Of a stretch of DNA of 60,000 nucleotides, positions 1 to 60,000 are shown one piece after another (the stretch's first letter is position 1; every line of letters begins with the position of its first letter). The notes under the pieces were generated by a model. It did no database searches, was not told the origin of the DNA, and was given only the letters and a program-made list of their open reading frames with translations. The DNA lies in NCBI GenBank assembly GCA_051294905.1, contig CM119371.1, positions 24,182,001-24,242,000 of the forward strand, read 5' to 3'. The position numbers and the translations under genes are program-made. Source of the DNA: Botryllus schlosseri. Taxonomy: Eukaryota.

Positions 1-408
1 AAAGGTTGACCGCTGATGGTCTTTCTGCGAGTACCAATAAATTCTATATATTTCCTAATTTCGAGAACACCTAGCTAGAACACCTTGCTAGCCGCCCCAA
101 TAGCAATGGAAGAAATGACTACAACTGGGAGTATGTGCGACGAAGTCATCCCCCTCCAGAAGTGTAAAACATTAATTACTCACTCATAATCTTTTGGATC
201 GGGATCGGAATCTTCTGCGGTTGTAAGAGGCATAACGCAGAGCTGCAACTTTTTTCCATTATCTTTGCAGTGATATCCATATCAGACAAACCTTGTTTCT
301 GGCAAATCATTTGCATTTCTTCCAAAATCTAAACATTTAGAAATGTTTACAACCGAGCAATTCAAAAAACTTATATGCGCTGTGGGCCTATCACATGAGC
401 GTGTAAGG

Positions 409-590
409 CAGGGGTTGGCAACCTTTTGTATGCAGCGTGCCAAAATTTGAGGTTCCCACATTATTATAAACGAGAAATCTGGTTCCGATAAGCCGCGTGA
501 GCATTGAAAAAAAAATCAAAATAACTCAAATCTGCTCAAATAGAATAACATATGCTAGTTTTGGAAACATGTTTGGTTCGCTAATTAGAT
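409..590 (+). mobile_element. hAT-type MITE end inserted in the EnSpm ORF2 region
   Basis: CAGGGGTTGGCAACCTTT terminus typical of hAT/Charlie-like MITEs; other end not identified. Confidence 0.4.
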
Positions 591-674
591 TATACATTTC
601 AAAAACTTGATCTCGGGTGCCACAAACGCCGACGGATTGATGTCGTGACTCGATCCTGGCACTGCTTCATACCT

Positions 675-3600
675 ACCCAATGCGCATCAATCAGAATCGG
701 ATGAATCTCCAACAGATCCTGTGTTGACATCCCATTCAGGGTGGCCTTGCGACGCGATTGAAATGTTCTTCTCATCCGATCTAATATTGTTATATTGTCA
801 GGTACTCTTTTGACGCACTCGGTTCTTATTGCTTTTTGGTGCACCTCGATGCTGCGCTCGTCTTCTGGAGGGTATAATTTCTGACTCTGTGAGACAAAAT
901 AGTTCTTTATTAAAACATGACCGGTTATCGGTGCATCGGTACTACTTCTTGGCAATCTATCTTCTAAACTGCAAGCATGGGCACTGCCAAAAAAGACTTC
1001 GTGCACAGAAAAATGTGTGGTATAGACTTGTGAAAAATTATGGGGAACCTTATTTCTCGGTGTTGTCGGTATCGGATCAAAAACTTCATATCGAGGATAT
1101 CTAAATGAAGGATGAAAGATACTAAATGCTCACATTGCATGTTGAGTCTCGAGAATTCTTGCACCGTTGACTGGATTTTTCCACCACAAGCTCCTGAGAT
1201 TTCCGTTTGCCGTGGCGTCCATGCTTTTGCTTTTTTAAATCTAGGATGAGATCTTCTTTTTCGAGGCGCCTTCGCCATTCCCTGTACTTGGTTTGGAGCT
1301 TGTCCTTCCATGATCCCTGCAATGTGGAATAGTTAGAGAAGGCTTCAGATTAAGTTTCGACAAACTTCTCACATATCTGTCACCACCATCGAATGATAAA
1401 CGATCTTGCAGCACCGGATACGTTGTCACCAAAGCACTCAATGAGCAGTTGTATTCATGATGCGTGGGATATAACCTAGGAACATATACATTGTACACTA
1501 ATTCAACTGCAATATTTGGTAATCTAAGAATTGTTGCGTACCCCGTGTAATTCCGTAGGTCATAAAACAGGTAATTTACGATTTCCTTCTTAATTTTGGT
1601 TGGAATTTCCAATATCTCTTTAAATTGCTGCAGCTCATGCGCCAAGGCTTTTGGTAAAGAAATTTGATACCCGCTTTCTGGCCATTTCAACGACTGGTAC
1701 TTATCTCGAAATCCGCTTGAAGTAGACTCTTGGGAGCACGAGGTTGACAAGGTGCTGTTCATAACACCTTCATCTGAAGACGATACAACAAATAAGGAAA
1801 ATAATATGAATTTGATGAAGAAGTGCTTACCATCACATTCAAAATCTTCAACAGGGGTGTCACGAGTGTCACTGGCATTCGCATCATTGAATGCTTCAAT
1901 ATTCAATGTGTCTTGGTCATTCATGCTTCCAGAAACTATGATGTCGGTGTCATCGGCGTCATCAGCAGAAACGTTAGCTTCGGCAATGGTTTCCTCTGCA
2001 TAATTACAAGAGAGTGAAGGCACGTATAGCATTGTCATGGAAATGTGCAGCCATAAAGGTAACCAGTGGACTCGGCCCATGGCGAATTCGAGCCATTGAA
2101 TTAAGTCTTCGGTGAACTCCACCCATGGTGAATTCGTAAAATAAAAATGATTATAAACGTTGGGAATTGTAATAATTATTGGAGTCTGATCCTTGATGTT
2201 ATGCACTCTTCATCAACATTACACAGCTCCGTATACGGGGCATATATGCATAATATAACATTTCATGTCTATGTGTTATTTACCATGGACCGAGTTCACT
2301 GGTAATGGGCAAAGATATATCAGGCATCATGGGCACCGAACCTGGGTATGCAAGGTATGCCAACCATACCTAGACATTTTCTTAGGTGTGCGGCATACCT
2401 AGAATTCGGTTTGGCATGTAGCGGCATAAACCCGCGATTGTGTGATTTAGAACAAATAGCAATGTATTTCCGTTTACGACATTACCTGCTGCCTCTATGT
2501 GAGCGAGGTAACCCTTTGCACGAGGCCAATTAGCGAAAAGCGCAAATTAGCGATATTCTTCTGCGCACACTGCACAATGTAACGCGACACGATTTCCCGC
2601 TGAGATGATCGTGAAATTATGTCATTGATTGCCGTGCGCTAGGCAATCGTCGCATTGGACGCTTGCCTGATTTATCGAGTCTCCAACAAGCCTAGGTTCA
2701 CTGGCTTGAACAATCACATCAGCAGCAGGCCAGGTGCGCACTATACCATCGCTAGCCTGCAGTATCGCATCTGCATTGGCGCACATGATATCATCGCTTA
2801 CCTACACAATCGCATCTGCAACAGGCCTGGTACGTAAGATAGGCCTATCATTGGTGGCCATGGCCATTGGCCAACTATCGCGTCTCGAGCCTAGCATACG
2901 TTGGCTCCTATCTCTCGATGGCTTGGAGACAATAACGTTAGGTGTATGCTGATTATTAGCGATTAGCACCAAACTGAATGACATCGAATGCCCGCTGACA
3001 TGTGCGATTGTGCGTGCGCCGTGCAGGCGTAATTGAATTCCGCTAATACTTAAACAAAACCATCAGAAGATGTTTGTCAAGGCGCGAGTTGTAAAAGACG
3101 GTTTGAACATGAAATATGTGCCACTCGGACATTTTGCCTCGCGGATATCGTCGCCGAGGTTACGTAATACGTGTTAAGCGGCGTATTCAACTGTTCGCTA
3201 GCGATCACGCTAATTGACCGCGTTGACAAGCGTATACGCGCAAGTTCGTTAACACGAGGAGATTGTACAATAGGGCTGTCCAAAAATAACATTTTTTTCC
3301 TTAATCTTGCTGGCTATGTGATTAAATCGTTAGGTTGCCTTGAAAAACGACACACACCAAATTTTCTAATTCATTCCAACCAATATTCGCGGGTTTCATA
3401 GAGTTTGAAAATTTTGAATTTGCTTAAAAACGCAAAAAAAAATTTCAAATTTTTCTGCCAACCCCATGAAATTGTTGAGCTGTCTTCAAAAACTATGCAA
3501 AACCAATTTGACTCAATTCCAAGCCGTAGAAGCGGAGTTTGGTTTTATTCGTCATAACCGGCTGTAGCGCTTGTCAGCTTCTGGTTTTTGCCCAAGAAAC

Positions 3601-4222
3601 TATACCGCTCAATATTGCATTTGAAATTCCGAAAGCGAATTCTCGCAGACTACCGTACCAACTTTAAGCAGATGGATATACCGTCATATAACGATATATA
3701 TATCGTGTTTTAGTAGCAATATACCTTCATAGATTGTGACTGTGAATTGTTGTTACCCACATAATTCTGAATAACAGCTTTTTTTCGAATTTTTCGAAAA
3801 TGGCAGCCGGTGGTAAACGGTTAAGGATGCGTATTATACATGGTGGCGTACTAAACTTGGAAAATTACAGTACTATTTTTGGCAGTTCCAGCATCGCCAT
3901 GAGACATTCAATTACACGAATCAATTACTGTAACACTTTTCCCTAAAAATCTATACCGGTATCTGTTTCTATTGCAGACATCGAACAAGACACAATATAA
4001 TTCTGGTATGGTATAATCATCATTTGGAGGCGTGATCACCGCTTTTACGGCACCAATTCTCTTTTTATGAAAATAGAATAATAAATTACTCACTTTCTTC
4101 GTCGGTCAAAACAAGTCGTATTTGACCCATATCTTCGATAGCTGACGGCTTATAAAGGTCGACGTACAAGTTGAATGACTTATCGTAATATTCCATCTTG
4201 AACGTTTTTTCACCGATGGTAC
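675..4222 (-). CDS. EnSpm second ORF (SAMD3-like/TnpA-like), multi-exon, probably degenerate
   Basis: Pieces FKMEYYDKSFNLYVDL (4094-4220, donor GTGAGT), ETIAEANV..FECD, DEGVM..RNYTG, LYPTHHEY..YPVLQD..DRY, GSWKDKLQTKYREWRRR and EDERSIEVHQKAIRTEC..MRRTFQSRR..HPIL; junctions between the first five are phase-compatible GT..AG introns (e.g. ~1774-1830, ~1476-1541, ~1317-1372); continues toward position 1. Confidence 0.65.
2058..2306. mobile_element. small TIR element (MITE)
   Basis: GGTAACCAGTGGACTCGGCCCATGG at 2058 pairs with CCATGGACCGAGTTCACTGGTAAT ending ~2306. Confidence 0.5.
3271..3560 (+). mobile_element. terminal fragment of a TAGGG-ended hAT element (same family as 52158)
   Basis: Starts TAGGGCTGTCCAAAAATAA; 3450-3540 is closely similar to 52333-52423 (TTTTCTGCCAACCCCATGAAATTG..GTAGAAGCGGAGTT). 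Confidence 0.6.
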
Positions 4223-4359
4223 TACGAAATGTACTTGTTAAACACCGGTAACACGGTAGCAACAGATATAAGTAACCAGTCTGAAAAATAGAACGACCAC
4301 ATTCAAAATGACGAAACTTGAATAAATCATGAATTGTAACTACTTTTCTCAATCGAAAT

Positions 4360-5546
4360 AGTTCACTTACAGAAAATTTTGTAGTTAATTCGGAATAATC
4401 ACACATGCAGAATCGACAAATACGCCCATTACTAAATGAACAACGGAACCCAGATAGATCATGACTTGCTAAATTATCAGCAGTAATAGTCGCCAAGCTA
4501 CCTTTGAAATGCCTCGTCATACCATTCCAAAGGGCGACATTTATTCCGGATGTTTCCAGAGTTTTGAAATCTTCTATTAATGGTTCAAGTACCGCATGAT
4601 ATCCCATATTCTTGACAGTTGCGGTTTTAACAATCAGTACTGGATGAATGTTTCTCAAGTTCGACTGAAACTTAACGTCAATATTTCCAAGTATAAAATA
4701 GAAGCATGTAAGCTTATGTATCGTTTTCGAACTTCCCAGAGCATTGCAAACTTCCACATCATCTACATATAAATGTATGCGCAGCAAACTCCGATCACCA
4801 TTGAAAAAACTATTTGCTTTGAATAAATCACCATCACAAAAGTTACTAAGAAACCCATCAGCAGAAGTACAGGACGAATTGCTATCAACACTTTTAATAA
4901 CATCCTTGTGGGATAAGTATTTTTTCAGAGTACTCAATATGGGACTATATTGATATTGTTGATCCTCAACACCGTCAAAACACTTTTTTACAGGCTCAAC
5001 TAGTCCAATGTTAGTCAAACATTTTCTAAATTGATGGTCACTTTGCGTTTGATTCATCATGCGAGTCAGATCTGGCATACTATCGCCAACACAGGCATCT
5101 TTAAACATTTCTAAAAGTTCTACCACGCCGAATAAAATGTCACGAGATACGGATATTGGCAGAAGGTATTTCTCCCTGCATTTTAAAGCAAACTTGAAAA
5201 ATTCATCATTGAAGTTTTGTACTCCGGGTAGACCGACATTGCTTTGACCATTCTCTTCCTGTGACTGATCCATCTGCTCTAGCGCGGAAACCTGAAGGTC
5301 CATTTCTGATCCTGGATTATTCACTACTGGTTGTGGTTGGCCATGTGTGCGGTAAAGATGTACTCTGAAGCTATGGTAAGTGCTAAACGTCATTGGTGGA
5401 TTGCTGTCTCCACACGGTACCATACTACAGGTGAATGCGGTACACCAACGATGCACACAACGTACATGATTTAGCAAGACTTTCCGGGATGAAAACTGAC
5501 GACAAACGCATCTTTTAACTGGGCAAACCCAATCCATAACAGTCAT
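4360..5546 (-). pseudogene. EnSpm/CACTA transposase, N-terminal half only
   Basis: Two C2H2-like fingers (CPVKRC..HVRCVH; CSMVPC..HLYRTH), then LRIHLYVDDVEVCNALGSSKTIHKLTCFYFILGN, TADNLASHDLSGF and CRFC motifs; homology stops after CRFCMCDYSEL so the rest of the catalytic domain is absent. Confidence 0.8.
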
Positions 5547-5621
5547 GCAGTCAGCGTCGTCAATAAATTCTGTACTCAGTGCGGTTGGCTTGCTGGTGGC
5601 TTCCCGGGAATACAAGATTTT

Positions 5622-6050
5622 CAACCAATCATGACGCATACTGAAATCACGTGTGCCGTGAACTGAAACTTCCGTTTTTTCAACCAATAACAACGTATAC
5701 TAAAATCTTGTGAGCCATAAACCAATAGATTACAGCCATTTTTCAACCAATCACGACGGATACTGAAATCGTGTGAGTCGTGAAATAAAATTTCCTGTTT
5801 TTCAACCGATCTCGACGGATACTGAAATCGTGTGAGCCCTGAGCCGTGAACTAATATATCACCGCCGTTTTCAACCAATCACGACGGATACTGAAATCGT
5901 ATGAGCCGCGAACTAAAATTTCCTATTTTCCAACCAATCACAACGGATACCGAGATCGTGTGAGGTCAGGTGTGAACTAATATGATGCCGCCGTTTTTCA
6001 ACCAATCACGACGGATACTGAAATCGTGTAAGGTGTGAACTAATATATTA
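5622..6050. repeat. minisatellite, 7 units of ~59-69 bp, upstream of the EnSpm transposase
   Basis: Units start CAACCAATCACGACGGATACTGAAATCGTG at ~5622, 5681, 5744, 5803, 5872, 5931, 5999; short and long units alternate. Confidence 0.9.
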
Positions 6051-6199
6051 CGACGAATACTTACATGTTTTATAATAGATAGCTAACCTATACGGATAGA
6101 TTCGCAACAGCTATCGTCACGCTTGCTTGCTCAGCAATCTGAACGTTACATAATTTCATATCCCATAGCTTCAGACCCGAGCGCTCAAATTAGATATAG

Positions 6200-6490
6200 T
6201 TGATTTCATTTGAAAGCTACCGTGGCGATGATTCTGAAAATATACATTAAAATTTCAATAGGGCAATGGAATTACCCCGAAGTAGATTTCAAAATCTGAA
6301 AATCAGCATTGTTCCAAACAGTCGCAGCGACGCAGCACAATGGCCCTACAACGCGTGGTTGCGAATGTTCGGAACAATGCCGAATTTCATACTTTGTGGT
6401 GTATTTCGAAGGCGTTCCATTGCCCTGATTAGATTTTAATGCATATTTTCGGAATCAGTGCGACAGTAGCTTTCAAATCAGAGCAACGTT
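6200..6490. repeat. ~290-bp imperfect palindrome (foldback MITE-like)
   Basis: TTTGAAAGCTACCGTGGCGATGATTCTGAAAATATACATTAAAAT..GGGCAATGGAA (6209-6272) matches the reverse complement of 6416-6477, and pairing continues inward to a short loop near 6340. Confidence 0.8.
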
Positions 6491-7578
6491 ATTCCAAACT
6501 GAAACGCAACATGTTTTTTACATAACATGTTACGTTTCAGTTTTGAACTTGATTAATTGGAAAACACGTCGCGTTTTCGGTTTTAAACTTGTTTATTTCA
6601 AAAACACGTCGGCATTTTCCGTCGTTTAACGTGTTTTTGGAAAAAACATGCAAAAAACACGTTGAATACACGGTTTATTTTTTACAGTGAAAGCACTGCA
6701 GTATAGTGAGTCTTAAAAGCCGATGGTCAAATTTACTACTTTGTGAACAGGCTCTCTCACTCAAGAACGTACTGAAAACAGCTGATTTGACTTTCAAATT
6801 CTTTAAAACCAAATTATCTAACAACCTTTTATTGAGATTCAAGTAGCTGTAAGAACACAATACAACCACAGGTACCAGCGGATTGTCCGAACGGGCTGAA
6901 AATGATCACTGGCAAAGGCCACCTTAAAAAGCAATCGCGCAAAAATTAAATTTTCAAAAATAAAATCATCAAAAACCCTAAAATTACCAATATTATAAAA
7001 ATTAACGCGATTTTAACTGTTACGTGCGTACTTGACAATTACACATCTTGAATTAATGTGAGCCAATTCGAACTCAGAAATGGTAGATCAGGTTGCATGA
7101 TATAGTCCGCTGAAGTATTGCTGACAGTTTCGCTGATATCATCTCTCATCTCTATGATTTTGTGGACTGTTCTGTAGACCAGTGGTTCTCAACCTTTCAC
7201 ACCTCGGGGACCGGTAAAATTTGAAAAAAATGTCTGGCGGACCGGTGAACTTTCAAAATTGAAATGAAGCCAAAATGTAAAGTATGCAACCGTATTTTGC
7301 AATTATATGGTACTAGAGAGTGGCATTTAGAGGGTTTTGATCGTGTTTAATTATATTCATGATGGCATCCATGTGATTTTATGGTAGTGAGTCTGCCGAG
7401 TCGAGGTAAAATAGCTTTATCCAGATAAACGTGCTACCGCCGAGAGTCCTTCACAGTCTTTCGCGTTGAAGGCCGTGGGCTTAACCGACCACGCTAACTC
7501 TAATACTATTCGTCTCTTTGACAATATCGAGAGAGGAAGCGTATCGGAGTCGAACCAAGCACCTTGTCGTATTACATT

Positions 7579-7694
7579 GCTCATTGCCCACTGCCACCAG
7601 ACGCTGGCTACTGTGGCAACTACCTATGCCTATACGAATACAATGCGTGCCGCAAGAAAACACATTACAGCAGCTATACCGGCCATCCACAAAT
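7579..7694 (+). pseudogene. degenerate Kunitz/BPTI-domain-like fragment
   Basis: Frame reads HCPLPPDAGYCGNYLCLYEYNACRKKTHYSSYTG, matching the Kunitz pattern CxLPxDxGxCxxxxxxYxYN....C..FxYxG with later Cys lost; interrupted by a MITE at 7695. Confidence 0.4.
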
Positions 7695-8245
7695 CCTGAC
7701 CGAAAAAGCACTTCGTCAGCCCACCCCTAAAAACGCTTGTCTTGGGGCCTCCACAGGGTGATAAGTCAAACTTCCGGGGGCTTCACCCACAGACCCTACC
7801 GTTGGGTGGATGTTTTCATCTGTACTTGTGAGCACATCCATTCTACTCAGCGTAAGCAGAGAGTTTACCTAGCTTTAATCGCGCCAATAATGAAAATTCT
7901 CGATCATTCACGAGTGAAGCGGTTTTCTCGCGGCCGAATTTTTGGCCCACCTTTCGGAGTCCCATGTTAACCTAAGCTTCATTATGTGTTGGTACGCCGC
8001 GGCGTGGTAATGGCTGACGCCAAAATACCTATAAATCATTCGGTATTTCTCAGAGAAGGGCACCTAATGAGCAAGACATTTAGGGATTTTAAATCGTGCA
8101 AAGCGCGAAAAGAGATTGAAAAATGTTAGAAAAAACGTCATATAACTACGCTATGATTTATGTTCATTTGCGAAATAATTTTGAGCCCTATTCAAGCTCG
8201 GCCCCTCTCTAATTGGGCGGTTTGGGGTGCCCCGTTACGGTCCTG
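7695..8245. mobile_element. MITE with CAGGGCCGTAAC-type TIRs
   Basis: Right end GTTACGGTCCTG; degenerate left end matches the family start at 11976 (CAGGGCCGTAACAGCACTTCGTCAGCCC); internal part similar to 55280-55560. Confidence 0.6.
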
Positions 8246-8548
8246 CACAAAATGAATGAATCGAAAACCAATGATCAAACAGTGCTGTTTAGCGATGAGT
8301 CGGCTCGTATCTGTTCTGTGTAGCCTACTTGTCACTCGCATGTCGTCAAATGACACGTCTTGAACTTTAAGTCAAATCGAACATGTTTCCAGCCCTATAA
8401 TGTTACCTCACGAAGTTATGAATCAGTTTAAAATTTGATGTTTTATTTATTTTATCAATGAAGAAGCCTTCAACATTGCATCTTGAAATTAAGGTATAAC
8501 ATTCAAATATGCCTGGCGGACCGGCGGTTGGGAACCACTGCTCTAGAG

Positions 8549-10038
8549 CAGTGGTTCTCAACCTTTTTGGCTTCGCGGACCCTTTTGACCGTCACGGGCC
8601 CTCGCGGACCCCCTCAAGTTTTAGTTCAATTTTAGCTCTATTATGGTGCAACCTTCATATCTGTCTTGTGCAAATATGAACTGTAGGCTTGTGATAAATA
8701 GCAAAATAATGATTTTTCTTTAAAATAACATCATACTATTTATGTAGAAATTGGTAGACATTTATTTTTTCAAAGCTAATTTTGCTGCTGTATTTCTTGA
8801 AGTACGTGGTCGTGCCTTTAAAATCCGCGTCTTTGTTTTGATATGAACGAATAGTGCCGAAAACCATTTCCGCAAAGATAGATGGAGGCTAATGCAATAT
8901 TAACGCATAACGCTTCCGACGGTACTTTCGGTGTGATCGTAACATTTATGGCGCCAAAATGAAGAAACATATATATTATGAACATATCACGTCTAGCATC
9001 TAGCGCAGCGATGGGCAACGTACGGACCGCGGGCCAGATTGGGCCCGAGACGGCATTTTGATCGGCCCGCAGAGAGTTTCTACCGTCAAAGTGAAATCCG
9101 AATCCAAAAGTTTAGACAAATTTTATGCGCCAAATAATGGATCCAAGTTTTCCAACCTGAGAAAGACTGTCATGATACGACTTGATCTGTTCTGGTTTAC
9201 ATATACATTTACGAGCAAACATTTTCGACCATGAACAAATGAACATTAACAAGACAAGGCTACATACCAATATAACTGGTGATATGACTTTCAGGGTTGG
9301 AGCGTAATGCTTTGATAGCAACGAAACACTCCTTGTTCATCAAGAAACCAGCCTGGTCGATATAGGGCACCCGCAATAAGAATGCGCCAAATCTGATAGC
9401 CGAGCTTTAAGAGCAGGTATATCATTGTCCGATTTATGACGAGTGTCAGCCGAAAATATTCGGGTTCATTTCAATATGAATATACTATTCAATTGTATAT
9501 TGAAGTTCTGTACCTCCAAGAAGTTGTTCAAATAGTGGTTATGTATATCACAGGATAAAATGGATTTCGTGGCGTGGTTTCAATTCCGCATTGGGACAAA
9601 TTAGGGAAATACTTCGGAAATTTTTATTTCAAACGACTGTACACTAATTTGATGAGACTGACAACTTCAAATCGAGAAGGTTTCGCAGACATTACGAAGT
9701 CGCCCTGATTGACGTTACTATCTCCATATTTTCATTTTTTTCACAAACCGCAACTAAACGTCTCCAAACAGCAATATGTTTGTACCAGCAGCTTAATTGA
9801 AAATTGGCGATGAAAATGAATTTCCTCACTACGATGGTTCATGTCAGATATTATTATGGTGATATGAGTCATGGGGTTTTACCAGTTGTGGTGCGAAACT
9901 GCCTCATGCTTTCTCAAATTGAAAAATAAAATAGAATTTAGGTTATCAACCATTTTAAAAATTTAGAGGTCTCGCGGACCCTCTGAAATTGCTTCGCTGA
10001 CCCCTAGGGGTCCGCGGACCCCCGGTTGAGAACCGCTG
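8549..10038. mobile_element. hAT-Charlie-like non-autonomous element
   Basis: TIRs CAGTGGTTCTCAACC / GGTTGAGAACCGCTG, near-TSD CTCTAGAG / CTCCAGAG, subterminal CGCGGACCC repeats; a further MITE end (CAGCGATGGGCAAC) at ~9006. Confidence 0.75.
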
Positions 10039-10461
10039 CTCCAGAGTCTTCACAGAGCAGAGTTTTCACCTCGCGGACCGGTAAAATTTCAAAAAATGTC
10101 TTGCGGACCGGTGACCTTTCGAAAATTGAAATGAAGCCAAAATGTAAATATTCAACGTTTTTTTTGCAATTATATGGTGCTAGAGCAGTGGTTCCCAACC
10201 TTTTTCGTCTCATGCCCCCCTTGGCCGATATTTGAGCTAAAATTCCCCCCTATGAAAAAGTTGCCTGTGACTAAAAAATGTTCTTTTTAACGCGCCACCA
10301 TTTGTTGACTGAGCAATTAATGGCCAAACATATTCAGATATGTCCGAACTATGGCGAATGCGGACTGCACTAAACTTTGGTAAAGTACAGTCAAATTTGA
10401 CCAGTTTTAGACCGGTCGGGTAACCGCTGACGAGAAATAAATCACCAAGTCTGCTTGCTAT

Positions 10462-10620
10462 CAGGGCATGGTATGGTATGGTATGGAACGAGAATGTTCC
10501 ATACTCCATACTTGCCTTACTCTCTCCATACCATACTTGCAATTTTCCTTACTATTGTTCCATACCATACTTGATACGTATTCCATACTTTCAAATACTT
10601 CAATATCATAAGTATAGTAC
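10462..10620 (+). mobile_element. MITE end with (ATGGT)n/CCATAC subterminal repeats
   Basis: CAGGGCATGGTATGGTATGG start; same family at 34208-34360. Confidence 0.55.
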
Positions 10621-10829
10621 CTTTTCTAGCACCTATATTATTGATATTTCGGATGTCGTTATTGCTTAAACTAGCCATGATGCGAATCTAACTCCTGGTA
10701 ATAGTTTCACAGAGTCTGTTTTGGTGAGGTTTAGTCCACAGTGGTGAGGTGCCGTGTACCTCTACTCTACAGCTTCCGCGAGCAAAATGAGATAGTCAGC
10801 AGATTGTCATCTAGGACCGTCCAGAAAAG

Positions 10830-11974
10830 GGACTGTCTACATACGGCCCGCAACGAGATTTTGTCCGCCCCGCGGACAGTTTCCCGTCTTACGTGATAAT
10901 GTGGCCCGCGGCCCCAGTCTTCCAAGATTCCCCACTACTTGCCTAAACGTCAAATTTTAGTGACTGCATGTTATTATATAGGTCAGCGCACTGCACAGCG
11001 TGCGAGAGTGGAGCTTACGGGTAAGTTCTTCGAAGCGAGAAGACTTGCATTATCGGCATTTACGGTGTACTCAACCCTAATGAATTGATATCTTGGTAAA
11101 TTTGGGGTAAGGGGGCTTATCAAACACTTTGAAATTTTATTTAAGGATTGCGCTGTGAGTTAGTTGATCAGAGAGAAACAGACATAGCGGCGCCTGTATG
11201 ACAATGCTGTTCTCAAATCCACATATCATTTTCAATATCGGCGAGAAATGGCTTTGAAGTGACATTGCTGTCGATAAAATACATTCAATAAATACGATTT
11301 ATTCCTTGTATACATGGGCTAATAATATATCCATTCAGCAATCCAGCCCGCCAAGTACTTAATTTTCTTATATCCGCCCCCCCCCCCCCGCTCCATAAGA
11401 ATATCATCGCATTTCCGGCACATTGGCATCAGGCACGTGCAAATTTGAAGTAAATACTCGCAAAATAATTTATAATATAGGAGCACCCATAAAATATCCC
11501 AGCTGCAGGCGAACAATACTGCAACGATCTGCGTGATTATTAGTACAGTATTAGGTTGGGGTTAGTGTGGCGAGAATTTCAAACGAGATCTACCCCACTC
11601 CCTGATCTATAATCCTAATGCGTGAGCGTTTGAAATATAACCAATAAGATATCTCGGTATGTGCGGATAATGTTTCAGAAGAAATGTAATCATCAATCAC
11701 ATTGAACATTAAGTACGTTGCATCATGATTGCTTGTAAGCTCTCGTCACTCAAGGAATGAGGTATAGTTGGAGTAGCCAACATTACCAATTATTGCGTCA
11801 CATGATAGACTATGCTAGGAGACGTCATGTCTAGACTCAATAGAATATGGGACCAACATTACTGTTGTCATTATTTCATCACAAAATCATGTCATTTCAA
11901 GTGCTCCAAAAACCGTTGCACAAGCGTGTATTTGATCCTACACAGCGTTCAATAGTTCACGTTCACACATAACA
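10830..11974 (-). repeat. inverted copy of 34444-35584 (MITE plus ~600-bp passenger sequence)
   Basis: 10885-11974 aligns by eye to the reverse complement of 34444-35565, e.g. TACTCAACCCTAATGAATTGATATCTTGGTAAATTT and AATAGTTCACGTTCACACATAACA. Confidence 0.85.
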
Positions 11975-12559
11975 TCAGGGCCGTAACAGCACTTCGTCAG
12001 CCCTCCAAAAAAAACTTTCTTCTTGGGCCCCCCATAGGGTTATTGACCGAACTTCTGGGGGGCTTCGCACCCCAGACCCCCCCTCTGGCGATACCCTGTT
12101 TACCGCTATTCATCATTTTCGTTGGGACTTTGTTTAGTTGATCAGCTTTTGTCGCCTAAGCGCGCAAAGCGCGGGGAATTTCTAGAATTCATGACTCAAT
12201 TTGTCAGTATGATCGGGAATTGCATATATATTTTTATCAATTTTTATCTTCTCTCTGCTCACGTAATCAGATTTGCCGATAGAGCTGAGTGAGGTGTGCT
12301 TGAAAAGGTAGGACCACTCAATAATAATTAAACATCTTCGGGCGTATACCCGTTGGCAGGAACGAAACAGCACCTCGTCACGCCCTCAAAAACGTGGGTC
12401 TTGGGCTCCTATAGGGTGATGAAACGACCTCTCCATCACGTTGTTCGCGTTTGTCACGAAATCATCTGTACTGTATTGTGAGCCAGCGAGTAGCGCGAAA
12501 ATTTTCGATAATTTATGATAAAATCGGTCAATCAGATCGGCGATCGCATATATATTATG

Positions 12560-13021
12560 CTATCAATTTATTGTCCTCTCTACTCACGTAATTAGATTTA
12601 CCGGTAGAGCTGCGAGTGAAGTGTCTTGAATTGAATTAATTACGAAATTCATTCGTAAATCTGAAAACTTTTCGTACTCCGCGCGACAATATGAAATTCC
12701 AGTAACTATTCATAACATTGCCACTCGTGATTTCGGTGCGTACAATAGGCCATTGTGAATAGTAGAATAGTCAGGATTTCACCGGGAATGAATATGGACA
12801 GTTTAACATAGGTATTTTTCGTCCAGTTAGTTCATTACGGCTATGCCCTGGAATGAGACCTCAGGCTACATAAGTAATCGAAATGAGTCCGTGATTAGTG
12901 AAAAGGTCGCCTACCTCTTTATTAGATGATGTGACGATAAGTGTAGGAGGGGTTAGGGGGGGGCGCAATTTTTTAACCATCGCCAAGGAGGGCGCATGTT
13001 CAAAAAGGTTGAGAACCACTG
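12560..13021 (-). mobile_element. hAT-type MITE, inverted relative of 15200-15665
   Basis: Ends AAAAAGGTTGAGAACCACTG; body is the reverse complement of 15200-15665 (e.g. GGCCTATTGTACGCACCGAAATC). Confidence 0.7.
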
Positions 13022-13296
13022 GTTCAAAGGTTATAGCTGGAAAGGTACGTTCTTTGACTGCGCGATGCGATGTAGCTATCTTCTCACCTCATTAAGATGT
13101 GAGCAGGTCATAATATAGTGTTCGACCGTTTCTAATTCGCCGCAATGCTCAGACAACGGTGAGTCCAAGCAGCCAATGTGATGGTGATGTACACTGAGTC
13201 CACAATGACCGACTCTTTACGTTAAGAGTCCTGGAGTGTCAAACATTCTGCCCGGCGGACAATTTAATCCAGTTCGCGTAGGAATACTGAGTAAAT

Positions 13297-13515
13297 GGGG
13301 GCGAGATGGCATAGTGGTATGGTCGACGGCTGCAACACCAATGTGCTGCGGGTTCGAGTCCGACCGAGGTGGACTCCAGAATTAATTCCTGTTCCTAAGT
13401 GTTGCAGGCTCATTTAGGCTCGTCCTCGTCATCTGATCAGTGCAAGAGGTGTCGTAAAAAAGCTTAGAAGTGGGCCGTGCTACAGGCCAGCAGATACGGA
13501 GATCAAAATAACAAC
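13297..13515 (+). mobile_element. tRNA-derived SINE (Cys-like head)
   Basis: A-box TGGCATAGTGG, CTGCAAC anticodon-like loop, B-box GGTTCGAGTCC, then a body shared with the minus-strand copy at ~49365-49577. Confidence 0.75.
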
Positions 13516-14647
13516 AATCGGCCTGGTGTAAATGTCCATTGTAGTCGACAAACACCATGAACAAGACAAACAAACAAAGAAAATGAGTAAATGGCAAAAA
13601 CGGCTGTATTATATCCAGCACATTACAACATAAATTATCAGATTTTTAATAAATAATATTTTTCAATAGATCTTTTTCTAATACAAAAAAATGCCACATT
13701 ATCACACTCTGACAATAATGTATTGTTTTCAGTCCAGGGCAAGTTTGTTTTGCATCAATTTTAACGAAAGCTGCAGTAATAAGTTGCATTCATAATTTTT
13801 CGGAATTATTGGGGTATGGATACTCGGAAGGTTCCGTTGTATCACCCACCAGTTCAAGATTTCCACGCTGTTCGTTTGTTCAGTTTCTTTGAACGCTATT
13901 CAATCGATCATGCATATGCATTTTTATGTTCTTTAGGATTGTAACCTACATGACCTAATTTCGCTGTCAGTTCCTGTAGAGCTGTTAATGTTGATATTTT
14001 CCCTTTTCACGGGTAGCCTGGCCTGACCACCGAACGTTACATATTTTGATGATAATTTTACGCGAAATCCAAACAGCAAAGCGATAGTCTATAGCACAAG
14101 TCAAATACCACTCTCCAAACCCACAGGTTTGAAAACTCGATCCAAGGCATTGCAGCAAAATAGCCTATATAGGCGACCCAATTATAATATAATTTTCGAC
14201 GATCTCGCCTTGTCGTTCGTCAAATGGGGAATGACCTCCAATTTAAACGACAATGAATCAATCGTGTGATCTATTTACATATAGTTCATGCACTGTTGTA
14301 CTTGGGTATAAGGTTGTTCAATTTGTAGCTTGCATGCCAGTGCATCATAGATATCATTGAGATGCAGCTAGTCAATCATTTAGCTCTTTGTTAAGCAAAT
14401 CAAAAAGTGATCCATACTAGAAATAGTTTAATAGCATGATTTTTAAATCGCTCCTTTACATTTTGCGCAATACTTGATAAAACTTGCACTAAAAACTAGC
14501 ACGAAAAAATAGAAATAGTTGCACCTTAAAATTCTTTCAAGCCACTTAAAACACCATAATACATAACTTTTGAGTATTTAGGAGGGTCCCGGATGCATTA
14601 AAAAAGTTCAAAAGCTGCAAAAAATTGTCCTAGTTATCACTCTAGTC

Positions 14648-15191
14648 CAAGGATGGCCTACCCCCAACCCGCGAGAAGATTTCGAGTGGCCTGCGGGGTA
14701 ATTCTCGAAATTAGTTATATTATCAGAAAATAAATTTGATTAGCCGGACCGCAAAAATTGGGATTTTAATGACAAAAATATCAGTTCCGACGCATTGGCG
14801 TAGTCAGCGGGGGCCTGACACACTTTTCGTAGATCGTCGTATATGACCAAAAAGTACAATATTTTGCTTATTAGCCGACCTCTTTAACATTTATAAGTCC
14901 ATGCGTCGAATGATCCCGTCCCTTTTAAATGAGCCCAGCGGATTACAGAGGCGACCCGCGACATATATCCAAGTAACATTATTATTGACCGAGTTCATTC
15001 ATTAACTTCGAAAATTGTATTCATGTCCTAATTGCTATTGATTTTGATGCGTAATATTGTAAGTTTTGTTTTTACCGTTACCTAATCCGATTCGCTCCTA
15101 TCGGAAGGCTAAAAAAAGGTCATCAACATGTCCCGCGAAATGGTTCGTAAATCTCCTGTGGCCCTTTGGCTGAAATTGTTGGCCACCCTCG
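14648..15191. mobile_element. hAT-Charlie-like MITE
   Basis: Degenerate TIRs CAAGGATGGCCTAC / GTTGGCCACCCTCG, flanks CTCTAGTC / CTCTAGAG; the next MITE starts immediately at 15200. Confidence 0.6.
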
Positions 15192-15199
15192 CTCTAGAG

Positions 15200-15665
15200 C
15201 AGCGGTTCTCAACCTTTTTGGACATGTGTCCCCCTTGGCGACGGTCGAAAAAATTGCGCCCCCTGGCCCCCCGCCATGCACTTATTATCATATCAAAAAG
15301 AGCACATCATCTAATACAAGAGGCAACCTTTTTGCTAATCACGGCCGCCTTTCGATTACTTATATGTAGCCATTCCAGTACATAGCCGTAATGAACTAAC
15401 AGGACGCAAAATACCTATGTTAAACTGTCCATATCCATTCCCGGTGAACTCCCCGTGGTGAAAATTTCACAACGGCCTATTGTACGCACCGAAATCGCGA
15501 GTGGCAATGTCATGAATAGTTCCTGGAACTGCATGTTGTAGCGCCGGGCGCGAGAAAATTTTCAGATTCACGAATGAATTCCGTAATTAATAGTAGCAGT
15601 AACACATATCGACTATCAAACATTTGTCCTCTCTCAGCGCATGTGATCAGACTCACCCGTAGAGT
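15200..15665 (+). mobile_element. hAT-type MITE (family of 12560-13021)
   Basis: CAGCGGTTCTCAACCTTTTTG start directly after CTCTAGAG. Confidence 0.7.
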
Positions 15666-16229
15666 TTATGGAGGTAGAGCTTTCGAAAATTTAGGGCAAG
15701 GTATAAATGATAATGCATCTTTGGGTGGGCCAATTTTTATTAGTAACTTTGTTGCATGCTTCTAGTTCTTGGCCCCACATCAGGATTGTCGATTGTTTCG
15801 GTAGTGGGAACATATTTAAATCGCCCAAATGTACCATAAACAAATTTCTTTCGTGGGGAGCAGACGATTCCGCTTCCGGCTCAGATCGAGACGGGCGCAG
15901 CTACATTAAAATCGAAAAATGCATTACTGAAGTAATGAAGAAAATTCCAAGATTCGGGAGTGAATTCGTAATTTCAAGTTGCATGTCGCCGGCCGTACAA
16001 ATTCCCTTCTACGGCCGCAGGTTGCCCATCCCTGACCTAATAGTATACATATGGTATGTCTTATGCCAAGTTTCAATCTGCATTCCAGTGGTTGAGTCTT
16101 TAACATCTCTGACAAATTTCCCCAAACTTGTTTGAAAAGAGCAAAAACATTGATCAGGATATTAATTTATTTCAAAGTAGGCTGTCCTGAGACTAATCCT
16201 AATGCTGGTAGTGACTACAGAGCACGGCG

Positions 16230-16477
16230 TCGTTCTGTACTGCCATGCTCAATTTGATCAATTTTGGAATTGAATCAAATTGTGTTGATTTAGGGTAGCC
16301 TAATTGAGGATGAAGCCGGGCATCTAAGTCTCTCTTAGGCAGTGCAGTTCGCCAACTATTAACAACAGCTACCCTGCGCACCGAGCTTTGGGATACTGCC
16401 ACTGCTCTAGGGACTATCAATAACAAGTCGGTGACTTCAACATTAAAGTCCGAGTATGTAGAAAAGTACGCACTCAT
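16230..16477 (-). pseudogene. degenerate hAT transposase C-terminal dimerisation domain (ZNF862-like)
   Basis: DLLLIVPRAVAVSQSSVRRVAVVNSWRTALPKRDLDARLHPQLGYPKSTQFD resembles the LLLVLPxSxAxxERxFS..KTxWRxxL...LD....GP...FD pattern; recognised by eye only. Confidence 0.4.
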
Positions 16478-17192
16478 TTTAGGATTTTCAGGAACATGAA
16501 AAAAGACGTCGGTGGTATTGCATATTCTAAAGCTTACGACGACCTCACAAAGCCATTTGGTTTAATTCTATCGATGAAATATGCACCTGCAAAGTATGTT
16601 GGTTGCGTCAAAACATATATTTCAATGTCCCATTTGTTGTATCTTGGTTCAGTATCGCGGTTCAATAGCCCGTTTTATGCCGTGACCCTAAATGACATAT
16701 GCGGCAACCTGAATAGTTATTTAACCATCATGCAACTAATTGAATCTTGTGTGTTCCTCACTACGCATAATCGCTTCGGTGGTCCACTAATTAAAATTTG
16801 AACGATGCAGATAAGATTATCATGATTTTGTGTAAGTACAGCACGAAAAATCCTGATGCGGTAGTGATTTAGTCCAATTGTCAATAGACGAATCCTCGTT
16901 CATTTGTCAATTTTATTGTTTGCGAATCATGGTATTGCAAGAATAGACCCCTCGTGACACGAAATATATTGTAATTTTTTAGGCTTACTGAAGAATCCAG
17001 GTATTGATTTAGAGGTATCGCAGAGGCATGAGCTGACTGACAGGGGATCAAAAGGTCTGTTTACGACTGGAGATCAATATAGTATTTAATCTCTCGGCTA
17101 TCAATGCAATTTGGTAACACCAGAGTGCAACTGATATTTTAACGAAATATGGCAATTTGAACTTTCTTAAAGAATCTAGTGCGCAATTCTAT

Positions 17193-17350
17193 CAGTGTTG
17201 ATCGAGTCATAAGTCATTTTGAGTCAATACACAAGTCAAGTCAAGTCAAGTCAATCGATTTTCGAAGGTGCCCCGAATTTAATCAAGTCACTCGATATTT
17301 GGAGGTGACTCGAGTCAAGTTAAGTCAAGTCACGAGTCAAGTCACATTCA
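17193..17350 (+). repeat. (AAGTC)n-rich terminus of a probable hAT MITE
   Basis: CAGTGTTGATCGAGTC followed by many CAAGT/GAGTC pentamers. Confidence 0.55.
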
Positions 17351-17607
17351 CGTCAATTGCCTTTTCGAAGTATGAGACATGATTACGTCATTGCATTTTG
17401 CTAGCTGTTTTAAATACAGGCCGAGTGGTCATTGATTTTGAACCGATCAACCATAAATAAACCTCAAACATGTATATAAGTATTTACCAAAATACTCAAA
17501 TAACGATGCAATAATTGAATCAGTTTTATGTCAACCACCTATTTTAAATTCAAAATAATCAGTTGGAATAAAATATTGAATAGGTTCCTTGTGGTACAGA
17601 ATTTGAA

Positions 17608-18950
17608 TATTGCAACGAACAACACATTCATATTCGCAATTTATTCACTATAAGCTTTTCAACTGACCCTCGTCGGTAGCGGCCGTCAGTATAATACGGG
17701 GATTGCAATTCGAAATGTAAAGATGAAATAGTAGTGTGACGTAAGAATGGTATAACAACAACAACGAGAGATTTCACAAAACGAGAGCGTTAGGCAAAAA
17801 CGACAGGTAGTACATCCTTCCCTGTTGCAGGAAAGAGAGATTTCGTGGTGAAAACAATCCTAGGTTGTACCTCCATGAAACATTGACTGACAAATGACAT
17901 GATGTGCTTCACAAATCTACCAGAAACTTTATCGACCCATGGTAAATGTAAATAGACTGGACATTTACTGGGTCCAATGAATTTAGTGGCTCTGAAGTCA
18001 ATAAGTTTTTTGTCAATGGTGGACTTTACAATGTCATCAGGGTATCCAATTAGACTGGAAGATTTTCCGTATGAAATCTAATTTAGATTCAAGTTCCGAC
18101 TTATTACAAATCATTAGAGCCCTGTGAACAAGCGTTCGTATCAGATTAATTTTGCGCTTTGTCGGACAAAATGAATTCCAAGCGATATATTGGCCAGTGA
18201 AAGTGGCTTTCCGAAAGACTGACGTTAGAAACCTCGTATTGAACTTTTTTACGAAGACATCAAGGAATGCTCCTTTTCCATAGTAAATTTGAGCGACGGA
18301 TGAAGCTGATTTAAATGTCTCAAAATATATCACATTCCGATTCTTTTTTAAAGACCATGAAAGTGTCATCAACGTACCGATGGTACATAAGTGGTTTATC
18401 AATGTTCCGAAATAAATTTTGCTCGTGATAACCTACGAAAATATTAGCAAGTGTAGGACCAAGAGGTGATCACATAGCTACTCCATCGGTCTATTTGTAT
18501 ATGACGTCATTGAAGCTAAATTCCACGTTACATGTTGTCATGCGTTGGTAAACAGACTTGAGATCTCGTAAGAGCACATAAAAAGTTTAGCAGGATCGAG
18601 CTTAGAACTTCTTATGGTATCAGCAAACGTGAATGAGTCACGAATGCAATGGATACCATAAAGAGAACTTACTGGTTCAAGAAAGCGTGCAATCCAGTTA
18701 TCGAGTTTGTGATATGACGAGCCAACCATTGAGAGTATTTCATTAGTGTGTATTTCATTAGTGTTGCGTCTCTGGCTACATATTAGGCTATAGCTTATTT
18801 GTATTGCACTAATTGCATTTTTGCTTAACGCTCTCGTTTTGTGAAATCTCTCGTTGTTGTTGTTATACCATTCTTACGTCACACCACCTATACCTATAAT
18901 CACACTATAGTGATTAAATTGCGAATATGAATGTGTTGTTCGTTGCAATA
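17608..18950 (-). mobile_element. Penelope-like retroelement fragment with inverted terminal repeats
   Basis: Minus-strand RT motifs MCSYEISSLFTN, DGVAM*SPLGPTLANIFVGYHE, YHRYVDDTFMVF, TGQYIAWNSFCPTKRKINLIRTLVHRALMIC (stops, frameshifts); 17608-17652 and 17735-17800 recur inverted at 18907-18950 and 18819-18884. Confidence 0.85.
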
Positions 18951-18989
18951 AAATATTAATAACTTATCTTAAAGCAAAATTGGTTCTTG

Positions 18990-19670
18990 TACTATTTTCG
19001 GTTGTAAGCAATTTAGTGCACTGTTTCGAAAGGTTCTAGCAATAGTCTGCCATAATATGTTCGTCGCATCTGCACGGATATTTTTCTTTTGTTGTTTTGA
19101 TGTATTGGTGGAACCTTTCCCCTTTCTATTCCCTCTAATCAACAATATCATCGGGAAATATATCAAGATGACTGAACAGGAAGTGAGATTTAAAGCTCAT
19201 GTTTGCTCAAAGGTTTCCATATGCAAATGCCAATTCTCGGACCATCTGTTACAATGGTTGGGTGTTTTGTGATCGTCCAAAAAGTTTTATTACTACATCC
19301 TAGAAGTGATTCTATGCAGTGAGCACGATTCTTAATATGATATTGTAATCCTTAGTCCGTATTCGAATCTGAGATCCATCAAAGACTCCAGATTTAAGCT
19401 TCTCGTTTCATATGGAATCTAGGTGTACCCACTTTGTTAGCTTTACGGAAAAATTATCCATTTACAAGTCGGAAGAGATGAGACGCATATGAGTATTTTA
19501 ATTAAGCTTTCCGGAGACAAACTTGATAGCTTTATACTCCTCTTTCATCTTGGTAGAATGTCCAATTGGACAGCAGAAACTATATTTCCATTGGGCAAAA
19601 GTACAATTTCTAGGCTTGAGGTACTGCTTTCTTAACAAACAAAGTTCTCGCATCGGGTCATGGTAATAAT
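18990..19670 (-). pseudogene. Chapaev3-type (CMC) transposase remnant, C-terminal part with internal deletion
   Basis: Across frames: SSLEIVLLPNGN, PIGHSTKMKEEYKAIK, QSGYT, EKLKSGVFDGSQIR, MSFKSHFLFSHLDIFP, GERFHQYIKT..DEHIMADYC - the characteristic motif series of this family. Confidence 0.75.
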
Positions 19671-20453
19671 GATGGAATAACTGAGAACGACATGAGTGTT
19701 CATCATTGCCTATTATTTATTTATGCGCAGTATAATAGTAGAAAAATCTAAGATTTACTTCCTATCTAGTGAAATATTCAAGGGTAAAGACAGTGATTGT
19801 AAGCTTTTTTAGGGGTATAAATATATTTTTTTCTAGTGCCAATCTGCCAAAACTAATGTGATATTTGTAATCAGCAACCTCGAAAATCCTCTGATGTTCT
19901 GCCAATTTTTTTTTCTTCATTTTGTTGACCAGTGTAATTATTTGCACAAATCGAATTATCCAACAGATAATTTGCCGATGGCGGAATTAATGGCCTTTGA
20001 TCGCTGAGCATCAAGCTTGAGCGGATGAACTTTTCACCGAGCGTGATGCACGTGTTCTGATAAATCTGGGTACATGCTGGTTATTATTTATTGTCGTATT
20101 AATAAAGGCATTTCAACTGATTACGCTACTACCTTTTCATAGAATCGATTTGGACATTATTTTGTTAAATGTGGCATATACAACTGAAAATGTAAGGATG
20201 TATCAATGCACGCAAAAATTGAGAATATGTGTGAACAGAAAATAAATTTACAGGTGGAATGGGAAATAAATCACAGGCCATTCATGGGTTATATAAAAGC
20301 TGCCGAAAATGAAATGCAACCCTATTTTTTTCTTTAATCGTTTGATGTTTGGTATCAGTCAGCCGACAATTTAAGTCGATAGTGAGATGTATGTCAGACA
20401 TTGTATCGAACGATGTCGTGTATCAGCAACTAAAAGGGTGTGTTATCATTCAG

Positions 20454-20621
20454 CTTTCCGAGCTGTTGATATGGGACGGGAGGATGACGCCAGATGTCTA
20501 CTGCAACGTTGTAAATATCATCCATATCACGGGATGTTCGACAGTCTTTTTTGGAGACTGCGATTTGACAAAACAGAAGCTGGAATGTTTTGCCGTGACC
20601 GGCACCAAAAATCAGGTATCT
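20454..20621 (+). CDS. LRR exon A1 (56 aa, two RI/NLR-type repeats)
   Basis: ttcag|CTT..TCT|gtgagc, 168 nt, phase 0/0: LSELLIWDGRMTPDVYCNVVNIIHITGCSTVFFGDCDLTKQKLECFAVTGTKNQVS. Confidence 0.85.
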
Positions 20622-20844
20622 GTGAGCTGGAAAAATTTGCTGTTAACATATAAGGTAGTACTTTTTTCCGAAATTAGGACAAGAAAATTTGACGTAGCAG
20701 GTATAAGGAAAATTCGTTTATACGTAATCGCATCGCTCTGTCTATTGGTAATGCCAACTGCACGAGCTTTCGAATAATCAACTAATTGAATGGACCGTTA
20801 CCTGCACTGTAAAACAGTCATTTTGAATACATCTTCTTTCACAG

Positions 20845-21012
20845 CTATCGCAACTGAGAATAGCGGATGCCAAGATGCCTGTAGATGGATATCGCGAAAT
20901 CGCCAATACACTCAACGCCGTCGGTTGTAAAGGGATTCAGTTCGAAAACTGCGAATTGACGAGAGGGAAACTTTCTGAATTCTACTCTGGGTGTAAAGAC
21001 AACGAGTTATCA
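20845..21012 (+). CDS. LRR exon B1
   Basis: cacag|CTA..TCA|gtgagt, 168 nt: LSQLRIADAKMPVDGYREIANTLNAVGCKGIQFENCELTRGKLSEFYSGCKDNELS. Confidence 0.85.
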
Positions 21013-21243
21013 GTGAGTTCGCCTAATTCACTGGAAACGTAGGCTACAATGTGTAGATTACGAGTGGTGCCAGGGCGATCGCGAGCTAGCGGTAAATCAA
21101 AGGGTTCTCTCCCAGATTTTAGTTAAACTCTAGCTAACCTGGGCAACTTGAATCATCACATGCATTCAAAGCTTTTTCCATGAAGATTAAGAGCTTTAAC
21201 GCGTTACTTTATAAGCCCAAGTTTGGTATACAAGGGAAGGACT

Positions 21244-23120
21244 TAGGGATGGTGTAAACATGAGGTTCAAGTAGTCAGCAAATGATACTTATTCAATCAA
21301 TCATTCTAATTGATATAGTAAAAATGGTCGTTGTCTAATGTAATAAATTAAGCGTGTTTTTCGGGATCCATCTGCTCAGAGTCGGACGCCGAATACATTG
21401 TCCGGTCTAGCCTCGACAGTTGAGGCGTAAGCTTACATTACCTTGCAATTCCTCGTCGAAATTGCTCGCAAAGCGACGGGAGATATTTATTTTATGGGAT
21501 TTTTATATCATTTGTTTGCTCCAGTGATACATTTTCTGACGTTTAAAAAGTCAACATGTACTTCAGTATTATGGCATATTGCGACCTGAGTCGTTGCTAG
21601 GTATATTTGTGTACAGTACATTAATATATAACTTCTTTGGCCTCCGCAAAGCTTTCGACACAGTTAACCACAGAATCTTAAGATACAAGCTAGAACACTA
21701 TTGAATCAGGGGTATTGCAGCAACTCTACTTGAAAGCTACCTGGCAAACCGCAAACAATCTGTTAAACTGGGGACATTAAGATCGACTACCAGAGATATA
21801 ACTTGTGGAGTCCCACAAGGCTCAGTAGTTGGACCGACTTTTTTCCTCATTTATATTAACGACATTGTTAATGCATCTTTATTCCGCACAACCCTATTTG
21901 CGCTGATGATACTCACCTCTTCATAATCTCCAACACTGTCAATGATTTGCATGCATCCGTGAATAGGGAACTCCCAAAAGTGTCGAGATGGCTGCAAGCA
22001 AACAAACTAAGCTTGAATGCAGATAAGACCGAGATGCTCCTTTTCAATAATGCCAATCATAGTTTCACTGTGAACATCATCATAAACAAATCTCCATATG
22101 TGACTCAGCAAAATATCTCGGTGTCACCATTGATGCTAAAATGTCTTGGAAGCAGCATATTGAATGCATAATATCAAAACTAGCTCGATGTGTGGGAATA
22201 ATGACCCGTCTGCAATCTTTGGTTTCCAGATCAATACTACGAACCATATATTTTTCTCTTTTCCACTCTCACCTGCAATATGGAATCGTAGTATGGGGAA
22301 GTGCATGCAAAACATTTCTGTGCAGAATTCGAACCCTGCAAAACCGTGCGATACGGCTGATCTCATCTGTACCTTTACGTACCAAACTATCGCCTTACTA
22401 CCGTAAGCACCGAATTTTGCAAGTTGACGACCTATATCGCTTCGAAGTATCAAAAGTCATTCACAAATATTTTTCCTTTAGTTTGCCTCCTGTGTTTGAT
22501 GACTTTTTCATGCCTGTCAAAAATGTCCACTCCCATTACACGAGATCCTCGTCTAAAGGAAATATCTACTTACCCCCGCCCAATAGCATCTTAACTAAGA
22601 GGTCCATCGACTACTCGGGACCTATCATCTGGAATGCATTACCACCACATATCCGTGAATTGCCCTATAATAGATTCAGAAAAGCCCTACTTGATCACCT
22701 CTTATAGTTACACTAACACTGTTGCCCTACCTCGCCCAGACATTGCTTCATTGATCATTTGCTACCATCGTTTAATTTTTCTTCTATTTTATTTTTTTTA
22801 ACTACTGTAACATTTTTTACAGCCAGACTGTTTAGAGTCAAGTGTACCTGTTTGATGCTGGTGATCAGACTAGATGACCTTCACGGTCTAATCGATCATT
22901 CCTATCTAATACCGAATACTGTGCATGCATATTTTCTGTACCACCACCACTGCCGTGTGTTATGTATTTTGGTTTGATGAAAATAAAGACTCTCTCTCTC
23001 TCTCTCTCTCTCTCTCTAGGGTCGGAATTAGCAATGTGACGTCACGTGACGCCATACGGTTCACGTTCGCTTTCACACAGAACCTTTCAAGAAGGTTTGC
23101 GTTCACACGAACCTGCACCC
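21244..23120 (-). mobile_element. TAGGGATGGTGT-type hAT MITE, inverted copy, interrupted by a LINE
   Basis: 21244-21632 and 23018-23120 are reverse-complement matches to parts of the 24429 and 43463 copies. Confidence 0.65.
21633..23017 (+). mobile_element. 5'-truncated non-LTR retrotransposon (CR1/L2 group, Crack/Daphne-like) with (CT)n tail
   Basis: RT motifs LRKAFDTVNHRIL, GVPQGSVVGPTFFLIYIND, FA/DDT (stop and frameshifts), C-terminal SHLQYGIVVWG..LQNRAIRLI..IWNALP, 3'UTR, AATAAA then (CT)n. Confidence 0.9.
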
Positions 23121-23539
23121 TAGGGCCTAGAACGAATGGTCACTTCTGATGACACCAGTGGTTCATGAATAATGTTTTTCTCGCCAGTCATCAAAATATC
23201 TCTTGAACGCCAATGTTGCTGTTTTGCTCTTGAATTCCAATACAGAAGAATACAGGGAGACTATTTTTATCCCGATTGTTGGCCTAGTGTGGCGTACCTC
23301 TCATTGATTACTCTATTGCTCGGATTGATTGCCCTTGCCGATTCGCATGGTAGCCTACCCGATGTTATGTGGCACTCCGATGGGAGTCGCCATTTGGTCA
23401 CCGTCCGAGGAGCGATCGCTTTTAGTCTCCGTCGGACGAGCATCGTTGTACTTTAGTTATTTAAATAAGAGAGTAATGCTGACGTGTCTACTTTGTCTTA
23501 CCGAGTCGCGGACCTAGCAGGAGGCGCGCCCACGACCAG

Positions 23540-24300
23540 AGCACGCTATACTAGTAAACAGTTCAATATTTTCAAGTCGACACAGATTTGCCAACCACAC
23601 TGCTCATATAAAACAAGCTTGATGTCTTCATATTTTTATTTTAGAGTAACCAAATCTTTAGTAGCAATGGGTCTAACTTGGCTGCCATTAGGGCGTGTAA
23701 ATAAATATACTCTCCATTCCTCAGAATCGTATTCAGGCAAACCCGCTTCTGACAGAATATGACTTATGGCATTGCAATATACCAAATAGGCTCCTGAAAA
23801 ATATTCGATATAAAATCTATGCTGCGCAGGGCGCAGGAGACGTTTTTCCTGTAATCTTGAAGCCAACGATTCTGCAAAGGGATCCAGGTCATTTACTTCA
23901 AGATGATTAAACAACAAAGGGTTCGAATTGATTTCTAAGACTTTAAAGCAGTGCTTTTCAACCTTTTTGATTTCCATTCGCACTTTTTGTAAAATAAATT
24001 TCTTTTGCACTAACCGAAAATTGTTACACAAAGAAAAAGGTGAAGATTATTAACAACATTTTGTTCAGATGTGCATCAAGCTGGCTACTATTTAGCTTAA
24101 GTTATCAAGAGTCTCATTATTGCGATTTCAACAACTTCACTAAAACCAAACAAGTTGTTGAGTTTTGTATAAGAACGTCTACTAGGGCTTAGATGACCAG
24201 GTCTTGGAACCTGTTCTGTACTCCCATCCAAAATACAACGTATTTGAAACGAGTGAAAAATGCTTGCTGGCAGAAACCGTTTTTGAGAGCTGACACGAAG
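23540..24300 (-). pseudogene. Chapaev3-type transposase remnant, N-terminal/central part
   Basis: LFNHLEVNDL..AESLASRLQEKRLL..LVYCNAISHILSEAGLPEYDSEEWR, then YEDIKLVL and WQICVDLKILNCLL in another frame. Confidence 0.7.
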
Positions 24301-25158
24301 GTTCCGGAGGCTCCAGTTTGTCGAAAGGGAGGAAACCTCACATGTTTGTGTTGAGGATTTGGCCTGATATCTTGAAAAATAGGATTCAAAACGATCAAGG
24401 TGAGTGGGCACATTAGAGCTCGCTACTATAGGGATGGTGTGAACCTCAGAGGGTTCAGGCTCGTGTGAACGCGAACTTTTTTGAAAGGTTCTGTGTGAAT
24501 GCGAACGTGAGCCGCATGACGCCTCGTGAAGTCATGTTGCTAAAACCAACCCGACGACATTTCTGTGAAGGGATACCTAGCGAGGACTGGGGCCAGATAA
24601 TATCACAATGCTTAAGTTCACGTTTTAAACGTCGCCTAATGTATCAACTGCGACAATCAAATGATATATTAATTCCATATAATTAATATGGTCCGCCGCT
24701 TTGCCAACAATTTCGACGAGGACTTACAAGGTAATTGGCCAGACCGGAAAATGTATTCGGCGTCTGAGTATTGCTACGTTGATATTGAGCAAAGCGTCAT
24801 ACAGGTTTCTATACTTGCTCTCGATATTAACCGATTAACAAGTTATATATCGGTATAACCAACACCCCGATCGCACGGATTTGGTTTTTATGATACAGTA
24901 AACATATGAAGTCATGATTGACCCCGTGCGCCTGCTAGATTTTACCATCAGACAACGATATCAATTCCATTGATTGGTTGAATAAGCATCAATCGCTGAC
25001 TTCGGGTAGTCACTGTAGTGCATTTCGCTGTTGATGTTGTGTGATTGCGGGTAAGTTCATAGCATAGAGTCACTAAATATTCACAAACGGACAGCTGGAT
25101 ATTTAAAGCAAACTTTTGTAACGAAGCAAGTAAAGTATTTAGGATTGTTAAGGTACAT

Positions 25159-28100
25159 TAGGGTTGTTCAAAATTTGGAAAATGTTTGGAATTCTGCGTG
25201 TCCATCGCTTATTCTGTAGATTATTGTTAAAAAACAATAATGGGCTTGAAAGAAGCTCGCAGGAAAGCCGGTAATATTTGTCTAAATGCGTTTGAAAGTA
25301 GCCGTCGGCGAGTGGGCGGGGAATCGATGAAGTGGGCGGGCAAAGAGAAGCCATTAATCCTGATTGGTTGAAGCCGGTAATAATAAGCTAGTGATTGGCT
25401 GAAAGACCGACTTTGTGAACACTGCTGGTAACGATTTTTGCGTGCTGTTGTGCAGTCGTTTCTGTTGGTGGCATTACAGACATGATATATTGCCTTTGTT
25501 AATGTTGTCATCAAGAGTCCATAGTACAACATCGCAACCGCCTAAGGTAATATCTACCTGCAGAAAGTGCTATGTATAGCACAGGTGCTCTCGCTAGTTG
25601 AGATACGAATAAACTAGATGCATGCATATTGCTACCTTCAACCTTTCCAAAAGTTACTGACAGTGAGTGAAACTCAAAAATTTACCACCAGGAGTCAACA
25701 TCTCAGTAGTACTTGTTATGACTGGTCGACATCTCACCCATAAACAGACGCATATTACACTTTTTATTCACAATTGAATGAAGGCGAAAAGCACTATTTA
25801 CAAAAGACATTAAAAAAGTACGTTGCAGATCAGTGTTGCATTGTCAGGCACAAGTTGCAGATTACAGGCTTTTGATTAGAGTTGACTTCCTGCTGTCTCC
25901 AACTGTCTTCCTATGCTGTTCCACAGCTTGAAGCAGACTGTCTCTTTGTTGTTCATTGCCAGTCAAGATTGCAGCATAGTCTGTGCTTAGCTTTACACCT
26001 CGTTCTGCGGCATCATTAACGACTTTGACAGAACTGATGTAGGAGCTCATTCTGGTGTAGGAATCTGATAAGTGCCAAACATCAACCGGTTGAGCTAGCC
26101 ACGCCCCAGAGCATTCAAAAACATCAAATATGTACCACGACTGTGGCCCAATAAAATCAGACAAAGTAGTGTCCTTGTTGATGTGTACAGTTGCATTCAA
26201 CGAGGGCGGGCCTCTCCTGAAACTTGAAGTTCGCTCTACCTGCAGGAGCGTCTTTGCCATATTTTCTCGGGTTTCATTGCTTTCACTCGGCGAAAACAAG
26301 GCATATACAGCGGTTTCCTCCACGATATACCAGTCATGCTTTAAAAGCTTTTGTGAAGCAGCTTTGGAAACTTGTTCATCATGTTCCTTGTAACTCAACA
26401 TGTCCTGGATGAATCTCAAGTCATTACCGGCTGCATCACGACCGATGCTGGAAGCAACCCAGGCAGGGATATAAAAGAGAACTAAAAATAAATTGAAGCG
26501 ATGCAGCAGTTCCACTTCTTCAGATTTGTAATGTAACTGATCAGCCCACATGAACATCTTCTGAGCATACAGAATTGTGCCCATCCATCTTGCATGGTGT
26601 GTTGCACCAGGTTTGTGATGATGTATATCTCCATCTGCACCGAGAAGAGCAAGAGCATTAGTCACACATTGTTTGTAGTCATCCCATGTGAAGAAATCTT
26701 TTCTGGCGAGTAGTAGCTTGAAGTTCTCAACTGTCATTGCTGCTCGTTCTTTAAAGCATATAGGAATAGTCAGAGTCTTGAATTGCTTTTTTCTGTCAAG
26801 ACTGCTCCAGCTCTTCTTAAGGTGGGCAAACCATGTGTTCTCTGGTCCGGTTGTTGCTTTTCCAAATAAACATTTCCAGACGTCTTTGACTACTAGCTCA
26901 TACACATGGTGCCGACACGCATGGTAAAAAACCTTCTTTCCTAGAAGGTCCTCAAGGATCTTCGCTGCACCCTTCTTCCAGCCGCTGTTGCTTGCTGTGG
27001 TGCCAAAAACCAAAGCTGTTACAGCATCTTGTATATCCCACTTTTTAATTATGTCGAAAGTAGTTTCAGCTTGTGTCTGACCTGCCGCATTTTGTATCTT
27101 CTGAATTCCAAGTAGTTTTCCTTCCGAGTATTGAGGTTGACAAGATAGAACAATTGACAAAGCTTCATATCGATTTCCTAATCTATCCTCTGTGAGCTTT
27201 CCATCCCAATGAATGGCAACATGCTGTGGTCTATTTTCGGCAAATTTTTCCAAAATGTCCTGAGATATTTCAGGCGATTTGTTTCCCTGGCTCTCTTCGT
27301 TGAAGATCTTGACAGGGAGAACATGGCTATATCTCCTCCACAAGCCTTAATAAATGGTCCCATCAACATCGTTGTCAGTTACTTGCAATCGATCCAGAGC
27401 TTGGGAAACATGCGTATTTTTCATAATATTTTTAGGTGCCATCAGTTTAATGGATTGGGTCGGGGTGCCAAGTCCAACATCAGCATCATAGTCAGAACTT
27501 GAACTCAAACTGTCACCCTCTTTTGAAGATGACGATGATGCTAAAACAACATAGTCACAACTTGAGTCGTGTGAAACGTTTTCAACAGTTTGATCTGCAA
27601 TGGCTGCTGTTTTCTTTTTGAGGTCTTTAGCCAGAATTTTGTCTCTTCTCAACATTATTGACTGGCGAGATTGCCGCTGATCTTCATAAAATGCAATGTC
27701 TTCAAGCTTTCTTTCATGTGATAGATAAATGTCATTTTTTATTGTTGTTATGGCATCTCTACTTCCAATATCCCACAGCTTGTCCAAATCATCAGTGAAT
27801 TTTGTCCTCTTACCCTTGGGATCACTTTCCTGTTTCGGATTATTCTTCAGATCACGCCATCTTTCGTGCAGGTTTTGAAGTGATCGCACCACATGTGATT
27901 TCTGCATTGTCGCAATTCTCGCCATTTTCCACACTGTCATTACATCATCCACCACCACAGTACATAGTTCATGAGCAGGGGTTGACTGAGGACAATGCTC
28001 TTTCAGATGCAGCAAGTAACTCATTACTTCTCGTATAGTAGGTAATCTCGAGCCACAGATGTAATCGCAAGTATATCCGACCAAGTACTGCTCAGATTTG

Positions 28101-28596
28101 GATCTTGTTCTTCGCTGCGGCATGTGTGCAATCTTTCGCCGTTTTGCCTCTGCCATGACTGCACTATTGTTGCTCCAAAGCATAAACTACTGCTATCGAC
28201 TCTGAAGCATTCAAAGAACACGTGTTACAGTACTACTAATGACTCATCAACACACAACGCGCTTGTACAGAACCACAACCGCTACTAACAGACTCTACCT
28301 CAGCAAAACAGACTTTCAATTTAGTAAAGCGAAGCTCCCGAATCCGAGTCAGCTGTTGCAGTAATCAGTGAAGCTTAGCCGATTACCCAATCAAGAACCG
28401 TTGTTTCGTGATTGCCCGCCTCTGCTGTCGGTTGCCCGCCCACTCTTCAACAACGACTTTCAAACGCATTTAGACAAATGTTAGAGGCTTTCCTGGGAGC
28501 TTCTTTCAAGCCCATTATTGTTTTTTAACAATAATCTACAGAATAAGCGATGGACACGCAGAATTCCAAACATTTTCCAGATTTTGAACAACCCTA
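25159..28596 (-). mobile_element. full-length hAT DNA transposon (hATm-like), copy 1
   Basis: ~140-bp near-perfect TIRs starting TAGGGTTGTTCAAAAT; perfect 8-bp TSD AGGTACAT (25151-25158 and 28597-28604). Confidence 0.95.
25862..28156 (-). pseudogene. hAT transposase of copy 1 (frameshifted)
   Basis: Motifs HWDGK, F(G)TTASNSG, ACRHH, PGATHHARWM, VVNDAAERG; frameshifts near 27370 and 27270; FDTT Asp replaced by Gly. Confidence 0.9.
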
Positions 28597-29008
28597 AGGT
28601 ACATGCTCGTTTAGTGTTGCTTTTTCATGCTGCTAGCGCTGTGCATAGAGTGACCCGCAGGTAAAATGCAATAAATTTCAACCAAAGATGATATAATGAA
28701 GTTAAAATTGTAATATATGACAAAAGTTCACAGTACAGAATCTACCAAGGCTCGTTTGTGAACGTGAACCTCTAAATTTCTGAGGTTCACACACTGAACG
28801 CGAACGTAAACCTTACGTTCACACCACCACTGCTTGCTACCTTATGCTATGTTGCTTCAACTTGTGTTCCGTTTTTTTTTCGATTTACCATTATCTGTCT
28901 CGCGACTAATCGGGATTCGTAACTCCTCTAGTAATCCATAGTAACAGTATCATGCCAATGCTGTGAGTGAATCACGGCAATCCACAGAGCTACCGAAAGT
29001 AATCCATA

Positions 29009-31295
29009 GTCGTTGGTGAAGAGTGGGCGGGCCACCGTCAGCAAAGTTGCGAAAAGGCGGGCAATCACGAAAGCACGGTTCGTGATTGGATAATCGGCTG
29101 AGCTCCAATGATTACTGCAACAGCTGACTCGGATTCAGGTGCTTCGCTTTACTAAATTGACAGTCTGCTTTGCTGAGGTCGAGACTGTTAGTAGCGGCTT
29201 TGGTTCTGTACAAGCACGTTGTGGGTTGATGAGTCATTTAGTAGTACTGTAACATGTGTTCTTTATAGGCTTTAGAGTCGAAAGCAGTAGTTTATGATTT
29301 GGAGCAACAATATTGCAGTCATTGCAGAGGCAAAACGGCGTAAGATTGTACACATGCCGCAGCGAAGAACAAGATCCAAATCTGAGCAGTACCATACTTG
29401 GTCAGATATACTTCCGATCATGTATGTGGCTCGAGATTACCTACTATACGAGAAGTAATGAGATAATTTATGCATCTGAAAGAGCATTGTCCTCAATCAA
29501 CTCCTACTCATGAACTAAGTAATGTGGTGGTGGATGAGGTAATGACAGTGTGGAAAATCGCGCGGATTGCGACAATGCAGAAATTTCATGTGCTGCGATC
29601 ACTTCAACACCTGCGCGAAAGATGGCGTGATATGGCCACCTTAAGAAGAGCTAGATCAGTTTTGACAGAAAACAGCAATTCAAGACTCTGACTATTCGTA
29701 TATGTTTCAAAGAACGAGCAGCAAGGACAGTTAATATCTTCAAGCTACTACTGACCAGAAAAGATTTCTTCACACGGGATGACTACAGACAATGTGTGAC
29801 TGATGCTCTTGCTCTTCTCGGTGCAGGTGAAGATATACATCATCACAAACCTGGTGCGACCCACCATGCAAGATGGATGGGCACGATTCTGTATGATCAG
29901 AAGATGTTAATGTGGGCTTATCAGTTACATTACAAATCTGAAGAAGTGGAACTACTGCATCGCTTCAATTTGTTCTTAGTTCACTTTTGTATACCTGCCT
30001 GGGTTGATTCCAGCATCGATCGTGATGCAGCCGGTAATGACTTGAGATTAACCCAGGACATGTTGAGTTACAAGGAACATGATGATCAAGTTTACAAAAG
30101 CTGCTTTAAAAAGCTTTTAAAGTATGACTGGTATATCGTGGAAGAAACCGCTGTATATGCCTTGTTTTCGCCGAGTGAAAGCATTGAAACCCGAGAAAAT
30201 ATAGCAAAGACGCTCCTGCAGGTAGAGCGAACTTCAAGTTTCAGAAGGGGCCCAGACTCGTTAAGTGCAACTGTACATATCAACAAGGACACTACTTTGT
30301 CTGCTATTATTGGGCCATAGTCGTGGTATATATTTGACCTTTTTGAATGCTCTGGGGCGTGGCTAACTCAACCGGTTGATGTTTGGAACTTATCAGATTC
30401 CTACACCAGAATGAGCTCATACATCGGTTCTGTCAAAGTCGTTAATGGTGCCACAGAAGAAGGTGTAAAGCTAAGCACAGACTATGCTGCAATGTTAACT
30501 GACAATGAACAACTAAGAGACAGTCTGCTTCCAGCTGTGGAACAACATAGGAAGACAGTTGGAGACAGCAGGAAGTCGACTCTAATCAAAAGTCTGTAAT
30601 CTGCAACTTGTGCCTGACAATGCAACACTGATCCTGCAGGTACTTTTTTAATGTCTATTGTAAATAGTGCTTTTTGCCTTCATTCAATCGTGAATAAAAA
30701 GTGTAATATGCGTTTGTTTATTGGCGAGACGTCGACTAGACATAACAAGTACTACTGAGATGTTGACTGCTAGTGGGAAATTTTTGATTTCCACTCACTG
30801 TCAGTAGGTATTGGAAAGGTCGAAGGTGGCAAGATGCATGCATCTAGTTTATTCGTATCTCAACTAGCGAGAGCACCCGTGCAATGCATAGCAACACTGT
30901 TATACACATTCTGCAGGTAGATAATAACTGTGGGGATTGCAATGTTGCACCATGGACTCTCGATCACAACATTGACAAAGGCAATATATCATGTCTGCAA
31001 TGCCACCAACAAAAACGACTGCACAACAGCACACAGAAATAGTTACCAGCAGTGTTCACAAAGGCGGTCTTTCAGCCAATCAGTAGCTTATTATTACCGG
31101 CTTAAACCAATCAAGATTATTGGCTTCTGTTTGCCCGCCCACTCGCAGACAGCTACTTTCAAACGCATTTAGACAAATCTTCCCGGCTTTCCTGCGAGCT
31201 TCTTTCAGGCCTATTATTGTTTTTTTATCAATAATCTACAGAATAAGCCATGGATACGCAGTATTCTAACATTTTCCAAATTTTGAACAACCCTA
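29009..31295 (+). mobile_element. older, 5'-truncated and internally deleted copy 3 of the same hAT
   Basis: Ends TTTTGAACAACCCTA; ~1-kb deletion at ~29632 joins RERWRD to HLKK; stops and frameshifts; visibly more diverged than copies 1 and 2. Confidence 0.9.
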
Positions 31296-31688
31296 ATGTG
31301 TATGTGTACTATGGTCAATGGTCATTTACACCAGACCAAACGGGAAAGTACATGCAGGGACTTCGTATGTCGTCAGCTCAGAGTAATTGCTAAACATATG
31401 CGATCTGACTAAATATGCTTTTGACACATTCTTACTTGGTATTTTTCAGAGCTTTTATATTGACATGTCTTAGAAATGACCACTTTTACTTGAAATTGAG
31501 AATAAATGTAAGGAGTTACTTGTTGTTATACTTAAGTAGCAACGCTGGTCAGTTCAACCACATCTGGTTTGAAGTAAACTATCATAGCTAATCGAAAACC
31601 ACCCTGAAAATGTAGACGTTATTATATTCAGAACTGTAGAGACGTTTAAACATGCAAAATACAACTGAGCTACTACATTAACATTCAG

Positions 31689-31856
31689 GTTTCGAAACTG
31701 TCGATATGGGATAGTACGATGACTTCGGATGTCTATAGTGATGTCGCGGCTATAATCAGTATCACGGGATGTTCGACGGTATTTTTAGGGAACTGCGATT
31801 TGACGAAACAGAAATTGGACAATTTCAGGACGACTGGCAAGGAAAATCAAATATCT
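31689..31856 (+). CDS. LRR exon A2
   Basis: ttcag|GTT..TCT|gtaagc, 168 nt: VSKLSIWDSTMTSDVYSDVAAIISITGCSTVFLGNCDLTKQKLDNFRTTGKENQIS. Confidence 0.85.
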
Positions 31857-32132
31857 GTAAGCTGCTTAATTTGATGCCAGAATTGCCGTTATTAGAATGT
31901 ATTTTACTAATATCAGAAGATGAAAATGGGAAGTAGAACTAATAAGCCGACGGCTTCACGAGCATTGTAAATATAATTTATGACAAATTGTAAACGCGAT
32001 CACGTCGCGATGAATATTTATAATAGCTGCTGTTTCCCGACCTTTCTTAAACAAAGAAGGAAATCCACCGTCATCTATTCTACATTGTATTTGTAGAGCA
32101 ATCAGTAATGGTAAAGAATTCCTATTTTAAAG

Positions 32133-32300
32133 CTCTCAAGTCTACAAATCATCGATGTCAAAATGCCAGCCGAAAGTTACGGTGAAATCGCAATTACACT
32201 CAAGTCCATCGGTTGCAAAGAGATAATGTTCGAAAACTGCGAATTGACGAGACGGAAGCTCTCTGAATTCTACACTGGATGTAAAGACCACCACGTATCT
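32133..32300 (+). CDS. LRR exon B2
   Basis: ttttaaag|CTC..TCT|gtaagt, 168 nt: LSSLQIIDVKMPAESYGEIAITLKSIGCKEIMFENCELTRRKLSEFYTGCKDHHVS. Confidence 0.85.
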
Positions 32301-33039
32301 GTAAGTTGGGATAATGTTCGCTAAACGTTCATTGCTTGGATTGAGATGTACCCGCGAGGATAATCTTGATCCACTTGTTGATAGCAAGATCCGACCGGCA
32401 TACCCCGCAGCAATATTGAGTGAAACGAGCGATATTAACATGAATTTTTCAGTTGTAAGGAGATTGGTAGACCTCGACGATAGAAAGATAGTTTATTTTT
32501 TGTGCTTGGTGGATTACGCTTAATACACAGTCAGGCCATAATATCGGTAACGTTAATTGGAACATTCATATTAAGGAGCAGAGCAGAAAGGAATAGAAAG
32601 ACACAGTGTAACGATAAGGCAGGATTATTCAGTGTAACGGAAAACTAATCAGTAATGACTTACAAATACAAGTACTCTACAACATGATATGGGATGGAAG
32701 AGATGTCGACTTGTCATGCTATCAAACAGACATTCGATATTTCCCAAACCAAGCGATCAGTCTTTTTACTGTGAACCCGAAATAATATTGTCAATAATAT
32801 TCGAAATATTGTCTCTTAATAGCCCTGCAATGGCTCTTAGAAATACTAAAATTTAATTGCGTTTTTTTATTTGAGATTACTGAAATTCGAAATTAAAACG
32901 TAGTTTGAGAAATAGCCACCGTATAAACTATTGCCAATTGATTATAGGGGTTAACTGTCTAAAACTATGAACTTGATAATTGATCTCGCCAACGCGGGTC
33001 ACAATAATCTCCGGGCTAGCAATAGCGATACTGCTCCTC

Positions 33040-33919
33040 GATTTGTATTGCAAAGGCTAGCAATAACTGCAGAGTCTAGCCAAGAAAATGTCGTCTAGCG
33101 ATAATTGCCAGAAAAGAAAGTATGAACAGTAAAATATAACGGTATTTAGAAACGTCAATACGAAACCAAACAACAAAACTTTGTCACGAGTTTCCCAACG
33201 GAGACGGATTTACGGAGTAATAAATTTACCGAGCTGAAACCTTCCTTACATTCTAATCTGAACTTAAAGGAACTGCTCCGCACAGCTTTGTCGTCATATC
33301 AGCCATATTCCATACACCTTGCAACCCAGGTGGAGACGAACCATATCACCACATACTATTGAACTAAGATCGGTAGTCTTGATTACATTTTGACGAAATA
33401 TATCCGTATTTCATAATTTTTGTGTTGTGGCTATTTTAACGCTAAGATTCTTGATTTGCTGGTCACGCATGAAGCAGGTCTTTCCACCCGGATAACTACA
33501 GATTCGTATAATACTTATACGCCGTGAAGAAACGGAGTTCAGGGTTGGATATGTTCGTCACAACAATTTTTAGCCTTCACCAAATCGAAAAGGGATGAAG
33601 AGCACCGCTTTAGAGAGTTAACTCCTATATACTCACAAATACTCAAAACATTGCATCTACATTAGAAAGTCCCTTAAAAACATAAATTTCTGCTACAATA
33701 TCGGCAAATCACTATGGAATACCGTTCTTGAATTTACGTGTCGAATAGGGCTACCTCACCCAATTGAAAATGAAAACGATCTTATGATATCAGATTGCCT
33801 TGTTCAAGCACTGTGGCATTTGTCGACCACATTGAAACTCATTTTCATGTTAGCCAAAGCGCAGTCAATCATATGCTGAAATTATGTCACTTCGTGTTGT
33901 CGACAAAATGACTGTACCA
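33040..33919 (+). pseudogene. decayed coding-like intronic block with LRR-like motifs (paralog at 48361-48810 plus 56990-57390)
   Basis: DLRSNKFTELKPSLHSNLNLKEL (DLRSNKITEL and KILDLRH in the paralog), ILKTLHLH, YLTQLKM among stops and frameshifts. Confidence 0.35.
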
Positions 33920-35584
33920 CAGGGGCGGGCAACTTCTTCAGTCGTCGGGCCGGATATAGGAAAATTAAGTACTTGGCGGGCCGGATTGCTGAATCGATAC
34001 ATTATTCGCACATTTACCCAGTTATACAAAGAATCGTATTTAATGAATGTATTTTACCGAGAGCAATGTCGCGTCAAAGTCATTTCTCGCCGATAATGAC
34101 GAAGACAATGTGGATTTGAGAACAGCATTGTCATGAATATGAAGCCGCCATCTCTGCTTCTCTCTGATCAAACAACACATTTTGAAATCCCTAATTAAGA
34201 TTTCAAGCAGGGCATGGTATGGTATGGTATGGTATGGAAGTATGGTATGGTATGGATCGATATTTTGGTATGGAATATGGTACAATGCAAGTATGGTATG
34301 GAATGGAAGATTTTAATCTATGGTATGGAACGACATTTCCATACTTCCATACTTTGGTATTTTATACATTTTATCGTGATCTGTGCAAGCTTCATGAAGC
34401 GTACGTTGTTCGCTGTTCAGTGATCACGGAATACGATCGATTTTGTTATGTGTGAACGTGAACTATTCAACGCTGCGTAGGAACAAATACACGCAACGGT
34501 TTTATAAGAGCAATTGGGAATACATGGTTTCGTGATGTAATAATGACAACATTAATGTTGATCCCATTCAGTTTTCCATGGTTGATCCTATATTCTACTG
34601 AGTCTAGACACGACGTCTCCGAACATAGTCTATCATGTGACCCAATCATTGGTAATGTAGGCCACTCCAACTACCTCATTCCTTGAGTGACGACAGCTTA
34701 CAAGTAATCATGATGCAAACGAACTAATTGCTCAATGTGACTGATAATTACATTTCCTCTGAAATATTGTCAGCACATTTACACTATATTTACATACCGA
34801 GATATCTTATTGGTCATATTTCAAACGCTCTCGCATTAATATTATAGATCAGGGAGTGGGGTAGATATAGTTTGAAATTCTCGCCACGCTAACCCCAACT
34901 AAATACTTTACTGATATTCACGCAGATCGCTGCAGTATTGATCGCCTACAGCTGGGATATTTTATTATTTTGCGAATATTTACTTCAAACTTGCATGTGC
35001 CTCATGCCAATGTACCGGAAATACGATGAAATTCTTATGGAGCAGGGGCGGGTAACTTCTTCAGTCGGCGGGCCGGATATAGGAAAATTAAGTACTCGGC
35101 TGGCCGGACTGCTGAATCGATACATTATTTGCCCGTAGATACAAGGAATAAATCGTATTTAATGAATGTATTTTATCGACAGCAATGTCACTTCAGAGGC
35201 ACTTCTCGCCGATAATGACGAATACAATGTGGATTTGAGAACCGTATTGTCATAGGCGTCGCCATGTCTGCTTCTCTGTGATCCACTAACTCACGATGCA
35301 ATCCTTAATTGAGATTTCAAAACGTTTGATAAGCCCGGTACCCAAAATTTACCAAGATATCAATTCATTAGGGTTGAGTACATCGTAAATGCCGATAGTG
35401 CAAGTCTTCTCGCTTCGACGAACTTACGCGTAAGCTCCACTCTTCCACGCTGTGCAGTGCGCACACGTATATAATAACATACAGTCACTAAAATTTGACG
35501 TTAAGGCAGGTAGTGGGGAATCTCGGCATACTGGGGCCACTGGCCACATTATCATGTAAGACGGCCGTATGTTGCCTGCTCCTG
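33920..35584 (+). mobile_element. composite hAT MITE (two left ends, one right end, passenger DNA)
   Basis: CAGGGGCGGGCAAC at 33920, repeated at 35043; right end GTTGCCTGCTCCTG; near-TSD CTGTACCA / CTGTACAC; empty site CTGTAAAC at 57389. Confidence 0.75.
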
Positions 35585-36357
35585 CTGTACACAATGTCAA
35601 CAAAATGAATAAGTGAACGACTCTTGGACTCTTGTAATGCTTTTGATCACTACAACTAAATCCCGCAGGTCAGGAACAGGTATAAAATGTTGTTGACCTT
35701 GTTATACGCAGACCCGTATATCCAACGAGTAAGTGAAAATGACAAAACATCGAGTGGCATGGAAATACGCCACAACCGCCAATACGTATTGTACAGTAAA
35801 TTGTTAGATTTTCCAGACTAGTCCGATCCCGCAATATCACTGATTATGCCTATGCATATAATTGCGGGTGTGGGAAGAATACATGAACAAATTCTCGAAA
35901 ATGATGTTTTTAGTAGACGTCATTTATCAGACATTTCTGACATTGGAATGGACAGATAAAATCGACATTATAGGTTACTCTTGCTGTCGACGTAAGTAGC
36001 CCTAAACAGAAAAAAACATCTAGTGTTCTCAAACTTGGCATTTACTTTACTTTGATTTTGATATCCATCTTTAAGTTAATTTATTGTACTGGAAACTTAC
36101 AGATATGAATATTCGTTTTCGCCAATTTGTTGACATATTTGATATTGCAATTCCTATATCATCGAAAATAGAATTATTTCTTGCTGTCGACGGCGAATAT
36201 CCCTGCACAAAAAAAAAATCATCTACTTTTTTAAAGCATAATAGTTACAATACTCTTATCTTGGTCTCAATTCACATTCGGCTCACGTAGAACAAGCCCA
36301 AAAGAATCAAGTCCGATACTGGGTAATCCAGTATCGAACTGGAATAGCCATATCCAC

Positions 36358-39300
36358 TAGGGTTGTTCAAAATTTGGAAAATGTTTGGAATTCTGCGTGT
36401 CCATCGCTTATTCTGTAGATTATTGTTAAAAAACAATAATGGGCTTGAAAGAAGCTCGCAGGAAAGCCGGTAATATTTGTCTAAATGCGTTTGAAAGTAG
36501 CCGTCGGCGAGTGGGCGGGGAATCGATGAAGTGGGCGGGCAAAGAGAAGCCATTAATCCTGATTGGTTGAAGCCGGTAATAATAAGCTAATGATTGGCTG
36601 AAAGACCGACTTTGTGAACACTGCTGGTAACGATTTTTGCGTGCTGTTGTGTAGTCGTTTCTGTTGGTGCCATTACAGACATGATATATTGCCTTTGTTA
36701 ATGTTGTCATCAAGAGTCCATAGTACAACATCGCAACCGCCCAAGTTAATATCTACCTGCAGAAAGTGCTATGTATTGCACAGGTGCTCTCGCTAGTTGA
36801 GATACGAATAAACTAGACGCATGCATCTTGCTACCTTCAACCTTTCCGAAAGTTACTGACAGTGAGTGAAACTCAAAAATTTACCACCAGGAGTCAACAT
36901 CTCAGTATAGTACTTGTTATGACTGGTCGACGTCTCACCCATAAACGAACGCATATTGCACTTTTTATTCACAATTGAATGAAGGCGAAAAGCACTATTT
37001 ACAAAAGACATTAAAAAAGTATGTTGCAGATCAGTGTTGCATTGTCAGGCACAAGTTGCAGATTACAGGCTTTTGATTAGAGTTGACTTCCTGCTGTCTC
37101 CAACTGTCTTCCTATGCTGTTCCACAGCTTGAAGCAGACTGTCTCTTTGTTGTTCATTGTCAGTCAAGATTGCAGCATAGTCTGTGCTTAGCTTTACACC
37201 TCGTTCTGCGGCATCATTAACGACTTTGACAGAACTGATGTAGGAGCTCATTCTGGTGTAGGAATCTGATAAGTGCCAAACATCAACCGGTTGAGCTAGC
37301 CACGCCCCAGAGCATTCAAAAACATCAAATATGTACCACGACTGTGGCCCAATAAAATCAGACAAAGTAGTGTCCTTGTTGATGTGTACAGTTGCATTCA
37401 ACGAGGGCGGGCCTCTCCTGAAACTTGAAGTTCGCTCTACCTGCAGGAGCGTCTTTGCCATATTTTCTCGGGTTTCATTGCTTTCACTCGGCGAAAACAA
37501 GGCATATACAGCGGTTTCCTCCACGATATACCAGTCATGCTTTAAAAGCTTTTGTGAAGCAGCTTTGGAAACTTGTTCATCATGTTCCTTGTAACTCAAC
37601 ATGTCCTGGATGAATCTCAAGTCATTACCGGCTGCATCACAACCGATGCTGGAAGCAACCCAGGCAGGGATATAAAAGAGAACTAAAAATAAATTGAAGC
37701 GATGCAGCAGTTCCACTTCTTCAGATTTGTAATGTAGCTGATCAGCCCACATGAACATCTTCTGAGCATACAGAATTGTGCCCATCCACCTTGCATGGTG
37801 TGTTGCACCAGGTTTGTGATGATGTATATCTCCATCTGCACCGAGAAGAGCAAGAGCATTAGTCACACATTGTTTGTAGTCATCACGTCTGAAGAAACCT
37901 TTTCTGGCGAGTAGTAGCTTGAAGTTCTCAACTGTCATTGCTGCTCGTTCTTTAAAGCATATAGGAATAGTCAGAGTCTTGAATTGCTGTTTTCTGTCAA
38001 GACTGCTCCAGCTCTTCTTAAGGTGGGCTCTGGTCCGGTTGTTGCTTTTCCAAATAAACATTTCCAGACGTCTTTGACTACTAGCTCATACACATGGTGC
38101 CGACACGCATGGTAAAAAACCTTTTTTCCTAGAAGGTCCTCAAGGATCTTCGCTGCACCCTTCTTCCAGCCGCTGTTGCTTGCTGTGGTGTCAAAAACCA
38201 AAGCTGTTACAGCATCTTGTATATCCCACTTTTTAATTATGTCGAAAGTAGTTTCAGCTTGTGTCTGACCTGCCGCATTTTGTATCTTCTGAATTCCAAG
38301 TAGTTTTCCTTCCGAGTATTGAGGTTGACAAGACAGAACAATTGACAAAGCTTCATATCGATTTCCTAATCTATCCTCTGTGAGCTGTCCATCCCAATGA
38401 ATGGCAACATGCTGTGGTCTATTTTCGGCAAATTTTTACAAAATGTCCTGAGATATTTCCAGACGATTTGTTTCCCTGGCTCTCTTCGTTGAAGATCTTG
38501 ACAGGGAGAACATGGCTATATCTCCTCCACAAGCCTTAATAAATGCTCCTATCAGCATCGTTGTCAGTTACTTGCAATCGATCCTCCAGAGCTTGGGACA
38601 CATGAGTATTTTTCATAATATTTTTAGGTGCCATCAGTTTAATGGATTGGGTCGAGGTGCCAAGTCCAACATCAGCATCATAGTCAGAACTTGAACTCAA
38701 ACTGTCACCCTCTTTTGAAGATGACGATGATGCTAAAACAACATAGTCACAACTTGAGTCGTGTGAAACGTTTTCAACAGTTTGATCTGCAATGGCTGCT
38801 GTTTTCTTTTTGAGGTCTTTAGTCAGAGTTTTGTCTCTTCCCAACATTATTGACTGGCAAGATTGCCGTTGATCTTCATAAAATGCAATGTCTTCAAGCT
38901 TTCTTTCATGTGATAGATAAATGTCATTTTTTATTGTTGTTATGGCATCTCTACTTCCAATATTCCACAGCTTGTCCAAATTATCAGTGAATTTTCTCCT
39001 CTTACCCTTGGGATCACTTTCCTATTTCGGATTCTTCTTCAGATCACGCCATCTTTCGTGCAGGTTTTGAAGTGATCGCACCACATGTGATTTCTGCATT
39101 GTCGCAATTCTCGCCATTTTCCACACAGTCATTACATCATCCACCACCACAGTACATAGTTCATGAGTAGGGGTTGACTGAGGACAATGCTCTTTCAGAT
39201 GCAGCAAGTAACTCATTACTTCTCGTATAGTAGGTAATCTCGAGCCACAGATGTAATCACAAGTATATCCGACCAAGTACTGCTCAGATTTGGATCTTGT

Positions 39301-39789
39301 TCTTCGCTGCGGCATGTGTGCAATCTTTCGCCGTTTTGCCTCTGCCATGACTGCACTATTGTTGCTCCAATTCATAAACTACTGCTATCGACTCTGAAGC
39401 ATTCAAAGAACACGTGTTACAGTACTACTAATGACTCATCAACCCAAAACGCGCTTGAACAGAACCACAACCGCTACTAACAGACTCTACCTCAGCAAAA
39501 CAGACTTTCAATTTCGTAAAGCGAAGCTCCCGAATCCGAGTCAGCTGTTGCAGTAATCAGTGAAGCTTAGCCGATTACCCAATCAAGAACCGTGGTTTCG
39601 TGATTGCCCGCCTCTGCTGTCGGTTGCCCGCCCACTCTTCAACAACGACTTTCAAACGCATTTAGACAAATGTTAGCGGCTTTCCTGGGAGCTTCTTTCA
39701 AGCCCATTATTGTTTTTTTTACAATAATCTACAGAATAAGTGATGGACACGCAGAATTCCAAACATTTTCCAAATTTTGAACAACCCTA
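36358..39789 (-). mobile_element. full-length hAT DNA transposon (hATm-like), copy 2
   Basis: Same TIRs as copy 1; perfect TSD ATATCCAC (36350-36357 and 39790-39797); nearly identical to copy 1. Confidence 0.95.
37063..39348 (-). pseudogene. hAT transposase of copy 2 (disrupted)
   Basis: Retains FDTTASNSG but has a 13-bp deletion at ~38027, nonsense codons at ~38437 and ~39022 and further frameshifts. Confidence 0.9.
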
Positions 39790-40159
39790 ATATCCACCAA
39801 CCACCATAGCACATTACAAAGTAGACTAAGTGCATTTGTATCGAATGCAAAAATAATTGTTTCAGAGCAGATCATCACGGATGTACCGTCTCATATTTGC
39901 TAGTATAGTTAGTAATGCATTCCCACCTCAAGGAAATGGTTTTATACAGAGCACTGAGTCGCTTATACACACTCGATAATCTTTGAACCATAGAAATTCA
40001 CTGACTGAATATTTGTCACTCTATGTTCGTTCGATGATTTGCATGGACTCTCTCGATTATTTTAGGTGACTACGCGAAATGAGTGTCAGACATTCCAGCG
40101 AGCAATTATATAATGGTCTCGAATAATCACTGCTGACAAGTTGCATCATTATCATTCAG

Positions 40160-40327
40160 CTTGCCAAGCTGTCGTTATGGGATTGTACGATGACGTCAGA
40201 TATCTACGGTAACGTTGCGGATATTATCAGCATCACGGGATGTTCGACAATATTTTTTGGAGAATGCGATTTGACGAAACAAAAGTTGCAAAGTTTCACG
40301 GAAACCGGCAAGAATATTAAAATATCT
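40160..40327 (+). CDS. LRR exon A3
   Basis: ttcag|CTT..TCT|gtaagt, 168 nt: LAKLSLWDCTMTSDIYGNVADIISITGCSTIFFGECDLTKQKLQSFTETGKNIKIS. Confidence 0.85.
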
Positions 40328-40475
40328 GTAAGTTACAAATTTCTCTGATTGATTTGATTGGTTTTGATATGAATAATTCGTATTATGAAAAGAAGTACCA
40401 AGAAGTGAATCGAACTTAAACTATATACAGTAATTGTAAATAAATCGGATATGATGATTATATCTTATTTCATAG

Positions 40476-40643
40476 CTCTCCAAGCTCCACATAAGCGATG
40501 TCAAAATGCCCACTGAATGTTACCGCGAAATCGCAACTACACTCAAGTCCATCAGTTGCGAAGAGATCGTGTTCGGAAACTGTGAATTGACGGATCTGAA
40601 GCTTTTAGAATTCTACACTGGATGTAAAGACAACGATCTATAT
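40476..40643 (+). CDS. LRR exon B3
   Basis: catag|CTC..TAT|gtaagt, 168 nt: LSKLHISDVKMPTECYREIATTLKSISCEEIVFGNCELTDLKLLEFYTGCKDNDLY. Confidence 0.85.
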
Positions 40644-42872
40644 GTAAGTTTAGTTAATGTACCGAAAACGTGCATTGTTTGTATCACGAGTGATCGCTAA
40701 GTTTTCATTTGGTTTATCATTCCTACCCGCATATCACACAATTATATTATTCGCAGAATGTCATGCGTTTGACGAGTGATATTTACAGTACTTATTCCGG
40801 AGATTGGTAGATTAAAGTGACTTCTGTGCTGGAAAAGTAGTCAGAAATCCTTCCAAATAATGAGCACACAACACAAATTGACAAAATGAATTACTGAACA
40901 ACTCGTGGACTATTGCAATGCGTTTGATCGCTGCAACCAAATCCCGCATGCTAGAGACCGTTCGAAAATGCCGTTGACTGTATTGCAGTTTGCAACGCAC
41001 TGATAAGAATTGCGATGATAGTTGGGGGTAGCCCAGTAAATAAGAAGGGTAAGTTAAAATGGAATTAGTATAGAGAGCTATGCAAATTTGTTCTGGATAC
41101 GCGGCCAACGATAATACAGCTTATACACTACATCGTTGGATTTCCTAGATTAAAATGCGATACAATCATAATTTCATTGAATAAGTTAATGACGACAAGA
41201 ACTGTGGGATGTAAGAAGAATAAATCAGCAAAATCGTAGAAGTTATGCTTATTTATTTCTCGACCTTTTTGACACTGGAAATGATAGATAATAAGAATTG
41301 GAATCTTCTCGCGCTCTCTAATTCAGTATCCCTGCAAAGAAACATTTCTACTATTCTGAAACTTGACTCATATATCAGTTTTCAGTGCGTGACAGCCTCT
41401 TGAAATTCCCGACTATGACGTACCGTTTGAACCGTGTGGTGTTTCATACATTTTCCGCACAATTCAATCCAAGGAAGTTTTACGAATAACATCATAAGCT
41501 ACTGCAAAGATTAGCATATATACGGGACTGCAATATTTTTATTTCAATATACGAGCTCGGAAGATGTTGATGAAATATAGTTTACTAGAGATGTTGCAAA
41601 CATTTATTTACGTTGGTGTACGGCTTGGAATCCGTGAGCTACGTGTCCACAAACTAATTTTGTATGAAGTACCAGTAGTTCCCAATAATCTTAGCAATAG
41701 TCGTAAAAATTCTTGAGATGGTAACTGCACCGCGATGTCAGCAAAGGAAGTTTAACCCAAACGTAAGAGGTAAATTGAGATGTAATTAATTTTTAACAAT
41801 TTCGATAAAGTTGCTTGACATATCACACCATAGTAATTCCTAATAATTAAATACCTCACTTTCGGTACTTCTACGTATTGGAATATGCATATAAATATGC
41901 CTGTACAAGTAAAAGGTTAGCTCTGTGTCATAACGAAGAACCAGTGTATTTGGGTATGTTTTGCAAACTAATTATTTGACTTTCTGGGTAAGCTAGGGTA
42001 ACATAAAATAAGCGTTCATTCAATACTTGCCGTAGATTCTTAACACTTGCGGCGCAAATTCACTAGGGTTCCACTATAATATCACGTACGAGTTGTTGGT
42101 ATTACTATGTCACGTGATAAAACACTCCGTTCGATCAATAACTACTATGTCGCTAAATTTTAACGACACAAATACCACTCCTGCTCCGCCGATAACGCTG
42201 ATAACGCCAGGTGCAACAGTAATATATGCAACTACCATTACTTTTGTCAAATATACATCAGTTTACTTTGATGTAATTTCCGGGTCGCTCGGCTAAGAAA
42301 ACGATGGTGACTCATCTGAAAAGTAGTGTTGTGATGTGCGCGTATGCTGGCAGTTTTGGTACGCTCATCGAATCGACTTTGATCTGCGATATTGCTACAA
42401 CAGTCGGCCATGTTGCTGCAAGCGAATTCGCCTTGTAACCTCGTTGTCAATTATATTTATATTTAAATACTTATGTTTATGACAAGATAGAACAGGGTGA
42501 AGGGCTGCATGCGATCGTCACCGCAACTTTTTGGGATCCCTAAATGCAAAAATATTTTGAAAACATCGCATGTATATTAGAGAATCAGAATGTCGTTAAA
42601 CACCGGAATTTCCCTGCTATTTCCAACTACGAATTAGACATGTAGAGGCCAAATATACTAAGGCACTTCATTGATTATTTCCTATTTGACTCAGTTGCTC
42701 AATCTGATGAGTAAATCGTAAACGTAAATCGTAATCGCCAGGACATCGCTACGTGTATTGCTAATTCCTGTTTCGCAACCTTTCTTAAACAAAAGAGTAA
42801 ATAAACAATAATCCAATTTAGAGTATACAGTTGCAACGCAATCGGTAATTAAAAAGACTGTTTATTTTGTAG
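40476..42872 (+). repeat. second tandem duplication unit (B exon plus following intron), paralogous to 42873-47769
   Basis: Collinear once the three MITEs at 43463, 44913 and 45624 are removed from the second copy. Confidence 0.85.
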
Positions 42873-43040
42873 CTCTCAACTCTGTCTATAATCGATGCCA
42901 AAATGCCTGCTGAAAGTTTTCGTGAAATCGCAATCACACTCAAGACCACATGCTGCAAAGAGATGCAGTTCGAAAACTGCGAATTGACGAGTCGGAAGCT
43001 GTTTGAATTCTACACTGGATGTAACGACAACGATCTATCG
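42873..43040 (+). CDS. LRR exon B4
   Basis: tgtag|CTC..TCG|gtaagt, 168 nt: LSTLSIIDAKMPAESFREIAITLKTTCCKEMQFENCELTSRKLFEFYTGCNDNDLS. Confidence 0.85.
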
Positions 43041-43462
43041 GTAAGTTTATTTAGTGTAGAGAAAACGTGTACTGCTTGTATCATGAGTGCCCGCTAAGTT
43101 TTCGTTAGGTTTCTACTTCCTACCCGCAGATCACGCAATAATACTAATCCCAGAATATAATGTTTTAGACGAGTGATATTGACATTACTGTACTTATTCC
43201 GCGGATGGGCAGATCTAAGTGACTTCTGTGCTTGAAAAGCAGTCACAAATCCATCCAATAATGAGCACACAACACAAAATTGACAGAATGAATTACTGAG
43301 CGACAGGTGGACTCTTGTAATGCTTTTAATCACTGCAACCAAAGCCCGGATGGGGGGAACAGTTAAAAATGCAATTGAATTTATTGCATCACACTGATCA
43401 GAATTGCAATGATAGTTAGAGGTAGCCCAATAAATTAGACAAGTCAGTGAAAATGAAATTAG

Positions 43463-44452
43463 TAAGGGTGGTGTGAATCTCAAAGGTTCAGGTCCGTGTG
43501 AACGCGTACCTTTCTGAAAGGTTCTGTGCGAACGCGTACCTCATGACGTGACATGATGGTATATTGCTGATTGCAACCCTACATTTCAGTGAAGTAGTAG
43601 TCTATATTAATGTACACGATACCTAGTGACGACTCTGGCCACATAAATGCCAACTGCTGAATTAATATATTGACGTTTTAAACGTCGCCAAATGTATCAA
43701 CTGGGGCAATCGAATGATATAATAATCCTATAAAATCAATATCTTCCGTGGCTTTGCCAACAATTTCGACGAGGACTTACAAAGAAATGTTAGCTTACGC
43801 CTTAACGGTCTAGGCCTGTCTGGGCAATGTATTCGGCGTCTGCGTATTTCTACGTTGATATTGAGCAGAGTGTACAACGGGTTTAAATACTTGCTACCGA
43901 TATCACCCCATTACCAAGTTATACAGCAGTAGCCAACACCCCAGTCGCATCAATTTGGTTTTTATGGTACCGAAAAAATAGGAAGTCAGATTGAACCCGT
44001 ATGTCTGCTTGATTTTCTTTACATCAGACAACGATAGCAACCTCATTGATTGGTTGAATAATCAACATTCGCTGACGACATGTATAGTCTATTTCGCTCT
44101 TGATGTTGTGTGATTGCGGGTCAAGCTCACAGTAAAGAGTAACTACCTATTCATAAACGGAAAGCTGGATATTTCGAGCAATTGTAACAAAGCTAGTAAT
44201 TTTTGGTGATTGCCAAGGTACATGCTTGTTTAGTATTGATTTTGTATGCTGCTATAGTGCCGTACGTAGAGTGGCCCGCAGTTCAAATGCAATAAATTTC
44301 AACCAAAGATGTTTTAATGAAGTCAAATGTGTAAAATATGAAAATGTTTCACGGGGCAGAACCTACCAAGGTTCGATTGTGAATGTGAACCTTTACATTT
44401 CTGACATTCCCACACACCACGCGAACTGATCCTCACGCTCACTCAATCCCTA
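43463..44452 (+). mobile_element. ~990-bp hAT MITE (uninterrupted relative of 24429)
   Basis: Ends TAAGGGTGGTGTGAA / CTCACTCAATCCCTA, near-TSD GAAATTAG / CAAATTAA; empty site at ~41061 and ~59232; holds a single AGGTACAT at 44216. Confidence 0.75.
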
Positions 44453-44912
44453 CAAATTAATATCAAGTGATATGCAAATCCGTTCTGAATATACCACCAC
44501 CAACAATATTGCTTGTACACTACGTTGTTGGATTTCCTAGATTATAATGCGAAACAATCATAATTTCATTGAAGAAGGTAATCACGAAACGAACTGAGTG
44601 GTATATGAGAAGAATAAATGAGCAAATTCGTAGACATGACGCTTATTATTTGTCGTCATTTTCTCGACATTTTTGTTACTGGAAAGGACATATAATCAAT
44701 ATTTGAATCATATTGTGCTATCTAATTAGGTACCTCTGCATAGAAAAACATCTACTATTCTAAAACTTGATTCAGATATCAAATTTTATTGTGTGACAGC
44801 CTACTGAAATTCTTGACTATTAGATACTGTTTGAATCGTGTGCTGTTTCATAAATTCTTCACACAGCTGAACCTGCGTGAGGACGTTTTGCGAATAGCAC
44901 CATAAGCTACAT

Positions 44913-45316
44913 TAGTGTTACCATACGTCCTCTTTTAGAAGGATTTGTCCTCTTTTTTCAAAAAATTGAAATTGTCCTCGGAGGACGCTTAAATGTCCTT
45001 TTTTTTAAACTGGTCCTTTTTTTTACAAAAAGTATTAAAATACCATCAAAAACTCGACTCCGACGCAGCGAACGTGTATAACGAAGGTCGGGTCGAAGTG
45101 TTGACCTTTTTTGGCAACACCACAGACTTATCGTAATTATGCGGGTGACTCGGGATTCGGGTCGTGTCTAAGTGATGACTTTTATATTTTTTTTAGTCAA
45201 CGCATGTACTATTGGTCGAAAACCTTCAAAATTAACCATTTTCTTTTCCGTTATTACAAATTTCATAGATTGTAAAATGGTTCCTCTTTTTCGGAACTCA
45301 AAATATGATAACCCTA
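44913..45316. mobile_element. hAT MITE with TAGGGTTACCATA-type TIRs
   Basis: TAGTGTTACCATA / TATGATAACCCTA, GTCCTC subterminal repeats; absent from the paralogous intron at ~41500. Confidence 0.7.
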
Positions 45317-45623
45317 GCAAAAATGGGGGGTTGGAATATACTATTCATTTACGATTTCTGAACATCTTGATGAAAACTTAATTTACTAGAGGAGATGATG
45401 ACAGCATTTATCCTCGTTAGTGCTCGGCAATGTTGCTTGACATATCACGCCATAGTAATTCCTATTAATTCAATAACTCACTATGGTTTCTTCTACGTTC
45501 TTGGACTATGCCTCTATATCCCTCCCTACAGTTACAAGGTTAGCTCCGTCTAATAAAACAGAACCAGTGTATTTGGGAATGTTGTGCAAGCCAATTATTC
45601 GGCTTTCTGGCTATAAGCTAGGG

Positions 45624-46863
45624 CAGGGGTGGGCAAACTACGGCCCGCTGGCCGCATGCGGCCCACGACACCATTTTGTGCGCCCCGCGAAAGGCTCGAG
45701 AATTGTATCTAAAATACTGAAAAAAAGCACAGTAAAAATATAATTTCTGCAGGGAATCGATTAAACTTTTTCTCATTATAGTTCACGATGATAAATATAA
45801 GTTATATTCTGACTAGTCCATTTTTATTTCATTGTTGGTGTGATAGCTCGATCTCAAGGCCCACGCATTTTAAAAGGTTTTAATTGCTAAACATTACAGA
45901 AATTCAAAACGGGAATGACTCTTGGATCACAAGTGTAATTTTATATTGGCCACTCCAGCAAGTTTATATTACTTTTAATGCTGTACTTGGAAAAACCGAT
46001 TGGCGCGTGTGAAAGATTCGCTCTCTCGTAGAAGTCTTTATATTTATAACATCTGTATACAGCATATTTGAAGCTAACATGGTTGTGACGCTGTCAGCAT
46101 TGTGTGTCCTGGACTTAAACCAAAAGTAGAATCAGCAAATCAATAAGCAGATCACTGCTCACAGATTCAAATCTTCCTACCGTTCTAAGAATCGGGACAA
46201 GCGACTTTCATCCTTAGGTTTAAAAAATGGTTATATTGACATTGGCCAGCAACTTATGAAATCTCGCCAATGTTTCTGACGCTTCTACCATATCTTCAAA
46301 TCAATGGTTGGTTGGTTTTAAATAATTTATAATTTATAATTTATAATTTCCACATCCTCACTATATAATCAAACACCAATATTGTGCTTTGGTTTATAAT
46401 CCCAATTTTATATAGTGCGGTAGGCGAATGGATTTAGATGTTGAATGCTCGGTCCACGAGTGTTTTTCTTTGCGAACTAGTTACTGATGAGGACTAAAAC
46501 AACAATTCGCGCTCCGCGCGATTTGCCTATGGTTCATGCTTATTGCGCTGTCTATTGTCCATATTTCATATTTGATAATTCGCTCGTCTACAGCTATTAC
46601 CTTCAATGCCATCAAACTATCCGTTAGGATTGCTAGCAATCGGATTCCGCTCTTGGATATTTTTTGATATCAAGTTGAAGGAGGTGCAAAATTTTTCACT
46701 ATGATGAGGGGGGCGTGTCTGATAAAGTATAAGCACCACTACTAGATGATTATATAACAATATTGCTTTTTTGGCTAATAATCTCAATTTAATATGGTGC
46801 GGCCCGCGAATGGATTTATATGTTTAATGCGGCCCGCAAGCCCAAAAGTTCCCCCCCCCCCTG
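45624..46863. mobile_element. hAT-Charlie-like non-autonomous element
   Basis: CAGGGGTGGGCAAACTACGGCCCG .. GCGGCCCGC..CCCCCTG; perfect TSD AGCTAGGG; empty site at 41991. Confidence 0.85.
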
Positions 46864-47769
46864 AGCTAGGGTAATATACTGTAAGCATTGATTCATAATA
46901 TCTGCTATGACTTCTTGGCACTTGCAGCGCAAAGTGACTCGAGATCCATTATAATTTGATTCACGCATGCATATAACACCTTGATCGATCATTAACTATT
47001 CCTGCACTAAATTTTAAAGAAACTACTACCACACTAGTTTGGCCAATAACGCTGATCACATGCGGGGACAAATGTTATAAATTAACCAGTATACAACTAC
47101 TGTCACTTTCGGCAAAATATGAATAAGTTTACTTTGAGTGAATTTCCCGACTCGTGCGTCTATAAGTAAATCAATGCGACTCATATGAAGAGAAGTGTGG
47201 GATCTAAACGTCTGCTGGGAAATTTGGTAGGCGTGGCGAATCGACATTGTTCTTCGATATTGCTACAGTAGTCGACCATCTTGCTGTGAGCGAATTCGCC
47301 TTGTAACCACGTTGTCAATTATATATATATATATGTATAAATACACATGTTTATGGCGTGAGAGAACAGGGTGAAGGGGTGCATGCGTTCGTCACAACAG
47401 CTTTTAGGGATCGCGTAATACAAAAATATTGAAGAATTGTCGCAGACTTTCATTATATACCCTAATTTCACTACTATTTCCAACTACGAATTAGACAGCT
47501 CCAGGCGCAAATATAGTAAGACCATGGTCATTGGATTGACTATTATCCAATTTAACCAAATTGATTCTGAAAGTTTAGAGTGCATTTTTTATCAAATTGC
47601 TCAGCCTAATAATTAAATCATAAACGTAAACCGTGATCGCTGTCACATTGCTACGTCTAGTGGTAATTCATGTTTCGCGACATTTCTAAAATTAGGAAGT
47701 ATAGAAACAGTCATCTACTCTACAGAGTTGTAAGGTAATCGGTAATTGTGAAGAACGCTTATTTTGTAG

Positions 47770-47937
47770 CTCTCAAATCTGATCATTATCGATGCCAAAA
47801 TGTCTGCTGAAAGTTTTCGTGGAATTGCAATCACACTCAAGACCACATGTTGCAAAGAGATTAATTTCAGAAACTGCGAATTGACGGCACGCAAGCTCTC
47901 GGAATTCATCAATGGATGTAAAGACTACCATCTATCT
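47770..47937 (+). CDS. LRR exon B5
   Basis: tgtag|CTC..TCT|gtaagt, 168 nt: LSNLIIIDAKMSAESFRGIAITLKTTCCKEINFRNCELTARKLSEFINGCKDYHLS. Confidence 0.85.
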
Positions 47938-49364
47938 GTAAGTTAGAATAATGTTCCTGAAAGGCGAATTATTTAGATTGGGTGTGAAAATAAGGGCGAT
48001 CGTGATCTGTCGGTAGATTGCGAGATCCAATCGAAAGTCACAAAACTATACTGATAGTAGGTCTTCTTGGGTGTGAGGGCAATATTGACTGGAATTTGCC
48101 ATTGCTCACGGGTTTGGTAGACCATAGGATGACTGCTGCATCTGTAAAGTAGACAGCGAATCACCCCCTGGTCAGTATCGGAAAAATGAATCGAAGCAAG
48201 TTCAATATATCCCAGAGGTATTTGAATATGTGCTTGGAATTGAATGGCATGCAAATTCATTTCAATATGCAGCAACCATTGATCCGGTCAATACATGATA
48301 TGTATTATACATGGTATGTATTATTTAATACATTAAAGTCTGGTACAACCGAAATTTCAGGATTTGTATTGCAAAGGCTAGCAATAACTGCAGAGTCTGG
48401 CCAAGAAAATGTCGTCTAGCGATAATTGCAAGAAAAGAAAGTATGAACAGGAAAATGGAACGGTAACTAGAAACGTCAATACGAAACCAAACAACAAAAC
48501 TTTGTCACGAGTTACCCAACGGAAACGGATTTACGGAGTAATAAAATTACCGAGCTGAAACATTCCTTACATTCTAATCAGAACTTAAAGGAACTACTCC
48601 GCACTGCTTTGTCGTCATATCAGTCAGATTTCATACACATGGAAGCCCTGGTGGAGACGAACCATATAACCACACAATATTGAACTAAATTCGGAAGCCT
48701 AGATTTCATTTGACGAAATATATCCGTATTCATAATTTTGTGTTGTGGCTATTTTAACGATAAGATTCTTGATTTGCGGCACACGCATGAAGAAGGTCTT
48801 TCCACCCTGATATATATATATATATATATATTTACCTATTAGACTACTTTGGTGGACAGTCCTGTTTTGAAGCAGTTGGGCGACAATTATCGCCAACAGA
48901 AGGAGACAAGCTAGGCGTCTGAAAATAACTCGATTGGTTTTGGAATATCGATTCCGCGCTTCGTCACTGGTGATTTGCGGTTTATATCGCAGCGTTTAGA
49001 ATATACACGAAATGTCCTCCAACTGCGGTCGCCCTAATTTTTCCCAACTTTTGCAATATCTAATAGACCACTTTAGTGGACATTTGTTACTTAGGGAGAC
49101 AATTCGCCATTTTGAATTACCAGACCATGACCATTGCTGTTACTGAACTAAGGTGGACATTGACGTCGTATTATATGACAAGGTTCGGGAACCAGTTTCG
49201 TCAAAAGAGTCATTTACCAATGACAATCACTTTTGACGTCACTATTTGAAATCCACGACGTCATCCTTGTACGATATCGATGATCGCGATACATAATTCG
49301 CCGTTTGTTTGTTTTTTATTCATGGTGTTTTGACTAATTTGGTAGTTTTAGAGTATGCCTATAT

Positions 49365-49577
49365 TCATTTTTTGATTCCGTATTCACCGACTTTTAGCAC
49401 AGCCCACTCCTAGGATTTTATAAATCACCGCTTACGCGGATCACATGACAACGAGGAGCCTAGATAAACCTCCAACACTTGGGTAGGAATTCTCGTGTCG
49501 TCCTCAGCCGGACTCGAACCAACAACCCATTGGTGTTGCAGCTGTGGATTATACCAATGACCACGCCATTTCACCAC
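49365..49577 (-). mobile_element. tRNA-derived SINE (same family as 13297)
   Basis: Reverse complement shows GCTGCAACACCAATG..GGTTCGAGTCCG and the shared body; a further degenerate head at ~51250-51360. Confidence 0.7.
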
Positions 49578-49988
49578 GCACATATTTGCGTTTGAAAACT
49601 GCTGTGAAAATACGGAACATGTGTCTTTATAAGAAGCTACAGTTGGCCATGCTGCAGATTAGATCACCAGTTCTCTACGGCTAGTAGGCAAATAACTACG
49701 ACATTCAATAGCTACTTTGCTGCGATAGCAGATCTCAGTTACCATAAAATAATAAATATATTCATTTATTATAATCGACCCTAATATCCATCGGAAGCTT
49801 CTTGTTTCATAGACTTGGAGTGTATTAGCAGGTATAAGGCAATTTTCGGCTTAACGTATAAGGCACACTTTTTGATCAATTATTACTAGTGCTGCAAGAC
49901 AGAAACCTTCGAATAAATACCACATTAACATGTCTGTACCTCCTATCTCAGACTCTCGTCATGTTAAAGCCGCTTCAAATCGTTACGG

Positions 49989-50992
49989 ATTAGCTGGAAA
50001 TTAGTCCACTTCATTAAAATAACTCCATTAAAGGGTGGTGGGATAATTTTTTGAAATTAAGGACGACGAAAATGAAATGAGCTGACAAGCAGGTAAAATA
50101 CGGGTAAATATATTCCTCCAGTGATAGTAACATGTATTTTTGTCGGACCAATTTTGATTTCATGAAATCATTCCCAGTTATGCAGGGCACATCGATGTCT
50201 CTCTGCCTTGATTCGAAGTTTTTACTGATTGCAAAGTCGCCATTCCTAAAATCTCATCCACAGAGACATCAATTGCATTCCTCAGCAACTCAGCGTTCCA
50301 ATATTTCTCTGCCACTTGACATTGACTGATCCAGGGCGTAAATGATGCCGATTGCAATTGAGAATGGACTATGCCAATGAATGGTATTTATGAGTTGAAA
50401 AAGCATTTATGGTACTTCACTTAGGCGTTGATACTAGAGCTGTGTATGTGCTGGAAACTTTGCGAGCTTCAGGGAAATTAAATGGTAACCCACTGAGCTT
50501 ATAAAGCACATTAGATATTTTCTGGTCTTTCAATATCACCAGAACCCCCTTCTTGTCATAAAGTAATAAAAAACATTGGTGATTTAACACGATATATGGA
50601 TACAATTAGTTATTAGATGGTATTCACCGAATGTGGAGGATGACATGAAAAAAGGACGATGACTTTTGATAGGAATAAGATCTGTCACGATGCCAATTAG
50701 TCTTATAATCCGCCTGTAAGAGTACTATATAGGCTAGGAGTGCTGCAGAGGACATGATAGAATAATTCATAAATATCAAATTGCATCGTGAAGGAATCTA
50801 CCTTGGACCGATAAAGAATATAGATATTGACTATCACTTGAAAAATATACTTACCCGTATTTTGTGTGCTTATTATCAGTTCATTTCCTTATTGTGGTCG
50901 TGAATTTCAGTGTGTAAAGTACTGTATTTGAGAATTATCTCACCATCGTTTCAACGTGTCTATCCAAATGAAGTGGACCAATTTACAGCTAA
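49989..50992. mobile_element. ~1-kb element with ~140-160-bp imperfect TIRs
   Basis: ATTAGCTGGAAATTAGTCCACTTCATT..AAAATACGGGTAAATATATT..AGTGATAGT pairs with the reverse complement of 50830-50992. Confidence 0.65.
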
Positions 50993-52157
50993 TATGTGTC
51001 ATCAATTTCTTTCAGTTACTGGCGATGTATGCCTTGTCAAGATCAAAACATGTGTAAAAGACATCCCTGCCTCCTAAGGCATAAATAGAACACGATTTCT
51101 GGACATGTCGGTGTGACGAAATCGGTCACCGTAAATACTATTATTCTAGCAGCGCAGCACGAAATCCAGCAAACCTAACCGAACATTCGCCGCATTCACA
51201 GACACGCCTATGAGATCTTCAATTCAATCAAGCTCGTTAGTAGAGCGTAGCGAGATAGCGTTTAGTGGAATAATCCACAACCGCAAAACCAGCTGATTGC
51301 GGTTTCAGGTCCGACCGAGGTCGACTCCAAATTTGTACTGTGTTAAAGGTTTATCTCGGTTTCTACGTACCACTCATTTGCGTAATCGTTGTCTTATGAA
51401 CGTAAATATCGCATACAAAGATATCGGCAATGTGAACAATATAGTCGAGCACCATGAATATCAAACAATAACGACCAAAATTGTTGCGTTACGCTATATT
51501 GCGGCGTGAAAATTGCTTTCATGAATCGCATCGATCTGATGTCATAGTTCAGATACGCGCCTTTCGCAGATGAAACATATTAACCTAGCTTTATCGGCTC
51601 GGAGCCGAATGAATCTTCACTAATCTATACTAAAACAGTCAGAGTGGGTTTGTTGATGCAGCCATCCATCCAATCTTATCGAGTACACCAGTCAAACCAA
51701 ATTCGAAATAGTGAGGTGATGTAATATTGACCTTGATACCGATAGCTTTCCTTCATGTGTAATTTCGTCATTAAATGCTATATTTGTCGTCAAGACTACG
51801 TGGACTACGGGTTTTTGTAAAGTATCATAACTTTTACGAGTAATTACCGTGCCCGATAAATTATAATCACAATAATCAACATGGTCAAAATGCCGAATCA
51901 TATATAAGATTATCCCAACCGGGGCCTACGATAACTGGCCTACGATCGTAGGCCCCTAGGCCCCGTCCCAACCTATCTTCATTGCCAATTGCGAGTCTTC
52001 TTGATTACCCTGGCGCTTGATGGGTTCATCATCATTGTAAACGAGGTATTACATGCGACCTAATGTTATTTAATAGGCTCCAGGCTCCGCCTATGCATGC
52101 AGGAGGCCTGTGCTTCAAGTCCCGCACTGATCATAAATGGACTGTACGTACGTACAC

Positions 52158-55150
52158 TAGGGCTGTTCAAAAATAAAGTAAAATTTCGGATTCCAGCCAT
52201 TGACTTATTAAATTGTCAGGTTACCCTAAGAACACTGCACACCAAAGTTGGTTCAATTCTAACAAGTAAAGGACTCCGCAGATCAAATTAAAAATTTTAA
52301 TTTATTAGGTGAAATTTTGAAAAAGAATTCAAATTTTTCTGCCAACCCCATGAAATTGTTTAGCTGTCTTCAAAGACGATGCAAACCAAATTTGACTCAA
52401 TTCCGACCAGTAGAAGCGGAGTTATGTGAGTTTTTCGATTATAATCCTCGGATTATCCTGGATCGGTGGATCATCCGAGAAGTTCACGTTTTTCATAGGC
52501 GGGCTTTCCGAGGTTCCGTCTCGGTCGTTCACACCACTGGGCCATACGAGGTACCGCTGCGTTCGTCTTCGGGCCCCGCGTAGACCGATACCCGATACGA
52601 TCGTATCGGACTTTCAGCCGACTCGGGATCGGCCTTCAAAAAACAGTGTATAGCGCTTTTTTCACAGTTTTTTTAATCACCGATTTCTCGCCAACCGAAT
52701 ATCGTAGCCGGATAAATTTGGTACCGGCAGACGCGTAATTCGATTACAATTCCAACGATACCCAGGAAATGGGGTTGGGACGCGTAGAAAAAAGTTTTCT
52801 TCCAAAAACCCGTGATGGTACGCCAATACGGGTTACGCAATTGGTTTTTCGATCGGTCGGTATCAGAACACAGATCGAAATACCGATCGACAACCGCTGG
52901 TCTTAGGGGTTCGACAGAGTTATCCCCGCTTTCCTCTCGTCGAACTGAACGCGATGATATCCGATTCAACGGCTTGGGCACGGGGTTGGCCCGGTATTGG
53001 CGTCTGAAAAGTCGGTTTTTGTCTCCCAAAGGCTACCGAATTCGCAGAATATACAGATCGATCAGTAGCTTAGGAATAGCCTACTTTTATCACAAAAAAT
53101 TTAACATGCCGCCTTTCTTACAGAGATAGGCACAATTCACAATGTTGAATTAGGTCGATGACTTTTGTATTGTATACGTACGCGCGACCAATTGCGTGCC
53201 ATCATCTGGTAAGGTCTCATGTCCGCTGTCACCGAGTGATTGAAAGATTAGTTTCAGCGTATTAGCAGGTTATTGTAAATGGACGTTACTTTGGACGATG
53301 GACTAGCAGATGATGTAGAATGATGCAGAAGATGTATTAGCACCTCATGGCCCTAAAGTTTCATGACAAGTAAATCAGCATGAATCCTTAACACGAATCT
53401 TATATGAAAAGTTAAAGACGCAAACATGCGTGATGGAGTTACTTCCCAATCAGTGTTTTCATCGAACGATTCGTTCTGTGTATTGAAGAGTATTCTACAT
53501 AGCTGCTGAATTCTGCGTACAATAGCGTACAAATTTGGATCGCCACGCTGACTCCTTTTCCATGACAAAAAGTGAGTATTCAGTATAGAATGCATTTCCC
53601 TTCTGTTGTAAGTATTATATTTCGTTAACTACGTCACGCGGAAGGGTAAGTACTGGACAGAACAGTCGCCAAACGGAGGCTGCGTCCTGTGATGTTTCCC
53701 TCACTAATTCAATTCGTGCCGTGGTAGATTTTCACTGCGTAACGTGCTTTCTGACAGATTATTAAACGTCTATGTGAGTAGCAACGGATTTAGAATCGTC
53801 CTTGAAAAGGTGTTCACAGAACTCAATTAGTAAAATGTTGACTTCACGCTCAATATATCTGGGAATAGGCCTACTTTTATCGCGTAACGTTAACTTTATA
53901 TTGTTTCCCGATTAATTTCAAATAATTCAACTAGCTAGATACTTTCTAAATATTGATAAATCGTATATATACGCTGTGTGAGTGAGCACATAGTTACGAT
54001 AACATCTGCCTTTTCGTTTCATTGATTCTTTTCAAAATCAAGTGTGTGGCCTATGATAAAGCTCCATCTTGATGAAGCAACCTATCATGTTGCATTTTTG
54101 TTTTGAAATTTACTGGAGTTGTGTATAATCTTCAAACGTATGTACTGTGCATGGAGCTAACAATTTGGCATTAGATCGCTGCCTTGTTTTTCAGCCACTG
54201 CAAACAATCGAGACGTCAAGATAGCTGGGAAGACACTCTAATGAATTTGCCGTCAAGCAATTCTGATCAAAGTGCCTGCGGTCTCCCTAGTCTGCCATAA
54301 TGATCAACGATGATGACGTGACGGTCTGATCACTTAAACATCAGACTGTCAATGTCAATATATGTATTGTTGCCTTGGCTTGAACGGACGGGGCCGTAAT
54401 TGATAGCCGAATCTGACTGCTTCTTACCGTGTGTTAATATAAGGAAAATAGAATATCTGTACTCATGTTTTAGTTAGTGCAACGCATATAATGTAAGATT
54501 ATCGGTTGTAAGCCTAGATTATACCGAGCGTTGTAACCAGCGCATTGTGCGAAACCGACACTCTGGGTATTTACAACTGATACCACAATATGTCTGATAG
54601 CCAGTGATAGGTGTTTGAATGGACACTCTCTTGCCGCAGCATTGTGACGTTATGAAATGACAAAACAAGTCAACTTTGCAGTTGGCTGCTTTCCGAACCT
54701 ATATCGCCACATTTCAGCCTGATCATCATTATTTGTTTATGTTAGCTTTGCAGAGTCATTTTATCCTTGTACGTGATGACGAATAAACGAGTTTGATTTT
54801 TCAAGCAACACTGCTGCATGGTATGAGCGGATGACATAAGCTACGTCAGTTGAATTTAATGTTAAAATTACGGTTGATTGATATCACGCGTTTTCAACCC
54901 AGATATGCGTTTCTGGTAAGATGATAGGGTGATTACAATCATTTAAGGAATTGCTACAAACTTACGAAGGTATGGAAAGCTGATTGAGGTCACATGGTCC
55001 GTTGGACCTTGCACATAATTTGAAAATTACGACGAGATATATTGTTATTATGCTAGTCGTTGCTGTTCTCCTCTCTCTAGCAACGAAATTATTGTGGGTG
55101 TGGAGAGGGATGATTACACCCGCGGCCATATTAGGTCACATTTTATATTC
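52158..55150 (+). mobile_element. TAGGG-ended hAT remnant; right boundary uncertain
   Basis: TAGGGCTGTTCAAAAATAA terminus shared with 3271; only faint transposase-like traces at 54360-55060. Confidence 0.4.
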
Positions 55151-55596
55151 ATCTGGTCCAGATTGACACGACATGAATATTCGGCGCCAGCAATTTAGGT
55201 ACCCGGATCAAGACATTTTTATATCGAAGTTTACGGTCAACATAAGGGAAATCCTTTTCGGCTAATGTTTTCTTACTGACGATCTTTTTGGCTCACTTCT
55301 CTGAGACCCATGTTGACCCACACTTTATATGTCTTTTTACATCGTGGCGTGGTAATGGCCAACGCTCGCTTAGATGCCTACGTCTACAGATGATGCGCAT
55401 TTTTTTGTGGAGGAAGGGTGCCTAATAAACAAACATTTATCTACATGAAATCGCGTACAGCGCGAGAAAAATTAAAAAGTTACGAAAATTTTCAAATAAA
55501 TAGCGAATAATTAGTGTTCATTCACGAAATAATTTTGGCACCATTCGAGCTCGCCCTCCCCCAAGCGGGGTAGGAATATCTGGGTGTGGCAGGAAT

Positions 55597-55725
55597 GGGG
55601 GAGATAGCGTAGCAGTGATGCGTGCGGCTTTTTGATCTGTAAATCGTTGGTTCAATCCCCGGGCGGGTCAGACCTAAGATTCGAAAACTGGTATCCACGG
55701 TATCCGATGGTTAAGATAAAAATAA
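55597..55725 (+). mobile_element. tRNA-headed SINE of a second family (Meta-domain-like)
   Basis: A-box TAGCGTAGCAGTG, B-box GGTTCAATCCC, followed by GGTCAGACCTAAGATTCGAAAACTGGTAT resembling the MetaSINE core as I recall it. Confidence 0.5.
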
Positions 55726-58348
55726 GTTTGTTTGCTTTCTCTCTTTCTCTCTCTTGAGCATTAGTAAGGTGAATCCTTTCTTATTTGCACGGTTAGAGCA
55801 ACAACCCTCCTTGGTTTATCTGGGCTACTCCTCCGACAAAGACATGGATTTGCGAATGCCAGGAAAGCGAACACTGAATTGCTAGGACAAGCAACTGAAA
55901 CACAGCTGAAGAGAAAAAATGGAAGCCAATCACCTTCACGATTAGGCCGAGATGGATGCTATAGATTAATAATAACCGTGCTTGGTAGTTTTAGCATTCT
56001 CTTCTCTGTTCAATATGTCGCAATGCATCTTTAGTACCGCATTGCACATTGTCTGGCTTGAGCGGAAACAATAATTTGAGCTAAATTAGAAATAAAAGTC
56101 GGGGGTTCGCTGAGGCTCGCGACGGTCCAAAAGGGGTCCGCAAAGACATGAAAGGTTGAGAATAACTGACACAAGGTACATGCCTTACGCTCGCAACTGA
56201 CAGAGCATCTTAAAGCTGTTTTGACACAAGCAAATCAACGACCTATCAGCTCGATATATTGGGTGCGGGAAATACTACAGAATATTTATCATGCTATAAC
56301 CAATACATATATTTGATGGAGTTGTATTAAGGTAAATCAGGGATCCTTTTTCACAATATGTATCACGAGTGTTAAACAACAAAATTTAACGATGGTATAG
56401 TGCCCTTTCGCCTTTGCCAAGAGCTAATCAGGGCCCAAATAATAGGAGTCGCCATTAAAATCGTACGATCCGCGGTGTCTACCAAGATCGCAACTAGAAC
56501 TTATGTCGAGTCATCACAATGGTAGTCAGCATTTTTTATGTCGTCATTTTTTAAAACAGTGTATAAAGTCTTAAAATCCCTATATATACTGGAATGGTCT
56601 AAACTGAGTAAATCCTAAACAAAAACTATCATGTATGCAAAGCGGTGTCATTTTATACACGCGAAAAGTGGAAGAAAATCCCCCCTATTGATTGTCGACT
56701 TAATGCCACTTTTCAAAATACGGGGTTTATACAGGGGTCAAAATGTCGCCATTGTAACTCGAAATTCCTGCTACTTCATGACTTGATTTCTTTTGGAAGG
56801 GACAAATGAGGGACTAATAAGCGTGGTCCCAAACGGATTTGCTTAACAGACGATAGCAACCGAGGGAAAAATGTCGCCAAGAATTAGGGGGACACAAAAT
56901 TGTCTCCCAATTTTTTTCGTCCCCCAACTGCTACAAAAATAAGTGCGATTGTCTCCCGAAGTAGCCTAATAGGTAAATATATATATATATTCGTATAATA
57001 CTTATATGCTGTGAAGGAACGGAGTTCAGGTGAGGATATGTTCGTCACAACAATTTTTAGCCTTCCCCAAATTGAAAAGGGTTGAAGAACGCTTGGAAGA
57101 GCACCGATTTAGAGCGTTAACCCCTATTCTCAAAAATACTCAAAACATTGCATCTACATTACAAAGTCCCTTAAAAACAGGAATTTACCCATTATTTTTC
57201 TAATATAATTTCGGCAGATCATTATGTATTACCGTTCTTGAATTTACGTGTCTAATAACTAACCCAATTACAAATCCAAACGATCTTACGATATCAGATT
57301 GCCTTGTCCAAGCACTCATTTTTATGTTAGACAATACGCAGTCAATCAAATGCTGAAATTTTTTCACTTCGATTTGTCGACAAAATGACTGTAAACAATG
57401 AATAAGTGAGCGACTCTTGGACTCTTCTAATGCTTTTGATCACTGCAACCAAATCCCACAGGTATTATTGCAAGGCACCGATAAGAATTGCAATGATAGT
57501 TAGGGCAGACCCGTATATCCGACGAGTAAGTGAAAATGACAAGCCATCGAGTGGCATGGAAATAAGTTCTGAATACGCCGCAACCGCCAATACGTATTGT
57601 ACACTAAATTGTTAGATTTCCCAGATTAAAGTCCAATCCCGCAATTTCACTGAAAATGCCTTTGACGAATAATTGCGGGGGTGGGGAGAATACATGAACA
57701 AATTCTCAAACATGATGTCAATCTAATGTGCAGGAAACTTATCGATAATGAATATCAGTTTTCGCCAATTTGTTGATATATTTGATATTAGAATTCCTAT
57801 ATCATCGAAAATAGAATTATTTCTTGCTGTCGACGGCGAATATCCCTGCACTCTAAAAGCATCTACTGTCTATATTAATAGTTACAATGTTCTGGTATCA
57901 GTTTGCATTTTGCTACAGCCAAAGGTGGTCAAATTAGGAGTAGAAACGCAAAAAATCGACTCAAGTAGAACACGCACAAAAGAATGAAGTCCTACATTGG
58001 GCAATCCAGTATCGAACCGTGCATTTGTATCGTATGCGAAAAAAATTGTTTTGGAGCAGATCATCACGGATGTACCGTCTCAAATTTGCTAGTCTAGTTC
58101 GTAATGCATTCTCACGTCAAGGAAATAGTTTTATACGGAGCATTGAGTCGCAAGTACACACTCGATAATCTTTCAGCGATAGAAATTCAGCGACTGAATA
58201 TTTTTCACTGTATTTTCGTTCGATGATTTCCATGGAGTCTCTCGATTATTTTAGGTGACTATGCGAAATGAATGTCGGACATTCCAGCGAGCAATTATAT
58301 CATGGTCTCGAATAATCACTACTGACACGTTAAATCATTATCATTCAG

Positions 58349-58516
58349 CTTGCCAATCTGTCGTTACGGGATGGTACGATGACGTCAGATATCTATGGTA
58401 ACGTTGCGGATATTATCAGCATCACGGGATGCTCGACAATATTTTTTGGAGAATGCGATTTGACGAAACAAAAGTTGCAAAGCTTCACGAAAACCGGCAA
58501 GAATATTAAAATATCT
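58349..58516 (+). CDS. LRR exon A4
   Basis: ttcag|CTT..TCT|gtaagt, 168 nt: LANLSLRDGTMTSDIYGNVADIISITGCSTIFFGECDLTKQKLQSFTKTGKNIKIS. Confidence 0.85.
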
Positions 58517-58664
58517 GTAAGTTACAGATTTTGCTGATTGATTTGATTTGTTTTGATATGAATAATTCGTATTATGAAAAGAAGTACCAAGAAGTAAATC
58601 GACCTTAAACTATATACTGTAATGGTAAATAAATTGGATATGATGATTACATCTTATTTCCTAG

Positions 58665-58832
58665 CTCTCGAAGCTCCACATAAGCGATGTCAAAATGCCA
58701 GCTGAATGTTACCGCGAAATCGCAACTACACTCAAGTCCATCAGTTGCAAAGAGATAGTGTTCGAAAACTGTGAATTGACGAGTCTGAAGCTTTTTGAAT
58801 TCTACGCTGGATGTAAAGATAACGATCTATCT
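58665..58832 (+). CDS. LRR exon B6
   Basis: cctag|CTC..TCT|gtaagt, 168 nt: LSKLHISDVKMPAECYREIATTLKSISCKEIVFENCELTSLKLFEFYAGCKDNDLS. Confidence 0.85.
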
Positions 58833-60000
58833 GTAAGTTTAGTTAATGTGCTGAAAACGTGCATTGTTTGTATCACGAATGATCACTAAGTTTTCGTTGG
58901 GTGTCTTATTCCTACTCACAGATCACGCAATAACACTAACCGCAGAATATAATACGTTTGACGAGTGATATTGACAGGGGATTGGCAGATCAAAGTGACT
59001 TCTGTGCTGGAAAAGTAGTCAGAAATCCATCCAAATAATGAGCACACAATACAAATTGACAAAATGAATTACTGAACAAATCGTGGACTATTGCAATGCG
59101 TTTGATCGCTGCAACCAAATCCCGCATGCTAGAGACCGTTCGAAAATGCCGTTGACTGTATTGCAACGCACTGATAAGAATTGCGATGATAGTTGGGGGT
59201 AGCCCAGTAAATGAGACGGGTAAGTGAAATTGAAATTAGTATGGAGAGCTATGTAAATTTGTTCTGGATACGCAGCCAACGATAATACAGCTTGTACACT
59301 ACATCGTTGGATTTCCTAGATTAAAATGCGATACGATCATAATTTCATTGCAAAAGTTAATGGCGACAAGAACTGAGGGGTGTAAGAAGAATAAATCAGC
59401 AAAATCGTAGACATTATGCTTATTTATTTCTCGACATTGTTGACACTGGAAGGGACAGATAATCAAAATTGAAATCATTTCGCGCTCTCTACGTCTGTAT
59501 CACTGCAAGAGAACACTTCTACTATTCTGAAACTTGACTCAGATAACAGTTTTCATTGTGTGACAGCCTCCTGAAATTATCGACTACGGGGTACCGTTTG
59601 AACCGTGTGGTGTTTCATAGATTTTCCGCACAGTTGAATCCAAGGACGTTTTGCGAATAACATCGTCAGCTACTGCCGAGATTCGCATAAATACGGGATT
59701 GCAATATTTTTTTTCATTACGAGCTCGGAAGATGTTGATAAAATTATAGTTTACTAGAGATGTTACAAACATTATTTTAAGTTGGTGTCCGGCATGGGAA
59801 CCGTGAGCTAGATGTCCACAAACTAATAATTGAGGTTTTCCCCTGTGAATATTTTGTGTGAAGTACCAGTATTTTCCAATAAAGACAACGATCTATCTGT
59901 AAGTTTAGTTAATGTGCTGAAAACGTGCATTTAGAAATTTTTCGGGGGGAATCTAGCTTTGGCGTTGTATCGGAAGATACAGAGGGTTCGCAATGTGTGG

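Follow-up and report, generated by a model that had tools for sequence, protein, structure and literature searches.

Ten in-frame LRR exon cassettes in a probable NACHT–LRR gene of the tunicate Botryllus schlosseri

Leucine-rich repeats (LRRs) of the ribonuclease inhibitor (RI)-like class alternate between about 28 and 29 residues, and each repeat contributes a short strand and a helix to a horseshoe. An N-terminal effector domain (CARD, PYD, Death or BIR) is usual in NLRs, but is not required. Tunicates are the closest living relatives of vertebrates. In NLRP3 and other NLRs, two LRRs are encoded per 171-bp exon and these exons share one common frame, with loss of any exon remaining in frame (PMC10950545, in the text available). 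Large, clustered, lineage-specific NACHT–LRR families are described for sea urchin, amphioxus, sponge and cnidarians in the available text of two sources (PMC9505182, PMC11508797), and the second of these reports ascidian NLRs without CARD (PMC11508797). The tunicate NLR repertoire is barely described in the literature searched: a full-text search found no tunicate NLR census and no description of the family analysed here, and the terms NLR, NOD-like, NACHT and leucine-rich are absent from a tunicate immunity review and a recent colonial-ascidian genome paper.

The locus considered here lies in a 60,000-nt stretch of the B. schlosseri genome (hereafter, the window). An earlier note on this DNA proposed that ten LRR exons of equal length in the window belong to a live, diversified immune receptor gene. 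Modelling of the flanking DNA suggests that the ten exons are very probably cassettes 2–11 of a 14-cassette LRR region in one NACHT–LRR (NLR-type STAND) gene of about 88 kb. The symmetric two-LRR exon design of the array is already known for NLRP3 and other NLRs, as the accessible part of the source describes it (PMC10950545).

Exactly ten homologous 168-nt exons are present in the window, all on the + strand with AG and GT flanks and no stop in the homologous frame, and they lie where the earlier note had placed them. The features of the window are as follows.

1..20453, + strand: part of the intron of about 26.6 kb that leads from the divergent first cassette, located before the window start, to A1; assigned by colinearity with a paralogue
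20454..20621, + strand: LRR cassette A1, the first A-type, 168 nt, 56 aa, two LRRs (AG/GT, open frame; profile E=2e-29)
20845..21012, + strand: LRR cassette B1, separated from A1 by a 223-nt intron (splice sites and frame, tblastn, profile)
31689..31856, + strand: LRR cassette A2 (splice sites and frame, tblastn, profile)
32133..32300, + strand: LRR cassette B2, separated from A2 by a 276-nt intron (splice sites and frame, tblastn, profile)
39830..48226, + strand: source copy of the block A3-B3-B4-B5, whose copy runs from 58019 to beyond the window end
40160..40327, + strand: LRR cassette A3, which opens the duplicated four-exon block (splice sites and frame, profile, self-BLAST)
40476..40643, + strand: LRR cassette B3, separated from A3 by a 148-nt intron (splice sites and frame, profile, self-BLAST)
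42873..43040, + strand: LRR cassette B4, whose block pairs with the cassette at window-equivalent 61693 (splice sites and frame, profile)
47770..47937, + strand: LRR cassette B5, which pairs with the cassette at window-equivalent 65199 (splice sites and frame, profile)
58349..58516, + strand: LRR cassette A4, copy of A3 (95.8% nucleotide identity, dN/dS 0.35)
58665..58832, + strand: LRR cassette B6, copy of B3 (92.9% nucleotide identity, dN/dS 0.49)

Every one of the ten exons is preceded by a pyrimidine-rich tract and AG and followed by GT; the donors are GTAAGT in seven exons and GTGAGT, GTGAGC and GTAAGC in one each. In tblastn comparison of the ten peptides with the whole window, ten matches scored 112–119 bits and the next best at most 21.2 bits, and a DNA profile applied to the surrounding 260 kb detected the ten cassettes, three more just downstream and no others. 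The score gap and the profile result indicate that the array is not due to chance. Neither tblastn nor the 260-kb profile detected a cassette or NLR exon in 1..20453, and an Rfam scan of the window gave no family at gathering score.

A-type and B-type exons are 29–36% identical to each other, compared with 59–64% within type A, so that the two types named in the note are indeed distinct; A1 shares 64.5% amino-acid identity with the first A-type cassette of a paralogue. Each cassette encodes two LRRs, and ten exons of 56 aa yield 560 aa, in which the predicted strands at positions 3–7 and 30–34 agree with the proposed 27+29-residue spacing. In the main array, each of the 13 cassettes has a length of 168 nt and phase 0/0; this phase, also claimed earlier, is confirmed because a conceptual joining stays open through all cassettes.

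The cassettes would encode RI-like LRR units of an NLR-type protein, as had been proposed; this assignment is supported by a NACHT exon upstream, by homologues with NACHT and by the predicted RI/NLRP-like fold of a homologue. The AlphaFold2 model of the eight-unit Styela protein P0003 (pLDDT 91.1, pTM 0.85) contains 16 strand/helix repeats with a period of about 28 residues, and in Foldseek it is most similar to NLRP2, ribonuclease inhibitor, NLRP3, NLRP9 and NLRP14 (E 3e-10 to 3e-7); this confident fold is that of a Styela protein, with repeats about 30–35% identical to the window units, and not of the window's own product. Structure prediction had been suggested as a check on the array; A1 folded alone gave the same pattern (strand 3–7, helix 13–26, strand 30–34, helix 40–49) at low confidence (pLDDT 65). 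Sequence models of LRRs do not detect these repeats: Pfam LRR families matched none of the ten exons even at E<=10 and none of the close Styela homologues P0001–P0005 at E<=0.001, although the more distant hits P0009, P0030 and P0032 do carry Pfam LRR_6. A sequence search of PDB chains with Styela P0003 also gave no match. Because the repeats are invisible to standard LRR models, domain censuses would score such genes as 'NACHT only' and undercount NACHT–LRR receptors.

A profile of the ten units found 51 proteins among 1.84 billion, the best homologues being Styela clava XP_039248824 (2508 aa, 31 repeat stretches) and XP_077976001 (1650 aa). Pfam NACHT is present in 4 of the 13 hits scanned, together with Death in one and NOD2_WH in two. 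Word-index searches against longer proteins gave no match for either cassette B6 or the NACHT exon, which is weak evidence.

As modelled, the gene spans C1:24164841-24252526 in the window's assembly and consists, in order, of a NACHT ATPase exon, four short helical-domain exons, one divergent first cassette, the ten window cassettes (A1 B1 A2 B2 A3 B3 B4 B5 A4 B6), then B7, B8 and A5, and a cap exon. The NACHT exon has 411 open codons on the same strand at window-equivalent -17168..-15936, 37 kb upstream of A1, and matches Pfam PF05729 (NACHT) with E=1.8e-12 and 47.9 bits (cut-off 26.7). Its translation includes Walker A (GEAGAGKTT) and Walker B (LLLVIDGLD) motifs, with a Met about 80 codons ahead of Walker A, as in XP_039248824. 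The cap exon, 60 codons followed by a stop, is located 11.5 kb downstream; it was detected with an HMM derived from the C-termini of Styela proteins (E=4e-7) and shares 42% identity with the P0007 C-terminus, whereas a hand-made 'GW' regular expression gave nothing useful. The exons after the NACHT exon are colinear with those of the paralogue at C1:24818046 without indels relative to it, in a comparison covering this one compact paralogue. When joined conceptually without the broken first cassette, 19 exons form a stop-free frame of 4,314 nt, or 1,438 codons. This colinearity and open frame are the basis on which the splicing pattern is predicted and the NACHT exon is joined to the array in the model. 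The intron of about 26.6 kb before A1 is swollen by mobile-element sequence; the equivalent intron of the paralogue is about 2.7 kb.

The flanks had been named as the place to look for NACHT or death-fold exons, and only the former were found there. No death-fold, CARD or TIR exon was detected by Pfam in 137 + strand ORFs of at least 55 aa between -70 kb and the NACHT exon (53 kb), and tblastn with Styela N-termini gave upstream matches only at E>1.

At least 143 cassette matches are present in the genome, none with an internal stop (150 of 304 candidates scored), as are 45 NACHT-exon matches, eight of which lie in the C1 cluster, and downstream of each of these eight come cassettes of the same orientation. 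This 1.5-Mb cluster comprises at least eight tandem paralogues on one strand, including the present gene, which is a member of a larger birth-and-death family restricted to the lineage. In paralogues, near-identical cassette units of 5.6 kb and 6.6 kb occur in tandem.

Self-BLAST reveals that the four-cassette block A3-B3-B4-B5 is repeated about 18.2 kb downstream as A4-B6-B7-B8, with offsets of 18189, 18189, 18820 and 17429 nt for the four exon pairs. The segments 39830-41658 and 58019-59827 are 90% identical, and the B4 block and the block around window-equivalent 61693 share 84% identity in introns and 91% in exons. In the four aligned duplicated blocks, exons have no gap events whereas the flanking introns have 4, 9, 7 and 2, and exon identity exceeds intron identity throughout (94 vs 90%, 91 vs 84%, 84 vs 82% and 82 vs 69%). 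Copies of transposons are found in the long introns of the array. The earlier description of introns rich in indels and transposons holds, as does that of a solenoid expanded by exon duplication, which the copied block of about 18 kb and the same process in paralogues both illustrate. Growth of the array proceeded by tandem duplication, of tight A–B pairs first and of the four-cassette block later, and transposons filled the long introns after this growth.

Evolution of the cassettes appears constrained. dN/dS ranges from 0.20 to 0.61 in all 21 within-type cassette pairs (21/21). In the four recent exon pairs, amino-acid changes affect 2 of 76 Styela-conserved positions and 34 of 148 positions elsewhere (Fisher p=3e-5), where the conserved (core) positions were defined from Styela repeats, independently of the window exons. 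The most variable positions (3, 5, 7, 30, 32 and 34) coincide with or adjoin the predicted strands. Variation affects the residues of the predicted concave face, whereas those of the scaffold are conserved.

Two cassettes of the gene, both outside the window, are defective. Upstream, the divergent first cassette is shortened from 168 to 160 nt by a deletion of 8 nt; including it shifts the frame and leads to a stop at codon 663, and the 1,438 open codons are obtained only when it is skipped. In B8, downstream, the GT donor is replaced by AT, and a cysteine that is invariant in the other cassettes is missing. As all cassettes are symmetric, the reading frame stays uninterrupted when both defective ones are skipped. 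This gene copy may be either expressed with both defective cassettes skipped or a very young pseudogene. The status of a 'live gene', which the note had assumed, is uncertain: the ten window exons are intact and constrained, but the frameshift and the AT donor beyond the window edges tell against it.

That the copy became a pseudogene only very recently, within an NLR cluster evolving by birth and death, and that its cassettes have had too little time since the frameshift to decay, is a real but lesser possibility. In addition to the two defects, internal stops in 5 of the 45 genomic NACHT-exon matches indicate that pseudogenes occur in the family, and the introns are unusually bloated, one of 26.6 kb corresponding to 2.7 kb in a paralogue. 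However, the 1,438 codons run without interruption, and in compatible phase, through the NACHT exon, four helical exons, twelve cassettes and cap, and changes after the internal duplication still avoid scaffold positions. Moreover, skipping the defective cassette preserves the frame, and the deletion could be allelic.

The note in full had proposed a live gene producing many receptor isoforms through regulated alternative splicing or cassette recombination, which seems unlikely. The common length and phase of all 13 main-array cassettes would allow any subset to be joined in frame, two defective cassettes would need to be skipped for an open frame, and variability is concentrated on the predicted binding face. 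Skipping of the 171-bp cassettes is documented for NLRP3 in the available text of PMC10950545. However, exon duplication yields symmetric exons as a by-product, and their presence does not by itself demonstrate use; the donors of all ten exons are near consensus, seven being GTAAGT, with no hint of regulated weak sites. Also, the four annotated isoforms of a Styela homologue (X1–X4, from the only homologue cluster listing several isoforms) are distinguished by a single residue or by an alternative 3' truncation and show no skipping of cassettes.

It is quite doubtful that the 168-nt cassettes serve as a splicing toolkit in which damaged or alternative ones are skipped or chosen to give horseshoes of varied length and surface, with tandem duplication feeding the repertoire. 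If they did, this would be germline-encoded diversification in the sister group of vertebrates, possibly for pathogen sensing or self/non-self recognition. The frameshifted and donor-less cassettes offer a concrete case of whether skipping rescues or diversifies receptors.

A separate LRR-only gene, or an orphan array, with no connection to the NACHT exons upstream is a very improbable reading of the cassettes. The distance of 37 kb between the NACHT exon and A1 would fit such an arrangement, and the Styela hits P0002, P0003 and P0005 carry such repeats without NACHT. However, the order NACHT, helical exons, first cassette, A-type, B-type recurs in the compact paralogue, cassettes of matching strand follow each of the eight NACHT exons in the cluster, the phases agree on either side of the 37 kb, and no start-codon exon for an independent gene was identified.

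VLR-type receptors, as in lamprey, are assembled by copying germline cassettes that lack splice signals into an incomplete gene. The possibility that the present cassettes are donor segments for somatic receptor assembly of this kind is negligible: many similar LRR cassettes are arrayed and paralogues contain near-identical tandem units, but the repeats are RI-like rather than of VLR type, and each cassette has its own canonical acceptor and donor and follows the others in the direction of transcription, framed by the 5' and 3' exons of an ordinary gene, a signature of splicing and not of copy-choice assembly.

The favoured reading is a single NACHT–LRR gene containing the whole array. Like other NLRs, its protein would be a cytosolic sensor in which the LRR horseshoe holds the NACHT module inactive, and the variable concave face of the horseshoe would bind a ligand or partner. 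If this is an ordinary constitutively spliced NLR gene, or a young pseudogene, its description amounts to routine annotation of a fast-evolving immune gene cluster. The two-LRR symmetric exon design of NLRP3 also exists, at 168 nt, in a non-vertebrate chordate.

The closest described proteins are Styela clava LOC120326569 (XP_039248824.1) and LOC120336943 (XP_077976001.1), which share the 56-residue double repeat (31 and 9 stretches, respectively), have NACHT and a NOD2-type winged helix before the repeats and end in the same kind of C-terminal cap. They belong to a different species and are 'uncharacterized', with no described function; identity is about 31% in the NACHT exon and about 30–40% in the repeats, and LOC120336943 has an N-terminal Death domain, unlike the window's gene, in which none was found.

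Ribonuclease inhibitor belongs to the same alpha/beta LRR class with alternating repeat lengths, and the best Foldseek matches include mouse, human, bovine and chicken RI (E 3e-9 to 3e-6, TM about 0.46–0.52). However, RI has no NACHT module, identity is 10–13% and the curvature differs (rmsd 9–10 Å over the whole arc).

Mammalian NLRP3 and other NLRPs also have NACHT followed by an RI-like LRR horseshoe, with exactly two repeats per LRR exon (PMC10950545, in the part available). Unlike them, the present gene has exons of 168 nt rather than 171 nt, two cassette types in regular alternation, introns of up to about 26 kb and repeats invisible to Pfam LRR models, and no PYD/death-fold exon was found for it; no orthology is implied. 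The latter finding matches the absence of CARD from ascidian NLRs in the available text of PMC11508797. As in the expanded NLR repertoires of other invertebrates, the family is large and clustered, but the tunicate family has its own repeat type.

Ten plus-strand segments of exactly 168 nt (A1, B1, A2, B2, A3, B3, B4, B5, A4 and B6) lie where the earlier note had placed them, in AT-rich eukaryotic DNA (~40% GC) without long genes. Every segment has a pyrimidine-rich tract and AG on its 5' side and GT on its 3' side, and the frame that encodes the repeated peptide contains no stop; the donors are uniformly strong (GTAAGT in seven exons; GTGAGT, GTGAGC and GTAAGC in one each). When the ten cassette peptides were compared with the window by tblastn, ten matches scored 112–119 bits and the best other match 21.2 bits. 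Flank and frame check, tblastn and profile agree in every particular with the claim of ten open, AG/GT-flanked exons. Two types are distinguished, with 29–36% identity between types A and B and 59–64% within type A; columns L4, D8, M11, C28, C36, L38, T39, K42, L43 and F46 are invariant among the ten units (n = 10).

The assembly (495.5 Mb, 219 contigs) was searched, and 100 kb on each side was added to the window (C1:24182001-24242000), giving 260 kb. In this region, a protein profile detected 13 cassettes, all on the plus strand, and a nucleotide profile (both strands, E ≤ 10) detected the window's ten and three just past its end, but no degenerate copies. The three downstream cassettes, found by the protein profile and numbered by extending the window, are:

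61693-61860, + strand, cassette B7
65199-65366 (G000:C1:24247199-24247366 in the window's own assembly, 5.2 kb downstream of the window), + strand, cassette B8
67609-67776, + strand, cassette A5

Relaxing the threshold to E ≤ 10 brought no Pfam LRR match for any single cassette, and a 15-billion-sequence collection yielded no protein above 50% identity to a cassette. A ten-unit profile matched only 51 of 1.84 billion representative proteins at E ≤ 0.001, which makes the repeat type lineage-restricted. The best matches are Styela clava proteins annotated as 'uncharacterized' (XP_039248824, 2508 aa with 31 repeat stretches; XP_077976009, 1383 aa with 22; XP_077976001, 1650 aa with 9). Among 13 profile-matched proteins scanned with Pfam, four contain NACHT (P0001, P0004, P0011 and P0028), P0004 also a Death domain, and P0001 and P0004 the NOD2 winged helix. 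The AlphaFold2 model of P0003, an 8-unit Styela protein, was made without an alignment (pLDDT 91.1, pTM 0.85) and has one short strand and one helix per ~28 residues; its sequence matches no PDB chain, and its structure ranks NLRP2, ribonuclease inhibitor (RI), NLRP3, NLRP9 and NLRP14 at the top of a Foldseek search of PDB (E 3e-10 to 3e-7). The A1 exon model, based on a ten-row alignment, has strand 3–7, helix 13–26, strand 30–34 and helix 40–49, with a pLDDT of only 65. These models suggest that each cassette encodes two RI-like LRRs, strongly for the homologue and only suggestively for the window's own sequence; the earlier note's assignment of the units to this class is right.

Several lines of evidence indicate that the exons are under selection. 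In four aligned duplicated blocks, exons contain 0 gap events and introns 2–9, and exon versus intron identity is 94.3 vs 90.1%, 91.1 vs 83.9%, 83.9 vs 81.8% and 82.1 vs 68.6%. Self-comparison also revealed young mobile elements in the long introns, so that the picture of indel-free exons amid co-duplicated introns bearing indels and transposons holds. dN/dS (Nei–Gojobori) is 0.20–0.61 in all 21 within-type exon pairs. A scaffold was defined as the 19 least variable of 56 positions across 73 Styela repeats, independently of the window's exons; a definition from those exons themselves was circular and was dropped in its favour. In four recent exon pairs, amino-acid differences fall at 2/76 scaffold positions and 34/148 elsewhere (Fisher p = 3e-5). 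Variability is highest in both lineages at positions 3, 5 and 7 and 30, 32 and 34, on or adjoining the unit's two strands (4–7 and 30–33 in the P0003 model, 3–7 and 30–34 in the A1 model). RI-like LRR proteins bind ligands on their concave face, and in these models the variable positions are predicted to form that face. Taken together, the dN/dS ratios, scaffold avoidance and variability at strand positions argue against neutral evolution at buried LRR positions.

Mobile elements and repeats of several kinds occupy the introns. Two 3.44-kb copies of one element, 97.7% identical, lie in different introns (25156-28597 and 36355-39790), with an older, partial, inverted third copy between them (29008-31304). 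Each 3.44-kb copy has inverted ends of ~190 nt (25153-25343 vs 28602-28412, 90%). Pfam recognises neither of the minus-strand ORFs (494 and 279 aa), for which the sole lead from a language-model search, a weak one, is to hAT-related DUF4371/FAM200 proteins (0.77–0.85). Within the ~26.6-kb intron ahead of A1, at 4086-5699 (−), a 537-codon open frame without Pfam match is closest to Plavaka (KDZ-type) transposase clusters (language-model score 0.91–0.95, a lead only), and is adjoined by a 59/128-nt tandem array (5618-6043). Broken reverse-transcriptase frames in the intron after B1 (21705-22707, +; weak RVT_1, E 5e-4 and 6e-3) represent a decayed retroelement. Dispersed repeats are common to different introns (33040-33494 vs 48361-48812, 91%; 24429-25158 vs 43463-44223, 73%), and an imperfect (GTATG)n-like microsatellite at 34217-34309 is the source of 'MVWYG' pseudo-ORFs.

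Growth of the solenoid by exon duplication, as the earlier note had proposed, is borne out. Introns are 148–276 nt from A to B and 2.2–10.7 kb elsewhere, and self-comparison identifies A3-B3-B4-B5 and A4-B6-B7-B8 as copies of one ~18 kb four-cassette block (offsets 17.4–18.8 kb; intron identity 90%, 84% and 82% in three alignable parts). In three other genes of the cluster, the A-B block is 87–89% identical, introns included, to both copies here, suggesting either similar ages of intragenic and whole-gene duplications or homogenisation of copies. Paralogues contain runs of equal- or near-equal-scoring cassettes, spaced 5.6 kb at C1:24441678-24458775 and 6.3–6.6 kb at C7:28565679-28582235; this regularity suggests that units of several cassettes were amplified in tandem very recently, and by these sequence comparisons growth by cassette duplication recurs within the family.

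The family is large. At least 143 cassette matches at E ≤ 0.001 were found genome-wide, none with an internal stop (150 of 304 candidates scored), as were at least 45 NACHT-exon matches at E ≤ 1e-10, five with internal stops (101 of 191 scored). A C1 cluster (23.45–24.82 Mb) holds eight NACHT exons among the matches scored (72–100% identity), all on the plus strand and each followed by cassettes; additional groups lie on C3, C5, C7, C9, C12, C14 and C15. An unrelated neighbour gene lies ~57 kb upstream (L013:745-1773, +, in an upstream DNA piece), with a 343-codon frame matching Pfam XK-related (E = 8e-6, 25.5 bits vs cut-off 24.8).

A NACHT exon lies at about -17.1 to -15.9 kb (tblastn with Styela proteins, E 1e-48), with an open frame of 411 codons and a Pfam NACHT score of 47.9 bits (threshold 26.7); a Met stands ~80 codons ahead of Walker A, likewise in XP_039248824. 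The flanking search proposed earlier yielded this NACHT exon, but no death-fold, CARD or TIR exon among 137 plus-strand ORFs over 53 kb upstream. This gene and one paralogue (NACHT exon at C1:24818046) have in common the order NACHT, four short exons, divergent first cassette, A-type and B-type, with zero indels between their four short exons; the first A-type cassette follows an intron of ~26.6 kb here (including window 1-20453) and of ~2.7 kb in the paralogue. Downstream, an HMM of six Styela C-termini picked a sole ORF in the 260 kb (E = 4e-7), the cap exon at 70338-70523, which has a phase 0 acceptor, is followed by a stop and shares 42% identity with the C-terminal end of P0007, another profile-matched protein. 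The upstream NACHT exon, colinear exons and downstream cap would therefore delimit a gene from about -17.2 kb to +70.5 kb, roughly 88 kb.

The earlier note's view of a live gene is uncertain for this copy. The window's ten exons, B7, A5, the NACHT exon, four helical exons and cap are sound, but two cassettes outside the window are defective. The divergent first cassette (G000:C1:24175730-24175889, 6.1–6.3 kb upstream of the window) has 160 nt versus 168 nt in the paralogue, reflecting an 8-nt deletion in GATT-repeat context that shifts the frame. B8 has AT instead of GT at the donor position and serine at the otherwise invariant C36, and is probably a dead cassette. When the inferred exons were joined by script, the frame with all exons broke, with a stop at codon 663; without the first cassette it runs through 19 exons (4,314 nt, 1,438 codons, zero stops), and without B8 as well through 1,382 codons, again with zero stops. 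With all cassettes in phase 0/0, both could be skipped and the frame kept.

The joined model has the domain order NACHT, helical domains, LRR horseshoe and cap. By analogy with known NLRs, the LRR arc would fold back on the NACHT module and hold it off, and binding at the variable concave face would release NACHT for nucleotide-dependent oligomerisation and signalling; an adaptor would be needed, because no effector domain was found. Combination of the cassettes in different subsets would be possible in principle; the Styela homologue has four annotated isoforms, none of which skips a cassette. A precedent is NLRP3, whose exons 5–9, 171 bp each (28+29 residues) in one common frame, are alternatively spliced according to the relevant section of one report (PMC10950545), whereas the window's exons are 168 nt.

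No census or description of such a tunicate NLR family came up in full-text searches of articles outside subscription journals and supplements. In its relevant part, a metazoan NLR survey notes of ascidian NLRs only that they lack CARD (PMC11508797), and the words NLR, NOD-like, NACHT and leucine-rich are absent both from a review of immunity in tunicates (PMC5465252) and from a recent paper on the genome of a colonial ascidian (PMC12448946). Overall, NLR genes that lie in clusters, evolve fast and have modular LRR exons are a kind already known, and what is new here is the lineage of the host, the pairing of A and B cassettes of 168 nt, repeats invisible to Pfam and the gene size.

Follow-up and report, generated by a model that had tools for sequence, protein, structure and literature searches.

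In lampreys, VLR cassettes are assembled somatically into an incomplete germline gene, and the product is exposed on the cell surface or secreted. A diversified LRR binding face is already known in plant NLRs and in brown-algal ROCO genes. For expanded invertebrate NLRs, direct binding of variable ligands by the LRRs is still an open question. In plant hvNLRs the variable residues occupy x positions within the LxxLxLxx sheet and are taken as ligand-binding sites (Prigozhin and Krasileva, PMC8226289). In vertebrate NLRP3 and the NLRP genes, NACHT is followed by frame-preserving exons, each with two RI-class repeats and a fixed exon border; alternative splicing was demonstrated there for NLRP3 (Hoss et al., PMC6642158). 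The zebrafish NLR-B30.2 genes, a large expansion, differ in how many LRRs they have but keep the last one fixed, and they undergo gene conversion (Howe et al., PMC4852459).

The exon array and its NACHT host gene

The window is a 60,000-nt stretch of the Botryllus schlosseri genome (assembly GCA_051294905.1, contig CM119371.1, positions 24,182,001-24,242,000, forward strand). It contains ten array exons, four of A and six of B type, each 168 nt long, open and in phase 0, and all ten are intact at the splice sites, with AG before and GT after (Table 1). The A exon at 20454 sits just ahead of position 20845, at which the earlier note had started. One A exon (58349) is included in a duplicated block (39830-41658 and 58019-59827, 90% identical). 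The introns of the array are filled with transposons. The peptides quoted in the earlier note were all found at their positions in the ten exons. Its description of the core as invariant holds within the window (NCELT in 6/6 B exons, CDLTKQKL and ITGCST each in 4/4 A exons) but was rejected as a general statement, the respective counts across the cluster being 22/44, 13/31 and 13/31.

Table 1. Exons of the array and of its host gene (positions in the window unless prefixed C1)
Feature	Position	Strand	Splice sites, frame, phase	Remarks
First coding exon of host gene	C1:24160684			outside window
99-nt motif exon of host gene	C1:24162490			outside window
NACHT exon of host gene	C1:24164839-24165983			17 kb before window
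Four open exons after NACHT exon of host gene				outside window
Frameshifted exon of host gene	C1:24175730-24175889			upstream of array, outside window
LRR exon A type, two predicted repeats, 168 nt	20454..20621	+	AG/GT, open, 0	closest relative in neighbouring paralogue g3
LRR exon B type	20845..21012	+	AG/GT, open, 0	
LRR exon A type	31689..31856	+	AG/GT, open, 0	16 nt from g3 exon
LRR exon B type	32133..32300	+	AG/GT, open, 0	19 nt from g3 exon
LRR exon A type	40160..40327	+	AG/GT, open, 0	zero RNA reads, 4 runs
LRR exon B type	40476..40643	+	AG/GT, open, 0	zero RNA reads, 4 runs
LRR exon B type	42873..43040	+	AG/GT, open, 0	zero RNA reads, 4 runs
LRR exon B type	47770..47937	+	AG/GT, open, 0	11 nt from g8 exon
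LRR exon A type	58349..58516	+	AG/GT, open, 0	duplicate of 40160 exon, 7 nt differences
LRR exon B type	58665..58832	+	AG/GT, open, 0	AlphaFold2 beta-alpha-beta-alpha
Three further array exons of host gene	window-equivalent 61693, 65199, 67609			outside window

The NACHT exon of the host gene matched PF05729 (E=1.8e-12, 47.9 bits, cut-off 26.7) with Walker A present, and the first match in an Atlas search was a NACHT/NOD2-WH cluster in which Chordata was the commonest phylum. The match to NOD2_WH after NACHT was weak (E=0.004, 17.7 bits, below the 23.1 cut-off). Pfam gave no HD2 family match on the exons following NACHT, and neither a search for longer homologues of the NACHT exon nor a PDB sequence search with it returned any. 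Contig C1 carries a cluster of eight paralogous NACHT exons, all open (8/8) and 72-81% identical to that of the host gene. Every C1 array exon found is on the same strand as NACHT, and the paralogues of the cluster vary in exon number and order. The assignment of the exons to a NACHT gene family is supported. NACHT itself is under purifying selection: over 379 codons M0 ω was 0.27 and M8/M8a 2dL was 0.4, the M8/M7 value of 40.0 being disregarded because of numerical warnings.

The exon phases of the host gene fit together through seven exons. The eighth, which is 168 nt long in 5/5 paralogues examined, has 160 nt with a frameshift and a stop in the host-gene copy, and in one array exon AT replaces the GT donor. 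Since this recent frameshift lies upstream of the array, the host-gene copy has either just died or can function only if the frameshifted exon is skipped. Upstream of the NACHT exon the model comprises no more than about 55 residues, and a 32-aa exon there is without a Pfam match; no death-fold exon (PYD, CARD or DEATH) was found within the model, though one may have been missed. RNA reads were found on none of exons 40160, 40476 and 42873 in 4/4 runs, of which 6-13% each was searched at 94% likeness. NACHT and the array would presumably be spliced into one protein.

Predicted fold of the repeated module

In the AlphaFold2 model of B exon 58665, obtained with an alignment of 117 exons (mean pLDDT 94), strands are at residues 3-6 and 30-33, helices at 14-25 and 40-52. 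The exon profile matched the designed LRR proteins 4R5D (E=1.3e-5) and 4R6G (E=1.4e-3) in the register LxxLxLxxN/CxL. The top structural match among 48,161 chains was ribonuclease inhibitor (Z 5.3, a value within the range of common folds; rmsd 2.2, 53 aligned), and LRR clusters were matched in the Atlas (0.90-0.93). These four observations support the reading of the exons as LRRs. Foldseek found nothing at E<=0.001 with the 56-residue model, TIM barrels being mixed with LRRs, as the model is too short to discriminate. No Pfam LRR family matched any of the 117 exons at E<=0.1 or the ten window exons singly, and because the repeats escape Pfam, ordinary annotation would label such genes NACHT-only. 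Each exon is predicted to encode two ribonuclease-inhibitor-type LRRs (about 27+29 aa by profile alignment), with six residues, x3, x5 and x7 of each strand, predicted to face the concave side.

Probable selection at six strand positions

The earlier note had proposed that substitutions concentrate at the strand x positions. Within the window this was true of x3, x5 and x7 in the six B exons, which had 3.7 residue types per site (positions 3, 5, 7, 30, 32 and 34) compared with 2.4 in the exposed helix (one-sided Mann-Whitney p=0.018). The remaining x positions of the B exons (2, 8, 29 and 35) were nearly fixed, with 1.25 residue types, so the ten x positions jointly did not differ from the helix (p=0.37), and in the four A exons the strand sites varied less than the helices did (1.7 vs 2.2). 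The proposal thus did not hold for the A exons or for the x positions as a whole set, and the statement that all x positions vary was rejected, x2 and x8 being conserved. Site models detected no significant positive selection in the ten window exons (M2a/M1a p=0.53; M8/M7 p=0.09), and M8/M8a for the six B exons was 1.8. The six sites had ω=1.31 (p=0.2) in the window exons, 0.41 in the window A exons and 1.39, not different from 1, on the host gene's own terminal branches. At all ten strand x positions of the window exons the pooled ω was 0.78, no higher than in the helix (p=0.7), and the window alone therefore fails the dN/dS comparison by which the earlier note had wanted selection to be judged.

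Family-wide, dN was above dS at six codons in three arrays, and the core and helices were under purifying selection. The six-site class (positions 3, 5, 7, 30, 32 and 34, i.e. x3, x5 and x7 of both strands) was fixed after the first site-model fits, those of cluster B and the C7 array, which leaves C12 and C3 as the only tests that are truly out of sample. The sites selected were 3, 5, 7, 30, 32, 34 and 41 in 43 cluster B exons (M8/M8a 2dL=14.6) and 3, 5, 30, 32 and 34 in 21 C7-array exons (ω ~3.7). In the class test, the six sites had ω=1.88 (p=5e-9) in the cluster B exons and 3.89 (p=3e-14) in the C7 array. The corresponding values were 0.50 and 0.60 for the exposed helix and 0.14 and 0.18 for buried sites; dS was not raised at the six sites, and x2 and x8 of the cluster B exons were under purifying selection (ω 0.41). 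Out of sample, the six-site ω was 2.39 (p=8e-9) in 25 exons of the C12 array and 1.71 (p=0.04) in nine C3 exons. When 89 exons were pooled, the six strand positions were the only ones of 56 with ω above 1 (1.8-3.3 per site). Helix sites 41 and 47/48, flagged in some C1 fits, had ω of ~1 or lower in the pooled set and were rejected as selected sites. Cluster A exons gave a six-site ω of 1.27 (p=0.1), or 0.93 in close pairs, and no six-site signal was detected in the C15 array (18 old exons, ω=0.78). With paralogous exons, the diversifying selection suggested in the earlier note is thus supported in three different arrays, at x3, x5 and x7 of both strands; in the window alone it was not significant.

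The codon sets did not include 171/174-nt exons, two out-of-register matches, the broken exon C1:24647728, identical DNA copies and seven further C7 exons; two exons whose splice sites are damaged were included by hand. As the tiling covered part of the cluster, the exon counts are lower bounds. The six-site result stood with separate trees per repeat and with trees built without the six codons. Tree-free disjoint pairs gave a six-site ω of 1.53 (p=0.02) for cluster B and 3.38 (p=0.005) for C7. Without the host gene and two others (28 exons) ω was 2.43, and M8 selected exactly the six sites.

Origin of the signal and relation to known systems

In our opinion the exons are probably two-repeat modules of a NACHT-LRR sensor in which six predicted concave residues per module are under diversifying selection across the family copies, likely altering binding. 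Symmetric phase-0 exons would duplicate and be exchanged together with their intron flanks; such exchange would alter repeat number and order with the reading frame kept, and point changes would be favoured at the inner strand residues. The family may have an immune role and bind ligands directly, and by analogy with plant NLRs and VLRs the selected residues might set recognition specificity. It is unlikely that the six residues are merely unconstrained (ω ~1), with an apparent excess produced by lowered synonymous rates, by gene conversion among the exons or by errors of the model. Cluster B close pairs would agree with this, because their six-site pN was only 1.22x the flanking intron divergence (p=0.2) and exon pS (0.116) was below intron p (0.136), as would the non-significant results with the window alone, cluster A and C15, and an implementation using fixed topologies, scaled branch lengths and naive empirical Bayes. 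In the C7 array, however, the six sites exceeded intron divergence 2.16x (p=0.02), and identical sites, each with elevated ω, were chosen in three arrays. The real value of 1.86 was reached in 0/56 replicates of a recombination null (mean 1.07, maximum 1.47), and under a double-hit model the six-site ω was still 1.80 for cluster B and 3.48 for C7 (p<=2e-5).

We give similarly little credence to the idea of a genuine selection that is driven by evasion of a pathogen inhibitor, or by coevolution with a partner in the host or with the NLR's own domains, and not by new ligand specificities. Recognition and evasion look alike in dN/dS, an NLRP3 LRR exon bears a surface for the host partner NEK7 (PMC6642158), and the cluster A exons, with W at position 7 in 21/27 and G at position 34 in 22/27, suggest that part of the same face makes a fixed contact. 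Nevertheless, other arrays show selection at the same positions in their A and B exons as well as in terminal-type ones, and the up to 14 residue types at a single site resemble a variable binding sheet more than a single escape interface. That the window exons are relics of a gene copy already dead, varying through decay, appears most improbable: the upstream frameshifted exon, the lost donor, the three exons without RNA reads and the transposon-filled introns would fit, but ten of ten window exons are open and keep their splice sites, and the family signal is independent of the host gene. Buried sites on the host gene's terminal branches have ω=0.14, equal to background (p for ω=1: 5e-9), so a loss of function, if there was one, is recent. 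The sensor interpretation could be extended to a plant-style direct-recognition NLR repertoire in an invertebrate, with dozens of NACHT genes, interchangeable two-LRR exons that are duplicated, exchanged and possibly alternatively spliced, six selected binding-face residues per exon, and signalling via a short N-terminal motif, not a death-fold; this wider scheme is possible, though we regard it as doubtful.

A concentration of ω>1 at predicted concave strand positions, as in diversifying LRR receptors, was found family-wide, not in the window alone and not in C15. Among titles and opening lines of abstracts on NLR/LRR selection and tunicate NLRs, a set with most subscription papers outside it, we found none that reports such LRR selection for NLRs of a tunicate or of any other invertebrate. 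The Botryllus array exons differ from lamprey VLR cassettes in having ordinary splice sites and lying downstream of a NACHT exon. The vertebrate NLRP genes resemble the Botryllus family in the frame-preserving two-repeat RI-class exons that follow NACHT and in the fixed exon border, but their exons have 171 nt (28+29 aa) as compared with 168 nt (~27+29) in Botryllus, in whose gene model no death-fold exon was found. The zebrafish NLR-B30.2 genes, like the Botryllus family, are a big expansion of animal NLRs in which the number of LRRs varies, the last LRR is fixed and gene conversion occurs; their LRRs, however, are described as showing no particular variability, with selection on B30.2 (PMC4852459), whereas in Botryllus the signal is in the LRR strands themselves. 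The Ectocarpus ROCO LRRs have in common with this family repeat-per-exon arrays, paralogues with different exon numbers, recombination both within and between genes, and a predicted concave face on which M8 picks selected sites; they differ in that the ROCO exons are 72-nt single-repeat exons of GTPases with inverted intronic copies, in contrast to 168-nt two-repeat RI-type exons on a NACHT gene. Plant hvNLRs resemble the Botryllus family in their variability at x positions of the LxxLxLxx sheet; they carry NB-ARC and were measured within species, whereas here the domain is NACHT, only x3, x5 and x7 are involved and the comparison is between paralogous exons of one assembly. The six-residue signature, repeated in three arrays, provides exact positions for swaps in binding or activation assays and connects an animal NLR family with the pattern seen in plants and in a brown alga.

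The predicted fold of the array exons

The ten window exons, four of type A and six of type B, are each 168 nt long and in phase 0, with an intact ORF, AG before and GT after, and the peptide motifs quoted in the earlier note were all found on the + strand by six-frame translation. Pfam LRR models gave no match on these ten exons or on a set of 117 array exons. The profile of the 117 exons matched designed LRR proteins, both halves being in the LxxLxLxxN/CxL register, where positions 3, 5, 7 and 30, 32, 34 are x3, x5 and x7 of the two strands (hereafter the six sites). AlphaFold2 predicted strands at 3-6 and 30-33 and helices at 14-25 and 40-52 (pLDDT 94). Structure comparison with 48,161 chains gave ribonuclease inhibitor as the best match (Z 5.3), with RanGAP1, NLRP2 and NLRP1 ranked lower and mixed with unrelated folds; Foldseek on the exon model was uninformative. 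In established LRR geometry the x positions lie on the concave side (PMC8226289), and it is from this geometry rather than from a multi-repeat model that the six sites are placed there.

The core described as invariant in the earlier note is so inside the window (6/6, 4/4 and 4/4 exons) but not across the cluster of eight NACHT paralogues on the same contig (22/44, 13/31 and 13/31). The raw variability claimed for strand sites was seen in the window B exons (3.7 residue types at the six sites vs 2.4 on exposed helices, p=0.018), but neither in the window A exons nor when all ten x positions, including x2 and x8, were pooled. Cluster A exons carry Trp at position 7 in 21 of 27 cases and Gly at 34 in 22 of 27 (e.g. 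window 40160-40327); in contrast, both positions vary in B exons. This pattern suggests that fixed and variable stripes may run along one face.

Signature of selection at six strand sites

Codon likelihoods were obtained with our own GY94 implementation (M0 lnL -2773.28 vs -2773.35 from IQ-TREE) on fixed DNA-based topologies, with a single factor scaling the M0 branch lengths and with naive empirical Bayes; class models share dS between site classes. The six-site class was defined after the site-model results, and the C12 array, on another contig (25 exons, three already in hand), was analysed afterwards.

The window's ten exons alone did not bear out diversifying selection (M2a/M1a p=0.53, M8/M7 p=0.09). 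For the cluster B exons (43 unique), the tests gave M2a/M1a p=3e-4 and M8/M8a 2dL=14.6, with sites 3, 5, 7, 30, 32, 34 and 41, and 21 exons of another array, C7, gave ω about 3.7-4.2 with sites 3, 5, 30, 32 and 34. Site models were not significant for the 27 cluster A exons and showed no selection in 18 exons of the C15 array. In class models, six-site ω was 1.88 in cluster B and 3.89 in C7; it was 1.31 (p=0.2) in the window, 1.27 (p=0.1) in cluster A and 0.78 in C15. Across these five sets ω was 0.44-0.84 on exposed helices and 0.09-0.18 in the buried core. The six-site value reached 2.39 (p=8e-9) in C12 and 1.71 (p=0.04) in nine C3 exons, and A-type exons were selected in C7 (ω 6.4) and C12 (2.4), 7 exons each. 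Selection on all ten x positions held in C7 (2.20, p=1e-7), but not in the window (0.78), cluster A (0.86) or C15 (0.57), and was not significant in cluster B (1.18, p=0.07), where x2/x8 had ω=0.41. With 89 exons of three arrays pooled, the six sites, and no others of the 56, exceeded 1 (ω 1.8-3.3, p<=0.001 each). The signature is real and fairly clean, narrower than first claimed, and demonstrable only with paralogues.

In cluster B and C7 the signal was kept with a separate tree per repeat, with trees built without the six codons, and in tree-free disjoint pairs; such pairs gave 1.27 (p=0.08) for all cluster exons and 0.93 for A exons. It was also kept under a double-nucleotide model and when the host gene of the window array was left out. 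Under a four-segment recombination null, 0/56 replicates reached the real 1.86, and the NACHT exon control showed no positively selected class. With intron flanks as neutral yardstick the cluster B excess shrank to 1.22 (p=0.2), while that of C7 stayed at 2.16 (p=0.02). On the host gene's terminal branches six-site ω was 1.39, not significant, with buried sites still at 0.14.

The host gene and its family

The gene model opens with a first coding exon of 67 nt and an exon of 99 nt. These are followed by the NACHT exon (about 17 kb upstream of the window, on the strand of the array), four open exons, a 160-nt exon and an array of thirteen exons in the order ABABABBBABBBT. Both the NACHT and the LRR part of an animal NACHT-LRR gene are present and would be joined in a putative single transcript. 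For the NACHT part, the first Atlas hit was a NACHT/NOD2-WH cluster with Chordata as its most frequent phylum. The host gene copy is damaged; skipping of its 160-nt exon would preserve the frame.

Features of the host gene (C1) and of its introns (window positions; the window is C1:24182001-24242000)
Feature	Position	Strand	Remarks
99-nt exon	C1:24162490-24162588		phase 1-1; directly before NACHT exon
Short exon	C1:24175730-24175889		160 nt vs 168 nt in five paralogues (8 nt less); frameshift and stop
B-type array exon	C1:24247199-24247366		open; donor AT where GT expected
3.4-kb repeat element, two copies	25156-28597, 36355-39790		97.7% identical; in introns
Inverted partial copy of the element	29008-31304
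ORF, 537 aa	4086-5699	-	Cys/His clusters; long intron before array
ORF, 322 aa	1241-2209	-	long intron before array

The product of the 99-nt exon includes a conserved, beta-prone stretch of 32 residues, which Pfam did not match and which may resemble RHIM/fungal amyloid signalling motifs. Searched against the genome, this exon had 103 matches at E<=10, and many of them lay a few kb upstream of a NACHT exon. Seven close paralogues of the NACHT exon lie on the contig, and some twenty others are more distant. A genome-wide search for the NACHT family scored 94 of 224 candidates. For a B exon queried against the 495-Mb genome, 150 of 304 candidates were scored as matches, and these form clusters on several contigs. 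The C7 tiles (C7:28464001-28710000) had no NACHT exon of the cluster subfamily up to ~50 kb upstream of the selected array.

Arrays of the eight paralogues hold at least 3 to 21 exons in differing orders. The nearest relative of the first four window exons is paralogue g3, that of several later ones g8, g1, g7 or g4, which is consistent with exchange between genes. In g6 (C1:24424984-24460378), six near-identical A-B pairs spaced about 5.6-7.7 kb apart point to a very recent tandem expansion; similar repeated exon triplets lie at C7:28565679-28585981.

The 3.4-kb element has terminal inverted repeats of about 190 bp and ORFs of 494 and 279 aa without a Pfam match, and is likely a recent DNA transposon. 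The 537-aa and 322-aa ORFs, also unmatched in Pfam, are probably transposon-derived. RNA depth in four bulk runs carrying the same species label (6-13% of each run read) fell on intronic repeats only and was zero at exons 40160, 40476 and 42873. The evidence is weak, since the absent reads could be due to any one of low expression, the tissue, allelic divergence above 6% and the frameshift.

Proposed mode of diversification

The most probable mechanism is duplication and exchange of symmetric exons, which leaves the reading frame unbroken; a duplicated exon block was observed within the window. Purifying selection would hold the core and helices, and changing ligands may push the inner strand residues to vary, the recognition function of the six sites being putative. 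A signature of this kind is already known in plants and algae; literature searches on invertebrate animal NLRs found none. Ascidian NLRs without an N-terminal domain are mentioned (PMC11508797), the exon layout of NLRP3 is similar to that of the present NACHT-LRR array (PMC6642158), and in zebrafish NLRs selection acts on B30.2, unlike the LRR strand sites here (PMC4852459). The mode of working proposed for the cluster exons resembles that of the Ectocarpus ROCO exon arrays (PMC3341825) and of highly variable plant NLRs (PMC8226289).
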